A stretch of 64,000 bases of DNA from Bilabrum cf. latius. Taxonomy: Eukaryota. Both the position numbers and the translations under genes were made by a program. Below are positions 1 through 64,000 of the stretch, piece by piece. The number at the start of each line of letters is the position of its first letter. Positions within the stretch are counted from its first letter, which is position 1. The stretch is taken from assembly GCA_965178125.1 (NCBI GenBank), contig OZ237742.1:1302001-1366000 (forward strand), given 5' to 3'. The notes under the pieces are model-generated. The model did no database searches. It saw only the letters and a list, made by a program, of their open reading frames with translations, and was not told the origin of the DNA.

Positions 1-3000
1 CTGGGAGCAGTGCTGGGAGCTGGCAGGCCTGGGCATGGAGACGTCGGGCCGGGGGGTTGGTGGGAGCGTGCTCTGCGCGCGTGTGACGAGTGCGGGGTCT
101 GGAGCGCCATGCACCGATTGCTTGAGCTGGGTGGCTGGGGACTGTCACGGCGAAAGTTGAAAGCAATCGACTCGCCGAGCGGTGGGGGCAAGGGAGGGCG
201 CGCCCATTCTACCACTGCCGGTACTGTTGGCAGCGCGGGCCAGCCGGGCGCTGCCAACTCGGCGTCAATCCCCGAAGCCAAGCACGGCAGCCGAGGAGAG
301 CCCGCCTCGCCCCCCAGGGGTAGCTTGCGCCGCAGCAGCGGGAGGACGCCCAAGCGGTCCCCTCGCGCGCGGTCCGGGACTGGCAGCACCCCTTCCCCTT
401 CATCGTCCTCGTCTTCAAGCAGCGGCAGTAGTGGCACCCAGGGCACAGGGGCAGACACGGCCGGCAGCAACGGGTCCAAACCACCGGTGGATCGCGCGCC
501 TTCCCAGCAGCAGCTCCACGAGCTGGAGCCTAGTCCGGCAGAGACCGTGGCCATGCTGCGAAAAGGGCCCGCGCTAGGGGTGCTTCCTTTCTTTGGTCTG
601 TGCGCCGCGAGTGCGACCTGCCTGGGGCAGGCCCAGCAGCTGGCCGGGGTGCCTCGAGGACCCGGCTCCGAGGCGTTCCCCGGGCTGTTCTCCGTGCAGG
701 TGTGCTGGCCCGAGCTGCGAAGTGCAGAGGAGCAAGTAGCTCTGCTGGAAGTGGCCCGCGAGTTCGTGCTGGGGCGGGAGGGCATGGGGAAGAAACTGCC
801 GAGGGGCACCGAGCTGCAGGGCACCGAGCAGCAGGGCAATGGGGAGCTGCTGGGCGCGATTGGGGCTCAGTTGGACCGTGTGGCCGGGAAGATCCTCAGG
901 AGTGCAGTGCCTCAGGGGTGGGACGGGCGCGCCAGCGGGCCAGGAGCGTCCGTGGATCTTGCGGCCGGCCTTTGGGTCTCACCAGGCCATGGCTTTGGGA
1001 CAGGGCCAGGGACAGGGACAGGGACAGGTGCCGTGTCTGCCGCTCCCTTGGTTGACCGGCGCATGGTGAGGAGGAGGTATCGGGCGAGGCAGTGCCTGTC
1101 TCGGTGGGTGCACCGGAGGGCGCGCGGGCGGGGTGCATCAGCGACCCACGTTGTGGACTAGGGCCAGAGCCAGGATCAGGATCAGGGCCAGGGCTAGAGC
1201 CAGAGCACACCGCTGCTGCAGCCGTCGATCTCCAGCGATGTGGTCGAGCCACAGGAGGGCGACGAGGTCGATCGATCACACTCGATCTCGGCGGAGATGT
1301 CCTCGGACAGCGACGGCGTGGAGTCAGAGTCGGGGAGCGACGCGGATGCCCTTGAGGCGGACCAGGCCGACGACTCGGCCCGCCGCAGGTCCCTGCAGCT
1401 GGCGAGGGCCATGGCGCGGCGGCAGGCAGCCGAGTAGGCAGAGCAACGCAATGCGATGCACCCTTGGGTGCGAGCAGGTAGAGCCGCAGATACCGCCCAT
1501 CAAATCGGTGGAAGCGAGGATCCGCACACGCCGGACTCTCCGATGGGCAGTCTCGGGCTGCTAGACGCCGCCGGTGTGCTGGCCTCGCTGACCCCAGCGC
1601 GGGGGCACCGTCGTGCGATGCACCCGGGGGGTTCGTAGTCCTTGCAGCGGCCGCCGGGCATGCTCGGAGCCAAGCGGTCCAGGGAACAAGCCCTGGGGCT
1701 CGGCGGGGAGACAGAGGGGGCCGCACCCGTCAGGACACCGCCCCGGGGTCACGCCGGGCACGGCCCGGGGAACAGCCCTGGGTCCGGCAGGGCGGGCACA
1801 GGATCGTCTAGCTCCCTATCGATGAGCAGCCCTGCGCGAGGGGGGCGGGGGCCAGGGGGCCAGCGGCGGGGGGCGCAAGCAAAGGCCCGGGGCTCGCAGA
1901 CAGCGCCCCGCAGCAAGCTGGGCGCAGGCGCGGCCGTGGGCTCCACGGTGCAGCAGCTGCTCTCCCAGACCAGGGAACAGGAGTGGGAGTTCCGGGCCAG
2001 CCGCATCCCGCAGGCCAAGTTCGTGCATTTCCGCAGGCGCCGTGACGGCGAAGGCGCCGGCCGTCTGATCCTGAGGGTTAATCGTGCGCTCCGCCGGCAG
2101 GTCTTCCCGATGGAAGAGGAGGAGATCAAGCTGCAGAGGCAGAGAGAAAAGCAGATGCACGAGGAGGAGGAGGAGGGTCGAAAGGGCGCGGGCCAAGGGG
2201 TGGGGGCAGGCGTGCTGGGTTTGGATGGAGCGTCCGCGGATGGTGCGGCTGGCGGAGTTCTTGGACTTGAGCTTGGCACGGGGCTGGGTGGCCCGTCGGA
2301 GGTGCTGGGGTCCGGCGCGGGCGGGTTGATGCCGAGTCCAAGGGGTCGCGGGTCCGTGCTGGGTGACGAGGACGGCGACCCGGGCCGCGTGCGGGGCCAT
2401 GGCCGGGAGCGGTCCCAGTTGGAGGGAGACGCGACTGCCAGTCGGCTGGGAGCCGCATTCCGAGGGGGTCGCATGGGGGAACACGCGTCTGGCAGCACCA
2501 GCAGCAGCACACGTCCGTCGTCTGTGCGGTCCGTGCCTGTCCATGGGAGTCGGGCAGTGGCAGGCGGCCGCAGTGCGGCAGTGTTCGGCTCTAGCTCAGG
2601 CTCCAGATCTGGGTCCACCGCTGGTGGCTCGTTGTCGGCCCCCCGCAGGTCCAGGCAGCACCCGGGCCTGGGGCTCTTTAGGGAGGAAGGTTCGGATCAG
2701 AGCCAGAGCTAGGGGAAAGCGGGGGAGAGTGCAGCGCACGGCGGTGCACGGGAAGCCGGGGGGCTGCTTGAGCTGCTTAGTGCGGTTGCTGACGCTGCCT
2801 CTGCCTCCTCGCCCAAGGTGGCGGGGACTGGCGCTGCGGGGCAGGGAGTGCAGGGGCAGTTGGCACCCAGTGAGCAGTAGCAGTCGCAGTCGCAGCAGCA
2901 GTCGCAGCCGGTTGCGTCCTTCCGCTCAGGGCGTGCAGCACAGGTGAATCCGCACACGCCCAATGCAGATGCGGCACAGCAGCAGCACACGCTGCAGCCG

Positions 3001-3465
3001 CAGTCCCAAGGCAAAGACGGGTCAGCTCCGTGCCCGCCGCACACGGTCCGCGGGACACCGGTACTGGGGGCCAGGTCAGTGGCCAGCGGGACGATGCATC
3101 CCCAGGGCGGGGTAGAGGAAGGGGGCTTAGGATCCGCGCCTCGAGGCGGAGCACGGCGTGGCCCGCTCGTGCTCGGCCGCGCCCCTCATCAATCAGGAGG
3201 CGGTGCGATGGATGGCACCCCGGCAATGCAGGGTCTACTATCCCCGGGGTTGTCGATTGGAAGCGGGGCGCAGGACCGCGCCGGGGTCAGGAGCCGGGGC
3301 CGGGCTGCCAGTGGTGGCCTGGGCGAGCTGATGCTGGGCACACGGGGCTCTGAGCGCGAGACTGGGCTGGGGTCCGTGGGTGAGATGGAGGCAGAGGCAG
3401 AGGCAGTGGCAGACGGAAGGGGTGAGGCAGGGGGCGAGGCAGGAGGAGGCAGCAGGAGGAGGTGA
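1..3465 (+). CDS. 5'-partial large low-complexity protein of unknown function (TAG read as Gln)
   Basis: ORF-track fragments 10..1161, 1240..1437, 1456..1638, 1642..2712 and 2944..3465 share one frame. They are separated only by TAG (1159, 1195, 1435, 1636, 2710, 2878), and the frame ends at TGA 3463-3465. TAGs lie inside Gln-rich repeats (GGC CAG GGC TAG AGC CAG; CAG TAG CAG TCG CAG). Confidence 0.75.
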
Positions 3466-3697
3466 GGTTGGTGTAGCCTGGGCGGAGCTGCGGCCCGGAT
3501 AGCAGGCCAAGGAGCCTCGATGTGTAGCTGGCGGGCAGTCCGGGAGGGAGGTGCGAGAGTGGTCGGGGGGTCAGCACCGCGAGGAAGGCCAAAGTGGCCA
3601 TCCAAAGATGCGACATACTTCTAATGATTGTTTGAAGAGACGGCTTACCCGTAAACGAATAGAACCATGTTATCTTGCACGCTTTAACATACCGCCA

Positions 3698-5401
3698 TCA
3701 CAGCCCCGTCGCGCCTCCCATGGCTGCGGCCTGCTCCTCGTCCTCCTCCTGCAGCAGCACGCAGCCCTCTCCTGTCACACCCGCCGGCTCCACGATCATC
3801 CTACACGCCCGCTGGGCACACCCCGGATGCTGCAGCAGCCGCAGCACGCGCATGGGGCCGTCTGGCCTGCCGAGCGGGCCGGCCTGCGTGGGCATCCCGG
3901 GGCTGGGCACGGCCACAGGCCCCTGCACGATGGCCTGCCCACTGGGTTTGGCAGCCCCTGCTGCTGTTGCTACTGCTGCTGCTGCTGCCGGATCCTTGGT
4001 GCTTGGAGTGGTGCAGCCCTCATCTGGCTCTTTCAGCCAGGGCAGTCCCCCGCAGGGACCAAGGCAGGGGTCGTCCACCAGCCAGGGCGCTGGGCACACC
4101 GAGTTCGAGTGCTCTGGACCTGCGCCTGCGCTTGGGCCTGTGCTTGCCAATAGTTCCGTTGAGCCTGAAGTGGCAGATGATGTTGTTGTCCTCGCTCCAC
4201 TTCTATCCTTGGCGCTGCCCCCCTGTTCGTTGCGTTCCTCGTCCTATTGACTGTCCTATTGCTTGTCCTATTGTTTGTCCTATTGTTTGTCCTATTGATT
4301 GTCCTATTGTTTGTCCTATTGATTGTCCTATTGATTGGTACCAGAAGCTTCCGCTCCATCCGCAGGCAGCACCCCCAGCACCTCCACCATGGCCCCGCTG
4401 GGGTGCCAGGGAACACCTACGCCATCGGGTGCCTCTGCCCCCGCAGCCGCCGCCCGCTGCAGCTCAGAGGCGATGGCCAGCGCGGCCGCGTCCGCCCCCC
4501 CGGTGGAGTCCGCCCGCGTGAGGAGGAGCCGTACGGTGGGGCGGCAGCACCAGGCCAGGCCCAGGGCGGCCTTGCTCAGCGCTGCGGAACCTCCCGGCGC
4601 CGCGCTCCCCGCGTCCTCCTTTGCGACCACCGCGGTGGCCTGGTTGGTGACGAGGACGGGCAGGTTGTGCTCGTCGGCCAGCGCGAGGAGCTCCCTGGAC
4701 AGGAGGGCGAGGGCGTTGGCGCGGCGCCAGGCGGGGCCCGCGGTCTTGTCTCCTCGCGTCAGGGCCGCGACGCTGTCCAGGACCACGAGGCCCAGGCGGC
4801 GGGTGCGGGCGGCGGCGCGGAGGCGCCGGACGGCCTGCGTGGCCTCGGCGGGAGTGCTCGCTTGCAGGAGCAGGTGCGGAGACCACAACAGGGAAGCGTC
4901 ACCGCCGCCAGACTTTGAAGCTGCAGCTGGTTTGGATTGCCTGGGCTGCGCGCTCTCCACCCGTGGCCGTTTGCGCCCTGCATTTCGACCGCTCTCCACG
5001 ATTTCTGCATTCCACGCAGAGCAGACGCTTTGGCGCTGCCGCACAGACATGCACCTCCATCTTATTTCTGCCATCTGACGCAACCTCTTCAGCGGTGGGC
5101 GGCCCTCCGTGCAAACGTATGCCGCAGCGCTTGCCCTGCCTCCGGCTCCCCCTGGTAGAGCGCACTGCACCATCATGTGCAAGCAAAGCTGCGACTTCCC
5201 AGCACTTGCTGTGCCCGCTATTTCTGTAAGACAGCCATTTCTAAATCCTCCTCCAAGCGTTGCGTCAAGGGCTCTCGATCCGGTAGTTTGCCTTCCGACA
5301 GATTGGGCCGCTGCAGACAGTGACTGCCGCTAGGTGGCCTACTGGTATTCAGCTCGCAACAGATCTGCGCAGGAACTAATGGACACATCATTGCAAGACA
5401 T
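3698..5401 (-). CDS. XRCC3: Rad51-paralogue, XRCC3-like DNA repair protein (~567 aa, 10 in-frame TAG)
   Basis: Motifs: TTGSRALDATLGGG, Walker A EIAGTASAGKSQLC, AYVCTEGRPPLKRLRQM, Walker B LVVLDSVAAL, VLVTNQ, ALGLAW. The C-terminal strand MRVLRLLQHPGCAQRACRMIVEPAGVTG lies after 8 TAGs. ATG at 5401, TGA at 3698. Confidence 0.85.
4241..4336. repeat. 12-bp tandem repeat GTCCTATTGNNT x8 inside XRCC3; encodes (D-x-Q-TAG)n
   Basis: Eight consecutive units read directly. The minus strand reads GAC AAN CAA TAG. Confidence 0.95.
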
Positions 5402-5521
5402 ATTCTTGCGGTTTATATCCAATATATCTCGCGCTGTAGCGCACAAGCGAATGCAGCAGTTGTTCCGGTTCGTTCAAACACTTGCTCTCCCCCAGAAAGG
5501 ACCTCAGAACTGAGATTGAGC

Positions 5522-5743
5522 ATGGATCTCCCCGGTGGGCCGCCTGCAGAAGAGACGCCAGTATTTACAGGCTTCATGCTGTTCTGTGCCAGGAGGCTTG
5601 GTTCGTCTCCAGACCTCATGCGAGTTGGCGATTCTGCGCAGCTCGGTAGGCAGCTGCTGCGAGCATGGATTGGACTGTCGTCTCGCGCAAAGGAGATATT
5701 TGAAAGCAAAGCAAGGGAATTGGTTGATACTTCAATTGAATGA
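5522..5743 (+). CDS. small HMG-box-like protein (start uncertain)
   Basis: PVFTGFMLFC...LGRQLLRAWIGLSSRAKEIFESKA resembles the HMG-box pattern (F-M-L-F ... W-x-x-L-S ... K-x-x-F/Y). It ends at TGA and fills the gap between XRCC3 and Ku70. Confidence 0.45.
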   Translation: MDLPGGPPAEETPVFTGFMLFCARRLGSSPDLMRVGDSAQLGRQLLRAWIGLSSRAKEIFESKARELVDTSIE

Positions 5744-5815
5744 AGAAAATAGGCAAGCTGGCTCGGCATTCACAGTCCCAATACTCGCGGCACACCAAGA
5801 CGAGCAGCAGCACCA

Positions 5816-8532
5816 TCACTTGTCTTGTTCAGAAATCTTCGCTTCGATTCGCTCCACCAGGTCCGGCTTATTGCCAGAGATCTTAAGCCCCAGCCGCTTG
5901 CAGATCTCTTGCAGGACAGTCTTCGTGCGCTTCTTGAGCGTGTCGTTCGCGATTTCCTCAGCGACAGTGGCATCGTCCGGCACCTCCAGCCTCGCCTTCT
6001 TGGCCTTGGGCGCCCCGCCACCGCCCGCTGCCGAGGAGCCCCCGGAGCGGCCTCGCTTCTTGCTGCCCTTCTCGGCGGACATTCTCTCCGCCCGGAGCCC
6101 CACCGCGGCCTCAAAAGCCTGCATCTGCTTCTCCGCCGTGGCCCTGAAACCCTCCTCGTCGGGCATCGTCTCGTCGTCCTTCTCCTCGGTCCACGGCTTG
6201 CCCGCGCCACCCTCATCGCCATCGTCCCCGTCCTTTCCACCCACCCGCTCCCCAAGAGCCAGCGCGCGAAGGTACGCGTAGAACTTGCCGATCTTGGGCT
6301 TGCCCAGCTCCCGCGAGTGCCAGTCCTGCGTGCCCGCCTTGACGAGAGCCCGGGCCGCACCGACCTGCTCCACGGAGGCGCCTGTGGAGGCGGGGGGCTC
6401 GTACCTGGGCGTGGGCAGGTCGTCGGCGAAGGGAAGGGGCACTGCGAAGAGGCCGGGGGGCTGCAGCTGCGCCCCGTCCTCGTCCACCTGGGTCCAGGCG
6501 GGCAGCAGCGCCATGAACTTGGGCTCGTCGTTGGATCGCAGCACCACCCTCGCGATGCCCACCACGTCACGAGCGCGCATGGCCCGCATGAGGGCCAGCA
6601 GCGCCCGGCGACTGCCCTTCACGTCGCGCTCGAGGGGGTACAAAAAGTATGGCTCCCGCATGTTGTGCTGGTCCAGTAGCGCACTCCTGGGCTTGAACCC
6701 GAGCAGCTTGACACCGGGCACGTCGAACCTCTTGAGCGAGTTCATCTCCTGTCTCGTGAACTTGGCCCAGGCGCCTCCGATCTTCACCGCCTCGCGGACG
6801 TCGTACGGCTCCACCTTTTCGAGGGTCTGCGGGTGCTGGTAGTTGACCTTGGAGACCACGCGGACTGCCCTGAGCTCGCCTGCACCTGCATCGCCTGAGG
6901 CAGACCCACTGGCTGACGAGGACGACGAGGATGACGACGAGGACGATGATGAGGTCGCCGCCCCCAGGTCCCCGTCGATGGCCAGCGCGCCCGCGCCCCT
7001 CTGCCCTTCCCCGGCGCGGAGCGTTACCCTGACCGTAGTGGGCGGCTTGGTGTCGTAGATGGGCAGGTACACGCCGACACCCAGCTCTACGCCGGGCCCC
7101 AGCTGCAGCGACAGACGCGCGTAGGTCCTCCTGCGGAACATGCGGCGCCGCACAGCCTCCAGCAAAGCCTCAAATCCCCTGCTGCCGGCTACTGCGTGCA
7201 GGTAGGCTCCGTCAGCCGCCACCGCCGCGGCGCCCTCGTCCCCGTCCTCGTCATCACCAGCACCCTCACCATCCATGCCTCCGACTCCATCGGAAGCCTG
7301 CGTGCCCCCCTGCCCTTGCGTCGCCGCTGTGCCACCCATCGAGCTGCTGCCGTAGGCAGACGCAGCACCCGAGCCAGCGAAAGAACCAGCTCCAGAGGCT
7401 GCTGGCAGGCCACCTGCAGAGGCCCCACTGGCGGCCCGAGGGGCCCCCGTCACGGGGTCGTGCGTCTCATGCATCGCGTGGTGGTGCACCACCCGCCACC
7501 AAAACTTGCTGCCGTCGAAGCCAGGAGCACCTGCCCCCGCCCCAGCACCCGCCCCCGCACCCGCACCAGCACCAGGACCGTCCTCAGGCTCGGCCACCAG
7601 CCCGTACACGGACACCTCGTCTCCCTGCTGCCTCAGCTCCTGCGCCCGTCGCGCCACCGCCAGCTGTGCAGCTGCATCTCCGTTGCACGGGTCATCGTCA
7701 CATGTGTATATGAACACCCGCCGTGCGTCCCGCGAGGTGCTTTGCCCGCTCTTGCCCACGGCGGCAGGGGCCACCCTCTGGAATTGCTCCGCGGCGCACC
7801 ACAGAGAGTACTCGAGAGGAAACGGGGTGTCGGCTGTGCGGGGGCCCACAGTCTCTGCGAGATTTGGCGGACCGCCATCGCCATCGCCAGCGGGCCCTGC
7901 ATTTCTTGCCTGGAACGTGGCGCGGGCAGAGGCCTCGACGCTCTCCACGGCGCGGATTGCAGCGATGCTCGGCGGAGCAAGCGGCACTAGCGACCGGATC
8001 CCATCAAACTGATCGAGCGTGAACCTATCCACGCCAGCTAGTAGAACTCCAACGCGGTCCTTCGAGGAGGATGAGAAGATAATCTGCCGCTTCAGCTGGT
8101 CCAGCACGCAGCCCATCGTCGCTTGCAAGCATGACTGCGTTGGAATTACGAGTATGACGGAAGTATTGGTGCATATATCTAGTATTTGTTGCAATTTGTT
8201 GATGCATCATGAATTGCGAAGCCTTACTTTGCTGTCATCCTCATCCCCATCACTGTCCTCGTCCTCATCCGACTCTTCGTCTGCTGGAGCAGGGGCGAGG
8301 GCTCGCAGCATACTTTCTCTGCAGTCAGCAATGATTAGTAGATTGTCGCGTGACGTAACTTCGCCAACAGCCTGCGGTGGAGGGCGTCTTGCATAGGAAC
8401 GAAGGCCCGGGATATTTGCAAGAACTGCAAGTGCTCGCCCAAGGCGCAAAGTCGTCTCACGGCCCCTTTGTCCTCAGCAGCAGCCTACTCGACGGGCACG
8501 TCATCCTAGAAAAACTCTCCCCAATCTGACAT
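5816..8532 (-). CDS. XRCC6: Ku70 (vWA + Ku core + SAP), ~844 aa; exons 8532-8461, 8371-8228, 8134-5816
   Basis: N-terminus MSDWGEFF(TAG)DD...SRDNLLIIADCRESM. Further motifs: KDRVGVLL, RRVFIYTCDDDP, KLLGFKP, YFLYPLE, LPFADD, and C-terminal SAP LKKRTKTVLQEICKRLGLKISGNKPDLVERI. Phase-0 GT-AG introns at 8372-8460 and 8135-8227. Two TAGs in exon 1. Confidence 0.92.
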
Positions 8533-8672
8533 GCCGTGGGTCAGTTTAGTTCTGTCCTAATGTTGACACAATTTGTGCGAGCAGAATTCGAAACTCCGAG
8601 TCGAACCGGAGCGGTCTCAAACTGTGCCAATCGTCTGGTGATACGCACAAGCTAGCCAATTATTTTAGTGAA

Positions 8673-10193
8673 ATGATCATACTTTTACTCTTAAGCGCAC
8701 TGCTTGGGCTTTGCGTGGGAAGATCGGAGGTGTGCGGGAGCAAATCGTGCTCGGGGTAGGCGTGTCCTATGGACGACCCTTTCACCGCCGAGTATGGGTC
8801 GAGCGCAGTGTATCCTTGGGCATCTGGCATGGTCAAGTGGAGTTGCGTATATTCGCTCCGGGACTTTCCCCATGGCTCCACCGCGGACCGACTGGAGGCA
8901 GCGCTAGCTGCTGCCTCTAATGCGAGCGGTGGCGGAGTCGTGTATGTACCAGCGGGAATGTACCAGCTAGACAGAACGGTACAAGTGCCATCAAACGTTG
9001 CAATTCGAGGCAATCCTACACATGATCGAGCCAAGCATGGGAAAGAGCCTGGGCCGTTGGCTCCAAAGACCTTGTTTGAGTGCCCAGATCGGTAGCACTT
9101 GGGGTTCTTCAACGCCGACCCACTTGCAGCCAACATCTCCCTGCTTCACTTGGACCTAGTTGGATGTGCAATCATGCTATGGCCCGCGCTTGACACCCCT
9201 GGCTTCAAGGGGTGGGTGAACGCGAGCAAGGTGCTGGGAATGGGACGCAACAAGGCAGTGCTCGGGATCCGGTCAGCCGACGTGAACTACATGTAGACGT
9301 CCGCATCCGGTAACCATTTCCCGTGGCCATACGGCACCGCCGTTGCGGTGTACAGCGACGCGAACGCCCTGGTTGGAAACGTGCTGGTGCGGGCAAGCAC
9401 CAAGCAGGTGCCTGAGACGCTCGAGCTACTGTACAAGGGAGGCGGTAAGGCGGGGCCAGGGCCGTACAAGGTCAAGACAACGTATCCGTACGACAACCGC
9501 TATGGAATCGACGTCAACCAGATCCTGCTCGGCACGGTGGCTAGGCAATCGTGCCCCGGGTGGGGAGCCACCGATCCGAGGTGCTTCCCGCACCAGTACA
9601 GCCCCGGGGTGACCATCCGCGACTCGTGGGTGCACCAGAACGGGCGGGGCGGCGTGGTGTTCTCCGGCGCAGGAGATGGCCGGGTCATCGGAAGCGGCCC
9701 GCAGGTGCGTAACAACCACGTGGAGGTGCAGGCCGGGACGGTCTTCTACACGAGGGACGGCGTGCACTTCGCCACCGGGTCGGACACCAACGAGAACCGA
9801 GGGTACAACGTGCAGGGGTACGCGAGCAACATCACGGGGTGCTCGGGGCACGTCAACTCGTAGGCGCTCGTGTGCCCCGCGCCGGGAGACCCCAGCAAGC
9901 TGTGCCCCTGGCACACTGTGGATGGCGAAGGCATCCTGCAGCAGGCGTTCGAGTCGGGGTCGGGGTACCGGCACTCGTGGAGTGGCAACGACCTCACCGG
10001 GGGTGGGGACCCCAGCGGCGCCCCCGTGTGGTTCTATGACCTGGTGGATGTCGTGGACTGCGTGATCGAGGACAACAAGGTGAACCCGCAGGCTTACTTG
10101 GGCGTGCTTTGCCACAGCTACTGCGACAAGGTGCAGGGGGTGGTGTGCAAAGGCAACTCCAAGCCCGGCAACCAACCCAAACAACAGCTGTGA
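8673..10193 (+). CDS. secreted pectin-lyase-fold (beta-helix) protein, ~506 aa, 4 in-frame TAG
   Basis: Signal peptide MIILLLLSALLGLCVG and motif ALAAASNASGGGVVYVPAGMYQLDRTVQVPSNVAIRG (Pectate_lyase_3-like N-terminus). Fragments 8769, 9099, 9348 and 9870 share one frame, joined across TAGs at 8757, 9093, 9294 and 9861. Ends at TGA. Confidence 0.75.
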
Positions 10194-10292
10194 AGGCATC
10201 CCTTGGACTGCCCATGGATTGCGGGAAGACATAGATGTGCGCTTGCTCGATCCTGGAATCTTGATCAAATCTGTCTGGTTCCCATGCACATC

Positions 10293-13200
10293 TCACACTG
10301 TTCCAAAAGGCTCTCTCCACTTCAGGATGCTGCCCTGTGCCGCCAGCAGAGCAATCACACCGGACACCACGGGCCCCACCATCCCGGTCCCTAGTTCGAC
10401 GACACGCGCACCGCCATCATCGCCACCGTCCTCATGCCCACCAGCTTCACTCCGAGAGCGCCCACCACCCCCTCGGGTATCTGCTCCACGTCTGGCAGTG
10501 CCCGTGGCGTTCTAGCCGAGGACTGCCGCAGCGCCCTTTTCACACAGCAATCGTCCACAGGCCACCGACCTGCCGGTCTCGCCGCCAGCCGTGCCCGCAC
10601 CTGCATACCGCTGCAGCAGCCCTCTTGCCGCGGCCGCAGCTCGCTCACCCCGCTCCTGCGCGCGCAGCTTGGCCCTGTCTCTGAGAGTGGGGCGCACTTC
10701 GGGCATCTCGCCCGTGGATGCCGCTGCCTCCGGCTCATCTGCGTGGAGTCCCACCGCGGGCCCCTGTGCACCCTCGGCGGCTCTGACCAGCAACCCTGCC
10801 AGCTTGCGGCTGAGCCTTGCTCCCAGCACCATTGACATGTCCCCGCCCTTCCGTTCGTGAGACCCAGTGGCCCCCACCTGCAGTGCCAGCATGCTGTGGA
10901 CCCGCTCATTGGCCCCCACCTGCAGTGCCAGCATGCTGTGGACCCGCTCATTGGCCCCCACCTGCAGTGCCAGCATGCTGTGGACCCGCTCATTGGCCCC
11001 CACCTGCAGTGCCAGCATGCTGTGGACCCGCTCATTGGCCCCCACCTGCAGTGCCAGCATGCTGTGGACCCGCTCATTGACGCGAGGGCCATCCAGCAGT
11101 CGGAGCACTGCGCCATCGTGGGCTGCACCCTCAATAATGGTGCCCCCGATCAGAGCTGCCTGCGCGTTGCCCAAAGCACCACTGGCCAATCCTGCATCGT
11201 CGCCACCCGAGTCTTGCCCTGGCTGCGATTGGTAACGCGCTGCCTGCAGCTGCCTCGCCTGCTCCTCGGACAGGCAGGCCCACTGCATGGGCATGGCAGT
11301 AGCCCGTGCCTCGCTAGGGCCAGCAACTCCACCCTCGAACGAATTGGTGTGGGGCACACCCAGCGGGACGATTGCCCGCAGGATGCGAGTGCCAGCCTCG
11401 TTGCCTCCCGCCGACAGGAGGCAGGCGATCGAGGCGGGGGCGGGGGCGCTTGCAGAGCATGCAGACTGAGAAATGGCCATTTTGCTTGCGGCCCCCTCGG
11501 GGTCGCGTTCCTTGCTCTTGCTTGTTTGTTGCAGAAGCTCCGTTGGCAGCTGGTGCGAGGGCTGGGCCATGGCTGCTCGTAAGGAGATCCAGCCAGTTCC
11601 GAATGAAGATCCGCCCCCGACCTGCGGTGATCCTGTTGCAGCGGCGGCCTGGTTACATGCTGCGGCAATCTGCTCACCAATGGGATCCTCCATACTGCCG
11701 GCAGCGGGCAGGGCCAGCCTCAGCTGGTGCCAGTCGGTCGCTGCAGGTGAACCTGATCGGCTGCGCTCACCGAACACTGGCTCCAGCTGGGCAAAGAGGC
11801 ACCACTCGTCACACTACTCATCGTCAGTTTCACCCGTGACACCTCCACTCGCCACATCCGCACCGCCGGCGACACCGCTCGATCCAACAAATCCGAGAGA
11901 CAACGGAGGCACATCATCGGCCGCCCGACCAGATCGGCCTGTTGGACCCACCGACCCAGCCAGCGGGGTGCAGGCCCCGCTATCCAAAGAATTCCCCCCA
12001 CTCTCCAAGGGAAGCAGCCTGAGCCCGGACTCTGCCGACCAGGGCCTCGGAGAGGAGGCCTAGGAGAGCGCGTCCGACCACGCGGCGGAGGAGGAGCGGC
12101 GGGGCAGAGCCGCCCCGACGTGTCCTGCTGGTGGAGGCGGGGCCCCGTCATTGTCCTTGCGGGAGGACCCCGGGGTGGGGTCGTGCCCAGTCCCCAAGGT
12201 GGGGTCGTGCCCAGTCCCCAAGGTGGGGTCGTGCCCAGTGCCCGCGAACCTGCCCCCTCGGGCCCCCGCAGCCATCCCAGCGAGGGTGGGTCCTGGTCCT
12301 GGCCCTGCAGTGGCCCTCACTCCGCTCTGGGAGCCTCCGCGGCGGAGGGAAGCATGCGCAATACCACCGCCGCCAGACCGACTGTCCGCCAGCTGCCCTC
12401 CCAACCTCGCTTTATGTTGCACTTCTCCACGCCCCATCACTTCGCCGGGGGCAGTGCCCGAGAACCGACCAGAGGCCGAGCCGGCCCGACGGAGAACCGC
12501 ACTAGCTGTGGCCTGCTGCCGCGCCGTCATCGGCATCTTCGCCGCAGGGCGACTCGAGGTCGATTCACCTGCGCTTCTGGCGGTGAACTTGGCCACATCG
12601 CCTCCCGCAGGGCCAGTCCTCGGTGTCCCCGAGGGTCCCTTCCGTTGTTCCCTGGCGATCCGATCCAGGACCCTACTGGGCACCGGCATGCTTGCGAGCA
12701 CCACCGCATCGGGCCCTGGACCCGCCCTGCCGCTGCTGCCAGCGGCCCCCCCTCGCTCCCCTGTGGCCTGTAGTCCCCTGATGTAAGTAGATTCATCGTG
12801 GCGTGGCCCATGGTGACCCATGGACTCACCTTGACATGGTCGGTTGATCACCAGCAGCCGATGTGGGGGTCCTGTGTCCAGCGGGCCGTGTGGTGATGGC
12901 TCCCAATCCACCATCGTGCATTGCACCGTGCAACCAGCAGGTGCATCCGCTGGCATACCACCATACGGCTCTTGTTCCCTCCCCGCCTGCCCTCTTCCTG
13001 CCTCGTCCTCCTCATCCTCGACATTCTCAACTGCACCAGGCAGCGCCCCCTGACCTGACCCTACGCTCGATGCTGCCATCAGCAGCTGCCTCCCACGGCT
13101 CCCTCTAGATCCCATGGGTCTCCCACCAGCCTTGTTCCCTGCCCCCCTGGCTCCCTTGGCCAGCCCTCGCACCCTCCACTGCTTCCACACATTGGCAGGC

Positions 13201-14408
13201 AAGAGAGCCTCGAGAGCCGGCAGAGGCACGCGAACTGGCTCTAGCCGCACCCTGAGCACAGTGGTGGACATTGAATCGCCTACACTGGACAAATCCGCGC
13301 CAGCACCATCCCCAGCACCATCACCAGCACTAGCACCAGCACCTACATCAGCACCTGCACCAGATCGCGCCACACCCCACCGTCGTCCAGCTCCCAGCAC
13401 GTTGAAGGCCTCGGGGCTCGCCAAGAGCCAGGCCCACCAAGCTGCAGGGGCCGCGGGAGGCAGATGGTCCAGCACCAGCCGGCCGTGCGCACTCGTCACA
13501 CCGGATACGGCAGGAGGGGCTGACGACCATCGCACCGGGCTCGGCGACTCTGCGCTGCTCCCGGCAGGGCTCGACAAACCACCGTGCAGTGCACCCTGCC
13601 GGCTCGGGCGGTGCAGGATCTGCACTCGGGTGGGTGACCCGGGATGCTGCCCGCCCGCACGCCGCGTGTCCCCCAGTCGCTTGGCCACATCGGCAGCTGC
13701 CCGCTGGCCCGCGGTCCTGAGCAAATCGCAGGCCCTAGCCCCCTTGGAATCATTGCGCCACGCTGCTATGGCCTCTCCGGTGAATTTTGCGCATGACGTG
13801 GCCCATGCGAGAGCCGCAGAGCGGAAGGAACCGAATCGGCCCAGGTGCAGCCGTCGTGTCTCGCCAGCGGGTGCAGCCGCCTGCACATCTGCACTGGACG
13901 GAGTGGTGCCGCTCAGTAGAATCACAGCATCCCATTTGCCGCGCGGGAGGCGCCTGATGCATTCGATGGACTGTGCCTACGGGGCTCGATGCCGCTGCTT
14001 TCGCTTTGGTTGCACGCTGTCCTTGAACGCACTCGTTAGCGAGTTGAATACCCATTCCGAGAAGCGGCGCCCAGAGCACAAATGCCGCAGAAAGTCTGAG
14101 TTATCTGGTCCAACTGGCTGTCGTGGGGAAGGCTATTCATCTGTGATAATGGCAATGGCCGCAGCATCGCTAGCAAGTGCAGCCTCCTCGAGCAGGCACG
14201 CATGGACGTGCGACAAAAGCCCGATCGGCAAAAGCTTGGAGTCATATCGCTCAGTCAAAGTTTCTCGTCCGTGTGTATCAGCAGACGGCGGGCTCTTTCG
14301 GAGGTACCCTTCCAATGAACCGGCTGGCTTGGGCAGTGTGCGGCTTTTCCCAGTGGCATCCTTACTTGGAGACGACACAGCCGGCAGGTATGGTCCAGAT
14401 CCAGACAT
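10293..14408 (-). CDS. large protein of unknown function (~1370 aa, TAG read-through)
   Basis: Fragments 14133..14411, 12060..13925, 11814..12008 and 10512..11777 share one frame, and the gaps I read contain only TAG. ATG at 14408, TGA at 10293. No recognisable domain. Confidence 0.65.
10869..11078. repeat. 42-bp coding tandem repeat x5 (NERVHSMLALQVGA)
   Basis: Unit GGCCCCCACCTGCAGTGCCAGCATGCTGTGGACCCGCTCATT repeated essentially perfectly. Confidence 0.95.
12172..12243. repeat. 24-bp coding tandem repeat x3 (GTGHDPTL)
   Basis: GGTGGGGTCGTGCCCAGTCCCCAA units. Confidence 0.9.
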
Positions 14409-14576
14409 CAATTATAGTTTCAGTCCAAGCATGCCTGTCGCTGGATCTCCTGATGCATCGGAGACAATCATCATCGAACCGATTTGCGGACCGTTGGATT
14501 CTTGGGCCGGCGTGATGATTCCGGTTCCGTTCTGAACAAGCCAGCATGCAACTTGGAAGCAGTTCTTTGCATTCTG

Positions 14577-16976
14577 TCACGACTAGCCAACCCCCTTCTA
14601 CCCCTTCCCTTTCCCCCGTGCCCGCCCCCGAAGCACCGCCTCCGCCCTGCCCTTGAGCTCCCCGATGGGGGCATGCAGCTGCTGCACCGCCTTGCCCAGC
14701 AGGTCCAGCCCCTGCCTCACCACCGCTGTTCTCCACGCCACGTCGGGCGGACTGAAGGCCTCCAGCAGCCACTGCCTCTCTGGCATGTCATGGGCCAGCA
14801 GAGGACTCGCGCCCCTGCCCACCACGAATGGCCCCGCCCCCTCCCTCACCTCTCGCTGGGCCTGGTTCCACAGGCCCATCTCAGCTCGGAGCGCCTGCAC
14901 CACCCTCGCCCCGGGGATGGTGCCGAACTCCTGGGTCACTGCCATGACCTCAACTTCACCAATGCCCTCACCCTCACCCTCACCATCACCATCACCATCA
15001 CCATTACCCTCGCCGCCCCTCACCCTCACCCTCACCCGCGGCAGCCCCAGCCCCCGCACCACCCTCGCACTTGGTCTCCTGCCCCGGTCCGCCTAGGCGC
15101 CAGCGCTCCTGTCACTCCCCCCAGCGAGGCCCTCCGCCTCCTTCCCGCTGGCACCCCTGCTGTCGCTGTCTCCGCCTGACAACCCCCCCGCACCCTCAGA
15201 CTCCGGGTCCGACTCGGGCAGGAGCCCCAGCTCAACGGCTAGGTCCGCGCCGCCATTCCGCACGGCTTCCAGCACCGTGAGCGGCGGCGGCAGCACAGCG
15301 CTCCTGTCCACGTACCTCGCGTCTACCGCCGACGAGGCCACGCTGCTGGCACGGTCTCGGGTCCCTGTGCCACCGTGCGATGCACCTTCCACGGACTCGG
15401 CAGACCCCCGCGCGTGCCACTCCCCGGGGAGCGGCGCGCTGTCTTCATCTCGACCGCTTCCATCGACCTCACCCATGCTCCTGCTCTTGCTCTTGCTCTT
15501 GCTCTTGCCCTCCTCTGGCTCAGCAAACGCCTCCCCCGCCATGGCCAGACGCGCGACCGCCTCGGGCAGACCCCCCACCAGCTGGTAGGTCATGTTTTCG
15601 CTGGAATCGCTCTCCAGCGCGCGCCGTGCCTCTGCCACCGCAGCCTCGCCGCCCCCCGCAGCGGCAGCCTCCTCCATCCTCAGGCATGCCTCGGCGTCGT
15701 ACACGTCCGGCTCCCCTGGGAACGTGGACTGCACGCTGCGCTCGCTGGCAGGTCTCCTCGCGTCCTCGTCTAGATCCACATCGAAGAGGAGCCCCGCCAT
15801 GGCCGCCTGCAGGTCCGAATCCGAGATGAGCGTGGACTGCGCGCGGGGGCCCAAACCGGTGTGCAGGTCCACGTGGATCATCTGCCGCAGCGCGCTGTTC
15901 TCCGGGCCCACCCCCTGCTCCCTGAGTAGGGCCAGCACGCGGGCAGACTCCTCCTCCATGGTCTCGCTGCCCCCGTAGTAGATGCAGTCGGGGTGCTTGT
16001 AGTGACCCTGCGCGATCATGCACCGCAGCGTGGGCTCACCGTAGGTCGCCAGCGCCAGCCCGGCCTGGGGCCAGTAGGTCCAGTCGCTGCCCAGCGTGGC
16101 CCATCGCAGCCCACACGCGCCGAAACCCCCGCACGCCGAGGAGGCCAGCTCATCCGCCACCTCCCCCTCCACGCTCCCCCTCCCTCCCGACGCGCCGCTG
16201 CTGGCGTCCTCCGAGCCGGAGGAAGAGGAAGGCGCCGGCGCGGATGCCCCGCCCGAGGGAACAAGGAGCCCGTTAAAAGACGAGTGGGCGGACGGACCGG
16301 CGCCAGAGCCCAGCAGGCAGCGGGGCAGCGGCAGAGGGAGGCCGAGGCCCACTCGAGAGGTCGGAGAGTGCAGGCTGCGCATCTGCAGGAACAAACGATG
16401 CACCCTGCCGCCACCCGCTGCGATGTGGCGGAACTCGGCGTCGGAAAGGCAGTTACGATTGATGTCTACGTTCCCACCCGCGGTAAACCGGCGGCGCCAA
16501 GCCATACCGGAAGGGTTGACCGCGTGCACCAGTAGAATCTTGGATCCAGGAGGCAGCAGCGACTCCCCGTGGTCGCTTGACAGCAGCGTGGCGATTGCAC
16601 CCAAGAAGGCAATCTGGATGGCAGACCCGGCAAAGCCCTCGACACCATGTACTCCGCAAGTGTGCACGAGAACGCGCTCTGGTCTGCCATTCGGCCCATC
16701 GTGTCCCGCACCCTCGTGCCGCCGCTCGAGTACAAACGCATCAATGGACAAGACCTCGCCGTGGGGCCCCTTCATTTGACCGGGTAGCTCGATTGACAGC
16801 GTGGACGTTGAATAGCCGCTTGAGGCTAGCCTGGCTGCGGCAGACCGAACGCCGGCTGCAGCCGCGAGGAATCTGGCCTTCGCGGATACATACGTCGTTG
16901 AGAAGAGGCTCCAAGCCTCTGCGCTGTCAATTTTCTTGGGAAATAGTTTGGTATAAATGCTGGCTTTGGTTGCCAT
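14577..16976 (-). CDS. DUF2817 / M14-like zinc peptidase family protein (~799 aa)
   Basis: Motifs CGVHGVEGFAGSAIQ, LVHAVNPSGMAWRRR...NVDINRN, YYGGSE and IHVDLHTGLGP. The family C-terminal part (TQEFGT...ALRAE...EAFSPPDVAWR) lies beyond the TAG at 15093. Further TAGs at 14598 and 14583, then TGA at 14577. Confidence 0.8.
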
Positions 16977-17074
16977 TATGAGGACCTGTGAAATCGTCGT
17001 TGATCGGCACGCGACGGGTCAGAAAGAGAGGGAAGCCAAATACGATTGGATCGGCTTGAGTCCGCGGGTGGCGC

Positions 17075-18502
17075 TCACGTCTCTGCCCCCGCTGGCGGTT
17101 TCCCCACCGTGTCCTTGAAGCGGAGAATGTGCTTCACAAACCCCTCGGGGTCTTCGATGCATGGCCCGTGCCCGCACTCCTCCATCACCACCTCCTCGGT
17201 CGCCGCGCCGCTCCTCTCCCCGTACCCTTCCAACCAGGCCCTGGTCTGAGACACCATGGCTTGAGGGGGCATCACCTCCGCCCCGGGCCACCCAGGGACG
17301 ATGCCCGCCTACCCCAGCACGGCCATGTCAAGCGCCGCCCCGTCTGCCACGATCTTGTCTTTGCCCCCCCTCACCCAGAGCACTGGCACGGGAGGCACCA
17401 CCGCTGGCGGTCCCTCGGTCGACTCTGCCTCTCCCTTTCCTTCTCCCTCTCCCTTCTCCTCGTCGCCTTCTTTGGCCGACTTCCCCGCCAGGCCCCAGAG
17501 AGGGGCGCAGTGCTGCGGGGCCAGCGCGTTGAGGATGCCCTGCTCACCTGGGGCAGTGCCCGGCCAGTGCTCCGAGGGAACACAGGTCCCCGGGTAAAAC
17601 CCATCGCCCGTCCGGGTCTGCAGAATGCTGCTCACGAACGCCTCCTCCCGCTCCCCCCCGGCACCCCCCTCGATCCTCGAGGGGTCTGCCACGTACAGGG
17701 CCCGCAGCAGGCCCCTCGCCGTGAAGGGCCCGTCCCCCCTGTCGGCCTCTTGCAGGGCCGTCACGACCGCGGGGTTGGCGTTTCCTGCGCCGCTACCCGC
17801 CCCGTCCTCGTGACACGCCTGGAACGCATCGGTCCCTCGGGATCCGCCATACCCGCTTGGGCTCCCCGGGCACTGCAGCACCACTCCGAGGAGGACGCGC
17901 GAGGGGCCGCTCGCGGTTGGCATCGGACGGGAGGTGCTCGTCAGGTCTGTCTCTTTGGTATCGTCCTTCGGGTCGGGGAGGGAGTCCCTGGCAGCTTCCT
18001 ATGAAGCCCTGTGCGCGTTGTCGAGCAGGCGTCGCATCATCACGCAGCCTCCGAGTGACCAGCCCACGTACACGAGCCCCGCGAGATTCGGATGCAGCTT
18101 TAGGATTCCCTCTGCTGCTGCTTCCACTTCATCTGCCCACTCTTTCAGGCCGTCTCCCGCGCTAATTGGGCGCAACGCGCCGCCTTCGTCCTTGGGAATG
18201 GTCTCACCGTACCCTCTAAGATCGACTGCTGCGCCGTACGTGGAGTTCTACGCAAGGATAGCCAGGGATTGGCGATACATCTCTTTACTTGACAGGTTTC
18301 CGTGTACAAACAAAATCCCAGTGGACCCCTTGGCCGGCTCGATGTCGTTCTGCAAGACACTAATGCGAAGATCGCCAGCGTCTATCGATGTCGTGGCAAC
18401 CCCAGCGAATGCCTTCTCTGCCGCTTCTGCATCAGGAGGGCAAGCAACTGGCGGTGCATTCACGTCCTTTGGTTTCGATCCATCAGATGCAGCTGCTGCC
18501 AT
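17075..18502 (-). CDS. alpha/beta hydrolase (~475 aa, 3 in-frame TAG)
   Basis: In order: FVHGNLSS, TAG 18248, AVDLRGYGET, nucleophile VGWSLGG, TAG 17999, acid WVRGGKDKIV, TAG 17309, catalytic His ECGHGPCIEDP, then TGA 17075. The catalytic triad assembles only with read-through. Confidence 0.88.
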
Positions 18503-18642
18503 GTTGGAAAAGTCTGCTTATGATTTGCGGCTAGATCCTCGAGAATCGCGGCTGATCTTGATGACGAATGCCAGCCGCGGATCGGATCAACGGAATCAGA
18601 CCTGTGGACCGCATTCACATTCAGTATAATGGGATGCAAGCG

Positions 18643-19967
18643 TCAGCTGCCCATCGGAGCCGAGACGCCCCCGGCCGCACCCGCCGCCCCACTCGCCGCC
18701 CCGCCGACGGGCGTCCCGGAAGCCGTCACCTGCTCCCAGGGCCCCGCCACGGGCTTCTTCCACAGGGACACCTCGCCGTCCCCTGAGGTCACCGCCAGGA
18801 CCCCCCCTGCCAGGGACCAAGACACCCCCCATGCAGGCCCCCCGGCGTCCTCCCCCCCCGCCCGCAGCACCGACACGACCCACGGCTTGCTGGGGGCGTC
18901 CTGCTGCCACACCAGCACGCTTCCATCGTCCCCGCACGAGGCCACCAGGTTGGAGGGCACCCCGCTCGAGGGGCAGAAGGCCACGTCGCGCACCCACAGT
19001 GCACCACCACGCAATGCATCCAAAGTAGCCGCATCCTCGCCAGCCCCGTCCCCGCCCGCAGCGCCCCCACCTCCCGTGCAGGACCTCTTCTCGTGGTCCA
19101 GCACCCACTCAAGCTGCCAGGACCCCGCACCCGCACCCGCACCCTCACCTGCACCTGCACCCGAAGATGCGCCGTCTGCAGCCTCCCCCGCACTGCTGCC
19201 CGCTGCCTTGCGGTACACGCGCACCTTGCCGTCGCATGCAGCAGTGGCCAGCCGCTGCACCGCCCGCCTGTCCGATCCCACCGAGCCCACGTGAGCGAAG
19301 GGGGCCCAGCTCAGGGCATTGACGCCCAGGGAACAGCTCGGTCGGATCTCCTCGGATCTCCACTCCTCGGCCTCCCGGCGCAGGACGAACAAGGTGCCGT
19401 CCGAAGAGCAAGAGGCAAGTTGGAGACCGTGCTCGTGCGGGGAAAACTCAACGTCGTTCACGGATGACTTGTGGGCCTTACTTGTGTGCAAAGTGCCCCA
19501 CGAGCCGCTGCCTGCCTCCTGGTGGATCATCACGGTTCGATCGTACGAGCAGGAAGCGAGCAGAGCACCAAACTTCGGGTGAGCCCAGGATAGTCTCCAT
19601 ACCGCGGCCGAATGCCTGCGCATCATATAAAACATTCTCAAGTATGGCCGAACGACTGCAAGGGATGCCATTGCCGATCGGTGCGCGATGAAACAGGCCA
19701 CTCACGATTGAATCTCTCCAGCTGGAGTATGTACGTCACCGGAAACATCAAACAGTCTGATTTTCCCGTCGCTAGAGCACGTCGCAAGAAGCTTTCCGTA
19801 GTGGTCGAATGCGCTATCATGCTGCGACACACGAATCATGAAAGCAAGCGCAATCTGGTGCTGGCTAGCGATGGCGCGTAGGTTCGCAAAGCAGACCTCA
19901 TGTTCTTGGTTCTCACAACCATATCTTCATGCCCCGTTTCAATTGTATGCAATGTAGCCGAGGACAT
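18643..19967 (-). CDS. SEC13: Sec13 WD40 protein (~379 aa); exons 19967-19917, 19821-19706, 19615-18643
   Basis: HEDMV|HDSAFDHYGKLLATCSSDG, VWRLSWAHPKFGALLASCSYDR, HKSSVNDVEFSPHEHGLQLASCSSDG, WVRDVAF, VSWSLAGGVLAVTSGD. Introns 19822-19916 and 19616-19705 keep the frame. Confidence 0.93.
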
Positions 19968-20104
19968 TGTAATTACCTCAAGAATAGGAAGCTTGGAGGC
20001 AACGCAGCGAAATAAGGCGACAGCAACGGGCGCCGCGCACTGCATATGTGGTTCCGCTCAAGCATCATCAACTGCAACTCGAATCATTGGCTCCAGGCTG
20101 CGTA

Positions 20105-23100
20105 ATGCATCATCCGCTTGTAGCTCTTTCTGCCTTAATCCATGTATCATTTGTTGTGGCTGGGAACGAGGGACTATTGGATGCCTCATGGAATGCCACT
20201 GTGTATGTTGGGTCGAGATACTCGCTAAAAATGTGTGATGGGCATGACAAGGACCTACTGTTCAAGCCATACGGCAGCAAGTCGAATCTGTTCTCATATA
20301 ATGCAACCGAGTGTCACATGACCCCAGACAGGCCAGGCGACTACCTGATCGGTTTCGTAAATTCGTCAAAGTGGCTCGTGAGAGCTCTGCCAGCCGCTTT
20401 GAATGCTGGCTGGCCTCAACGTTTTGCGGATAATTTTCACGCCTGTAGTGAAACTAAGGAAGATGTCAGCTGCTCAGACGGATTTCACGCTATATATGTC
20501 GACTAGGCAAGCGCTGCGTGCACTTTGTCGAGACGACCTGGCGGAGGGCTGCTCCTCCAGTCGCAAGCGGGTGCAAGCAACGGAAGCTGCTCGCTCGAGA
20601 CGCGCAACCGAGGCCTCGATTTCTTTGCAGATCCCCTATCCCATCGGCTGTCTGGCATTTCAGTATCCGGGGGCAGCACTCTGTCCTTCTACATGCTGGC
20701 CCATGCCGGCCCCGGGGACCATGCGCTAGACACAATGGGGGTCGGCGGAGGCACGTATGCGGGCGGTGCTGATCGCATGCCCGGGGCAGGCTCAAGCGGA
20801 TCACTGCCCTCGATGGGCGTGGACATCGCGGCTCCTGGGTGCGCGGGTGACCTGCATTGCGCAGCCGATGGCCTCGACCGGGGTGCAGGAATGGTAGGAG
20901 GGGCAGGCGAGGCCTCTGTCTGGGTGATACGGCAAACGGGTGGCCCGCGCCAGGTGCTTGGGTCCGTCCAGCTGCCCTCGGCCTGTACTAGCCGCAGCGG
21001 GGGGTCATCAGGCGCCCTAAGGGGTGTGACGATTGACTCCGTCACCCTGGTGCTGGACAGCGAGACTGCCAATCTCACCTTGGCGTGCGGGGGCACCCCC
21101 AGCTCGAGCTGGTCGGGAATGCACACGCTGCAGTGGGAGACGTGGGGCGCGGCAGCCGACGGGTTGGGCGTACGCGTCGGGTTCTCAATCGACGACGGCA
21201 TCGTGGGCTAGCCGCAGCGGCAAGGACACTCTCGGGCGTCCGGTGGAGGCACCTGGCGCAACGCCTCGGTTGGGGCGTGGGAGGCCAGCACTCTCCTCCC
21301 CGAATTCGTCAGCCCCGCCATCCTCGCACCTATACAGGGAGGTGCGCCCACCAGACGGCGGGTGCTTCCGTCCCCTCGGCAAGCGCAGCTCACCACGGAC
21401 TTCGGCATGGTGGACGCGAGCGAGGAACCGTTCTGGGCCGACCCAACCGGCGTGGGGGACAGCACGCTGGCCATCAACCGAGCCATCGCCTGGGCCAGGG
21501 AACAGACCCTGTCCGTGTACCTGCCCCCGGGCGAGTACAGAGTCAGCGACACGATCCAGATGGTGCAGCGGGGCAGGGCCGAGCCTCACGTGAGGGCATT
21601 CAGGAGTGGCCTGGTGAACAACGTCAAGGGCAGGCCGGTCCCCTGCGTGCTGCGAGGAGCGGCCGACCCAGCGCGCCCAGGAGAGCGTGCCGTGATTCGC
21701 CTGGCAGACGCGGCCCCGGGGTTCACGGACCTGTCCGAGCCCAAGATCCTAGTGAACATGACGTTCGACGTGCCTGCCACGGCGAAGGGGCCCCGTCGGT
21801 TTCAGCCGAACATCCACATGAACCAGGTGCTGCAGAGCGTGGTGGTGGACCTCGGGCGGGGCAACCTGGGCGCCGTTGGGGTGCGCTGCAGGGGGGCGCA
21901 GGGCACCGGTCTGGAAGACGTGGAGGTGCGCGCGAACGATGCCCTGGTGGGGATCAGCGGCATGCCGGGGTCTGGCGGGGCCAATGCAGGCATCAAGGTG
22001 ACTGGGGGCCGCTGGGCGCTGGACTTCAGGTACACGCAGCCGGCACCCACGCTCACGTATGCCATCACTGAGGGTACCCAATGCGGGGCCATGGTTGCGA
22101 TGCCTGCGCAGACCATGACAATTGTTGGTGGTAACTTCAGCCGCAGCCCCGACTCATGGGGCGCCCAAGATGGAATCCCGCTGGTGGACTTCTCGTGCGG
22201 GGTGTACGCCAGGTCTGGGAGATGTTCCCTGCCGCAGCTATGGCCCGGGGAGGACTCGTGCAGCTGGGCCGCCGACAACGAGCCGCAGCAGGGTGGCGTT
22301 AGCATGGTGGACACGGTGATGGACAGCGGTGGCGGGGCCGGAGCAGCTCTCAATGCCTCGCGATCGATCGTCATGCAGAACGTCTGGGTCAAGTACGCAC
22401 CCGCATCAGGCGCAGCAGGTCCTGCCAGCCCAGCGGTGCACGCGTGGTCCATCGCGCAAACAGGCCCCCGTGCACTCGAGTACCAGCTCGAGGGGTCCAG
22501 GCAGGGGCAGGGCAGCTACCTGCTCATCGACTCCGCTTCTGTACCCGTGCAAGCCCCCCCGCTCAAGTGGCAGCCCGCGGGCGCGAAGCCCACCATGCTG
22601 CAGCTCAACTCGACGATTGCGACCGCCTCGATGAGCGGAGGCAAGGTCCCGCAGTCCTTTGCGCGCGGCGTTCGACCCAGCGCTGTCTACTCGTCCACAC
22701 GAACTGGTCCTCCCGCTGACCTCGCAACGAAGCACTACTGGGGCAGCGCACCCGGGGGAGTCCTGCAGCCAGAGGCCTTCCCCACCTGGGAGCGAGGGGC
22801 TGTGCCTGCAAGGACCTATGGCGTGAAGGCCGATGGGATCACGGATGATACCGAGGCCTTGAAGCGGTTGATCGCGGACCAATGTCCAGCCAAGGGTATC
22901 GTGCAGCTGCCCGCCGGGGTAATCTTGGTGTCCGAGCAGATCGACGCCGGGTGCGCGCTGCAGGGTAGCGGGGTCCATTCCACGCACATCGTGCCGTCGA
23001 AGCATTTCAATGGGACTTCGCTCGTTCGACTGACAGGGTCTGCAGGCACAGACGCCAGGCCATGGCCCTCCTTGTTATACGCTATGAACGTGAGACTTTT

Positions 23101-24007
23101 TCATGACGTGGCTTCGAGCTCCCGTGGGATTGTGCTGGCGATCAAGGACGGAAGCGCAGATGGCTCTTCTGCAGATTACGTGTGGACTCGCCAATTGGCT
23201 GGGTGGACAAAGGCCAGGGATCCCGATCGTCCAGCTTCGAACGATTCCGCCTGCCCGTTCATGTACATCGTTGGGTCTACAGCAGTGGAGGCGCAAGCGT
23301 GCGATGGGTACGTGCCTGGAGCAGTCGCGAGCACATCATCATCTAGCACTGGAGGTTCGATGGCAGTCGCCAGGCTTTGGACCACTCATTACGAGGACTC
23401 CACGAGCGAGGCAGCCTCGTACAGGCACGTGCTGGTGGACGGCGTGGGTCCCAGCGAGGCGGTCTCCTTCTACCACCTCAACGCAGAGCACGCCGAGAGC
23501 GACGCGAACTTCGAGGTGCGCCGCCCCGAGGGCGCGGTGGACATGTACGGGGTCAAGAGCGAGGGGAAGTACTGCGTGGGCTGGGTGAGCGGGCCGCGGG
23601 CAGGAGCCAACGTGACGGTGTGGGGGCATGGAGGGAACGCCTGTCCGTTCGCTGGGCAGTACCCGGCCAAAGTGGGGCGGCACACGCCCTCCCTCTATCG
23701 GGTGACGCTGCCGCCAACCAGCTCCATTCGCGAGACATCTCACGAGGCAGCTGGGCGGGGACGGGTCCTCTTCGCCGGTGTGGCCCCCATGGACTCCAAG
23801 GGGACGCTCGCGGTCACTCGCGATGAAGGTCACGGCTGCCACTTAGGGCGAGGGGCTGGTCTTGGCGGGGACGTTGTGTGTGCATCCCCAGCCAACTGGA
23901 CTGCGCTGGTGGTGGAGCAAGCTGCAGGGACGCAGTCAGCGCCTGCCCAGCTGCAGCTGCGGCCGCTCGAGAGGCCGTCCACCTGCCGCCTGGACCTGGA
24001 CTTCTGA
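20105..24007 (+). CDS. secreted double beta-helix glycoside hydrolase-like protein (Pectate_lyase_3 / GH55-like architecture), ~1300 aa
   Basis: Signal-peptide-like MHHPLVALSALIHVSFVVAG. Two Pectate_lyase_3-type motifs: ADPTGVGDSTLAINRAI...VYLPPGEYRVSDTI and YGVKADGITDDTEALKRLI...LPAGVILVS. Three same-frame fragments are joined across TAGs at 20504 and 21209. Ends at TGA. Confidence 0.75.
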
Positions 24008-24082
24008 CCCGCATCGTGTATTCTTTGTGTTTGTGGATGCTGCATCGCTAGTGCTTAGTAATATCGGTATTGATGTTTCGCA

Positions 24083-26626
24083 TCACCGCTCCATCTTGTT
24101 CTTCAGTCTGTCATGCTGCAGCTCGAGCCTCTCCAGCTCGGACATGCCGTGCACGCCCGCATCACCCGCTCCGCCGCCCCTGCGAGTAGCACCTGCGGCT
24201 CTACTTCGCGCCCCACCCCCGCCGACACGCTTGGTCCCACGCATGGGTCTAGCCACAGCCCCGACGGACCTTCCCGCCCGAGCCAGCGCACTGATACCGC
24301 GGGGCTCGTGGCCTCCTCTCGCACGGCCGCCGTCCCGTCCCACCGGGCTGGGCGCTGCGGCCTGCCGCGCGTTCGGGTCCACGCCCATCTTCTGTTCCCT
24401 CACGCGGGCCGCAAACTCCAGGGCCCGCTGCCGCTTCGAGGGCACAGCCCGGGCCTAGGCCATTCTCGCAGCCTCCTCCTCCTGCGGGGAGGGCCTGTGG
24501 CTGTGGCTCGCCTCGATCGCACCTCTGGGCCTCGCACCCGCGCGCTCCAGCGGAGAGGGCGCCCCCCCACCCTGCCTGCCACCAGCCCGACCCAGAGCCG
24601 CCTTGTTCCGCTGCCGGGCTCGCTCAGCGAATACTGCCGCCCGCTGCGCCTTGGCACGCGCCGCCCTCACCTGCTCGCTGTCCAGGTCGGGGCCCAGCCC
24701 GCCCGGCTCGCGCCTGGCCTGCAGTCCCTTGCGCGAGAAAGCCCCCGCGGGCTGCCTGACCGCCGCCTCCCTCTCCTCCTAGTACCTGTCTCTGTACTCG
24801 CCCAGCGTCTTGGGCCTGTACCCCACGGGCCGGGCCCTCCTTCCGAATGCCAGCGGATCCTCCAGCTCGCGCTGCCTCTGCTTGGCCTCCCTTGCCCGGC
24901 GCACCACTTCTTCTCTGGAGAGTGCGGCGGAAGTACCGGGTCCGGGCTTAGAGCCGGAGCTGCCATTTCCCCCCGGCCTTGTACCTGCTGGCTTCCTGCT
25001 GGCTGCACCACGGTCCACTGCCCGCTGCTTCCCGATCCTCTTCGGCCCCGCAGTGCTGAACCCCCGGCCAGCCGGGCCTCTCTACGGGCTGGTCTGCACC
25101 GGGGACTCGCGCCCCACTCCCGGCGGCGAACCGAGCATCTGGCTTGATTCCCCTGCATGGCGGTCCTGTGCTCCTTGCTGCTCTGCTCCCCTGGCCTCCC
25201 GATCCGCAGTGGGTACCCTGTGCAGCACTGGCTGCATGGGGATCGAGCCAGAGTCATGGCCTGAGGTGCTGGGTTGATCCTCGAGCTCCCGGTCCTGCTG
25301 CTCTATGCCCTGATCCGAGTCGAACGAATCGTCCATTCCAAGCGGTGCATTCCCCGCCCTAGCGTCGTACTGGACGGCAGCTAATGCCTCTGCACCTTCA
25401 CCGTGAACCAAAAGGTCATCGCCTGCATCTGCACCGGCTTGACCCCAATGCACCTCCGCGGTGGCGCTCGCACTTGCATGCACTGCACCTTGGTCGCCAC
25501 CGCCCTCAGGGATGTAGTACACCGCAGGACCCCCTGCTTGGGCAGCATTCTTCTTCGCCCCGGTGCCTGCATGCCAGCTCTAGACCGCCGGCAAGCCACC
25601 CGGCCCCTCGCTCCCACGGCCACCAGCCCGCACTGCGTTCAGGTGCTCGTCCCGGAGGCGTGGGCTTTGCTTGCCCGCTGGCGAGGCCGGGGGCAGGCCC
25701 CTGGCAGCGGGGGGGACCCCGCCCCCAGCTGGGGGTGTCCTGGGGGGCATCATGGGGGGCACGTCGAAGGCAGACTGCGTGATTGCCGTGTGCAGGCTGC
25801 CTCGGCTCACCGCCTCCATGGCCCAGCCGCCTCGCGCCCCTGCTCCTGCCTAGCCGCTGGATCGTGACCCATCGGCATCTGGGCGCCAGTTCCCATGCTC
25901 ACGAGATGCACCAGCCCCCGCCATTCCCCGGCCCGCTACAGACCCCCTGCTGCCCGCCCCCAGCATGGTGCGGGGACTGGCCTGGGAGGCGCTCTCGAAG
26001 TGCGCGCCCGTGATGCTGCTCGCGCGAGAGGGGGGCGAGCCGTCCTTGTACTGCATCGAAGGGGACGGGCTCGGCTGGCCCCTGGGTGGAAGAGCGGTTG
26101 ACGCGACTGAGGTGCGCCCTCCAGGCGGCTGCTGCTGTGGGAGATCGACATGATGCTCGTCTCGCTCAGCAGGCTGCTGCTGCTGCTGCTGCTACGAACG
26201 GGCTGCCAGTGGTGGCGATGCCTTTGGCAACTCGGGAGGAACCAAGCTTTCTGCCACTGCAGGTTCGCTGCCAATGGCAAGGCCAAGCATATCTCTTGCT
26301 CTATTGCTAGCCTTGATGCCTGATTGGCTGTCGCCGTGCTGTTTGCTAGTCTCGAATCCAGCGCCATTCAGATCTACTTGGTCAACACTAATCTTCTTTA
26401 CAGATGGGGACGCATACGGCTACAGGGGCTACATAGTTCGCATGGAACTACCATGCATCGCAGAACCCTTCGCTGGGCTCGTCTTGGACGGAGATAGCGG
26501 CGACGTGCTGCGTCTCGACTGCTACTTCTTCTGCCTAGCAGCACGCCGTGCCCGCAGGGCCTGAACGCCAGATGCCTAGCTCTACTTCTGTTCCAATGAT
26601 CTTGCATGCCTGCTGCTATACGACAT
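24083..26626 (-). CDS. JHY: JHY-like ciliary/centriolar protein (~847 aa, 11 in-frame TAG)
   Basis: C-terminal motifs YRPKTLGEYR, PGGLGPDLDSE...AVFAERARQRN, SKRQRALEFAARV and ELERLELQHDRLK match my recollection of the JHY domain. Six ORF fragments share one frame. Includes a TAG CAG CAG CAG CAG CAG CAG run at 26174-26194. Confidence 0.72.
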
Positions 26627-27223
26627 CACTAAAAACAAGCGACAATCGGGCTGACTATGCTGCCATTTTGACTTCCATCCGTTGGCAGTCGTCATACCGC
26701 AAGCACAGCAGTGACCGATTCTGAGGGACGCCCGCCCGTCACCGTGCAATGGGGCACAATACTGGAGGGAGTTAACGGCCAGGGCTTGTCCGCCAGCACG
26801 AACGAGTCTACCCCTGAGCCTCCATCCCCGCCGTCACTGCCAGTGGCATCATGATCGCTCTCCCACCACCGCCGCACCAGCTCCCTCACCGTTGTTCCCC
26901 CGATGCCCAGCGACTCCCACTGCGACACCCCGTCCTGGCAGTGCATCCAGCAGCTGTGCAGGAACTGCCCGCCCTGGCCCGAAGGACCGCCTGCCAGGAC
27001 CGTCGAGGTGCCCAGCGCCTGCAGGAATTGGTGCCGCCAGTCCCCGTTAAGTTGGTTGCGCTGCAGTGGGGTGCAGTCCGAGTTGTTCCTCTCGCAGGCG
27101 GCCCATCCCGGGGGCGTGCTGGGCAGCCACGTCGGTGCGAAGATGTTCCCCAGCTGGTACGTGTCGTACCCGCTCTGCAGAGGCAGGGTGGGCGCCTTCG
27201 TGAAGGGCGCCGTGTACTGCGGG
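26224..27223. repeat. ~1 kb diverged direct repeat, copy 1 (JHY 5' end + intergenic + PAE 3' half)
   Basis: Aligns by eye to 54105-55168 with scattered substitutions and indels. Confidence 0.92.
26692..27223 (-). pseudogene. 3' fragment of the pectin acetylesterase gene
   Basis: PQYTAPFTKAP...FLHSCWMHCQ...DKPWP is near-identical to 54691-55168, but lacks the catalytic GCSAGG region and has a deletion at the native stop. Confidence 0.8.
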
Positions 27224-27890
27224 TCCCCAATTTTCCTGCCAGTGGGGCCCAAATACCCGTCATCCTCCGGTGTTCAGAACCATCTGCCAGCAGGTGGGCG
27301 ATCGCCCCGGATGGTAGTTATTCCTCGTCGTCGGCCATATAAGGCGGACGACCTTGGCGCTGTCCGCCGCAGATGGCCGACGACGAGGACCCGGGGCGAG
27401 CGGGGCGGGGGCGATCTTGCAGAGAGCGTCCGCCGCAGATGGGGGCGGGCCACTTGGCGCCGGTCCGCTGCGGGTGGGAGCGCATACCAAGCCGACTGCG
27501 TATGAGTTAGGTGACTGTGCGCTGGGACTGAGTCTGGTACAGCTCGAACGTGGAATGGCCCCGATGCCGGTCAGTGGAGGATCGGAGCCGACCGGAGATT
27601 GAGTGAATGACAGACGAAACAAACGCTATGAAATCAACGCCATGCAATAACAACATACACATTGAGGCCGACGCCTTAGGCCAGGAGTAACCCATTCGTG
27701 TCTCGGCACTGCAGCGCTATCCACCTGACCCGCCCCAAGGTATGCAAAACACCCCTTCAAGCTGGCGGACGTTCCAGAGAGGGCGATCACAGAACGAAAT
27801 CGGTGCGGCTCCGTCCCAGTCGAATGGCCTCGGGTCGAGTCCGCCGCCGTCCATCGGGGAAACGGAGCCTTGAGCCATCTGCCGCGGACG

Positions 27891-30800
27891 TCAGCTCCCA
27901 TCCCCGGCAGTCGGTAGCAAATGTCCGTCCCCACCGGATGGTGTCGGATGGGCTCGCCGCGGACCGGAGCTGACAGCGGGCCTTGCCGGTCCAAAGTGAC
28001 CGAAACTGTTTGACGCAGTTGCCCCCGTCCTTTCTTGCTTGCTCTGCAGTCTACCTGCCGTGAGTGCTGCTGGTCGCGATTCCGACCCGTCACCAGGCTC
28101 CGCAATGTTCGGGATTACCGATGGGCGTGCAGTGCTACTGGACTCAAGCAGCTGCTGCCTCTTGTCCTCCCGCCACACTTGAACACCGGTGTACAGCAAC
28201 ACACCGCCAGCCACGAAGTTCACAGCACACAGTCCCAGAGTCACAATCACGCTCGTGCCCTGCAGACGGGACGACAAAGTGCCCTGACCCCCAGTCCCCA
28301 CTAGAGTGTCCCCATCCATCCCAACCAACGAGCCGTTCCCTCCACCCTGCTCCTGCAGCATTCCACCACCACTGCCGCCATCTCGTTCACCGGTCAGACC
28401 CGCCGACTCCAGCTCGGCCGCCTCAGACAGCGCCATGTCCTCGCTTCGCAGGTACATGACTGAGAGCACCTGGGTCATGGTGAGCGCCAGCAGACACACC
28501 AGCTCTGCACGGTTCAGCAGCAGCTGCTCGTAGGGGTAGTACAGAGCGTGCAGGACGAGCGCACCTACCGAAATGCTGATGGACAGCAGCACGGCATTGT
28601 ATGGCTCCGTGACCAGTGACCCAATGGCCACGATGGCAACCTTTTTTACCATCACAAGTGACTCCCAGGCCTGCATGCTCCGACCAATGTTGTACCCACT
28701 ATAGAGGAACCCATACAGCTCAAAGAAAGCATCGTTGTGCCGCAGAATGTGCGAATCTGTGCGATATAGCAAAGTGCCGACTCCAATAGGCAATCCCAGG
28801 CCAAGGATCAGCAGCACTGCACCTGCCCCTACCTGCAGCCCGACGTGACTCCCTTCGTGGCACTCTATGCGCAGATCGCGCTTGAGGTACACCCTGCCTC
28901 CGATTGCATCTGGCAGGCAGTCAAAGACCGACAAGGCCATGGAAGACACCACTGTATAGGACAGGCACGCCACCAGCACGGCTGTCCCCATGAAGCGAAG
29001 ACCCAACAAGTACTCCAGCAGAGCATCGAGAGGTCCAACTGCACCGCCGCTCATGGTAGTTGGCTGCGATGTCGGCAAAGGTAGGGGATCTCCAACAGCT
29101 TGTAGAGGGTTTTCCATGTTGAAGCCTATTCCAGTATCTCCCGCACGTAAAGTTTGAGGTTGACTCGAAGCTAGAGATTGGCGTATGGAGGTCTGCGTCA
29201 CTGGTACCTTGGCAGTTTGCGCGGCTTCACCACAAAATACGTCGGGTCTGCTAACAACCCGAGGCTATTCAGTAGGCTAGAATGCCGACTTGCTCGAGAG
29301 TGTGGACAGTTTGCGACTAGCACCTCGAGATCTACCACCCGAAAGACCTCTGTCTCGACGCTTGCACCGCTGCGATATGCATGCCGTTGCTGATGAACAG
29401 ATAGACAAGCCTGTGTGTCGCACCTTCACCCCTGCGAATGCCTCTACAAGGAATGCTAGGAGGTTCATCACAATGGCTACCGCACTCACTACCACCGGAA
29501 ATAGAATTGCTGTGTAGAACACCGTGTAGAAGCTCGGACGTACCGCACACTGCAAAGGGCTGCCTGCAAACAGGCTTGATCCTGCTGTCTCGGTCCATCC
29601 CATCAGCATCCGGAACGTCTCTGTCCCCTTGGCTTTGTATAGCCCCAAAGTGCCTAGCGCTGTCACGTAGTTCATGCCGATCCTAAACACCACTCCAATG
29701 CGCTTTGATCGACTCTGTGCCTTAAGCACTGCAACGTAGAAGATACCAACTGCTAGTGCTAGCACACCTAAGCCCACCAAGGCCCAATTACGTGCCAAAG
29801 AACCGCACTCAACGCATTCTCCAGGTGTTGAGCTGGCCCCGAAGCCCTTCTCTTCGTCGCATACAGCACAGAGGGGACCTGAGTGTCCCTCTGCACAGGC
29901 CAGCACCCGTTGGTCTCTGTCAATGACACAAGCCTCTGCGTGAAGGCACTCGTGCACCTCGGACTCGGCCGTGAGCAGCCTTTCTCCGGTACTGGCATTG
30001 ATCATAGGGGATGACCCGTCATCGGGCACCAAGTACCACCCCTTCCTAGGCAGCTGCAGGATTCCACCTGCGCACGACGCGAATCCCAGCTCATTTGGAC
30101 AGGACTTGCACGCCTAGCCGTCGCCCCCGAGAGCGTACGACAGAGGTGGACAGTCCCCGCACCGGACCCCTCCCAACCCCGTAGGCTCGCTGCCTGGTCC
30201 ACATGGCTATACCTTGATGCGACTACGGATCGGTGTTCCCGGCATGCGCACCGACTCGCCACGGAAGCACACCACCTCAATATCGTATGTCATCCCAGCC
30301 CTGCCCAGAGCAGCGATAGCTGGCCACTCCACCAGCCCCCCCCGTGCCACTGCAGAAGGATTGAACAGGAGCACCGAAGGATCGTCCGATAGCAGCCTTG
30401 CCTCGCAGCTCACGTGCACCTCGTCCACGGCCCGCACAGGTGGGTCCACTTCAGCGTGCCCGTCCCAAACCGTGACTATCTCAAGCGCCATTTCGAACGG
30501 TTCCTGGGACTACACCGATACTGGAGGGTTTACAGCCCACCGAGCCACATCACCACGCATCCTGACCTCAGCTCGATGTAGCACTGACTCGCCGCCTTGC
30601 TCCCGGAAGCACTCCATTTCAAGGGCAAGGGCCTGCCCATAGTCCGCCTGCAGCACCAAGCGATCCAGTGGGACCACACCTCCGAGCGATATGATTGCTG
30701 CCCGCTCCAGTGAATCAAGGGCCGCAACCTCTGGAAGCAGCTTGCGTGCTGGCAGACCCGCTGATCCCGTGAGTGTTGCGGCGTGCTAGCTGTCGGGGTC

Positions 30801-33800
30801 CATGCCCAGCTGCTCCATCCGAGCCTAGCGCTGGTCCAGCTGGAGATCCAGTACATCAAGATCCACGGATGGCCTGTAGCCCCCAGCAGGAGGCACCAGC
30901 AAGGCTGCAGTCACCTGCGTGGGATCCTAGCTCCCATCGTGCTCTAGCGGTGGCCTCACCCACGGCCGAGATGCATCGTCAAGGAGACTTGCAGCCTCGT
31001 CCAAGCGCACGATACACTGCGCAGGAACGGGCCTACCTTGTCCGTCTGTATCCTGCAAACCCACAGCCCCGGCAGGTCTGATAGGCAGCGGCTGCTGCGG
31101 CGTGCTGGGCTTGGCCACGGTGCCTGGCGATTGCAAAAAACTCAGTTGAAGCTCAGGCAGTTTCACGTGTAGCTGCGGACTGACGACGATGCGTTCTGAC
31201 AGCTGACACTACACTACCAGCTGTGCCCTTGATCCTCTATCTGCCAGTAGCTGCATGCACAGCGTAGCAATGGAAGCACCGCTTCCACTTGCTTGCACTT
31301 GTGGGCGAGCAAATGTGAAAGCTTCTCCGCCTTTCAGCCTCGCTGCCTCGTTGCCTCCACTCGAACCGGCCACAGATAAGCTGCAGCTAGTTGCAGCAGC
31401 CTCCGTTGGCGACAGCGGCACGAATACCAGACCACCAAATCCATCCACATACGACTTCGTAATGCTCACCGCGACCGGGTGTGTATCGCCATACAGCACC
31501 TTGAGCGGAGAGCTCGCTTGATCATTTCCAGAGACATCTGAGGCCAGCAAGTCCACGGCCTGTTCCACAGCAAGTGGATCAGTTGCCGGGCACTGTACGG
31601 TGGACGAGCTATAAACATCGTTCACGTGCGTCCATTCAAGAGACACGGTGGGCACCTGTATCTGCAGCAAGCTGCCTGTCACGGCACGCGAGTTGCCCTG
31701 TGACACCCTCGGGCCGTCTCGCGATCGCACTGCCCCTCCAGTCAGCCACTGGCATGTGGCATCCACAGTGCTCACGCTGTCGAAGTCAGATGCCACGCCC
31801 AGCGAGTGAGCCTGCGCCACCGCCGGCAGAGCACTCGACGTCGTGCACGCGGCGCCCGAGCGCTGATCCCGCTGCCATGGCTCGGGCACCGGCACGGTGT
31901 ACATGCGGGTCCAGCCCACAAGGTCGCCATTCAAGATAGTCCCGGGATCCGACAGCGAAGATGTCGACACGCGCAAGGCATCGCATCGGAGCCTTGGCGA
32001 GGACTCGCACGTGCTGGCATCGGGCCCGCCCAGCGCCTGCCATCCACCCACAGTCGCCATGGATCGATGCAGCCGCAGCAGCGCGGTCGCGGTCTGGTTG
32101 GCCTCTTGCAGCTGGCCAGCTCGCGCTGATTGCGTCCTGCATCTCAGACTCAGGCTCGCATCCTGGCCGGCCTCAAAGGCGCCAGACTACGGCGCATCCC
32201 ACAGCCCCGGCCACGCATCCGTCAGATTGCACGGCAGCACCATGCTCACCACCACCCGAGGAGCTGGCAGTGCCGGCTGCAGCTCGGCATCGGTCACGCG
32301 CACATCCGGAGCTGACCCGCTCAGGATGTAGTTGCGGCTCACGCTGGGCATGGCGGCAGTCGGCGCCACCGTGTCCACGGACGCCTATTGACCTTCTTGC
32401 TGACCCGCTGCCGTCAGCAGATCATGCGCCGCGGCTCGCCACGCGTCCAGCTCCCCGCCCTCGCCCGTCCACCAGCGCACCGCCATGGGCGGCACCAGCG
32501 CCAGCAGGTCCGATGCCTCACTGGCGTGGGCAGAGTGCATGAAGGTCTCGCCCGTGATCCACGTGGCCTCCACAGACAGGTACGCCGCTCCGCCACGGTG
32601 CATGGCGGTGTCCAGCTGGTCCGCGCGCAGTGTGGCCAGCCCGACACGCTGAAACCTCGCCGCCCATTGCAATGCGCTGCTGCCCAGCCCCCGCACCAGC
32701 GGCCGGCTGTCAGAAGCGTTGGCAAGGACGATGCTGGAGGCCGGCAGCGGGGCGCGGTCGGTCTGGGACTCACGGCCTGCCACGAGGTGGGGCATGATCA
32801 GGCGGCCCGGCCACTGGTGGTCAGATCGTGTCGCTGCTCCGGGGGTCTTGCGCAGATGCAGCTGCACCTTGGCGGCTTGCTCGGAGTCCAGGCGGGAGCT
32901 GCCGCTGCGCTGCATTGTCCCGCGCACCAGCAGTCTGTCGAACGGAGGCACCGCACTCACCGTGGCCACAGGCGCTGGCACCAGCCCCAGCACCTGCCCC
33001 TCGGGCTGCACCTGACCGACGACCTCTCGAGGAGTGGAAGAGGTGTCCTGGTCGAGGCTGTGCGACCAAGGAGCCACAACCACCACAGGCGCCATGGATG
33101 CGTTGCTGGATCTGTGCGCCGCGCCTTGCGCCACTGTGTCGGCGATCTGCGTGGCCATGCTGTCTCGATCCAGGGCCACCGACAGCGGCAGCACGTCTGC
33201 TCGCAGCAGCGGACGCACGGCTGACGGGGCCCGCATCATGCTGTACGTGCCTCCCCATGCGCATCGAGCTCCGAGCACCACCGATGATGACGACGATACG
33301 CCGGCTATGCCCACATGCGGGAACTGGACACGCGCCACCCCACTGCTGGACGACAGGCCCGTGGTGGCGTTGTCCACGGCCCGGAGCTGTGCCTGGGCCT
33401 ACTGCAGCTGGGAGGAGCCCAGGCCCTCCTGATCTGCCCAGGCACCATCGTCGACTTCCGCTTGCAGCGTGGCGGTGGCGGCGTGCAGGCCTGCTCCGGC
33501 CGGCAGCAGACTGCTTGACGGCGCCTCCGCATCGCCTAGATCCTCCCACGCAGGCACGCCGTCCCAGGAGATGTTGCCCACCAGACGGGGAGACTCCAGG
33601 TTGCCCCCTGCAGCCGCACGACCCGCTGCGCCATCCCGCCACGGGGCCCAGGCTTCCAGTGTCAGCGTGCAGCTGATGCTGGTGGCATACTGCAGCAGGT
33701 CCCGAGATCCCACGCCGCTCACCTCCAGCACCACCTCGGGTGCTGGCGTCAGTGGCTGCACGTCGCTGCCGAGACTGGGCAGCGCCGAGGGCCAGTCGGG

Positions 33801-36800
33801 GACGGACTGATCGTCCATGAGTGCGGGGCGAACGAATGGCAGGACGGCAGCAGGAGCAGCATGCAGGGCGCCGATGCCAGCCAGCGAGTCCAGCAAAGGG
33901 GCCAGGGGATGCGGGGGTATCCACGCGGTGATCTGCGATCCTGTGCCGAGGCTCTGCGGCGACCGCCATGGATACAGCCACTGGCTTGGGCTTCTACGAT
34001 GGGGAGGCATGGATTGTGCGACTGCGCGATCGGCTTGGACAGCGCCTGCCGACCCATGCATGGACCATGCGCGCACGGCCCATGCCACAACGGGCACCTG
34101 GATCTGCAGCAAGCTGCCTGTCATGGCACGCGAGTTGACCCGAGACACCCTTGGGCCGTCTCGCGATCGCACTGCCCCTCCAGTCAGCCACTAGCATGTG
34201 GCATCCACAGTGCTCACGCTGTCGAAGTCAGATGCCACGCCCAGCGAGTGGGCCTGCGCCACCGCCGGCAGAGCACTCGACGTCGCGCACGCGGCGCCCG
34301 AGCGCTGATCCCGCTGCCATGGCTCGGGCACCGGCACGGTGTACATGCGGGTCCAGCCCACAAGGTCGCCATTCAAGATGGTCCCCGGATCCGACAGCGA
34401 AGATGTCGACACGCGCAAGGCATCGCATCGGAGCCTCGGCGAGGACTCGCACGTGCTGGCATCGGGCCCGCCCAGCGCTTGCCATCCACCCACAGTCGCC
34501 ATGGATCGATGCAGCCGCAGCAGCGAGGTCGCGGTCTGGTTGGCCTCTTGCAGCTGGCCAGCTCGCGCTGATTGCGTCCTGCATCTCAGACTCAGGCTCG
34601 CATCCTGGCCGGCCTCAAAGGCGCCAGACTACGGCGCATCCCACAGCCCCGGCCATGCATCCGTCAGATTGCACGGCAGCACCATGCTCACCACCACCCG
34701 AGGAGCTGGCAGTGCCGGCTGCAGCTCGGCATCGGTCACACGCACATCCGGGGCTGACCCGCTCAGGATGTAGTTGCGGCTCACGCTGGGCATGGCGGCA
34801 GTCGGCGCGACCGTGTCCACGGACGCCTATTGACCGTCTTGCTGACCCGCTGCCGTCAGCAGATCATGCGCCGCGGCTCGCCACGCGTCCAGCTCCCCGC
34901 CCTCGCCCGTCCACCAGCGCACCGCCATGGGCGGCACCAGCGCCAGCAGGTCCGATGCCTCACTGGCGTGAGCAGAGTGCATGAAGGTCTCGCCCGTGAT
35001 CCACGTGGCCTCCACAGACAGGTACGCCGCTCCGCCACGGTGCATGGCGGTGTCCAGCTGGTCCGCGCGCAGTGTGGCCAGCCCGACACGCTGAAACCTC
35101 GCCGCCCATTGCGATGTGCTGCTGCCCAGCCCCCGCACCAGTGGCCGGCTATCTGAAGCGTTGGCAAGGACGATGCTGGAGGCCGGCAGCGGGGCGCGAT
35201 CGGTCTGCGACTCACGGCCTGCCACGAGGTGGGGCATTATCAGGCGGCCCGGCCACTGGTGGTCAGATCGTGTCGCTGCTCCGGGGGTCTTGCGCAGATG
35301 CAGCTGCACCTTGGCGGCTTGCTCGGAGTCCAGGCGGGAGCTGCCGCTGCGCTGCATGGCCCCGCGCACCAGCAGTCTGTCGAACGGAGGCACCGCACTC
35401 ACCGTGGCCACAGGCGCTGGCACCAGCCCCAGCACCTGTCCCTCGGGCTGCACCTGGCCAAAGACCTCTCGAGGAGTGGAAGAGGTGTCCTGGTCCAGAC
35501 TGTGCGACCAAGGAGCCACGACCACCACGGGTGCCATGGATGCGTTGCTGGATCTGTGCGCCGCGCCTTGCGCCACTGTGTCGGCGATCTGCGTGGCCAT
35601 GCTGTCTCGATCCAGGGCCACCGACAGCGGCAGCACGTCTGCTCGCAGCAGCGGACGCACGGCTGACGGGGCCCGCATCATGCTGTACGTGCCTCCCCAT
35701 GCGCATCGAGCTCCGAGCACCACCGATGATGACGACGATACGCCGGCTATGCCCACATGCGGGAACCGGACACGCGCCACCCCACTGCTGGACGACAGGC
35801 CCGTGGTGGCGTTGTCCACGGCCCGGAGCTGTGCCTGGGCCTACTGCAGCTGGGAGGAGCCCAGGCCCTCCTGATCTACCCAGGCGCCATCGTCGACTTC
35901 CGCTTGCAGCGTGGCGGTGGCGGCGTGCAGGCCTGCTCCGGCCGGCAGCAGACTGCTTGACGGCGCCTCCGCATCGCCTAGATCCTCCCACGCAGGCACG
36001 CCGTCCCACGAGATGTTGCCCACCAGACGGGGAGACTCCAGGTTGCCGCCTGCAGCCGCACGACCCGCTGCGCCATCCCGCCACGGGGCCCAGGCTTCCA
36101 GTGTCAGCGTGCAGCTGATGCTAGTGGCATACTGCAGCAGGTCCCGCGATCTCACGCCACTCACCTCCAGCACCACCTCGGGCGCTGGCGTCAGTGGCTG
36201 CACGTCGCTGCCGAGGCTGGGCAGCGCCGAGGGCCAGTCGGGGATGGATTGGTCGTCCATGAGTGCGGGGCGAACGAATGGCAGGACGGCAGCAGGAGCA
36301 GCATGCAGGGCGCCGATGCCAGCCAGCGAGTCCAGCATGGGGGCCAGGGGATGCGGGGGTATCCACGCGGTGATCTGCGATCCTGTGCCGAGGCTCTGCG
36401 GCGACCGCCACGGATACAGCCACTGGCTTGGGCTTCTACGATGGGGAGGCATGGAGTGCGCGACTGCGCGATCGGCTTGGACCGCGCCTGCCGACCCATG
36501 CATGGACCAAGCGCGCACGGCCCATGCCACCACGGGAGTCCGTACCTCAGCCGCCTCCATATGAGGAAATGCTTGTATGGGATTTGGCCACTCGCATTGC
36601 ATCCCCAGTTGAGCTCGCCAGCCTAATGGCATGGATAAGCCAATCATTGGCATCCTACTGCCGATAGCTTTGTTGGGCTCCATTGCAGGCAAGGTGATGG
36701 ACCCGGCTGTATCTGTCTGGAAGCACGTCCACCCTTCCAAGGCCACAGTTCCTGGCGCAGGTTGGCCAGCTAGCAGATCTGCATCGCTCAACTGTGAATC

Positions 36801-39800
36801 CGGACCGGCGCCAGTAACCACTACTACGCAACTAACGTTGGATCGGTTCACATGCGTGCTGAATTCCATCGAAGGCCCAGCTTCGTCTGAGACCAGTTGC
36901 ACTTGCAAATGTGGCGACATAGACGAACTTCCTGCTCTGTTGATCTAGTGTTGAGACAAGCAAAGGCCGTTCCTATCCAAGGGTGCTAGTTGCTGCTTAC
37001 CCTGTGCAGCGACAGGCAATACTACTGTTGCAGTATGGTTGCCGGGATGCGGATGACCAACGTGCACTCGAGCCCGAATAGACGCAACACGAGCTAGAAC
37101 CACCACAGGCTCCGAGGAGATGCCAAGCAAGCTGGTTGTGCATACCATAGACAGCCGGAGTAAGTCGCCCATTAGCGCTTGCACGCCGTAGGGCAATACT
37201 TGCAGCTGTCCTGTCACGCTCGATGGGGCATACGAACGGCTTGAATCTACTGGCAACACGACTGACCTGGAAGACTCATCATGGCCGTATGTGGCCTGCA
37301 CGCTGCATGCAACCCCGTATCGCTGGCTGTCTTCCCCAGATACAGGCTACTGAAACGCATCTAGAAGCCCCGCCACAAGCAAGGGGTCACTCGTCTCGAT
37401 GCCTGGCAAGAGTGGAGTGGATGCCCGCAGGACACCCTCCGTAGTATCCGCTGTCTCGAGCACGTACTCCACATCTAAACTCCGCAAACCAGATCCAAAC
37501 GGCTTCATCTATCTCCAGATGCTGCCCTACTGACCCATCTCGGTGGTATTGATCCAGCCATGGCCAGCCTCGGTGGCATTGAGGCCAATCCACTCCGCCC
37601 CAAGCCACGCATCAAGCACCGGGGCGCCCAGAAGCGGTGTCCCGAGGGCCTGAGCCCCCATGTCCTACCCAAGAATACAACCCTAGCAAGCCTCAAGCGC
37701 AACCTGCCCGCCAAGACAAGTCCTAGACTCCCATGGTGATATTGACTTGGTATCATTGCCTGGCTGCGCCGCCCAGGCCGCCGATCCACGACACACATTG
37801 GCAGAACCTACGGCTGTCGGTGTCGCCGGAGTTCCAGAGGGGTCTGGATAGAACAACACGCTACCAGCATTGGATACAGCTCCCGTAACCGCAATCCGAC
37901 TTGTTCTCACCTCTTGCACAGTGCTTGCATCCACAGCGAGAGCCCCGCCTCCTTGTGCACTAGTGGATTCTATGAGCACGTCGTGGAGGACTGCGGGCAC
38001 GTAGTCGCTGCTTGATGTGAGCATTCTAGACACAGATACCCCCCCACCTTGCCCTGACATCGTATGTGTCGAGGGTGCTAGATCTGTCTCCTCTTGAATG
38101 GTGCAGTCCTTGATGGCGACGTGCTTCAGCTCCAGCTGCGCCATGCTATCAGCCAGCAGACACCCGCCCCTCGCCCACGGTAGACCCACTACCGCCCCCT
38201 CCGCAAGTGCACACAGACCTCGAGGCAAGCACTGGGAGGTATTGAAGGAGCGTGCGCCTGCCATTGCAACTAGTCCACCTCCTGGCACAATGTGCTGCAG
38301 ATTCAGTGGGGCCAATACCTCGGACTGCATCAGGGCACCAGTGCTGGGTTGCACAATCTCAAAGACTCCATGCTCTGCTTTTGTGGTATTGTACGCTTCC
38401 CCTAGTACTATTCCATCCTGGATAGTTACAGGGGCCACCATGGTAGCAGTGGACTGTTTGCCCGTGTGCATCCATGCGCCGCCCAAGGCACTAGCTCTGC
38501 AGCTCCTCAACAGCGCGTGAGGTCCGATCTGAATCGAGGTGCGGACAGTCGCCAGACAGCCACCGCCGTACTGCCCATCGCCCGGAACAGACACCCTACG
38601 GCTCGCATCAGGCGACATGGCCACACAGTATCGCAACTGAGCCCCGTCGCGAAGCACAGACTACCGACTCTCATCATCTTGCAGCGACAGACACCCGCCT
38701 GTACCATCCCAAGCCACACCTCCCTCCAACAACGAGCCAGCAATCCTCACAGGTGATTGCTTGGCCAGCATGATACCCCCGGATCCACCCGTCATGCCGT
38801 GCATTAGTTGCGAGCCAGGCTAAACCAGGACTTGGACCCCCTGCACAGCAACAAGCCCGCCACCAGACACAAAAGAAGAAAGACTGCCAGGCATAGTCGC
38901 TGCACTGCCCCTCTGAATCACAGAGTTGCCACCAATTATTAGCTTGGCCACCGCAGTAAGGGGCTACAGCTCTTCTATAGGTAGCACGTGCACAGGGCCT
39001 TCAGGTCGAATGGTATCCTGCCAGTGTGCCAACTGCCAGGACTCCTGGTGAGCATCTCTCGACCAAGGGCCTGCAGCTTTCGCCAACAAGCAAGCGAGAC
39101 TAGAGAATGCTTCGCGCCATTCACGAGTTTGTAATTCACCACCAAACGTGGTATTGTCAGCTGGTATAGTGCTGTTTGAACTTTCTTGTGAGCAGTACGA
39201 GTCGATAAGATCTGGAGTACCACCGCACTACTTGCTCATCCTGAACGCCATCGATAGCCCTGTAGCGGCCAGCGATCCCGCTTCGCTGCTTTCCGTAGAT
39301 ATCATATAGTCTATCCACCACGACCCGTTGAAGTATTCCTGACATGCGGCGGTGTTATTGAGGAGCGCCGGCCTCCCCGCACTTGCACGACTGTCTCTGA
39401 GCAAGGCGCCGCCCAGCGACGAAGGAACATGCTACTCCAGCTCAGCCTGTAAAACAGGTGCCTGTGACAAGTTGCACCGATTTTGCCACATCCTATCCAC
39501 AGACGAGTTGGCAACTCTATCCACAAAACACCGCGACGATCGGCGTCTGGGCAAGGAAGTCTACTGTGCAACAGACAAAGCGAGCCTCAGCCTCGTCGCA
39601 TGCTCCTGCACAGGGTCGAGCTACGAGCCCGCTGATGCTGAAGCCGCGTTCCAGTCCACCAGCAGACCAGACTATGCCAGTGTGTCGGCAATTGCAGCGG
39701 ACGGCACCTTACCCATGAAAATGGCACCACCTCGCACTGGCAGGGGCGGTCGCAGCTGCTGGTCGCTTGCGAATAGTCCCACTCCGGTGTCGCTGATTAT

Positions 39801-42800
39801 CGAGGGTTGTCCCTGTGACTGTCCCGGCCGCGTCAAGTCCGAAATACTAACAAGTGCATCTCCATGAGCTTGCATCGCAATGGCGCCTCCCATGCGACCA
39901 CCCAGTACCTTTGCGATTTTTGACGTGCCTGTCCACGGACTTGTGGCCAGTGCTGCAACACTGGACCCGCACACTGGCTGTGTGTCAGTCCAGCTGCGTC
40001 TGCCCATGTAATGCTAGCCAACCTAATGGTTAAATACATCGGTGCTTGAAACCGCTTCAAGAGATGTTGCATTCCATGGAACGCAAGGAAGCTGGGACTC
40101 CGAAGAGGCTTGCTCGCCCTGTGGCTGGCATAGCTGTGAGTCTTGCATTTGGGAAATGTCGTTTGAATCTCCAGGAATGCAGGGTGGATTACCGACGAAT
40201 GAGTGCTGGATGGTGCTTCCCATCATCTCAAGAGTAGCTCTGATGAGTCGAGTCAGTGGGTCCGGTAAGCTAGATACAAGGGCAACCCCCCCATTCCTAC
40301 GGATAGGGCCTCGCTGGGTGCTGCCAAGCGGCAGGCGAGCTACTTCTAGCAACCCGCTTGTCGCCTCCAATGTGAGGATCACCTGCTTATGTTTGCTACT
40401 CAATCCTGTCAGGGAATTGATCGAGTCGACTATGGAAGTCACGTTGGCAGCATTCAGCCTACTCACGAGGAGCTTGCTCCTGTCGGCATTGCTGCCAGAA
40501 CTGCTTGAGGTGGGAGGCAGCTGCAGAAGTGCTGCAGCACCACCGGATATCCTTCCAATCGTCTGTGAAATTACAGTATCCTGCAGTCGGATAGATACGC
40601 GTCCATTGTGCAAGCCGACGGCTGCTAAAGCACCACCGATAGTCCCAGCGTAGCCCCTGTCTATGTTGGAAGACGACACTGAGATCAAAGCACTCGGTGA
40701 TACTGTTTGCTCATACTCTCGTGGCCACACGGAGTGCAGGGACTGCAGCAGTGCAATGCAACCGCCAGAACCGCCCATGGCACCACAAGAGGAAACTCTA
40801 GAAAACTCCACTGACACCACAGCACTCGCTGTTGATGCAGCCTACGACTGCACAGAGACGAGTCCTCCAGCACCAAACGCACTCACTGCCCCCCTCATGT
40901 TGCTCTATGATATTCGCACGGATATTCCAGCCGCAGTAGCTGCACGGTCGCCATTGCCCATGTATGAAGTGACGGCCACAGCACCCCCATCCCAAGCGCT
41001 GGCTGGACCGGACGTCATGAGCTGGGACATGCCCAGCCCCAGCCCACGATAGGCCAGTCGAGCAGAAAGCAAGCCACCTGAGGCGTAAAGACGGCTGGGT
41101 CGAGCCTGTACTTCTGCCTGGAACCTATGCAGTGATCGATTCAACCAAACCAGATGGTCCCAATTCATCGAGGAAAACGAGCGGCTGATGCACTGGAAGT
41201 GCGTTGCGCGCTAATCCTTCAATAGCTGTTGCAAAGCAGATGGTTCTTGCATGGTCGCACCGCCTACTAGCGCATTGGACGTGTCTAGCATGCTTGTCAC
41301 CTGCATCAAGGCCGCATGATCGCACTGTCGGAGTGCAAGCATGCTGCTAGCATCCATATTGAGTGCAGCAGATTGGTTGATCCTCAGAAGTGCCTAGGCC
41401 CCCACTGATGCCAACAAGCAGGCATCTCCAAGCAAACAGCTATCGATCGAGTTGTTATACGAATATCCATGCTAGGCGCGCTAGTCCAATGTCTGGAGCA
41501 CCTGCAGCGACTCTGAAACCGTCAACTGAGACTCGTTTGACGCAGCCAGTAAGGGATCGCTGTCCGAAGTAAGTATTGCGTCTGTAATGAGCACTCCAAT
41601 GGATTCTTTCCGAGAACTCTCACTAGATGGCTTCCACATCACGCGGCCTCCTTGCCCCAAATCCTACTTACTAGCTGCCACCAGCTTTGGCCACCAGTCA
41701 GAACTGGCATCAACTGGTATCATACTACCATCGACCAGGCCGTCTCGACCCGCGGCGTGCTTCCAGGCTGGCAAATCGTGCACCGCAAGTAGCCGAGGTG
41801 GCAGCAGTGCCCTACCTAGAGATGCGCGTGCATCGGCATAACTCCCATTGCTTCCAATCTGCTGCATGACAGCATGCAGTCCAGATTCCTTCACTTTCCA
41901 TGAGTTGGAGATACGTACATCTGATACGCTGGACATACTCACCTAGTCCACGTCATAGGCTCTAAGCAAGCTACCTTCTTCATCTCCGCATGGTTCCTTC
42001 GCATGCCCTACCACAACTTCCCCTGCTTTGATTACAGCCTGCTTCCACGAGCTCAAGGCACCGCACCACGCTGGTGTTTGAGAACGAATCGACAGCACAC
42101 GGCTCATGGTCACCTGTGCTGCTCCTGTCACCGCCACTGCAGCTCCGATCGAGGCCAGGTGCACTGACTGGTTCGCTGGCTGCCATCCCACGCCCTGCTG
42201 CCGCTAGATGCCCGTGCTATCGACCAACAGCAGGCGACTAATGGCAACAAGTGGAGCCAAGGAACCTTGGCCCTAGAGTGGGGGGTTGTGCAGCCCGATG
42301 AAGCTTCCAGTCAGCTGCATGGTTTGCAGGGAATCTATCATGACTACTCCTGTGGCGTTGCTGCTCGTATTGCCCACCAAGTCCACGGCAAGTGAGTCCG
42401 GTGGTGGCACGACATCCAGGAGGGTGTTTGCCAGCCACTTATCACACATGGAGCCATGGATTCCACGGCAAGCGTCTCTAGCCGTCTGCCCAACCATGTG
42501 TCCAAGCCTACGATCGGCGGTTCCAGAGGCTCCCATGGGCAATCCGGTCCTGGCACCTCGCACGACGACGTCTTCCACTGTCACTTCTGCCACGCTCCTG
42601 AGAGCCAACACCTGCATGGGCTGCAACAGTCTCGATGCATCCAGCACAAACGAGGAGTCTAGCCGCACCCTGGAGGCCCCATCAACTGCCGCTACTGCAG
42701 GGGCGGGCCTTCTCCCCATGGCCCCGAGCAGCATGGACCTGGCCTTGAGACCCAAGGGTGTATGCAGCGCGCTCGTATTGTATCCCAATAGCCTGACTGA

Positions 42801-45800
42801 GTCGCCACTAGAAGCATTCTAGCTGTATATCACCCAAGGCCACTCTCTCGATGGGCCTGAGGGTGCTGATACCACACAGGGGGATAGAACCTAGATTCCT
42901 TGCATCCACACATTAAAGCCATATATTGGAGGAACAACCAGTCCCGTTTCCGAGGAATCCACACACTGTTGCTCTCCATCGTGCTGTAGGTTGCACTGTG
43001 CGCTTACCAGCAGGATCGCAGCAGCTGGTTCGTAGCCTGCTGTCATCCTGGCTGCTGCGTGGGACAAGCCCTGTCTTGCTGAGACCTGCAGCAAGCGCAC
43101 GGATGGCTACTGTCTTGTGTCTTGACTGGCATACAATGCAATGGGAGCTAGTGGGGACACGAGAGGATTCCGACTGGAGGTGTACGTCTGTTGCACCTGG
43201 ACAAAGTTGACGCCTATCACGAATACGTCTACCCCAGGGCCCACTTCCAATTGCAGAGCAGCTTGACCGGTCCATGGCCACGCAGTAGAAGCAAACGACA
43301 AGCTCCCCAGCCTGGGTGACACGTCAGCAGAACTGCACAATTCCATCGCGCTACTCGAATCCCACTGTTGATTCTACGCGGATGCACTGCTAGGTGCGGC
43401 ACTCCTCTCCCAGCCTGCAGCAGTCTCGCGAGCCCACCCGAGTCGAGATGAGGATAACCCACTACTGGATGCGCGCGCTGCCCATGATTCCATCACAGTG
43501 TCGGCAAAATCGCCCAGACAGTTGTAGCATATCTTGGTCTAGTTCACGTGTTCCAGGAAGGCGGCCCATGCACCTAGCCCCATCACCTCCAGCCCTTGCA
43601 CAGGCAAGACGGCAGGTGAAGTCTGGTTGGAAGGAGAGCTTGCAAGAGCTGGGGTAATGCGCAGCTGCTAGTACCGATGATCACTCACCGTAGAGGAGAA
43701 CGAGGCAGGGTTAGCGACAACGACCACTCGAATCGGCGTATCCTCTGGTATGGAGCCCCCATTGAGGCCGTTCCGGATGTAAGAATCGGCAATGTGAGCC
43801 AAGGATTGGCAGTGCGGTAGATATTGCATCAGCTCCATGGGGTCTTCATACAGTGCCTCGACATCACCGACTGTCACATTGGCTGCCTCCGCCCCTCTCA
43901 GCTCCAGCATCCTATCGATCGCATTGAAGTCGCACTTGGCTGGATCTGTCTGGCTTCGGTCTAGTACGACAGTCCGTTGAATGTCTACAAGTGGCCCATC
44001 GCTTTGCCGTTGGGGCGCCTTGATGACCTTCTCTGGGGGAAGCACATTCTTACCGAAGCATCTCGCACGCACTTGGTTTGAAGGCTGTACCATCACGCAT
44101 GTGCCTCCCTTCGATGCTGCCACTGCCACTACATCTGCACTACTTGGCATCGAATTGGACCTACTCCAACAGCCCATACGTGCGTTGAGCTCCTGCAGAT
44201 GGGCTGTGTTCTCGTTTTGCTCGCCGAAGCACACTGGGCAGCCCGCCTGCGTCACCACGCACACGTGACTGTCGCTGCAGGACAGGAAGCGGGAGGGTAC
44301 CGCAGGCCCAGCTGGTCCGGGCTGCAGCATTGCTGGCACATTAGGAGTATCTGCTGGATCCATACTAGCGCACCGGATTGCACCCAGGCTGTCAATGGAA
44401 CACGCATAGCCGCTGGCTGCACACATACCAGATACCCTGGCCGCTCCAATTGTCACGCTGATAGACTGTGCAACAGCCGTGACGTTGGTATCAACAGAGT
44501 CTGTGCTGCTCCAGCATGCCACATGCGACCTGTTTGTGGCAGATGCAGCGCAGCAGATGGACGACCCGCACTCCACGCCCCAAGCTTGCATGGGCACATC
44601 CACTTGTCCAGGCTCCTCCGGCACATGATCGGCAAAACCTAGTGCCTCGGTGGACGTCCCTAGGCAGGTCAAGTTGTGGGTACCGACGCTTGGATCAAGC
44701 TTCGGCATAGATACAGCGTGGGAAGCATTCACGGCAACCGAAACCGCATGGGATCCTACGTCCACTGCGCACACAGTGCCTCCTGATGTGAGGGCAAGAG
44801 GGCGCATGGGTCCGATGGCTCCAGGCATGGCAGCTGACGGGGCCAGCATTGCAGGGTGAACGGCCAAGTGGTTCGTTGGAATGGCATTCGCTCCAATGTA
44901 GCAATCCGCGAGAAAGCCTGTGGAGGATTCCACGATGCAGACCGCCCCATCCTCGACTCGTACAAAGGCGGGATTCATGGCTGCTCCAGCGTTCAATGCA
45001 TATGAATCTGAGATTCCTGAAGCTGTCCGGCCTACTAGCAGGCGGAGTGAAGCATTGCGAAGACTAGGCTGCGAGTTGTCGTCAGGGCGGAACTGAACCA
45101 GAGCGATAGCCACGCTGGAGTCGGAGGCAGCAGAGACCCCTAGTTCTCTTGCCACTAGGTTTAGTACATGCGCAGAGCCCATTCTGTAGGTCTGGGAACT
45201 AGATAGGATATCGACAGGGAAATCGACAGAACCCGACGCACTATCCAACGTCCGAATTGATCCAAAGCAGTAGATGGCAAGGCTGTGCTTTCGCTGTGCA
45301 CAAGTGGTCGAATATCCAACTGCAACCTGCGATTACTAAGATAAAAAGTGCATACATCGGTTCAAATTATTTTGTGACCCCATCACTTGGCGTGAATACG
45401 CGACAAGGTATCTTCACGCGTGTCTCACCTGTACAAAGTCCCCAGACACCTCACGAGGGGCCTGGCCGGACCAATCCGATCCCCAGCATCGGATGCGCCC
45501 CGACCGCTCCAAACCGCACGAGTGCGACTACCCGGCGGCCACCTGCGTGACAGCATAGGATGCATTCATCGACGGGAATGATCGCAGTGATGTAGCATAA
45601 GAAACAAATACGCACAATCCACGGACACACCACTTGCGATCGTGCCATCCGTCCCGACCAACCACGATTCCCGCACTAGGGCCATGCAGAGCCGCGTGGG
45701 TCGGATTCTGTGCTCGCGCATATTCCCATGGCTGGCACATGGCTTGCACCCAGCTCGGATTGAGCAATGTGGTCATGTCCGGGGCCAGGCGCGTAGCGAT

Positions 45801-48395
45801 GGACGGCTCAGGCAATGGTGGTAGTCGCTGTTGTACGCGGATTGGGTACTGGTGCCTGCGTCTCACCTGTACGAAGTCCCCAGACACCTCACGAGGGGCC
45901 TGGCCGGGCACATTCGCTCCCCAGCATCGGATGCGCCCCGACCGCTCCACGCCGCACGAGTGATAGCTCCCAGCGGCCACCTGCGTGACAGCATAGGATG
46001 CATTCAGCGACGGGAATGATCGCAGTGATGTAGCATAAGAAACAAATACGCACAATCCACGGACACACCACTTGCGATCGTGCCATCCGTCCCGACCAAC
46101 TACGATTCCCGCACTAGGGCCATGCAGAGCCGCATGGGTCGGATTCTGTGCTCGTGCGTATTCCTATGGCTGGCACATGGCTTGCACCCAGCTCGGATTG
46201 AGCAATGTGGTCATGTCCGGGGGCCCGGCGCGTAGCGATGGACGGCTCAGGCAATGGTGGTAGCAATTGTTACGTCTCACCTGTACGAAGTCCCCAGACA
46301 CCTCACGAGGGGCCTGGCCGGAGTGATTGTATCCCCAGCATCGGATACGCCCCGACCGCTCCACGCCGCACGAGTGCGCGTACCCGGCGGCCACCTGCGT
46401 GACAGCATAGGATGCATTCATCGACGGGAATGATCGCAGTGATGTAGCATAAGAAACAAATACGCACAATCCACAGACACTGTTGTATGTACTCGGACAT
46501 CAGGGTTGAACCGACGGGGAGCAGAGGTGAGCCGGAAGACGAGGTGGGTGCAGGAGGACAGGAGGTGGAGAAGAACAGAGGGGGACACCGGCACAGGCTA
46601 CGATAGTGCGGTGCCATCGCGAGAACACAACGGGAGGATGGGTGCTCCAGGTGAAAAGGCACGAGGGAGACGCGAGTGCCAGCGGGCTGCATGGCCAGCA
46701 GCGCGCAGAGGGCCAATAGGCGGGTGGACAGATGGGACGCACGGCCGGTCGGCCAGGATCAGCGCGTGCAAGCTGAAAGGATGGGGCCAAGGTGGCAATG
46801 CATGGAGCAAAGCACACGGTCCCTTGGGCGGGAAACAGGAACAGGAAGCTATGTAGCGACGAGGCCAGTCGCGTGCATTGGGAAAGAAGCGTGTACATTC
46901 GTAGTGTCAGATGAATACCGCATTCAGGTGGGCTGGGGGAGAACCAGTCGTTCGGGGTGAAGCCCAGTGGATCTGCGCCATCCGTCCCGACCAACTACGA
47001 TTCCCGCACTAGGGCCATGCAGAGCCGCGTGGGTCGGATTCTGTGCTCGCGCATATTCCCATGGCTGGCACATGGCTTGCACCCAGCTCGGATTGAGCAA
47101 TGTGGTCATGTCCGGGGGCCGGCGCGTAGCGATGGACGGCTCAGGCAATGGTGGTAGTCGCTGTTGTACGCGGATTGGGTACTGGTGCCTGCGTCTCACC
47201 TGTACGAAGTCCCCAGACACCTCACGAGGGGCCTGGCCGGACCAATCCGATCCCCAGCATCGGATGCGCCCCGACCGCTCCAAACCGCACGAGTGCGACT
47301 ACCCGGCGGCCACCTGCGTGACAGCATAGGATGCATTCATCGACGGGAATGATCGCAGTGATGTAGCATAAGAAACAAATACGCACAATCCACGGACACA
47401 CCACTTGCGATCGTGCCATCCGTCCCGACCAACTACGATTCCCGCACTAGGTCCATGCAGAGCCGCGTGGGTCGGATTCTGTGCTCGCGCATATTCCCAT
47501 GGCTGGCACATGGCTTGCACCCAGCTCGGATTGAGCAATGTGGTCATGTCCGGGGGCACGGCGCGTAGCGATGGACGGCTCAGGCAATGGTGGTAGTCGC
47601 TGTTGTACGCGGATTGGGTGCTGGTGCCTGCGTCTCACCTGTACGAAGTCCCCAGACACATCACTATTCGCTCCCCAGCATCGGATGCTCCCCGACCGCT
47701 CCAAACCGCACGAGTGCGACTACCCGGCGGCCACCTGCGTGACAGCATAGGATGCATTCATCGACGGGAATGATCGCAGTGATGTAGCATAAGAAACAAA
47801 TACGCACAGTCCACGGACACACCACTTGCGATCGTGCCATCCGTCCCGACCAACCACGATTCCCGCACTAGGGCCATGCAGAGCCGCATGGGTCGGATTC
47901 TGTGCTCGTGCGTATTCCTATGGCTGGCACATGGCTTGCACCCAGCTCGGATTGAGCAATGTGGTCATGTCCGGGGGCCCGGCGCGTAGCGATGGACGGC
48001 TCAGGCAATGGTGGTAGTCGCTGTTGTACGCGGATTGGGTGCTGGTGCCTGCGTCTCACCTGTACAAAGTCCCCAGACACCTCACGAGGGGCCTGGCCCT
48101 AATAATTCGATCCCCAGCATCGGATGCTCCCCGACCGCTCCACGCCGCACGAGTGATAGCTCCCAGCGGCCAACTGCGATAGAGTTTGCCGTACGCCTGT
48201 TGGTGGCGAATAAATAGCCGCGGCATATCTGACGGTTTTGCGTGTAAACGTCGTCTCCCGGCAAAAGCAAAGGAGGCTTCGTGAGTACCACCCAATGTAA
48301 CTCACTGTTGCCTAGATCAACTTGCCATGGCTTGATCTAATTACTGAGAGCCAAGCAGCAAGCCAATAAAAGATGAAATGTAGTACTCTTAGCAT
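27891..48395 (-). CDS. giant (~6,000 aa) cell-surface/membrane protein: signal peptide, RCC1/BLIP-II repeats, GGA-motif beta-helix-like region, Cys-rich repeats, C-terminal multi-pass TM domain
   Basis: ATG at 48395 (MLRVLHFIFYWLAAWLSVIRSSHG), then six RCC1 exons and a 17.4 kb last exon (45326-27891). In that exon 23 ORF-track fragments share one frame, and every gap I translated contains only TAG. Motifs: GGCIAL, GGALAA, GGAIF, CGDCPPLSY...CKSCP, CAEGHSGPLCAVC, FDCL...YLKRDLRIEC, YGFLYSGY...WESLVMVKK, YYPYEQLLLNRAE. TGA at 27891. Confidence 0.82.
31650..36535. repeat. tandem in-frame duplication, 2 x 2442 bp (814 codons), inside the giant exon
   Basis: Constant 2442 offset (31651/34093, 32385/34827, 33399/35841, 34081/36523). 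Near-identical peptides appear in the ORF track. Confidence 0.96.
45429..48173 (-). repeat. tandem array of ~440-bp exon+intron cassettes, each exon one RCC1 repeat
   Basis: Exons at 45429-45542, 45867-45980, 46281-46394, 47200-47313, 47639-47734 and 48060-48173 (V/LAAGxxHSCGxERSGxIRCWGxxxxGQAPREVSGDFVQ). Each has CGCAG| acceptor and |GTGAGAC donor in phase 0. Introns are nearly identical to each other. Confidence 0.92.
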
Positions 48396-49799
48396 TGTTC
48401 GAAGGCACGATGGCGCGCGGTCTTGGGTTTCGAAGGAGTGCGATCACTTTAGTTAGGCCAATAATATTCAGACCCCACCAAGGGGCGCCGGCGGCCCGGG
48501 GGTGGTAGCCACCTCCGGAATTCTGACGCCCCCCCCCCCCCCCGACTTCACAACGAACCTCAAGCAACCCCTGGGATCCCCGCAGCGAACTACTCTCTAT
48601 CTCAATGGATTCTTGACCACATTCCTCGAGGAGTCTCCGACTGTTCGCCGCAAGGCACTCTCCCTGGGAATACCCTTACCGCTGGCTATCTCCTGCCAGA
48701 TACCCGGGGTGGAGACAAGCATTGGATCGTGGTCCTCTGGCTCTACCTAGCGCAAGGTGCTCAGACGCCTAGAACGCCGACTCGACAAGGCATGGACAGT
48801 TCGGCTCGCCTCGGCAGCACATGCCACCTCACAACTCAGACGAATTCATGGCCACTCTATCACGCCGACGTGCGTGGTGGCGGCGACCTGAAACATTGAC
48901 GGTGCAGGCAGCATCAATCGCGATCTGCCCATCACCGTTCGCGTTCCCCAGATACTAAAGCAGTTTTGGGGGATACCGGTGCCACAGCGACCGCTGTGGT
49001 TGGGTGCGAGGGCTTGTCCCGCAACAACCCGCCTGTTTGGATTTCTGCTTTTACTATGTTAGGTGTTCTACCGCACAGTACGAGTAGTTTTTCGGATTTT
49101 CGAGTTGTGTGTTTGTACACTGTCGTGAATTGCATCTTATGCCGTGTTTCGAAAATGCCGACGTAAAAGTGAGGTGCAAGTTGCAAATCGAAACACACAT
49201 TTTTCTGCAAACAGCGTCTACAAACGTCAACGACCAAAGTTCGCAATTGATGCACTTAAGAGCACTCAGACTGCATGAATCAATGGGAATTACATTATAG
49301 ATGGAGAACTGGCTTGGTTGTGCAAGTTTGATGCGACTCTCATGCCTCAACTGCAGCTGCTGGCACTCGCTGCGTGGAATCACAGAAGGATACACCACTC
49401 CATTTCGGGCAATCAAAGCGATTCATACTGATATTCAATTGATTTAAGTTGCATCGCTCCCAACAAGCACCACTCAAAGTCACTTCGCGAGGTTGGCAGG
49501 CATCACCATCCGTCCAGCATGGGCTCTCTCCGTACCTCGCGTGCCGATTTAAACCCTTACACCAAATCAAATGCCACAATCATAATTGAAACATGATAAT
49601 GTTTATATTTATGGCTCGGCTTGCATGAGAAGTGTATTTGAGACGCCGGCTGCTTCGCAGCCGTTGGGACGTCATTTGCCTATGCATTTTTGGTTGTCGT
49701 TTGGGTTTCGGTCCCCGGGCCCAAATCAAAAAGACAACCCAGGCGTTGTCTTTTAGGGGGGTTGGGTGTAGTTTTACGAGTTTCGAAACACGGCATTAA

Positions 49800-51030
49800 A
49801 CCAGAATTTCCTTCCTTCCATCCAGTAGGCCTACACTGGAGGTGCAGTAGCGCCTGAAAAAGGAGAACGGGACATGTGACTTTGAGGCGGAGATGGCAGA
49901 GAGGTGCCCGATGCCCGGGTGCGCCCGAGCAGAAGGCTACCTGCACCAGTGTGCTCACTTGAGCTACTGCGGAGATCGGCTGATCAGGGAGGACGACAAG
50001 AGGAGGATGACGGGGTTGCACTATCATGTGGAGCGGAGACTTCTGAAAATCGCACAGGAGGCGACCGGACGAGAGGCACTGAAGGAGATCAGGGGGGTGT
50101 ACAATGAGGAAGGGAACTACTCGATGGACATCATCATCCCGAGAGAGGGTGCGAAGCCAATCTATGTTGACGTGACAACGGCGGACCCGCATGCCAAGTG
50201 CGGACTGTCTCAGATCAATAGGCGGACGGATAATGGGGACAGGCACTTTCCCAGTAAACCAGTGGGGTCGGATCATCAGGACGAAGCAGCGGGAGCACGA
50301 GCAGCCGGGAGGAAGTGGCGAGAGATCAATGAGCCCATCCCTCCCCATCGGCTGATGGGAGGGCGAATGGCACCCGGAACGGCCACGGAGAGGGTCAAGT
50401 CCATCAAGAACAGGAACCAGGTCGTTTTCCAGGACTTTGTTGTCCTGGCGACAGGACGCTTGGGCAACGGGGCACGCGGACTGCTACGCCTGTTAGCCCG
50501 AATCCGACGCAAGAGGCTGGGGGTGGCCCGCAGCAGGTCGGTGGAGGCCCAGGTCAGGATCTGGGCGCGAGTGATCGCCAAAGGAGTTTCCATGCTGAGC
50601 GCATGCCGCACGATTCAATTCAACCTTAAGTTGCGGAACATGTCAGGGCTACGGGAAGCGAGAGTGGTGCAGGGAGCGGGTCCAGCAGGAGCGGTGGCCC
50701 CCGAGGCGGCGCAAGCGGCAGCACAAGCGTAGGTAGTGCAGGCTGCGTACCCGGCAGGAGTGCTACCAGCTGAAGGGGTTGGAGGCGCTGGGGACGAGGT
50801 AGATGGCCTTGACCCTGACCATGCCGGTCTTATACATCCCCCAGCACTTGCGGTGGGAGCTCCAGATGTGCAGAACCTCCACGGAGAAGCAGCACAGCTG
50901 GCAGCCCCCATGGCTTGAGCTGGTCAGTGAGATGTTTCCTCCCGGTCGAAGTAGCCTTCTTAGCCTGGGTAGCGTGTAGTTTGAATCACATATATTTATC
51001 CTTCCTTCACATATATTTATCCTTCCTTCC
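49800..51030 (+). mobile_element. 5'-truncated RLE-type (CRE-like) non-LTR retrotransposon remnant: zinc knuckle + PD-(D/E)xK endonuclease, no RT
   Basis: CPMPGC...HQCAHLSYC, LHYHVERRL, SMDIII...IYVDVTTAD, AAGRK, FQDFVVLATGRLGNGARGLLRLLA. The frame is open from 49800 (TAGs at 49848 and 50730) to TGA 50918, followed by a 21-bp duplication and a (CCTT)n tail. Confidence 0.7.
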
Positions 51031-51842
51031 TTCCTTCCACAAACGCTCGTGTTTTCTGGTTTCGGTTTGCTCATTCGGTCGTTTGATGCTGAAATATGGT
51101 GTACTGAATTTAGCGCGTTTTTGGGCCGATTCTGGCGCGAGATGGGGGACAGTAATTCTGCCATCAGCCATAAGCTCCTATGCCATGCTGCATTGCTCAA
51201 CTTTTCTTCTCCCAAAGAAGGCTTATTACTGTTATTTTCATTCGAGTGTACCCACGACTTCGATACCGAGAACTTTCGGCTAGTATTGCTGAATTCCATG
51301 ACATGGCCAGGATTTCGAATCAACTTTGCCATCTCGATTTTCTCGGGCTATTTAACACCGATTGTGCTGCTACTTCGTGATTATATACTTTCGCACTTCT
51401 AGTATTCAATGGTATCAAGGATTTTTACAGTCGTCCCAAAAGGTAGGCTCGACCAGCTTCACGGCCCACCGTCGTTGACCCCAGAAGCTGCGGCAACTGC
51501 ACCTGTGGACTCTGCCATTCGCGCCACGAATGCGCGCTGTGCAGCCCCCGCAGACGCACTCAAGTCCCCTACTCATCTTACCTTTCTAGGACTGCCTGGC
51601 GTATTTGCTAATTCCTATTTTGCGAGTTCCAGGTCGCGTGCTTCTTGTCCCAGTCTCTGGTAGGCTTCCACGGCTCTCCGCTCCCTCTCTTGCAAGCCGC
51701 GAATGGCCTCTGCAGCTTGCGCAAGTTGCCCCCGAAGCTGTACTCTGGTATCGCACTGTATGTACTCGAGCCCTAATGCTCCGTACCGCTGCCTCACCAG
51801 CTGCGTGTTGGTGGGGGCGGGGTCTACAGCCGCTGCAACCAC

Positions 51843-52170
51843 GCCCCCCGCCACACCAGCGCCCCCCGCCACACCAGCGCCCCCCGCCACACCAGCGCCC
51901 CCCGCCACACCAGCGCCCCCCGCCACACCAGCGCCCCCCGCCACACCAGCGCCCCCCGCCACACCAGCGCCCCCCGCCACACCAGCGCCCCCCGCCACAC
52001 CAGCGCCCCCCGCCACACCAGCGCCCCCCGCCACACCAGCGCCCCCCGCCACACCAGCGCCCCCCGCCACACCAGCGCCCCCCGCCACACCAGCGCCCCC
52101 CGCCACACCAGCGCCCCCCGCCACACCAGCGCCCCCCGCCACACCAGCGCCCCCCGCCACACCAGCGCCC
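51843..52170. repeat. 18-bp minisatellite GCCCCCCGCCACACCAGC, ~18 perfect copies (GAGVAG on minus strand)
   Basis: Directly visible. It lies within the coiled-coil-like minus-strand ORF 51615..52247, which appears frameshifted upstream. Confidence 0.95.
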
Positions 52171-52707
52171 CGCACTGCAGCACCATGCGGTACCGTGCCA
52201 CCACTCCTGATCTTGCCCTTCTTGCTTGCCTCGCGCTTCTCGACCACCTCCCGCAGACGCTTGATGACCCTCTTGACCGCCTCCTCCTCTTAGGAAGAAC
52301 TCGTCCCCTGCCGCAAGCTCACAGGGCAGTGTGCTCTGGGCGATCATAGCCTCACACTCCTGCTGCGCTGTCTTTGGCTTGGAGGCAACCGGAACCCCAG
52401 CGGCACCACCTCGAGCAGCTTTCCTTCCCTAGTCTCCATCTGATTCGGAAATCCTCTTTGGGACGAGGGGTTCTTTCTTCTTTCTTATGCTTTCTCTTGA
52501 GGCTTTGGCCTTTGCTTAGGGGGGGCCTGCGGGTCTTTTGATCGCGTTGTTCTCTGAGGTCATCTTTGATGGCCCCACCTTGGGGGTGTGACAGCCATTC
52601 GTGAAACGTCGTATCGTTGCATTCAATCATCATCATCACCGTTGAGATCTCGCATCGGACCCTCGTCCAACACTTAATCTCTGTGGAACTCATCGAGACT
52701 CCCGAGT

Positions 52708-53450
52708 TCACTCAGGATGATCCAGAAGCACCTATACCCCGCCGTGGTGGGGTTGTGCTGCAGCTGGAGCTCCTGGATCCTCGGGCTCGATCTCTGGAGG
52801 AGGTGCTTCGCCAGGGTCAGCAGCTGCGACTGCTCCTCCCCGGGCTCCGCCCTGCAGGTTGAGTGCGACCGGCAATTCTTCCTGCTGCTGGTCGGCTTCA
52901 GCTTCGGTCTGCTCAACGACTGCTGCGAGTGCTGCGGCCTCTGCCGCCTCACCTGCCGCTGCCACTGCTGCTGCTTCCTGTTGCTGTTCCGCTCTCTCTG
53001 CGTCCTCCCTCCTCTTCTCCTCCTCGGCAATGGCACGGCGCGTAGTAACCAGCTGAACATGTTTGTAATAATCGTTCATGTACTTCGCCCGTGTCGTTGC
53101 CAAACTCATCGTGATGCGCCTGGCCCACGTCCTGACCTGTGCGTCCACGCTCTTGCTCTGCTCTGGCCCAACTCGCTCACGCCTGATCCTCGCCAGCTCC
53201 TCTAAGACCTTCCATGCGCCGGTTCCTAGTTTCCCGGTGTGTAGAACGACGAAGTCCCGGAAAATGTACCTCCCCGGGTATTTCAGGTGTTTGCAGACCT
53301 TCTCGCTGGGCGCGTTGCCTCCCACCGGCACCTGTCCTGCGATCAGCCTCGTCTGGTCCTTGGGTTGGTAGTACATCTGCAGCTTCACCTACGCCCCTGC
53401 GTATAGTGCGCTCTCGTTCTGCCAGTCTGACCCCGACCGATTCGTGGTTG
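52708..53450 (-). mobile_element. second, divergent and more truncated RLE-domain fragment
   Basis: GSDWQNESALYAGA(TAG)VKLQMYY...FRDFVVLHTGKLGTGAWKVLEELARIRRERVGPEQSKSVDAQVRTWARRI aligns with GSDHQDEAAGARAAGRK...FQDFVVLATGRLG...RSVEAQVRIWARVI of the + strand copy. TGA at 52708. Confidence 0.7.
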
Positions 53451-54084
53451 CACATTACTTTGTGTGGTTTCTTTACCCTACAAATTATCCCGGATTCTGG
53501 TATTCTGGTACTCTCGCAGGGCGGCGCCTGAGGGCGCTCACCGGCAGTCTCTCGAAATAGATCTAACAAAGAAGACACCTGCGGTACCGGAACTGCGGTA
53601 CTTCGAACTAGATCCTTTGGATTGTGAACAACCAAATCCGCCTACCATCCCAGCCGTGTGCTCATACCACAAACGGCAGACCCCCATGCCTCCCCTAGCA
53701 AAGCCCACCCGGGGCAGCCAGTTCGGGCTTGCCAGGGGGGCCACCAAACAAAACTACCTCCTGGGATGATGGGTGGAGGTGGGCAACCACCGCCACTTAG
53801 TGTAGTGAACCAATGTAGCCTAGAATGTAGACCTATCCTCATCCAGCTTTGCTGATCCGCTGGCGGCGCCATAACGGCCGGCGGAACCTTCAAGTTGGGC
53901 CCGGACAGCGACAGCGCCCGAGCCCAACCCCACTGTCATTTCGGCTCGGCACAAGACAACCTAGCCACTTGTCCCGAACGTGGGGACTCTACATAACTAC
54001 AAGCATTGACAACCAAACCAACTAGTGTAACTCATTGCGCCCGGATCATGAGCTCTTTAGGGAAAGCATAATCTTTTGGAGGCC

Positions 54085-54501
54085 TCAGTGGCTATGCCAT
54101 ATAATTGGCAACTGGGGAGGAACCAAGCTATCCGCCCCTGCAGGTTCGCTGCCAAGACCGAGCATATCTCTTGCTCTATTGCTAGCCTTGACGCCTGATT
54201 GGCTGTCGCGGTTCTGTTTGCTGATCTCGAATCCAGCGCCATTCAGGTCTACTTGGTCAACACTAATCCCCTTTACAAATGGGGACACAGACGACTACAG
54301 TGCCTTCATAGTTTGCATCGAACCAGTATGCAACGCAGAACCCTTCGCTGCGCTCGTCTTGGACGGAGATTGCGGCGACGTGCTGCGTCTCGGCTGCTAC
54401 TTCTGTTGTCTAGCAGCACGCCGTGCCCGCAGGGCCTGAACGCCAGACGCCTAGCTCAACTTCTGTTCTAATGATCTTGCATGCCTGCCACTATAGGACA
54501 T
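54085..54501 (-). pseudogene. truncated 5' duplicate of the JHY-like gene
   Basis: ATG TCC TAT AGT GGC AGG CAT GCA AGA at 54501 parallels 26626. Similarity stops at ~54105 and TGA follows at 54085. Confidence 0.7.
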
Positions 54502-55168
54502 CACTAAAAACAAGCGAGAATCGGCTCACTATGCTGCCATTTTGACTTCCATCCGTTGGCAGTCGTCATACCTCAGGCTCAGCAGTTCCAGTGGAACTGT
54601 TCCACAGTGACCGAGCCTGATGAGGGACGCCCGCCCGTCACCGTGCAATGGGGCACAATACTGGATAGAGCTTAACAACCTATCAGCGCTTCATCGATTC
54701 ACGGGGCAGTACGGATTGCTCGGCCAGGGCTTGTCCACCAACACGAACGAGTCTCCCCCTGAGCCCCCATCCCCGCCGTCACTGCCAGTGGCATCATGAT
54801 CGCTCTCCCACCACCGCCGCACCAGCTCCCTCACCGTTGTTCCCCCGATCCCCAGCGACTCCCACTGCGACACCCCGTCCTGGCAGTGCATCCAGCAGCT
54901 GTGCAGGAACAGCCCGCCCTGGCCCGAAGGACCGCCTGCCAGGACCGTCGAGTTGCCCAGCGCCTGCAGGAATTGGTCGCGCCAGTCCCCGTTAAGTTGG
55001 CTGCGCTGCAGTGGGGTGCATTCTGAGTTGTTCCTCTCGCACGCGGCCCACCCCGGGGGCGTGCTGGGCAGCCACGTCGGTGCGAAGATGTTCTCCAGCT
55101 GGTACGTGTCGTACCCGCTCTGAAGAGGCAGGATGGGCGCCTTCGTGAAGGGCACCGTGTACTGCGGG
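54105..55168. repeat. ~1 kb diverged direct repeat, copy 2
   Basis: Aligns by eye to 26224-27223. Confidence 0.92.
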
Positions 55169-56129
55169 AACATGCAGCGCCACGCCTCTTTGCTCCCAGG
55201 CCCCCCGTGCGCCTGCACGCACCCTGGGTGCAGCCCATAGGAAGCATTCGCCATGCGGTAGATGTACGTGAATAGCTCTCGGTAGTAGCGCTGTCCCCCC
55301 ACGGTCTCAGCGTCCAGGAAGAACCCCGCATCGGGGAACACCTTGAATCGCCCTATACTAGTAGAGCTCGTGCTGGCAGAGCTCCCTCCCGCCCGCACCA
55401 AGCCACTGCCAGTGCCAGTGACGCGCAGCTCTCCGTCGATCTGGGCTCGCACTGCGTCTGCGTGCAGGATCGCAGCCATGCCGCCCGCGCTACAGCCACC
55501 AACCAGGATATTCGCCTTCTTCCCGGATGGCGAGGCCGCTCCTAGGCCGTGTCGGTGCACCAGATCTCGAATCACCGCGCTGCGGATGGCCGCGCCGCGC
55601 ATGTACATCGCTGTCCCGTTCGGACCGAGAACCGTCCCCTCTCGGGCTGATGAAAAACTGCTGCCGTCACAATACTTTATGTAGACTGATGAGTAGTTGC
55701 AGAGGAAATTCATGTCGCAATCGTCCTGGAACGTCGCAAAGTTGATCGTGGTCGTTTGCGGCCAATTCGTCGATGAACCAAGATCCGTGCGAGATCGCTG
55801 CTCGCAGTAGGTTTCATTAAAGCACCACCCTCCCCCTTGGAAATGAAGAATAAAGTTAGTCTTGTCATTGCCCCTGCCCTCTCTGAAGTAGTATCCCTGC
55901 GGTGTTCGGATGCCAAGAAATATCGCTATATGCGGTCAAGATGACACCAGTGCCGCGCAATAACGAAAACAACGCTCAATTTGATACTTTATCGACTACT
56001 AACGGGTGGGCTTCCATCAAGGCACTTTGCTCCTGGTGCGTGGACGAGTTGCAGTTGGGAAACTCCCTGGGCTCCGAGGACCAATTTCTGGCAAATAGAA
56101 AGGAATAGGAATAATCTAGATATCTTCAT
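54691..56129 (-). CDS. pectin acetylesterase / Notum family esterase (~443 aa); exons 56129-56004, 55896-54691
   Basis: Signal peptide, AKCLDGSPP|GYYFR, HFQGGGWC, YIKYCDGSSFS, catalytic GGCSAGG, DAGFFLD, CMFPQY, HSCWMHCQ. Intron 55897-56003. Confidence 0.92.
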
Positions 56130-56644
56130 TATACTTAGGGTCTTGGAGGCGATAATGTATTCCCGTAGTGCACCTGCGGAAGGGCAAACCAATTGGGTCT
56201 CGCGGAATTTATTGTTGCGTGCTCTTTTGATAATCAACGCGAAAGAGTGGCCCGCCTGCTTGCTTCATGGCACAGACAAGAACTCTTCAGCCCTGTCAGT
56301 GCTGCTTATTTAAAATTGTAAGATTGTTTTATCGCTTGATCCTGGGGTTCGTACCAAGACTAGGGCTAAATTGGCGTAATTGCGCGTTGAGGGGTTGATG
56401 CGTGTCTGACCTCGCCACTATTCGTCCCCCCTGTGGTTCTAGTTGGGTTTTTCATCCAGGTTGAACCGATTCATTATGTCAATCGCGTACTTATATTCAA
56501 CATGATGCTGTGTTTGATCCCTTGAATCCAGTGATTAGGACTGCTTTCGTTGCGGTGCGGTGCCATGTGCGGTGGTGCACGCGCAGGACCAACCGAATTT
56601 CTGACCACATATCATGATCCGCCCCGCAGATTAGCTAGGGGGTA

Positions 56645-57517
56645 ATGTCATCGTTGGGTGGCCTCTTGGGCGCGGCTGCAGCCAGCGTCCCCTTGGTTCG
56701 TTTAATCAATTCATTGTGCCTCGAGCCGTTTCAAGTGCCGGTCGAGAAACGGATCACCCCTGCCAGAGACTGGGGAAAGGAGATTTTGCCCGGTAGAACA
56801 ATAGAAGATCTTCCACGAGGTCTTCCGACGGAAGAAAAGACCGAGAGAGTGCGCACGCTGGAGGGTCCCATGCTCTCGGACGATGTTTTTGCCGAATTGA
56901 TTGCTCGTGCTGAGGCACTGGAAGCCGACGCTCCTCGAATGAATTTGCCCCCTCACAAGCAAGGGGCTACAATGGATGGTCCGACTCTGTATGATCGGCG
57001 GGAGCCATTCGTGGACCTGTACCTCTCGAAGGAGTGGCAGGACACGGTGAGCCACGTGCTGGGCGCCAAGGTGGAGCCCATCACCATGACGCACCCGAGC
57101 ACCTGCTCGCTGCTCTACTACACCCAGGAGGGGGATCATATCGCGTGGCACTACGACCACAACATGTTCCAGGGGGACTACTTCACCGTGCTGGTGCCAC
57201 TCGTCAACGAGGGCGAGACGGACAACGGTCTCAGCGCCAGCCGATTCTGCTATAAGGAGAGGCAGCCCATGGGCCTGCACGCGCTGGGCATGGGCAAGAC
57301 GCATGCTGTGGAGCTGCAGCCGAACTCTATGGTAGCCTTCGAGGGTCCCAAGCTGTGGCACCGCGCGGAGAAGGTGCAGAAGGGAGATAGGCGGATCATC
57401 TGGTCCATGGTGTATGCCACGAGCAGCAAGCAGCTGGGCTACAGGGAAATCCTGCGGAGGGTCAAGGACATGACCTACATTGGACTCAGGGCTCTCACCA
57501 GGGGGAAGGCCCTGTGA
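56645..57517 (+). CDS. 2OG-Fe(II) oxygenase superfamily protein
   Basis: LLYYTQEGDHIAWHYD (HxD), FTVLVPL, AFEGPKLWHRA (distal His), RRIIWSM (2OG-binding Arg). Strong GC3 bias. Ends at TGA. Confidence 0.8.
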   Translation: MSSLGGLLGAAAASVPLVRLINSLCLEPFQVPVEKRITPARDWGKEILPGRTIEDLPRGLPTEEKTERVRTLEGPMLSDDVFAELIARAEALEADAPRMNLPPHKQGATMDGPTLYDRREPFVDLYLSKEWQDTVSHVLGAKVEPITMTHPSTCSLLYYTQEGDHIAWHYDHNMFQGDYFTVLVPLVNEGETDNGLSASRFCYKERQPMGLHALGMGKTHAVELQPNSMVAFEGPKLWHRAEKVQKGDRRIIWSMVYATSSKQLGYREILRRVKDMTYIGLRALTRGKAL

Positions 57518-58331
57518 GCCAGGAAGGAAGCTAGGACGGGAGGCGTGGTGGAGGAATGGGGCGCGGGTGTCGGTCGGAAGGCAGCCGCGCCACCGGGTGC
57601 ACCTTGCGCCCTGTGGCGCGGCGCTGGCTGGACTACGTGCCACCATTCCGGGAAACACTTAAGGTTGTTTTGGTCTTGCTGCGATCCAGCGGGCCTAGGG
57701 GGGGCGCTTGGCACGACGGGCGGTAGTGGAGAGGCTCTGGCGGGATGCCGGGGGTTTCTCGCTGCCTGCACCACGATGCCTGCGCTGGGCTGGTTGCCTT
57801 TCGAATCCGACCGCGCAGAGGCCCAGCCACCTGCATGTCTCAGAACGATACATGGCAGGAGGGGGGCTTCTTTCTATTGTTTGGGCGCGGCGGAGGCAGA
57901 AAGCGAGTCGGGAATTTCGACTTGCAGGCTGCATGTGTCTGCGTACCATGGTCCGTGCGCGACTAGCCGTTAATCACGGCTCATGTACATCAAATTGATT
58001 GACTGATGATGGGATGCTATTCTTGCGGGTGTTTCCGTGCATCCGCAGTGCCGCAACGACCGTGAGCCGATTCTGCCACCAAACGGACCCGGCGGCAACT
58101 AGATCTGGCTCTGGCCAGGATCCTCCCGTGAAACTCGGCACAATGGAATACACGATACGAACAGCTTGCATGTAGGTCTGTACGAGTTGCGGCTCGTTTG
58201 CCGGCGCGGACTGCAGGACCACGTTCTGCTGTGCTTGCACCGTCACCGAAAATAACGCTCACAGACTACGAGAGCATCAGCTCTAGAGTTGACAACACGT
58301 TAATCTGACAACAATTTTGCAATCTACGAGC

Positions 58332-61300
58332 TCAGCCGTGACCAGGAGCGCGGACACGCCAAGGCGCTTGCCACTTGCTCCAAGGCAAAGTCGCACCACC
58401 TGCAGCAGCAGGCTCACCCTGTGGTCCTCCCCTGTGCGTTTGCTTGGCCCAGTCTGGCCCTGTGAGCCTTTCCAGACGCACGGCCGCCCTTTGCCACTCC
58501 TCCACGGAGGCGGGCCTTGCCGCTGCCGCTTGCTGTTTCTCCCTGTGCCTCTCTCGAGCCCGGGCGGCCATAGCGTCGTGCTTACTTTTCGCAGCAGACT
58601 CCTCTTCTGCCTCTGGCTCTGCCAGGGCCGGGCCTTGCCCCGCCTCGGCCTTGCCTGCATCAAGCAGACTGTCCCCTACATCCGACTCCAGCGAGGGCAG
58701 CCGCAAAGAGGCCCTCGGTGCCTCCTTGATGGCCGCGGCGGGCCCGACTTCAACCACACTGGCACTGGCAGCGCCCCGTGAGGCATGCCCCGCGCGCGAC
58801 CCGTGGGAGGGGCCAGCTGCACCCTCCTCAACCCCCGCCTCAAGCTGCATGCAGCGCATTGCCTCGCAGAAGAGGGCCCCTGCATGCGCCGCCAGCCCCA
58901 GGGCGGCCTCGCGCCTGGCCCTGTCGCGCACCAGCGGGGCCAGCTTGGCCAGTGCGGAGGGAAGGGGGGCGGGCAGCACTCGGTGGAAGCCTCCCCGCCG
59001 GAGCATGCGTGCAGACTCGCGGCGGGCCACCCGCGCGATGGGCTCGGGGAGGCTCAGCCCCAGCAGCGGCTCCTCCACTGCAGAGACGGGCGCACCGGAC
59101 TTGCCTCTCCGACTGCGCGCCGCGGCGGCCAGCATCCTGGCGGCGGCGGCGTCCATGGCGGCACTGGCGCTGCCCGGCCATGCGGGGTGCTAGGGGCTCT
59201 TGCTGGTCCCCTAGTCTCCTGCAGCACGCCCCCTGGGGACAGATCCCCCACCACTCTCCTGCCCCTGCCCCTGCCCCTGCCCCTGCGCTCGGATGCAGGC
59301 GAGGTTGAGCGCATCCGCGACCACCCTGCTCTTGACGTGCGCGTCCACGGGCTCGTGCACGGCCAGGGAGGGGGCCAAGTTGCACTCCAACAGCCACGGC
59401 TGGAGGTCGGCGTCAAGCAGCACGTCCAGCCCCAGCAGCTGGAAGCAGCCCTGGGCAGGCATGTCCAGCTCTGACTCATGCTCATGCTCATGCTCCGGCT
59501 CTGATCTGCGTTCAAGGCAGTCATTTGCTCTGTGCGAGAGAGACTGCAGTCCGCTTCCAGAGCGCTTGCCTCCCCAAGTCTCTGACTTGCCCTTGCTAGG
59601 CCGCGCACCCTTCCCGCTCGGCGATGACCCGTCCGCCTCTCCTCTTCCCCCCCCCTTGTTCCCTCGCTGCCTCCCGCGCACTGGCTGCAGCAGCGGGGAC
59701 GGCTACATGCCGCCGGGGCCCAGCGTTGGCATCAGACCGCCCGGTCGTCCTCCCTTACCCCCGCGCCTGCTCCTGCTCCTGCCCCTGCCCTTGCCCGCAG
59801 GCTGCAGCAGGCCGGACGGACCCGCTACAGAGGCGAACGCACTCCCCGCCCGCCTCTCGTGCGCCGCCATGGCAGTGCTCACCGCGCTCTCCGAGGCCAG
59901 CACGGCTTTTGCGCACACGTCCGCCACCCTGGTCCACACCTGGTCCCAGTCCACCTCGGGGCGGTCGCCCCTGAGCCTCTGCTTGAGGGCGGGCAGGCTC
60001 CACTTGAGGCCCTGGCTGTAGCTCGCAGACTCGCGGGGCGGGTCTGCCTGGGCTTGCGCGCCTGTCGCCTCGTCTTCGGGCGCGTCACCAGTCTGTCTGC
60101 TGGACGGTCCAGGGCCAGTGTTTCCCTCATGGGCACTGGCAGCCTTCCTCGACAGGCCAGTGTTTCCCTCATGGGCACTGGCAGCCTTCCTCGACAGGCC
60201 AGTGTTTCCCTCATGGGCACTGGCAGCCTTCCTCGACAGGCCAGTGTTTCCCTCATGGGCACTGGCAGCCTTCCTCGACAGGCCAGTGTTTCCCTCATGG
60301 GCACTGGCAGCCTTCCTCGACAGGCCAGTGTTTCCCTCATGGGCACTGGCAGCCTTCCTCGACAGGCTCGCGTTGGTTAGGTGCCTCAGCCTGTCCCTGA
60401 GACCCACGGGCGATGCGTCGTAGGGCAGAGGGGCCAGCCGGGCCAGGCCTTCCTCGTGCAGGTAGGCCACCGGGGGGTCGTACGAGACCACCAGCACGTA
60501 CAGTCTCAGGTCAAACTTCCGGCCGTCCACCAGGAGCGGCTGCCAAACGTACCGACTCAACGTGAAGGTGCTGCCCGCCTCTTCGTACCCGTCCTTGCCC
60601 CTTCGCTTCTTGCCTCTAGAGGAGGACTGGCTGTGGCTCCGCACCCCGTGAGTATTCCTCCTCCCACCCCGTCCACGTCTATGGCCAGCCCTCTCTCTCT
60701 TCGTCTCGGCCTCCGCCCTCCCGATCGTGCTGCTGAGAGACAGGCTCTGCAGGCGATCGTCGAGGCCCCGCTGGCCCATCGGCATGGACTGGCGACCAGT
60801 CCCGGTCCCAGCCCAGCTGCCATGGTGAGAAGCGAGGGCCGGCGGGCCGTGCCCATTTCCTCGCCTGCTGGTACCATCGCTGCGCCGCGAACTCATGCCC
60901 TGGCCGCTGGCAGCCTCGGGGCGGCCACTGGAGTTGCTTTGGCTCTAACTTCGGCCAAGCGGCGGCCTGCCGCCACGGGCGACATAGCTCGACCCCCCGC
61001 TTGCATGGCTGGTGGTCAGGCCTCTCCTATCGCCTGCTAGCAGTCGCTTTGCCCGAGCTGCCTCGAACGCATCGCACGCCCTCTGCACTGCGCTCTCGGC
61101 GACAGAAATAGCCTCCGCCCGGAGAACAGGGCCTGCTCCAGTCGACGCATCGCCCGGGATACGACCCGCCACCGCGACCGTGCCTTCTTGCACGGCTGGT
61201 ATCACCTCAGGTGGGCGCTCCAGCAGGCCAGCCCAGTCTCCAGCGCGCTCGGCTCCATCCTGTCCACCGCGCTCCGACGCATCCACTTGGACGGAACCGG

Positions 61301-62744
61301 CGCCACGATCCGGCCGACTGCCTGCAGCGGCGGGGGCTGATCTGCCCCTGTGGCTCCCCCGAGTTTCCTACGACTGGCCCCCGCCCCCTGCCTCGATCGG
61401 CTGGAACTGGTCCAGGGCACGCATGGGCCGCCCGTCCCTGTCGAAAATCTCCACGCGGATGCCGCGCCCCTGGCTGCTGCCGCTGGGCTTCACGATCCAC
61501 GGCTGCATGGGGTCCCGCCTGCACGCATGCCCAAAGGCCCCAGCATCGGCAGGCAGCACAAACGTCTCGGGAAGGAACGGAAAAGCCCCGGTGCCAGTTC
61601 CAGTCCCAGCTCCGGCACCTGCCCCCGTGCGCATGCGCATGCCCGGTCCCGCCACCCCCCTCTTGACAGCCAGCTTTGCGAGCCGCTGGAAGGACCGGGC
61701 CATGGAGTCCTTGCGGGTCACCGAGGTGCTGCTGGGGAACTGGGCCACCGAGAGGGCGGGCGGGGCCTCCGATGCATCGCAGGAGGGAAGTGTGACGAGT
61801 GCATCGGGGGCCTGGGTGGGACGAGGAGGAGAAGGAGCAGCAGCAGCACCGCTTGGCCCAATACCGTGGGCTTGAGCTGCCTTGTTACCAGCAGAGCGCC
61901 CAGTAGGCATCGACGGGTGGCGGCTGCCCGCACCCCTTGCCGGCTGCATGGACTACTGTCGCGCAGCCGACTGGTGCATGGCCCGCGCCGCCACAGCCCC
62001 CTGGAAGACCCCCGAGGGGAGGGAGCGGCTGGCCCACAGCACGGTGCACGGGGCATCCTGATCCTGATCCTGATCCTGATCCTGATCCTGATCCAGAACT
62101 GCTGGTTGCGGGGCACTGGGGGCTGCATCCGGGTCCTGGAATAGCGGGGTGATGAGACCTGAAGGCTTGTTCGGCCCTGTACCGACAGCTTCCATCGGCA
62201 GTGCCTTTGGCTCGCTCCCAAGTCCAGGCAGCACCCGCGCTCCGGCCCGTCGCTCCCTCGCGGCTGCGCGCTGGCGACTGCGGCTGCCGGCACCGATCTA
62301 GCCTGAAGACTTCAACGATCCGTTTGTCTACGCATTGTGAGCAGCCATCATCGCAGGGTGAGGCTTGAGACCAGCCTGAGCGAACGTCATGTGAACCACG
62401 CGAGCCGCTGGTCCCACCACGCAGTATGAACCCGACGGCGTTCCAGTAGCCGAGGGAGGTTTCGCACGCGCATCAATAAGAGCGAATGCGGGCACAGGAG
62501 CAAAAGTGATCAGGCCGGAGCAGCGCATAGCAAGCTACTTGGTGTAACAAGACTTGTGCTGACTCTCGATGCTTGCTGCGCAGGCTTCAGCGCGAGATGG
62601 CTCCCGACTGGGGCGCGTGTCGCCATCGATATGGTCCATGGGTATAACTGCAGCGCCAAACGCAACAACTGGCTCCTGCTTGCTCTCTTCAGACCGGCCC
62701 AAAGACTGCCGTGCACCACGCAGCACTGACGAAACAGAGCTCAT
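58332..62744 (-). CDS. tubulin-tyrosine-ligase-like (TTLL4/5-type glutamylase) protein, ~1470 aa, with many in-frame TAG; start uncertain
   Basis: FPSSTSVTRKDSM, FLPETFVLP, WIVKPSGSSQGRGI, then TAGs, SRYVWQPLLVDGRKFDLRLYVLVVSYDP...EEGLARLA, HLTNAS, GLKWSL, then TAG, CFQLLGLDVLLDADLQPWLLECNLAPSL. Eight ORF fragments share one frame. TGA at 58332. Confidence 0.88.
60113..60366. repeat. 42-bp coding tandem repeat x6 (GLSRKAASAHEGNT) in the TTL domain
   Basis: Unit GGCCAGTGTTTCCCTCATGGGCACTGGCAGCCTTCCTCGACA. Confidence 0.95.
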
Positions 62745-63000
62745 TCGGGACGCTGGGACTGCCTCGAGTTGTTCACGCAAAAAGTATGCGCATGGCGACA
62801 GTCCTGACTAGAATATGACAGTTTGTGGCTAGCAATTCGAAGAGGTGCGATTTCAACCGTCATTAGCAGGTGTGTGATGAGTGACTATAGGTGGTGCTTC
62901 CGATTGGCGGAAAGACGCCTATTCTCAACAGTAGCACACATTGTTGCCTCGGTTAACAACATAATCATATTTTTCTACTATTTTGGACGCTTGAAGAGAA

Positions 63001-64000
63001 ATGGCGAAGCAGTTGAACTGGGATGACTTGGGTAAGACCAGCTTTACTACTCAAGGGCCGTGGCAAGCTTGCGTTTGAACCATGAGCCCCTACAGATACC
63101 CCCATCCCTTCTTTACCTCGCAGATAAAAACAAGTTTTATGTGTACAGTCCAATGGTTTTCTTCATGGTCCGCTTGGTCAACCACCCTGGTGAGACTTGT
63201 CACGATGAGCACATGGTCCGCCTCCAAGTATAGCTTCCGTACGTTGGCGTCCATCTGAACCCGAGCACGAACACAGTGAGGAATTTTAACGATTAACGTA
63301 CTTCATTTCGCAGCTACATTGGTAAAGACGCGACTGCAGATGCAGAAAGAACGCGTAGCTGGGGGTCTAGGTGCTAGGTAGTACCGGGGCTCGTGGCACG
63401 CGGTTTAGTCGATCGTGAGAGAGGAGGGATTTCGAGGTCTTTGGAAAGGTTTCGGGACGAACTCGCTTAACCTGGCAGTAGGACAGGTGTACATTACAAT
63501 CTTCGAATACCTGAAGACCCCGCGGGTGTTCGGCAGCAGCGTACCGGAAGAAGCTCGCACTGCGATGGCTGCGTGCACAGCCGTGATGACGGCGTAGACA
63601 CTGGCAAATCCCATTGATATCCTTGCCCAGAGACTCATGGTAGAGCGTGGGGATGGCCGCAGCACCGCAGGAAATGCTCAGGGCGCTGCAGGGGAGTCTG
63701 CCAGCAAGACGGCGGGCAAGGGTGCTGGTGCCTCGGCCTCCAGCAGCACGCGCGGCATGCACACGATGGCAGGAGAGTGGGCGGGCAATTCAAGGCAACA
63801 AGGTGCCTCTGTACCTCGGGGATACAGCCGGGCAGGGGCTCTTGCTGCACGGGCCGCTGGATCTGCAGGGGTAAGCACGGGCCGGTGGGCCTGGTCCGCG
63901 GCTGTCTCTGGCGGTGTGACGAGTGCGAGGAGAGCTGCCAGGCGCGCGGCGGGGAGCTGGCGCCGATGGCTGTCCAACGGAGAGCCGGGGGAGGGCGCGA
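63001..64000 (+). CDS. SLC25A44: mitochondrial carrier SLC25A44-like, 3'-partial; exons 63001-63031, 63124-63189, 63314->64000
   Basis: LNWDDLDKNKFYV, HPATLVKTRLQMQ, EEGFRGLWKGFGTN, GQVYITIFE, MTA(TAG)TLANPIDILAQRLMV. GT-AG introns at 63032-63123 and 63190-63313. TAGs at 63379, 63406 and 63595. Confidence 0.85.

What the first reader, a model, noticed from the sequence alone, without database searches (positions are those of the whole stretch)
1..64000. Non-canonical nuclear genetic code: UAG is a sense codon (Gln)
Seen in sequence: in at least 12 genes on both strands, ORF fragments stay in one frame and are separated only by TAG, dozens of times in total. Essential motifs lie downstream of TAGs: the hydrolase Ser/Asp/His, the TTL ATP-grasp motifs, the XRCC3 Walker A and last strands, the DUF2817 C-terminus and the JHY domain. 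TAG sits in CAG runs (1159-1203, 2875-2904, 26174-26194). Established: UAG-only reassignment, uncoupled from UAA, is rare in nuclear genomes. I recall it in the fornicate Iotanema (Gln), an uncultured rhizarian (Leu) and some ciliates; it corresponds to NCBI table 15. Inference: this GC-rich, apparently non-ciliate protist may be an independent and possibly undescribed origin.
Basis: partly seen in the sequence, partly recalled or inferred. Interest (0 to 1): 0.97.

Follow-up and report, generated by a model that had tools for sequence, protein, structure and literature searches.

The report
UAG read as glutamine, nuclear genes
In this GC-rich protist DNA the usual stop codon TAG sits inside the reading frames of most genes and is most likely read as glutamine, a rare change to the nuclear genetic code.

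Summary
In 16 reading frames (16,963 codons, both strands) there are 110 in-frame TAG but no TAA or TGA. All 15 frames that end inside the window end in TGA. One frame of 5,813 codons holds 48 TAG. Pfam blocks of DUF2817, TTL, JHY and Rad51 lie on both sides of TAGs.

Public-run contigs that splice out four ~90-nt GT..AG introns carry 11 of the TAGs unchanged.

Glutamine is the best reading. One TAG falls in a column with Q in 51 of 53 aligned homologues. A 96%-identical relative has Q at 2 of 2 comparable TAGs. In a 64-75%-identical metagenomic orthologue, 3 of 3 TAGs in conserved blocks align to CAG or CAA of the window. An internal gene duplicate shows TAG against CAG.

TAA is never in frame, so it is probably not a sense codon. 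It is also never a terminator here, so its role is open.

tRNA-Gln(CUA), eRF1 and the organism's lineage could not be examined because no genome is held. This is a new member of a known kind (UAG=Gln only, as in Iotanema and some ciliates).

The parts
27891..45332 (-). Frame of 5,813 codons for a giant membrane protein. It holds 48 in-frame TAG and no TAA or TGA, and ends in TGA. It contains an internal tandem duplicate of about 805 codons (codons 2939-3743 against 3753-4557).
   Evidence: The two copies differ at 57 of 805 codons, 40 of them synonymous. Three TAG pairs are shared. One TAG (codon 3714) stands against CAG (codon 4528). No Pfam family was found.
8655..10193 (+). Secreted pectate-lyase-fold protein (PF12708-like) with 4 in-frame TAG at 8757, 9093, 9294 and 9861.
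   Evidence: The TAG at 9861 falls in a column with Q in 51 of 53 aligned residues. The 96%-identical relative P0002 has Q at the TAGs 9294 and 9861. All 4 TAG lie inside a 1,580-nt contig of run X5 (8645-10224) with no differences.
17075..18517 (-). Alpha/beta hydrolase with 3 in-frame TAG at 18248, 17999 and 17309.
   Evidence: The column of the TAG at 17309 reads Q46/S23/A23/K13 among 120 homologues. An X5 contig (17015-18572) covers the whole gene with no differences.
14577..17018 (-). DUF2817 protein with 3 in-frame TAG at codons 642, 807 and 812 of 813.
   Evidence: The Pfam profile is split across the TAG at codon 642. The last two TAG lie 6 and 1 codons before the TGA.
58332..62852 (-). 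Tubulin-tyrosine-ligase-like protein. It has 11 TAG in the frame, 9 of them after the first ATG.
   Evidence: Conserved TTL blocks lie on both sides of the TAGs at codons 495, 636 and 1050.
24083..26833 (-). JHY-domain protein with 11 in-frame TAG. One (26192-26194) heads a run of six CAG.
3698..5473 (-). Rad51/XRCC3-like protein with 10 in-frame TAG. Two lie between the start Met and Walker A. Eight lie in a 12-nt repeat (GAC AAN CAA TAG) at 4244-4330.
1..3465 (+). Low-complexity frame, open at the 5' end, with 6 in-frame TAG. The TAGs at 1159 and 1195 occupy the CAG position of an (x-CAG)n dipeptide repeat. The TAG at 2878 sits in a CAG/TCG run.
10293..14411 (-). Frame of 1,372 codons with no Pfam family and 5 in-frame TAG.
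   Evidence: Four of the five TAG lie inside listed contigs of X5, X7 or X8 with no differences.
19973..24007 (+). Large pectate-lyase-fold protein with 3 TAG in the frame, 2 of them after the first ATG.
   Evidence: The TAG at 21209 lies inside an X6 contig with no differences.
63280..63999 (+). Mitochondrial carrier, cut off by the window end, with 3 in-frame TAG.
   Evidence: The column of the first TAG holds Q, K or R in solved carriers.
45414..46499 (-). RCC1-repeat frame with 2 in-frame TAG. It is part of a tandem array that runs to about 48443.
   Evidence: In sister repeats these TAG stand against W or against Y/S, so this array says nothing on the amino acid.
5816..8206 (-). Ku70 with a SAP domain, free of TAG. 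Its upstream exons are joined across introns at about 8135-8227 and 8371-8459.
   Evidence: Joints with GT..AG ends on the gene strand are seen in contigs of X5, X7 and X8.
18643..19916 (-). WD40 (Sec13/Seh1-like) gene, free of TAG, with introns at about 19615-19704 and 19822-19916.
54691..55935 (-). Pectin acetylesterase (PAE), free of TAG, used as a probe. Its Gln codons at residues 33 (CAA), 272 (CAG) and 321 (CAA) stand against TAG in the metagenomic orthologue (L001, L002).
56618..57517 (+). 2OG-Fe(II) oxygenase-like frame that ends in TGA. Its single TAG lies before the first ATG.

Best explanation
This is nuclear DNA of a compact, GC-rich (about 62%) eukaryote with few introns. Its translation system reads UAG as a sense codon, most likely glutamine. 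UGA ends every gene seen. UAA is not used as a sense codon.

Shown here:
- TAG lies inside conserved coding frames.
- TAG is kept in spliced transcript contigs.
- TAG aligns to Gln in homologues and close relatives.
- TAG accounts for about 13% of Gln-type codons (110 TAG, 555 CAG, 187 CAA).
- A diverged relative uses TAG in the same way.

Inferred from what is established for other UAG or UAR reassignments:
- A tRNA-Gln with anticodon CUA, derived from a normal tRNA-Gln, decodes UAG.
- eRF1 has lost recognition of the G in the third position of UAG, as proposed for the GTS-motif change in Iotanema (PMC9161772, passages read).
- New TAG codons arise by C-to-T change of CAG, which is then synonymous.
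For: Frames. 110 TAG against 0 TGA and 0 TAA in 16,963 in-frame codons; off-frame counts are 565, 1042 and 177. One frame has 5,813 codons with 48 TAG. Pfam and PDB blocks lie on both sides of TAGs in DUF2817, TTL, JHY and Rad51/XRCC3.

Selection. The two copies of the 805-codon internal duplicate differ at 57 codons, 40 of them synonymous. They share 3 TAG, so the TAG-bearing frame is under purifying selection.

RNA. Contigs of runs X5, X7 and X8 (two studies) join across four 89-95-nt GT..AG segments on the gene strand. The same runs give contigs with 0 other letters over 11 TAG codons in three genes. One contig spans a whole hydrolase gene plus 55-60 nt on each side. No other letters were listed over the 20 kb laid.

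Gln.
- The PL1 column is Q in 51 of 53 aligned residues.
- P0002 (96% identical) has Q at 2 of 2 comparable TAG.
- The hydrolase column has Q as the plurality, 46 of 120.
- Summed log-odds over the 5 usable columns are +8.6 bits for Q; the next best is A at -0.7.
- In L001/L002 (64-75% identical), 3 of 3 TAG in conserved blocks align to CAG, CAA and CAA of the window.
- The internal duplicate shows TAG against CAG.
- P0182 (71% identical) has Q at its one aligned TAG position.
- TAG occupies the CAG position of CAG repeats.

Stops. 15 of 15 terminators are TGA. The metagenomic orthologue also ends in TGA.
Against: Only 5 homologue columns could be scored, and one of them carries most of the weight. 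Three of the five are variable columns where Q is a minority or nearly absent: A12/E11/Q7, H13/Y11/N7/Q5, and P26/A23/E18/D16 with Q1.

Against short fragments of relatives of the giant protein (34-71% identity), 17 aligned residues opposite TAG were R4, S3, Q2, L2, T2, A1, I1, N1 and M1, mostly in poorly conserved stretches. Two relatives have L at one TAG position.

In L001 one TAG aligns to V in a variable stretch. In the RCC1 array TAG stands against W or against Y/S.

The run kinds are guesses: none is on record as RNA, and the tool rated X5 'probably DNA'. That the contigs are RNA is my inference from the spliced joints.

No tRNA gene lies in the window and no genome is held, so tRNA-Gln(CUA) and eRF1 are untested.
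Confidence: 0.85

Rival explanations
1. Both UAA and UAG are reassigned to Gln (NCBI table 6 type, as in ulvophytes, oxymonads, hexamitids and Amoeboaphelidium). TAA is merely rare here because the genome is GC-rich.
For: TGA is the only terminator seen, 15 of 15, which is what a UAR=Gln code predicts. TAA is rare everywhere in the window: 167 TAA trinucleotides against 427 expected from base composition.
Against: There are 0 TAA against 110 TAG in frame. A-ending Gln codons are not avoided (CAA 187, CAG 555), so about 37 TAA would be expected. TAA occurs as the in-frame stop just upstream of 4 of 13 frames. It is common outside frames: 177 in off-frame positions of the same DNA.
Confidence: 0.06
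2. UAG is ambiguous. It is read as Gln inside genes but still ends translation at some gene ends (context-dependent, as in Condylostoma or karyorelict ciliates).
For: The DUF2817 frame has TAG 6 codons and 1 codon before its TGA, so this protein could end at TAG. By construction my frames read through any terminal TAG.
Against: Where homologues or Pfam reach the C-terminus (hydrolase, PL1, JHY, the last TTL block), conserved sequence continues after the last TAG. Transcript-like contigs end 31-60 nt after the TGA.
Confidence: 0.05
3. UAG is a sense codon but stands for another residue, such as Leu (rhizarian exLh, some ciliates), Ser (Scotinosphaera), Glu, Lys or Tyr.
For: In weakly conserved parts of the giant protein, relatives show R, S, L or T opposite TAG, and two relatives have L at one site. 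In one hydrolase column S and A are each half as common as Q.
Against: Summed log-odds over 5 columns are Q +8.6, A -0.7, S -2.6, K -2.7, E -6.2, L -14.2 and Y -13.5 bits. Among relatives of 57% identity or more, plus the internal duplicate, 8 of 10 comparisons give Q.
Confidence: 0.03
4. TAG is not translated. The TAGs would reflect pseudogenes, in-frame introns, RNA editing of UAG to CAG, or sequencing error.
For: Real introns exist in the window. 18 of the 30 TAGs counted in frames within the laid 20 kb are not inside the contig pieces that the tool listed; it printed only part of its table.
Against: The four real introns are 89-95 nt, and each holds TGA or TAA in at least one frame. The TAG-bearing stretches hold neither in frame over thousands of codons. 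Spliced contigs keep TAG with no other letters. Synonymous changes outnumber others 40 to 17 between the duplicate copies. If C-to-T error were the cause, CGA (169 in frame) and CAA (185) would also give TGA and TAA, yet none is seen. An independent metagenome relative also has in-frame TAG.
Confidence: 0.01

Closest known systems
UAG=Gln with UAA kept as stop: Iotanema spirale (Fornicata), Protocruzia tuzeti and some phyllopharyngean ciliates. NCBI table 15 gives the same translation. Sources: PMC5304391 and PMC11687900, passages read.
   Same: UAG is read as Gln while UAA is not a sense codon. UGA is a stop. TAG is frequent inside conserved genes.
   Different: This is a GC-rich (about 62%) compact genome with ~90-nt GT..AG introns, a mitochondrial carrier gene, Ku70 and ciliary genes. 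That does not fit an AT-rich ciliate (recalled). It probably does not fit the gecko-gut fornicate either, in which no mitochondrion-related organelle was seen (PMC9161772, passages). Here UAA was not seen as a terminator (0 of 15); in Iotanema UAA is reported as a stop. eRF1 and tRNA could not be compared.
UAR=Gln codes (NCBI table 6): ulvophycean green algae, oxymonads, hexamitids, many ciliates and Amoeboaphelidium protococcarum. Sources: PMC5304391, PMC6299283 and PMC11687900, passages read.
   Same: Stop-to-Gln reassignment. TGA is the only terminator observed. Non-ciliate protists are among the known cases.
   Different: TAA is absent from 16,963 in-frame codons. Amoeboaphelidium genomes are about 40% GC (PMC10608142, Table 1) against about 62% here, so this is not that aphelid.
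Other UAG-only reassignments: rhizarian exLh (Leu), phyllopharyngean ciliates (Leu) and Scotinosphaera (Ser). Sources: PMC5304391 and PMC11687900, passages read.
   Same: UAG and UAA have different meanings.
   Different: The amino acid here is Gln, not Leu or Ser.

Membership tests
UAG=Gln-only nuclear code (table 15 type) | In-frame UAG inside conserved protein-coding genes | tested here: met
   110 TAG in 16 frames. Pfam and PDB blocks lie on both sides of TAGs.
UAG=Gln-only nuclear code (table 15 type) | UAG positions correspond to Gln in homologues | tested here: met
   Q in 51 of 53 aligned residues in one column. Q is the plurality in another. Q scores +8.6 bits over 5 columns. 8 of 10 comparisons with close relatives or the internal duplicate give Q. 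The sample is small.
UAG=Gln-only nuclear code (table 15 type) | UAA is not a sense codon | tested here: met
   0 TAA in 16,963 in-frame codons; about 37 would be expected from the CAA:CAG ratio. This covers one 64-kb window only.
UAG=Gln-only nuclear code (table 15 type) | UAA is used as a terminator | tested here: inconclusive
   0 of 15 terminators are TAA; all 15 are TGA. At the off-frame TAA:TGA ratio (177:1042), 0 of 15 has a chance of about 0.1.
UAG=Gln-only nuclear code (table 15 type) | UAG is kept in the mature mRNA, neither spliced out nor edited | tested here: met
   11 TAG lie inside contigs of runs that also carry spliced joints, with 0 other letters. That the runs are RNA is inferred; it is not on record.
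UAG=Gln-only nuclear code (table 15 type) | A tRNA-Gln with anticodon CUA | not testable with these tools
   There is no tRNA gene in the window, no Rfam match and no genome held.
UAG=Gln-only nuclear code (table 15 type) | An eRF1 domain-1 change that abolishes UAG recognition | not testable with these tools
   eRF1 is not in the window, and no genome is held.
UAR=Gln code (table 6 type) | In-frame UAA as well as UAG | tested here: not met
   0 TAA against 110 TAG in frame.
Ambiguous stop/sense codes (Condylostoma or karyorelict type) | The same codon also terminates at gene ends | tested here: inconclusive
   Only DUF2817 has TAG within 6 codons of its TGA. Other genes continue conserved sequence past their last TAG.

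The most novel reading that the evidence does not exclude
This is an independent, so far undescribed origin of UAG-to-Gln reassignment, uncoupled from UAA, in a poorly sampled non-ciliate eukaryote clade. The clade has at least two diverged members: the window's organism and the metagenomic relative at 64-75% protein identity. In it UGA may be the only working terminator and UAA may be left essentially unused.
Probability: 0.5. Interest if true: 0.8.

Novelty: new member of a known kind. Interest (0 to 1): 0.72.

Why it matters
UAA and UAG nearly always change meaning together in nuclear codes. The few cases where UAG alone is reassigned are the natural experiments for asking how eRF1 and tRNAs can tell the two codons apart. 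Most known cases are ciliates, uncultured cells or transcriptome-only organisms.

This lineage has a compact, GC-rich, intron-poor genome. Assembled DNA and transcript-like data already exist in several public runs, and a diverged relative shares the code. It would therefore be a tractable non-ciliate system.

It also matters for annotation. Under the standard code most genes of this genome would be called as fragments.

Tried and rejected
Whole genome. None is held, so tRNA-Gln(CUA), eRF1, rRNA and genome-wide stop usage could not be examined.

RNA genes. There are no tRNA genes and no Rfam matches in the window.

Sequencing runs. The look-up of sequencing runs reported 'no RNA holder listed'. 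Within the laid 20 kb, 18 of the 30 TAGs counted in frames, among them the XRCC3-like, DUF2817 and two PL2 ones, are not inside the contig pieces that read laying listed. It printed only part of its table, so nothing follows from that.

Homologue searches that failed or gave little:
- The third homologue search (giant protein, residues 500-2900, shorter lengths) found nothing.
- The first metagenome scan with a slice of the giant protein found no relative.
- The representative search with that slice gave only 10 short fragments.
- Solved carrier structures align Q, K or R opposite the first TAG of the mitochondrial carrier, which is too few sequences to decide.
- The two N-terminal TAG of the XRCC3-like gene lie outside the part that aligns to solved structures.

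Q neighbours. TAG has a Q neighbour in 22 of 110 cases, against 78 of 742 for Q itself. Eight of the 22 come from one repeat, so I give this little weight.

Lineage:
- Two ESM Atlas searches (Ku70, PAE) gave only broad eukaryotic clusters.
- Cluster look-ups gave no names for the close relatives. The nearest named PL1 homologue is a sponge protein at 44% identity.
- I considered an aphelid (Amoeboaphelidium, UAR=Gln, an algal parasite) and rejected it. Its genomes are about 40% GC (PMC10608142, Table 1) against about 62% here.
- I rejected ciliates on GC content (recalled).

Literature. Six searches found no report of UAG=Gln in a GC-rich non-ciliate. Supplementary files were not consulted.

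Full report
WHAT THE WINDOW IS. The 64 kb are GC-rich (0.56-0.69 in 4-kb steps) and densely coding on both strands. Pfam scans of stop-to-stop frames, with TAG read as X, found these genes:
- a Rad51/XRCC3-like gene (3698-5473, minus strand)
- Ku70 with a SAP domain (5816-8206, minus)
- two pectate-lyase-fold proteins (8655-10193 and 19973-24007, plus)
- DUF2817 (14577-17018, minus)
- an alpha/beta hydrolase (17075-18517, minus)
- a WD40 protein (18643-19701, minus)
- a JHY-domain protein (24083-26833, minus)
- RCC1 repeats (45414-48443, minus)
- a pectin acetylesterase (54691-55935, minus)
- a 2OG-Fe(II) oxygenase-like frame (56618-57517, plus)
- a TTL-family ligase (58332-62852, minus)
- a mitochondrial carrier cut by the window end (63280-63999, plus)

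There are also three long frames without a family, one of them 5,813 codons long. This is a eukaryotic nuclear gene set. No tRNA gene and no Rfam family lie in the window. No whole genome is held.

THE OBSERVATION. With TAG as sense the longest frames are 5813, 1506, 1372, 1344 and 1154 codons. Under the standard code the longest is 931. Making TAA sense instead gives 931, and making TGA sense gives 1394.

In the 16 frames listed above there are 110 in-frame TAG, 0 TGA and 0 TAA among 16,963 codons. The five other frames of the same DNA hold 565 TAG, 1042 TGA and 177 TAA in 84,751 codons. At that rate about 244 in-frame TGA+TAA would be expected. The chance that all 110 in-frame stops are TAG is about 10^-55. 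The frames were picked as TGA/TAA-free, so the test is partly circular, but domain continuity is independent evidence:
- DUF2817 profile positions 1-120 lie before, and 274-341 lie after, the TAG at codon 642. The C-terminal piece alone scores 29.2 bits against a cut-off of 23.
- TTL blocks at residues 369-468, 760-848 and 1134-1184 are in one frame, with TAG at 495, 636 and 1050 between them.
- The JHY match 711-914 spans the TAG at 793.
- The Rad51 core aligns from residue 34 of a query that begins at the only upstream Met and holds TAG at residues 21 and 24.

106 of the 110 TAG lie after the first ATG of their frame.
- At 1159-1197 every second codon of an (x-CAG)n repeat is CAG, except two that are TAG.
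- At 26192 a TAG heads six CAG.
- At 4244-4330 a 12-nt unit, GAC AAN CAA TAG, is repeated eight times.

IS TAG STILL THERE IN THE RNA? Four public runs were laid on 3600-23599. None is on record as RNA, and the tool rated X5 'probably DNA'. Even so, contigs of X5, X7 and X8 (two studies) join across four segments of 89-95 nt: 8135-8227, 8371-8459, 19615-19704 and 19822-19916. These have GT..AG ends on the minus strand, which is the strand of Ku70 and the WD40 gene. I therefore take these contigs to be spliced transcripts; this is an inference.

Each of these introns holds TGA or TAA in at least one frame. The same runs give contigs with 0 other letters and 0 gaps over 11 TAG codons:
- four in PL1 (X5, 8645-10224)
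- four in the 1,372-codon frame (X5, X7, X8)
- three in the hydrolase (X5, 17015-18572, the whole gene plus 55-60 nt on each side; X7)

One more TAG lies in an X6 contig. The table of other letters for the whole 20 kb was empty. The other 18 of the 30 TAGs counted in that stretch are not inside the pieces the tool printed. Its table was cut, so nothing follows from that. Splicing-out and editing of TAG are thus contradicted where they could be checked.

WHICH AMINO ACID?

(a) PL1 against 55 homologues (56 were found; I dropped the weakest, P0057). The TAG at 9861 falls in a column with Q 51, H 1, N 1 and 2 gaps. Two other TAG columns are variable (A12/E11/Q7..., H13/Y11/N7/Q5...). One lies in a signal-peptide-proximal insert. 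The 96%-identical P0002 has Q at both TAG it spans.

(b) Hydrolase against the best 120 of 146 homologues. One column reads Q46/S23/A23/K13. One is variable (P26/A23/E18/D16, with Q1). One lies in an insert.

(c) Log-odds summed over the 5 usable columns are Q +8.6 bits, A -0.7, S -2.6, K -2.7 and L -14.2.

(d) A metagenome scan with the TAG-free pectin acetylesterase found two short contigs, L001 and L002, at 64-75% identity and 48-54% GC. Their orthologue holds five in-frame TAG. The three in conserved blocks align to CAA (residue 33), CAG (272) and CAA (321) of the window. One aligns to V in a variable stretch and one lies in an insert. That orthologue also ends in TGA.

(e) The 805-codon internal duplicate of the giant gene differs at 57 codons, 40 synonymous. 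It shares three TAG and has one TAG against CAG.

(f) Evidence that does not favour Q. Fragments of relatives of the giant protein (34-71% identity) show R4, S3, Q2, L2, T2, A1, I1, N1 and M1 opposite TAG, mostly in weakly conserved stretches. The most similar fragment (71%) has Q. In the RCC1 array TAG stands against W or against Y/S. Solved carrier structures show Q, K or R opposite one TAG.

Taken together, Gln is clearly the best reading, but it rests on few columns.

UAA AND TERMINATION. TAA never occurs in frame. With CAA:CAG at 187:555, about 37 TAA would be expected beside 110 TAG if both meant Gln. TAA is present off frame (177) and as the in-frame stop just upstream of four frames. 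So TAA is very unlikely to be a sense codon.

All 15 frames that end in the window end in TGA. At the off-frame TAA:TGA ratio, 0 of 15 has a chance of about 0.1. Whether UAA works as a stop or is simply unused is therefore open.

One gene, DUF2817, has TAG 6 codons and 1 codon before its TGA. Occasional termination at TAG therefore cannot be excluded for that gene.

MECHANISM (inferred). By analogy with other stop-to-Gln codes, a tRNA-Gln(CUA) should decode UAG, and eRF1 should have lost UAG recognition. In Iotanema a T-to-G change in the eRF1 GTS motif has been proposed to do this (PMC9161772, passages; PMC5304391, passages). New TAG codons would arise from CAG by a C-to-T change. The TAG/CAG differences between paralogues and close relatives fit this. 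Neither molecule could be looked at here.

WHO IS IT? This is not resolved. The features are:
- about 62% GC
- intergenic spacers of roughly 55-350 nt
- transcript-like contigs that extend only 10-60 nt beyond the frame
- few introns, each about 90 nt
- ciliary genes (TTL family, JHY) and a mitochondrial carrier
- proteins full of low-complexity inserts

Named homologues are distant. The best named PL1 homologue is a sponge protein at 44% identity. The hydrolase's nearest homologues carry bacterial names at 35-38% identity. The only close relatives are unnamed contigs. Two Atlas searches gave no lineage.

An aphelid was considered and rejected on GC content: Amoeboaphelidium is about 40% GC (PMC10608142, Table 1). 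Ciliates are unlikely on GC content, which I recall rather than tested. Iotanema is a gecko-gut anaerobe without a visible mitochondrion-related organelle (PMC9161772, passages). This organism has a mitochondrial carrier. This speaks against Iotanema but does not prove it.

COMPARISON AND NOVELTY. UAG=Gln with UAA not reassigned is known from Iotanema, Protocruzia tuzeti and some phyllopharyngean ciliates. UAG-only changes to Leu or Ser are known from a rhizarian, ciliates and Scotinosphaera (PMC11687900 and PMC5304391, passages). The kind of code is therefore known.

What may be new is the lineage. Six full-text searches found no report of this code in a GC-rich non-ciliate. That covers the held library only, and no supplements were seen. 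The in-frame TAGs of the 64-75%-identical metagenomic relative show that the code is shared by more than one organism. I rate this a new member of a known kind and of high interest to people who study genetic-code evolution. An independent origin remains unproven.

Noticed in passing
window 27891-45332 (minus strand), codons 2939-3743 against 3753-4557: The giant 5,813-codon gene holds a recent tandem duplicate of about 805 codons: 57 codon differences, 40 of them synonymous. Its middle part has GGA/GGG-type repeats that recall polymorphic-membrane-protein beta-helices (a resemblance I recall, not tested). Its C-terminal part is Cys-rich with several hydrophobic stretches. No Pfam family was found.
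   Followed up: partly
window 45414-48443 (minus strand): A tandem array of RCC1-like units lies just upstream of the giant gene, whose own N-terminus also looks RCC1-like. The stretches between blades may be introns or non-coding. TAG, TGG and TAC/TCC alternate between copies.
   Followed up: no
window 49800-50918 (plus strand) and 52708-53454 (minus strand), with 51800-52100 between: Two inverted frames with no Pfam family share a clearly similar stretch (FVVL.TG.LG.GA ... LARIRR.R.G ... S.. AQVR.WAR). They flank a long run of about 20 copies of a five-residue proline-, alanine- and threonine-rich repeat. The surrounding DNA has lower GC (0.55-0.59). This may be a mobile element or a local inverted duplication.
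   Followed up: no
L001 1105-1344: In the metagenomic relative, the pectin acetylesterase is followed after about 250 nt by an ORF whose start (MAYSSKHASRVDALRARRAARQKK) matches the N-terminus of the window's JHY gene. That gene lies 28 kb from the acetylesterase in the window, so gene order differs between the two.
   Followed up: no
window 17075-18517 (minus strand): Where the nearest homologues of the alpha/beta hydrolase carry names, those names are bacterial (Chloroflexota, Actinomycetota and others) at 35-38% identity. The eukaryotic gene carries two acidic or low-complexity inserts. It may be of bacterial origin.
   Followed up: no
window 10293-14411, 58332-62852 and 3698-5473 (minus strand): In-frame tandem peptide repeats sit inside genes: ANERVHSMLALQVG x5, LSRKAASAHEGNTG x6, and a 4-residue unit containing TAG x8. 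Many Gly/Ala/Thr/Ser microsatellite-like inserts split conserved domains.
   Followed up: no
window 8013-8654: The long plus-strand frame 8013-10193 overlaps the 5' exons and introns of Ku70 on the other strand. The real PL1 gene seems to start near 8673 (a signal-peptide-like MIILLLLSALLG). The transcript-like contig starts at 8645. The two TAG upstream of that point are therefore not coding.
   Followed up: partly
whole window: Genes are packed very tightly. Convergent stops at 24007 and 24083 are 75 nt apart. Other spacers are 56-340 nt. Transcript-like contigs extend only 10-60 nt beyond the frames.
   Followed up: partly

Follow-up and report, generated by a model that had tools for sequence, protein, structure and literature searches.

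The window analyzed here, a 64-kb stretch, is nuclear DNA from a GC-rich eukaryote whose genes are densely packed and have few introns. The host is probably a green alga, a weak placement; protein-cluster look-ups led to "Eukaryota" for Ku70 and, for PAE, to a nearest cluster that is commonest in Streptophyta. The window contains a giant open reading frame (ORF) that stays open if TAG is read through.

27891..45248, minus strand: giant ORF, 5,785 codons, followed by a TGA stop

A giant reading frame with 48 in-frame TAG codons

By codon count, the giant ORF contains 48 in-frame TAG and no TAA, with TGA solely at its terminus. Over the same 17.4 kb, the five remaining frames each carry 43 to 69 TAG, 8 to 17 TAA, and 52 to 128 TGA codons. 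This difference in stop counts argues that the TAG-bearing open frame is not a product of chance. TAG is about as frequent in frame as off frame, and TAA and TGA are excluded.

Pfam matched no family in 4,999 residues of the giant ORF, and a search with residues 500 to 2800 against shorter proteins gave no match. Residues 4530 to 5785 drew two protein matches in all, and a PDB sequence search with the last 885 residues returned nothing at E values up to 1. Among JGI metagenome contigs, a search for related loci yielded 31 pattern matches, none of them a relative. The C-terminal part of the predicted protein is cysteine rich, with hydrophobic segments after it.

Two copies of a coding repeat and their CAG/TAG codon pair

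Within the giant ORF lies a tandem duplication with a period of exactly 2442 nt, or 814 codons, both copies of which are contained in the 5,785-codon frame.

34092..36533, minus strand: copy A, codons 2906-3719, with four TAG
31650..34091, minus strand: copy B, codons 3720-4533, with three TAG
34191..34193, minus strand: TAG in copy A (codon 3686); plus-strand letters ...ccaCTAgcatgtgg...
31749..31751, minus strand: CAG in copy B (codon 4500), at the same position as codon 3686; plus-strand letters ...ccaCTGgcatgtgg...
35841..35843 (partner 33399-33401), minus strand: TAG common to both copies
34827..34829 (partner 32385-32387), minus strand: TAG common to both copies
34629..34631 (partner 32187-32189), minus strand: TAG common to both copies

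The copies differ at 61 nucleotides (97.5% identity) and have no indels between them. The first-pass annotation had placed a CAG (31749-31751) and a TAG (34191-34193) at the same codon of one continuous frame, in the protein context VDATC-x-WLTGG, and both the letters and the 2442-nt period confirmed this. The differences fell mostly at third codon positions (10, 5, and 46 at positions 1, 2, and 3). Altogether 59 codons differed; if TAG is read as glutamine, 43 of the changes are synonymous and 16 are replacements. Nei-Gojobori estimates in the coding frame were 0.070 for dS and 0.009 for dN, giving a dN/dS of 0.13, versus ratios of 1.7 and 2.5 when the same copies were compared in the other two frames. 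The TAG-bearing frame is thus under purifying selection in both copies, and the contrast between frames indicates that both are translated through their TAG codons.

The pair had also been described as what a synonymous glutamine substitution would look like. This description fits, since the TAG/CAG difference is one among a large silent majority in a frame with low dN/dS. A further claim, that the argument needs no external homologue, stood in part. It holds for translation of the TAG-bearing frame in both copies but is too strong as to which residue is meant: given 0.067 synonymous and 0.009 replacement differences per site, the CAG/TAG site by itself favors glutamine over another residue by only about 7:1. 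Within-genome duplicates therefore offer a quick, homologue-free test of whether a stop-bearing frame is translated, while a single TAG/CAG site tells little about the residue inserted.

Public sequencing runs were compared with the window. A contig from run X7 spans 31474-31937 without differences and so agrees with the CAG copy, and none of the difference rows listed falls at 31751 or 34193. In runs from three studies, contigs matched TAG-bearing stretches with no differences (for example, 39801-41874 and 42723-44213). Among the listed differences outside the duplicate, 11 of 16 were synonymous in the giant frame, the first nine included; among those listed inside it, 14 of 24 were the letter of the other copy. 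Logan contigs within the duplicate were fragmented and placed across copies. For none of four runs did the listing show a loose end where the copies meet (34091/34092). Depth in run X2 was about 80 to 100 in the duplicate and about 50 in its flanks, which fits two real copies, but depth is not copy number. Nine runs were listed as containing the stretch, and none is on record as RNA; two were guessed to be RNA, one of which was called probably DNA.

Code usage and the residue at TAG

Fourteen ORFs of the window, 10 of them with Pfam domains, were used for codon counts. Their 16,317 codons included 103 TAG, 547 CAG, 184 CAA, and no TAA. All 14 ended in TGA, a small sample with one doubtful case, a DUF2817 ORF with TAG 7 and 2 codons ahead of its TGA. 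These two were the only TAG codons in the last 10 codons of the 14 ORFs, where a rate of 0.6% per codon predicts about 1. None of the 14 ended in TAA; if TAA ended 10 to 20% of genes, the probability of seeing none would be 4 to 23%. If TAA stood to TAG as CAA stands to CAG (25%), about 26 in-frame TAA would be expected per 103, and their complete absence has a binomial probability of about 1e-13. Under code 6, ORFs gained only short 5′ extensions, and reading through TAA merged no supported ORFs. TAA is thus apparently not reassigned.

Use of TAG was uneven among genes (chi-square P = 0.035): its share of glutamine-type codons was 0/58 in Ku70, WD40, and PAE together versus 12.6% overall, the three genes having been chosen after the counts were seen. 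A partial duplicate of PAE (26776-27223 versus 54721-55168) was also without in-frame TAG. ARAGORN and Rfam found no tRNA gene in the 64-kb window, Rfam matched nothing else in it either, and no eRF1 gene was seen among its ORFs.

Homologue columns, near relatives, and sequence context were used to ask which residue TAG specifies.

9861..9863, plus strand: TAG, residue 397 of a secreted pectate-lyase-like gene (8673-10190); Gln in 12 of 15 homologues and in a 96%-identical relative
9294..9296, plus strand: TAG, residue 208 of the same gene; Gln in the 96%-identical relative, variable column in distant homologues
9093..9095, plus strand: TAG, residue 141 of that gene; 6 of 17 homologues have Gln, a plurality
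8757..8759, plus strand: TAG, residue 29 of the same gene; variable column, Ser in the 86%-identical relative P0130
17309..17311, minus strand: TAG, residue 398 of an alpha/beta-hydrolase gene (17078-18502); among 40 homologues, 20 have Gln and 12 have Ser
26192..26194, minus strand: TAG followed by six CAG codons, a poly-Gln run, TAG(CAG)x6, in ORF 24086-26833
30927..30929, minus strand: TAG, codon 4774 of the giant ORF; Tyr in the 90%-identical relative P0274
30825..30827, minus strand: TAG, codon 4808 of the giant ORF; the standard-code ORF of P0274 stops just before this site

The pectate-lyase-like and hydrolase genes together contain seven TAG sites, of which three lie in columns where glutamine is commonest, three in variable columns without a glutamine majority, and one in an insertion. 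The hydrolase site lies between two invariant elements, LG and G. Across the three alignable columns, serine occurred in 0/15 (residue 397), 12/40 (hydrolase), and 1/17 (residue 141) homologues, and tyrosine was absent from all three; a crude product placed glutamine more than 100-fold ahead of serine, the next residue. Near relatives, with residues taken from standard-code ORF calls, cover four TAG sites and carry glutamine at two, serine at one, and tyrosine at one, the two glutamines being found in P0122 and P0272 (96% identity). At two other TAG sites of the window, relatives' ORFs break exactly at the codon; at residue 141 of the pectate-lyase-like gene, they stop just before the TAG and resume just after it. 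Among paralogous RCC1 exon units, three carry TAG at a position where others show TAC or AGC. These comparisons suggest that UAG most likely specifies glutamine, an assignment based mainly on outside evidence: the homologue columns, the 96%-identical relative, and the TAG(CAG)x6 run.

Interpretation and comparison with known nuclear code variants

Our preferred reading, to which we give a probability of about 0.85, is that nuclear UAG is a sense codon in this organism, most likely for glutamine, and that the TAG/CAG pair is a silent C/T transition. TAG lies in frame in intact, selected genes (48 in the giant ORF, 103 in the 14 ORFs), goes unused as a terminator (TGA ends all 14 ORFs, with the DUF2817 tail doubtful), and falls at positions where homologues have glutamine (12/15, 20/40, and 6/17), as for UAG in NCBI tables 6 and 15. 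TAA as a sense codon, which table 6 includes, was not seen in frame (0 TAA versus 103 TAG in 16,317 codons). UAG would be decoded by a tRNA-Gln with a CUA anticodon derived from CUG, and termination at UAG by the release factor eRF1 would presumably have been lost. The transition at the pair would postdate the 2442-bp in-frame tandem duplication.

If TAG encoded another residue, such as tyrosine or serine, the TAG/CAG pair would be a replacement. Such a reading could draw on the tyrosine of the 90%-identical relative at codon 4774, the TAC of one RCC1 unit where three have TAG, the serine of the 86%-identical relative at residue 29, and the serine that 12 of 40 homologues carry at the hydrolase site; it also has a precedent in Scotinosphaera, for which a passage in PMC8271138 describes UAG as serine with UAA still a stop. 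We nevertheless regard it as quite unlikely. Tyrosine is missing from the alignable columns and serine is in the minority there, the closest relative has glutamine at two TAG sites, and the poly-Gln run begins with TAG. Moreover, TCG, TAC/TAT, and CAG are all one substitution from TAG, and some replacements are expected in relatives 10 to 14% diverged in those stretches. An ambiguous or context-dependent code, in which UAG means glutamine within genes yet acts as a stop near some 3′ ends or is inefficiently decoded, would account for the two TAG codons in the last 7 before the TGA of the DUF2817 ORF and for the uneven TAG share among genes, a signal that involves three genes picked post hoc. 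This too seems improbable, because TGA ends every one of the 14 ORFs, the two late TAG codons compare with about one expected, and full-length product from an ORF with 48 TAG codons would be vanishingly rare unless decoding were efficient.

Still less probable is U-to-C RNA editing that restores CAG in the mRNA and leaves a standard translation apparatus. About 100 edited sites would be needed in 64 kb, and the TAG/CAG difference sits in an otherwise near-identical context; nuclear U-to-C editing on that scale is not known. The remaining alternative, a dead gene or assembly artefact in which TAG is an ordinary stop, would fit the fragmentation and cross-placement of Logan contigs in the duplicate, as well as the 14 of 24 listed differences there that match the other copy. 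We consider it extremely improbable given 5,785 codons without TAA or internal TGA, the low dN/dS between copies, the same TAG usage in Pfam-supported genes, the exact matches outside the duplicate in runs of three studies, and the junction at which no loose end was listed in four runs.

Reassignment of UAG to glutamine, the preferred reading, belongs to a type of nuclear code change that is already known. Passages in PMC5304391 and PMC11687900 describe UAG-only reassignment to glutamine (the NCBI table 15 type) in the fornicate Iotanema spirale, the ciliate Protocruzia tuzeti, and two phyllopharyngean ciliate lineages. The window agrees with this type in its TAG at glutamine positions, its lack of TAA as a sense codon (0/16,317 codons), and its TGA terminators. 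However, UAA is given there as the main terminator of Iotanema spirale, while here TAA ends none of the 14 ORFs. The window also looks unlike ciliates and anaerobic flagellates, being GC rich with plant-like genes (PAE and the pectate-lyase-like gene), though its lineage is not established.

Reassignment of both UAA and UAG to glutamine (NCBI table 6) is described, in parts of PMC2984419, PMC8271138, and PMC11687900, for ulvophycean green algae (Dasycladales, Cladophorales, Trentepohliales, and Blastophysa) and for ciliates, hexamitin diplomonads, Streblomastix, and Amoeboaphelidium. TAG at glutamine positions and TGA as the sole terminator seen are shared with this group, the green-alga-like gene content of the window fits it, and ulvophytes are described in those parts as using TAG more often than TAA. 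In contrast with table 6, the window's ORFs contain no in-frame TAA where about 26 would be expected. Scotinosphaera, a green alga in the account of PMC8271138, resembles the window in that UAG alone is reassigned and UAA retained but differs in the residue, which by the three alignable columns and the closest relative is glutamine rather than serine here.

Differing fates of UAG and UAA are, according to a passage in PMC5304391, rarer than nuclear code changes generally, which are themselves rare. A search of the literature outside subscription journals found no paper that describes UAG-only glutamine in a compact, GC-rich genome resembling that of a green alga. It is conceivable, and we offer it tentatively, that the window represents an undescribed, apparently green-algal lineage in which UAG alone means glutamine, UAA is neither sense codon nor terminator as far as seen, UGA ends every gene, and the change is recent or still costly; the absence of TAG from the window's most conserved genes points to the last of these. 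If so, UAG would be decoupled from UAA outside ciliates and fornicates, and the compact assembled nuclear genome would make the tRNA and eRF1 changes directly readable. Such split cases inform the coevolution of release-factor specificity and suppressor tRNAs. Annotation under the standard code would break most long genes of the genome at TAG, and relatives' public ORF calls are already split exactly at TAG sites.

CAG and TAG at one codon of a tandem duplicate

The giant ORF (45248..27891, minus strand) is a frame of 5785 codons that stays open once TAG is read through. Within it, copy B (31650-34091) and copy A (34092-36533) align at a shift of exactly 2442 nt, with 97.5% identity, 61 mismatches, and no gaps; since 2442 nt is 814 codons, the duplication kept the frame. 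In the shared context VDATC-x-WLTGG, one copy has CAG and the other TAG, which appear on the plus strand as CTG and CTA, respectively.

34191-34193, minus strand: TAG site, codon 3686 of the giant ORF
31749-31751, minus strand: CAG site, codon 4500 of the giant ORF

The first-pass annotation had reported this interchange at the same codon of a 2442-bp tandem duplicate in one continuous frame, and both the sequence and the ungapped alignment agree with it.

The giant ORF frame contains 48 TAG, no TAA, and a single TGA, at its end. The five other frames of the same 17.4 kb hold 43 to 69 TAG, 8 to 17 TAA, and 52 to 128 TGA. Thus, TAA and TGA are excluded from the giant ORF, while the frequency of TAG matches that of non-coding frames. 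Between the copies, 59 codons differ, 16 by replacement and 43 synonymously when TAG/CAG is counted as silent, and 46 of the 61 nucleotide differences fall at third codon positions. By the Nei-Gojobori method, dN is 0.009 and dS is 0.070 (dN/dS, 0.13), against dN/dS of 1.7 and 2.5 in the other two frames. Copy A has four TAGs and copy B three, with three common to both. The low dN/dS and silent excess indicate that both copies have been under protein-level selection since the duplication, TAGs notwithstanding. The duplication by itself proves translation of the TAG-bearing frame.

The reading of the interchange as a synonymous Gln change is likewise supported by the silent excess and dN/dS. 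The copies differ at 45 of 669 synonymous and 16 of 1773 replacement sites, which makes the TAG/CAG difference about sevenfold likelier if silent (TAG as Gln) than if a replacement. The first-pass claim that the site needs no external homologue therefore goes too far: this single site is suggestive of Gln, not decisive.

The giant ORF product (27891-45248, 5785 residues) has a cysteine-rich C-terminal stretch followed by several hydrophobic segments. It matched no Pfam family; a PDB sequence search with the last 885 residues gave no match, and a database search found no relative of residues 500-2800. P0273, a relative, is 69% identical over 199 residues to the C-terminal part.

The residue encoded by TAG

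Eukaryotic genes in the window were identified by Pfam. They lie on both strands at intergenic distances of 100 to 350 bp, and many are single long ORFs.

Genes identified by Pfam
Rad51 paralogue
5819-8194: Ku70 with SAP domain
8673-10190: one of two pectate-lyase-like proteins
14580-14603: end of the DUF2817 ORF
17078-18502: alpha/beta hydrolase
18646-19701: WD40 protein
45422-48178, minus strand: RCC1 repeats (array)
54694-55935: pectin acetylesterase (PAE)
Tubulin-tyrosine-ligase (TTL) family protein

For the hydrolase, 40 of 120 listed homologues were aligned. TAG 398 falls between LG and G, both invariant, and corresponds to Gln in 20 of the 40; another 12 have Ser, and the remaining 8 have something else. 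The column at TAG 85 varies (A 9, P 9, E 7, D 6, Q 1, and others), and TAG 168 lies inside an insertion missing from all 40. The best database matches of this gene are 37 to 38% identical and the named ones are bacterial (Chloroflexota, actinomycetes), so it may have been acquired from bacteria. For the pectate-lyase-like gene at 8673-10190, 23 of 150 listed matches were aligned (2 near relatives and 21 distant). Gln was found in 12 of 15 at TAG 397 and in 6 of 17 at TAG 141 (A 4, M 3); TAG 208 (N 4, H 4, and Y 4 of 19) and TAG 29 (G in 6 of 12) are variable.

Near relatives, which are ORFs called under the standard code, cover four TAG sites, with Gln, Gln, Ser, and Tyr. P0122 and P0272 (96% identical) have Gln at pectate-lyase-like TAGs 208 and 397. 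Ser stands at TAG 29 in P0130 (86% identical), and Tyr at giant ORF codon 4774 in P0274, which is 90% identical to residues 4729-4795. Two of the four sites would suit a reading of TAG as Ser or Tyr, and TAG is one step from each of TCG, TAY, and CAG. Against Ser, multiplying crudely across the three columns that can be aligned gives Gln a lead of more than 100-fold. The transitions possible from TAG lead to CAG, TGG, and TAA, and the CAG type alone was observed. Judged from 64 kb, Tyr or Ser retains a small residual probability; with all lines of sequence evidence combined, Gln is by far the best reading. A poly-Gln run reads TAG CAG CAG CAG CAG CAG CAG. Relatives' ORFs also break at two further sites, which is what TAG in the relative at those positions would produce: P0122 and P0272 start two residues past TAG 141, P0130 stops just upstream of it, and P0274 stops just before TAG 4808.

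Codon usage and known codes

Fourteen long ORFs (16,317 codons) contain 103 TAG, 547 CAG, 184 CAA, and no TAA, and all 14 terminate with TGA. At the usage of CAA (25% of CAR), about 26 TAA would be expected beside the 103 TAG; the binomial probability of none is about 1e-13. No ORF ends in TAA, and reading through TAA yields short 5′ extensions only. TAA is a stop in rare use or else a codon that is avoided.

Published work describes UAR as Gln in ulvophycean green algae, with TGA the sole stop and TAG more frequent than TAA (PMC2984419, PMC8271138); UAG alone as Gln in Iotanema spirale, Protocruzia tuzeti, and phyllopharyngean ciliates (PMC5304391, PMC11687900); and UAG alone as Ser in Scotinosphaera (PMC8271138). 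The window resembles the UAG-only systems in having no sense TAA and the ulvophyte pattern in terminating exclusively with TGA. UAG here has undergone a real stop-to-sense reassignment, a code change of a known kind, and Gln is its most likely meaning (probability about 0.85). Atlas places Ku70 in "Eukaryota" only, and the nearest PAE cluster is commonest in Streptophyta; the genome is probably green-algal.

The TAG share is heterogeneous among the 14 ORFs (P = 0.035). Of the 58 Gln-type codons in Ku70, WD40, and PAE, a trio chosen after the counts were seen, none is TAG, versus 12.6% overall; conserved genes may avoid TAG. In the Rad51-paralogue ORF, 8 of 10 TAGs are supplied by a 12-nt repeat, CAA TAG GAC AAN, present eight times at 4232-4342 and read Q-Q-D-K/N. 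At its 3′ end, the DUF2817 ORF reads ...G TAG K G V G TAG S TGA, with two TAGs in the last seven codons, and TAG is possibly a real stop in this tail.

Sequencing-run support and repeats

Seven of nine listed runs, from three studies, contain 50% or more of the words sampled from 30500-37500. Contigs of four runs were compared against 27800-45400. Over long TAG-bearing pieces outside the duplicate, these contigs show no differences (e.g., 39801-41874 and 42723-44213 in the public runs X2 and X5). Outside the duplicate, 11 of the 16 listed differences are synonymous in the giant ORF frame, the first nine among them, and four of the five replacements form one X5 cluster about 60 nt or less from a contig end. 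Inside it, contigs are short and cross-laid, and 14 of 24 listed differences are the other copy's letter; one contig of X7, another public run, spans 31474-31937 without difference. The listing has no loose contig end where the two copies meet. At 30171-30240, six differences fall in 70 nt, each of them silent in the giant ORF frame (five in all four compared runs, one in three); here the assembly carries either a variant haplotype or a small local error.

The RCC1 array is a tandem array of units of about 420 to 440 bp, each made of an intron and a single RCC1-repeat exon; one unit is split by a 490-bp insertion. Its exon borders (CAG|G and AG|GTGAG) indicate that spliceosomal introns exist. 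TAG TCG stands in three units at the place of TAC GCG or AGC TAT in others. The 3′ part of PAE has a dispersed duplicate (26224-27223 versus 54105-55168; 90 to 96% identity) that adjoins the start of ORF 24086-26833; the frame is open in both copies, and about 10 of 18 differences in a 448-bp part are replacements. The window's proteins often carry low-complexity inserts. In-frame minisatellites occur at 10865-11079, 51838-52171, and 60113-60367; the unit is 18 nt (PATPAP) at 51838-52171 and 42 nt in ORF 10296-14411 and in the TTL gene.

Follow-up and report, generated by a model that had tools for sequence, protein, structure and literature searches.

The window – a stretch of 64,000 nucleotides – carries on its minus strand, the coding strand of the gene, an array of six nearly identical exons that lies after a signal-peptide exon and makes up the 5′ part of the gene. 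The explanation that we favour, with a probability of roughly 55%, is concerted evolution of exon-plus-intron units combined with selection for diversity on one face of the encoded propeller. On this reading a single expressed gene, of which the region covers the 5′ part, would encode a giant secreted protein of algal type anchored in the membrane, and the six symmetric phase-0 exons would supply six blades of the protein's outermost propeller. Unequal crossing-over and gene conversion would hold introns and blade scaffold nearly identical; selection would keep, or drive, diversity at five loop positions in every blade – two in the turn G-x-x-H that follows strand 1, and three at the x of the loop CWG-x-N-x-x that follows strand 3 – and the blades would reshuffle these loop variants by trading whole or half units. 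Near-identity of the units in almost everything but five loop residues is the pattern of rapidly diversifying recognition proteins. We infer selection as the cause, as well as variation between strains, from a single genome copy, in which 'diversifying' and 'fixed blade-specific' residues look the same.

A regular-expression scan picks out exactly six exons between ...CAG and GTGAGA. In the order of the coding strand, with [TAG] marking in-frame TAG codons, the features are:

48306..48395, minus strand: first coding exon (exon 0), ATG at 48395, 30 codons, read from the sequence
48174..48305, minus strand: intron 0, 132 nt, GTGAGT...CAG
48060..48173, minus strand: E1, 114 nt, LAAG-SY-HSCGVERSGSIRCWG-SNY[TAG]-GQAPREVSGDFVQ; RCC1_2 37.6 bits, cassette profile 86.8 bits
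47735..48059, minus strand: intron I1, 325 nt, GTGAGAC...CACGCAG
47639..47734, minus strand: E2, 96 nt, VAAG-[TAG]S-HSCGLERSGSIRCWG-ANS-DVSGDFVQ; RCC1_2 36.1 bits and cassette profile
47314..47638, minus strand: intron I2, 325 nt, from alignment
47200..47313, minus strand: E3, 114 nt, VAAG-[TAG]S-HSCGLERSGRIRCWG-SDWS-GQAPREVSGDFVQ; scan and cassette profile
46395..47199, minus strand: intron I3, 805 nt, array intron enlarged by a ~481-nt insert, from alignment
46281..46394, minus strand: E4, 114 nt, VAAG-YA-HSCGVERSGRIRCWG-YNHS-GQAPREVSGDFVQ; scan, RCC1_2 and cassette profile
45981..46280, minus strand: intron I4, 300 nt, with a 25-nt deletion close to its 5′ end, from alignment
45867..45980, minus strand: E5, 114 nt, VAAG-SY-HSCGVERSGRIRCWG-ANVP-GQAPREVSGDFVQ; scan, RCC1_2 and cassette profile
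45543..45866, minus strand: intron I5, 324 nt, from alignment
45429..45542, minus strand: E6, 114 nt, same peptide as E3; scan, RCC1_2 and cassette profile
45327..45428, minus strand: intron I6, 102 nt, GTGAGAC...CGCAG
27891..45326, minus strand: giant exon, 17.4 kb, about 5,811 codons, terminal TGA at 27893-27891

All six array exons are in phase 0, five of 114 nt and one (E2) of 96 nt, the latter with an in-frame deletion of 18 nt, or six codons, adjoining the second of the two variable patches. An exon and the intron downstream of it make up a unit of some 420-440 bp. Introns I1-I5 have like termini (GTGAGAC...CACGCAG), and in alignment the sequences of intron 0 and I6 show no kinship with them. 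The insert in I3 (~46480-46975) is unrelated to the array intron and is a dispersed high-copy repeat, with a summed contig depth of 8,000-30,000 versus ~85 in the unique flanks (run X1). The N-terminus encoded by exon 0 is hydrophobic and signal-peptide-like; the exon has a TAG in frame at codon 28 (48314-48312), and its 3′ end is set by contig joints from runs X5 and X6. An earlier note on this DNA had described six phase-0 exons of one RCC1 repeat each, and both the scan and the Pfam family RCC1_2 (36-38 bits for each exon; the cut-off is 22) bear this out. For the two sites it listed the variants SY/QS/QS/YA/SY/QS (behind AAG) and SNYQ/ANS+deletion/SDWS/YNHS/ANVP/SDWS (behind CWG); with TAG read as Q, both lists match exactly. 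It was also right that the exons at 47200 (E3) and 45429 (E6) encode the same peptide: they are identical at 113/114 nt, and the sole difference is synonymous.

The reading of TAG is critical. Only with TAG as a sense codon are array and giant exon open and coding (Q is the residue that we assume for it), given in-frame TAG codons in E1, E2, E3, E6 and the first exon. The 17.4-kb frame of the giant exon contains 48 TAG yet no TAA and no internal TGA, which supports a reading of TAG as sense; its other two frames hold 128 and 74 TGA, and 14 and 15 TAA. It is most improbable that the array is an artefact of assembly collapse or expansion, or a row of dead exons with TAG stops. The TAG codons of E1-E3, E6 and the first exon would suit a pseudogene, and the short contigs of the public runs leave the number and order of the units unconfirmed. 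Against this, the long frame is free of the other stops, contig joints splice into and out of the array, variants specific to E4 and E5 recur without differences in contigs of other runs, and unique flanks extend into the array from either side in contigs of X1.

Expression and splicing were read from these contigs, with reads placed at a likeness threshold of 90 and library types assigned by guess (X6 RNA, X5 'probably DNA'). A joint from 48173 to 48306 skips 132 positions bounded by CT..AC on the plus strand, the predicted GT..AG, at a depth of 16.5 in X5 and 3.9 in X6, with a shorter side of 31 in both and a depth of 0 in the DNA runs X1 and X2. Intron 0 is spliced, and exon 0 is joined to E1 as predicted. 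Two further joints are weaker. One, 45324 to 45427, skips 102 positions (CT..AC with the cut at +2, equivalent to 45326/45429) at depth 15 in X5 only, with a side of 30, one letter below the 31-letter bridging rule. The other, in one X6 contig, connects a cassette donor with the acceptor of E5 (45980); its side of 28 is also below the rule. Splicing is needed for a continuous protein in any case, since E1-E6 occupy three genomic frames and the lengths of I1-I3 are not divisible by 3.

Regulated skipping or choice of cassette exons, yielding propellers with different sets of blades, is an unlikely source of the diversity. It would be served by exons that are all phase 0-0 and share their donor and acceptor sequences, and the X6 contig, taken at face value (47200 to 45980), skips E4. 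But because the final 39 nt are identical in E3, E4 and E5, its 28-letter side suits the ends of all three alike, so that the joint may equally be an ordinary E4-E5 junction; contigs specific to E4 exist, moreover, in both X5 and X6. The number of blades in a propeller tolerates few changes, and the intron shows no selector or docking structure: the RNA fold of I2 is nothing unusual (z -0.19) and the intron has no Rfam match.

The earlier assignment to RCC1-type repeats is upheld by the RCC1_2 matches and by a comparison of the repeat profile with solved structures, where the ACR4 ectodomain (7a0j) scores best (E 3e-11), followed by PpCR4 (7a0k, 1.7e-9) and, more weakly, BLIP-II (2.2e-6) and RCC1 (3e-4). 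The repeat profile comprises 38 aa with a C-x9-CWG motif and one cysteine pair per blade, both cysteines lining up with those of ACR4 and PpCR4, and the blades of E1-E6 are 81-100% identical to one another. By sequence comparison, then, the repeat is classed more precisely as a CRINKLY4-type 'crinkly' repeat, and the domain is best explained as a predicted CRINKLY4-type beta-propeller of the RCC1/BLIP-II superfamily, outermost on a giant secreted, membrane-anchored protein.

The repeats continue into the giant exon, whose boundary, previously implied at 45327, we correct to 45326. The seventh repeat said to head this exon is present (C-x10-CFG), but it is degenerate, and its profile match alone is not significant (i-E 0.16). 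Since 5-7 more degenerate repeats follow within the first ~430 residues, making 6-8 degenerate blades in the exon and about 12-14 in total, a simple 7-blade propeller is not established. Beyond them lie an 814-codon internal duplication and then a Cys-rich stretch, and inspection of the translation by eye reveals several hydrophobic, membrane-span-like segments near the C-terminus. Pfam returned no family at E<=0.01 in the 5,813 residues downstream of the array, and a structural model of the first 552 residues of the giant exon was poor (mean pLDDT 42.9).

Evidence for selection on the loops comes from the distribution of divergence. Pairwise, I1-I5 show 4-11 mismatches per 299-325 aligned bases, in total 77/3143 (0.0245); the claim that the introns are almost identical thus holds for these five (2.45% mismatch). 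In codons 5-6 and 22-25, the two patches, 106/235 pairwise differences were counted (0.45; pN 0.52), and in the remainder of the exon 62/1385 (0.045) – counts that are mutually non-independent and include E3/E6, a recent duplicate. Of 25 variable columns among the 114 of the exon, 16 fall within the 18 nt of the patches (hypergeometric P 2e-11; 2.6e-8 after correction for any two such windows), in agreement with the earlier observation of two sites of change; its proposed comparison of exon and intron divergence accordingly gives 0.45 for loops, 0.045 for the rest of the exon and 0.0245 for introns. Within patch 2, codon 23 is semi-conserved (N/D). These values already contradict the notion of recent tandem amplification followed by neutral drift, with loop codons differing because they are unconstrained. 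Beta-propellers are indeed described as often amplified anew from single blades (PMC9218822); unconstrained sites, however, cannot outpace introns, and here 45% stands against 2.45%.

Which face the variable residues occupy was assessed through a structural proxy, the AlphaFold model of the homologue P0170, which is 63% identical to the repeat across 95% of its length. In the model, whose pLDDT block means over residues 41-530 are 71-98 and mostly exceed 90, there are 14 three-stranded blades; it superimposes on ACR4 7a0j with a TM of 0.77 and an rmsd of 3.2 A. In register with P0170, patch 1 corresponds to the turn that leaves strand 1, and patch 2 comes straight after strand 3; these two strands point in one direction, which brings both patches to one and the same end of the blade. 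The proxy thus shows, by its strand topology rather than by coordinates, that both patches would share one face of the propeller: the AlphaFold check suggested earlier comes out in favour of a shared face, for the array itself via the proxy. In the same register the introns interrupt every blade within strand 1, and hence 'one exon per blade' is correct for the sequence repeat and incorrect for the structural blade.

The variation also appears specific to that face. Variability in the 14 blades of P0170 peaks at positions 8, 9, 16, 25, 27, 28, 35 and 37, with entropies of 2.8-3.3 bits. Five of these, 8, 9, 25, 27 and 28, correspond to the variable sites of the cassette, so that the cassette varies where the homologue does, as neutral drift might have it; yet positions 16, 35 and 37, at the opposite end and as free in P0170, are wholly unchanged in the cassette exons that possess them. 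Drift is very improbable as an explanation. Because all five residues would face one way, the variable face is probably a ligand-binding surface, with specificity set blade by blade.

Units exchange sequence among themselves, as is evident from four-gamete violations that involve two exon sites (9 and 46) and three intron sites (133, 255 and 319): all four allele combinations occur at the pairs 9/46, 9/255, 46/255 and 133/319. These violations speak for exchange rather than simple descent, against drift once more, and confirm the suspected mosaic exchange. E1 and E5 have patch 1 in common and differ in patch 2. The search for further copies, advised in the earlier note, yielded no other cassette that might serve as partner or donor: the window held none (profile search), the best of 8000 scored proteins reached 64% identity, and metagenome contigs gave no match.

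Exchange bears on the possibility that the blades are old and have fixed identities, their loops tuned to a single invariant ligand and guarded by purifying selection at the loop codons against homogenisation of introns and scaffold, with no diversification from one individual to another. The data on divergence, exchange and face fit equally well, protection and diversification having the same appearance within one genome; the N/D of codon 23 looks like ordinary constraint, and CRINKLY4 propellers belong to conserved developmental receptors, not immune ones (10.1101/2020.08.10.245050). We nonetheless consider fixed identities doubtful, if deserving of attention. They would resist the copying of loops between blade positions, whereas the identical loops of E3 and E6 and the common patch 1 of E1 and E5 indicate that loop sets have been copied and recombined between positions; E2 tolerates a six-codon deletion adjoining patch 2; and protection alone hardly suffices for divergence islands of 6 and 12 nt within tracts homogenised to synonymous level.

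Concerted evolution with selection on one face has partial precedents. The motif of the CRINKLY4 repeat and its occurrence in algae have been described (PMC4617170), and crystal structures show one disulfide per blade and a putative ligand groove on one face (10.1101/2020.08.10.245050). The array resembles CRINKLY4 (ACR4/PpCR4, of land plants and green algae) in its repeat of ~38-39 aa with C(X~10)CWG and two cysteines per blade, in an extracellular N-terminal propeller behind a signal peptide (here predicted from sequence), and in three-stranded blades, as in the proxy model (TM 0.77 to 7a0j). It differs in that its protein has no detected kinase, single-pass receptor architecture or TNFR-like domain, in blades 81-100% identical where those of CRINKLY4 are highly diverged, and in having one exon per repeat with more degenerate blades after.

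In HNWD proteins of Podospora anserina, WD40 blades evolve in concert, and positive selection acts on four surface residues in each repeat (PMC1805685). Near-identical blade DNA, few variable codons at the interaction face and reshuffling are features that the HNWD/NWD genes (het-d, het-e; also PMC2873952) and other 'highly internally conserved' repeat receptors share with the array. The fungal repeats, however, are intracellular WD40 repeats of NLR-type proteins within one exon, exchanged among a 10-gene family with demonstrated repeat-number polymorphism; the array is of RCC1/CR4 type, predicted extracellular, known from one locus, and its unit includes an intron.

The analogy drawn earlier with brown-algal ROCO LRR genes, for which exon shuffling has been proposed as a source of receptor diversity with selected residues on the binding face, is apt (PMC3341825). 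Both have one symmetric phase-0 exon per repeat, of 72 nt there and 114 nt here. ROCO proteins, by contrast, are cytoplasmic GTPases with an LRR solenoid, encoded at many loci, and the array encodes a propeller; inactive intronic and reverse-strand cassettes occur there, with none in the window here by profile search; and near-identical introns are not a stated feature of ROCO genes in the available text of PMC3341825.

Among highly repetitive propellers, RCC1/BLIP-II proteins rank third by group size (PMC9218822), and the median blade identity of the array is far above the 60% threshold of that study (Pereira and Lupas 2022). Its RCC1/BLIP-II cases are mostly bacterial, with few eukaryotic, and its available text does not describe intron-bearing units or face-restricted variation. 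BLIP-II and UVR8 have fold and repeat motif in common with the array and bind partners on one face; they differ in having no cysteine pair per blade, diverged blades and no cassette gene structure. BLIP-II contacts beta-lactamase via loops equivalent to the variable patches. The G-W-R-H-T motif of UVR8 has two residues flanked by G and H; these, described as providing tryptophans and arginines for chromophore and dimer contact (PMC4501546), are interface residues at the very positions of variable patch 1.

The gene under study lies on the minus strand, and its cassette exons were located by a pattern scan for segments bounded by ...CAG and GTGAGA. Exactly six exons on that strand show this boundary pattern (E1–E6); they and the elements on either side of them are as follows.

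48395-48306, minus strand: first exon, 90 nt, ATG at 48395, hydrophobic signal-peptide-like start
48305-48174, minus strand: intron after the first exon, 132 nt, GTGAGT...CAG
48173-48060, minus strand: E1, 114 nt
47734-47639, minus strand: E2, 96 nt, with an 18-nt in-frame deletion
47313-47200, minus strand: E3, 114 nt
46394-46281, minus strand: E4, 114 nt
45980-45867, minus strand: E5, 114 nt
45542-45429, minus strand: E6, 114 nt
45428-45327, minus strand: I6, an intron of 102 nt that leads into the giant exon
from 45326, minus strand: giant exon, very long

Each of the six exons encodes one RCC1 repeat – every repeat is matched by Pfam RCC1_2 – and begins and ends in phase 0 (6/6), as an earlier note, made from the sequence alone, had proposed. 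Translation reproduces that note's peptide list exactly, down to the shared peptide of the exons at 47200 and 45429: a single synonymous base separates E3 from E6. The six exons are spread over three different genomic frames and none of the first three array introns (I1–I3) has a length that is a multiple of three; a continuous protein is thus possible only by splicing. The LRR arrays of brown-algal ROCO genes are described as built likewise, from symmetric phase-0 exons that keep a constant length, in their case 72 nt, and hold one repeat each (PMC3341825). Spare, inactive or reverse-strand cassettes of the ROCO kind are absent here: a six-frame profile scan of the 64-kb window returned only E1–E6, each at E 3e-19 or better, with the next match at E 0.46.

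Direct evidence on splicing comes from public sequencing runs. Seven of these hold part of the stretch, none recorded as RNA, and four were used (X1, X2, X5 and X6). The runs are k-mer contigs, unable to count units; a likeness threshold of 90 and a bridging rule of 31 letters on the shorter side were applied. X5 and X6 stem from one study; X5 is classed as 'probably DNA', and both are otherwise only guessed to be RNA. In both, a joint at 48173-48306 (shorter side of 31 letters, GT..AG as read along the gene) coincides with the predicted first intron and is good evidence that this intron is spliced. Two further joints are suggestive: one in X5, at 45326/45429, equals the predicted I6 and has 30 letters on its shorter side, one under the bridging rule; the other, in X6, runs from the donor of a cassette exon into the acceptor of E5 at 45980 and has a shorter side of 28 letters. 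All three are absent from X1 and X2, the DNA-like runs. The X6 joint was mapped to the end of E3, which would imply skipping of E4, but the last 39 nt are identical in E3, E4 and E5; it may therefore be an ordinary E4–E5 junction, and skipping is not demonstrated. In X5 and X6 the bins covering the array intron alone lack cover and exon bins are covered, a pattern that does not count as evidence under the bin rule. A joint in X5 that 'goes back 52' (45962 to 45911) is uninterpretable; it is probably a path through words common to the exons.

Reading the giant exon depends on the genetic code. Under the standard code its frame is interrupted 48 times; with TAG taken as a residue it gives 5,813 uninterrupted codons between 45332 and a TGA at 27893-27891. 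In frame there are 48 TAG, no TAA and no internal TGA, while the two alternative frames across this stretch contain 128 and 74 TGA and 14 and 15 TAA. Were TAA used like TAG relative to CAA/CAG (88/193), some 22 TAA would be expected; none is seen. In-frame TAG also occurs in the first exon and in four of the six cassette exons. Codon counts of this kind indicate that TAG acts as a sense codon, and that TAA and TGA do not. Glutamine, the residue adopted in the earlier note, is a reasonable but unproven assignment, the only hint being one TAG/CAG difference between the copies of an internal tandem duplication of the giant exon (814 codons; 36536-34110 and 34094-31668, minus strand). The TAGs of two other frames in the window, one TTL-like and one matching DUF2817, give no clue to the residue, as they fall outside conserved blocks or have no solved relative, and the window contains no tRNA genes. 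The green-lineage reassignment described in PMC2984419 concerns TAG and TAA together, in the Ulvophyceae. A practical consequence is that the gene is impossible to annotate unless TAG is sense, and standard pipelines would miss or truncate it.

Most other long frames of the window likewise require TAG read-through. A Rad51-paralogue-like frame (3698-5473, minus strand; Pfam Rad51 E 7.8e-23) holds, at codons 381-409, eight tandem CAA TAG GAC AAx units, that is, a low-complexity QQD(N/K/S) repeat built around the reassigned codon; TAG is present in all eight copies, and the repeat is hence uninformative on the residue.

The two copies of the 814-codon duplication differ at 76 of 2469 nt and at 58 of the 809 codons compared. 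With TAG taken as Q the residue is kept in 42 of those 58, from which it follows that both copies are apparently under purifying selection. The suggestion that the locus is a pseudogene or an artefact is contradicted by the open giant frame and by the splice joints.

The nature of the repeat is indicated by profile comparisons. Individual repeats score 36-38 bits against RCC1_2 (PF13540; cut-off 22); by frame, the read-through frame with three exons reaches 102.3 bits and the one-exon frames 36.1 and 37.6 bits. Among solved structures the repeat profile matches best the Arabidopsis ACR4 ectodomain (7a0j, E 3e-11), next Physcomitrella CR4 (7a0k, 1.7e-9), and further BLIP-II (2.2e-6), HERC2 (2.8e-4) and RCC1 (3e-4). 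C-x9-CWG is present in all six cassette exons, with a period of 38 aa (32 aa in E2), and both of its cysteines align with CR4 cysteines. The CR4 repeat is described as ~39 aa long with C(X~10)CWG, and as occurring also in unicellular green algae (PMC4617170); the CR4 propeller is reported to be extracellular, with seven three-stranded blades, one disulfide per blade and, on one of its faces, a putative groove for a ligand (10.1101/2020.08.10.245050). An N-terminal strand that fills the propeller pore is a further trait of the CR4 type. The cassette has the hallmarks of a crinkly repeat, in length, in motif and in its two cysteines per blade. What accompanies the propeller in CRINKLY4 receptor kinases – a TNFR-like domain, a single transmembrane helix and a kinase – is not seen here: a Pfam scan of the whole giant exon (three pieces, 5,813 residues) found no family at E<=0.01 and no Pkinase, and the C-terminus, judged by eye from the translation, has several hydrophobic segments, not one. 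On these profile matches the cassette reads as a CR4-type propeller, yet the gene does not read as a CR4 receptor kinase. Highly repetitive RCC1/BLIP-II propellers have been described, mostly from bacteria (PMC9218822).

The number of blades is a related issue. A seventh repeat at the start of the giant exon had been proposed to complete a seven-blade propeller. There is indeed a repeat there, but it is degenerate (C-x10-CFG, with a weak match to the cassette profile, i-E 0.16) and more follow, C-x(9-13)-C-[WFYA] motifs lying at giant-exon residues 130, 258, 309, 356 and 410; a single seven-blade propeller is not established. In all there are six cassette repeats plus 6-8 degenerate ones. A count of 12-14 blades is thus probable for the protein's head, which may form two propellers, as in the database homologue P0170. 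An AlphaFold model of the first 552 giant-exon residues is poor (mean pLDDT 42.9), with six three-strand groups and no reliable propeller. A word search for relatives of these 552 residues found none; a full HMMER search found six proteins at E<=0.001, two of them true relatives (P0219, 53% identity, and P0220, 37%), both short fragments, and four of them weak matches to RCC1_2-rich proteins. For this region RCC1_2 clusters in the Atlas stand at 0.88-0.89, below its 0.9 line, and are a lead only. P0219 and P0220, of 171 and 353 aa, together tile residues 126-543, and the end of P0219 roughly coincides with the place, past residue 552, where an in-frame TAG is first met in the window. Gene calling with TAG as a stop may have cut the gene of this relative into pieces.

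The near-identical introns I1–I5 show 4-11 pairwise mismatches per 299-325 aligned sites (77/3143 in all, or 2.45%); pairwise identity is 96.3-98.8% for introns and 86-99% for exons. Two short patches account for much of the exon divergence: codons 5-6, the x-x of G-x-x-H (patch 1), and codons 22-25, after CWG (patch 2). Across these 18 nt, 106 of 235 pairwise comparisons differ (45%); across the other 96 nt of the exon 62 of 1385 do (4.5%). By Nei-Gojobori counts pN is 0.52 for the variable codons, against 0.03 in the rest of the exon. Of 25 variable columns 16 fall inside the 18 nt (P = 2e-11; 2.6e-8 when corrected for all window choices). Although the pairs lack independence, the contrast amounts to about twenty-fold. 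The second codon of patch 2, codon 23, is always N or D, so that the truly free positions number five per repeat. The concentration of exon changes at two sites amid almost identical introns, another observation of the earlier note, thus holds in the exon-versus-intron comparison (45% against 2.45%). A DGR-like or A-specific mutation pattern was considered and set aside, since all four bases take part in the changes at these codons.

Variants are also mosaically combined among the units, as had been noted. The four-gamete condition is violated by four pairs of sites: exon sites 9 and 46, exon site 9 and intron site 255, exon site 46 and intron site 255, and intron sites 133 and 319. Recurrent mutation is an unlikely source of such a pattern at 2.5% divergence, and the units have recombined with, or converted, one another several times. 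At the level of the loops, E3 equals E6, and E1 and E5 have patch 1 in common and patch 2 not.

To place the variable residues we used P0170 as a proxy for the spliced protein, its repeats matching 95% of the cassette at 63% identity. Its AlphaFold model (block means of pLDDT 71-98, mostly >90, for residues 41-530) has 14 three-stranded blades, a linker of 13 residues coming after the strands of each, and superposes on ACR4 with TM 0.77 and an rmsd of 3.2 A. In the register of this model strand 1 is FVQVAA, the G-x-x turn is patch 1, strand 2 is HSCGVE, the next turn RSGR and strand 3 IRCWG; x-N-x-x, which is patch 2, starts the linker. Strands 1 and 3 run parallel in direction, which places both patches at one end of the blade and so on one face of the propeller – a placement that follows from topology and is not a coordinate measurement. 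The proposal that the variable residues share a face is therefore supported by the strand topology of the model; its companion, one blade per exon, does not strictly hold, since the intron lies within strand 1 (FVQ|VAA) and the exon is one sequence repeat, not exactly one structural blade. The equivalents of patch 1 have a known use: in UVR8 the x-x of G-W-R-H-T is reported to supply tryptophans and arginines of the chromophore and dimer contact (PMC4501546).

Could the divergence be no more than neutral drift following a recent amplification? Over the 14 blades of P0170 variability is highest at positions 8, 9, 16, 25, 27, 28, 35 and 37 (entropy 2.8-3.3 bits). Five of these (8, 9, 25, 27 and 28) are the variable residues of the cassette; the other three (16, 35 and 37), in the turn and linker of the opposite end, do not vary among those cassette exons in which they are present. 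A mere absence of constraint would free both ends, and cassette variation, as mapped on the model, appears restricted to one. Neutral drift is contradicted by this restriction to a face and by the contrast in divergence.

The reading that we favour, with a probability of roughly 0.55, combines concerted evolution with selection and exchange. Units of exon plus intron would be homogenised in concert through unequal crossing-over and conversion; selection would keep or promote differences at five residues of each blade, all of them on a single propeller face; and whole or half sets of loops would occasionally be transferred between blades, as E3 and E6 (both patches) and E1 and E5 (patch 1 only) may exemplify. 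The array matches the pattern known from the HNWD genes of Podospora, for which concerted evolution and four positively selected surface residues per WD40 repeat have been described (PMC1805685): its repeats are near-identical in nucleotides with exchange between them, and variation is limited to a few codons of a putative interaction face, as placed by the strand topology of the proxy and not by coordinates. Arrays of the HNWD type also vary between strains in the number and content of their repeats, and belong to gene families within which repeats are exchanged. In gene structure the array studied here is like the brown-algal ROCO arrays. The main rival explanation, which we regard as rather unlikely, is that the loops of each blade are fixed for one ligand and are merely shielded from homogenisation, and data from one genome fit it as well as they fit diversification. 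The claim that crossing-over or conversion diversifies the array accordingly stands in part: exchange among units is supported by the four-gamete violations, but diversification is not separable from fixed loops in one genome.

A more far-reaching possibility, to which we give little credence, is a germline 'repeat-variable residue' propeller, in which the five surface residues of a blade would form an exchangeable specificity module, the homogenised introns would be the substrate of recombination, and strains would carry their own alleles with varied sets and numbers of blades. The TAG codons that four of the six exons carry within their variable patches would then mark those codons as recent, fast-turnover changes. 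Such a system would be an extracellular, intron-assisted counterpart of the allorecognition repeats of fungal HNWD genes or of the variable diresidues of TAL effectors; we know of none in this lineage.

Receptors diversified by reshuffling of near-identical repeats include fungal NLRs, brown-algal ROCO genes, TAL effectors and lamprey VLRs; we know of no report of such reshuffling in CRINKLY4-type propellers or in algae of the green lineage. The confirmed array is of the diversifying-repeat type, in a fold and a lineage without an earlier description that we know of, and its diversifying role is partly supported. Should strains prove polymorphic, the locus would be a compact case of introns serving as homology tracts for blade exchange, and its product a candidate for self/non-self, mating or pathogen recognition. 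It is also a natural experiment on which face residues of CR4 and BLIP-II propellers set specificity, a question that, as far as we are aware, still stands for the ligand of plant ACR4.

A partner for exchange was sought beyond the array. The short-profile search, with six intronic bases added on either side of each exon, scored 8000 proteins (7710 at E<=0.001), among which the closest repeat is at most 64% identical; an exact-pattern scan of metagenome contigs gave no matches. No further cassette turned up in these proteins and contigs or in the rest of the 64-kb window.

Two of the array introns depart from the common length: I4 is short by 25 nt and I3 has an extra insert of ~481 nt. The insert, at about 46480-46975, is missing from the other four. 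Its words have summed contig depths of 8,000-30,000 in the DNA run X1, compared with ~85 in unique flanks, and show numerous variant letters and loose ends. Probably the insert is a repeat dispersed in many copies or a small transposable element. Array contigs in X1 reach a summed depth of ~320-360 against ~85-89 in the flanks, a ratio that would suggest 3.6-4.1 copies of words present thrice in the window if depth were copy number, which it is not. Mobile introns of the introner type were dropped as an origin of the array intron, which, on depth figures that do not equal copy number, is not visibly widespread, unlike the I3 insert. The array intron folds no better than shuffled sequences (z -0.19), and Rfam has no match at E<=0.1 over 45000-48600.

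Elsewhere in the window, long frames at 58332-62852 (minus), 14577-17018 (minus), 19973-24007 (plus), 8013-10193 (plus) and 24083-26833 (minus) match a TTL-like polyglutamylase (TTL E 8.6e-51; TTLL6 among solved structures), DUF2817, two pectate-lyase-fold proteins and, weakly, JHY. All five contain long low-complexity inserts. An 18-nt tandem repeat at 51838-52171 (plus strand; 18.6 copies, 99% matching) would encode PPATPA repeats in one frame.
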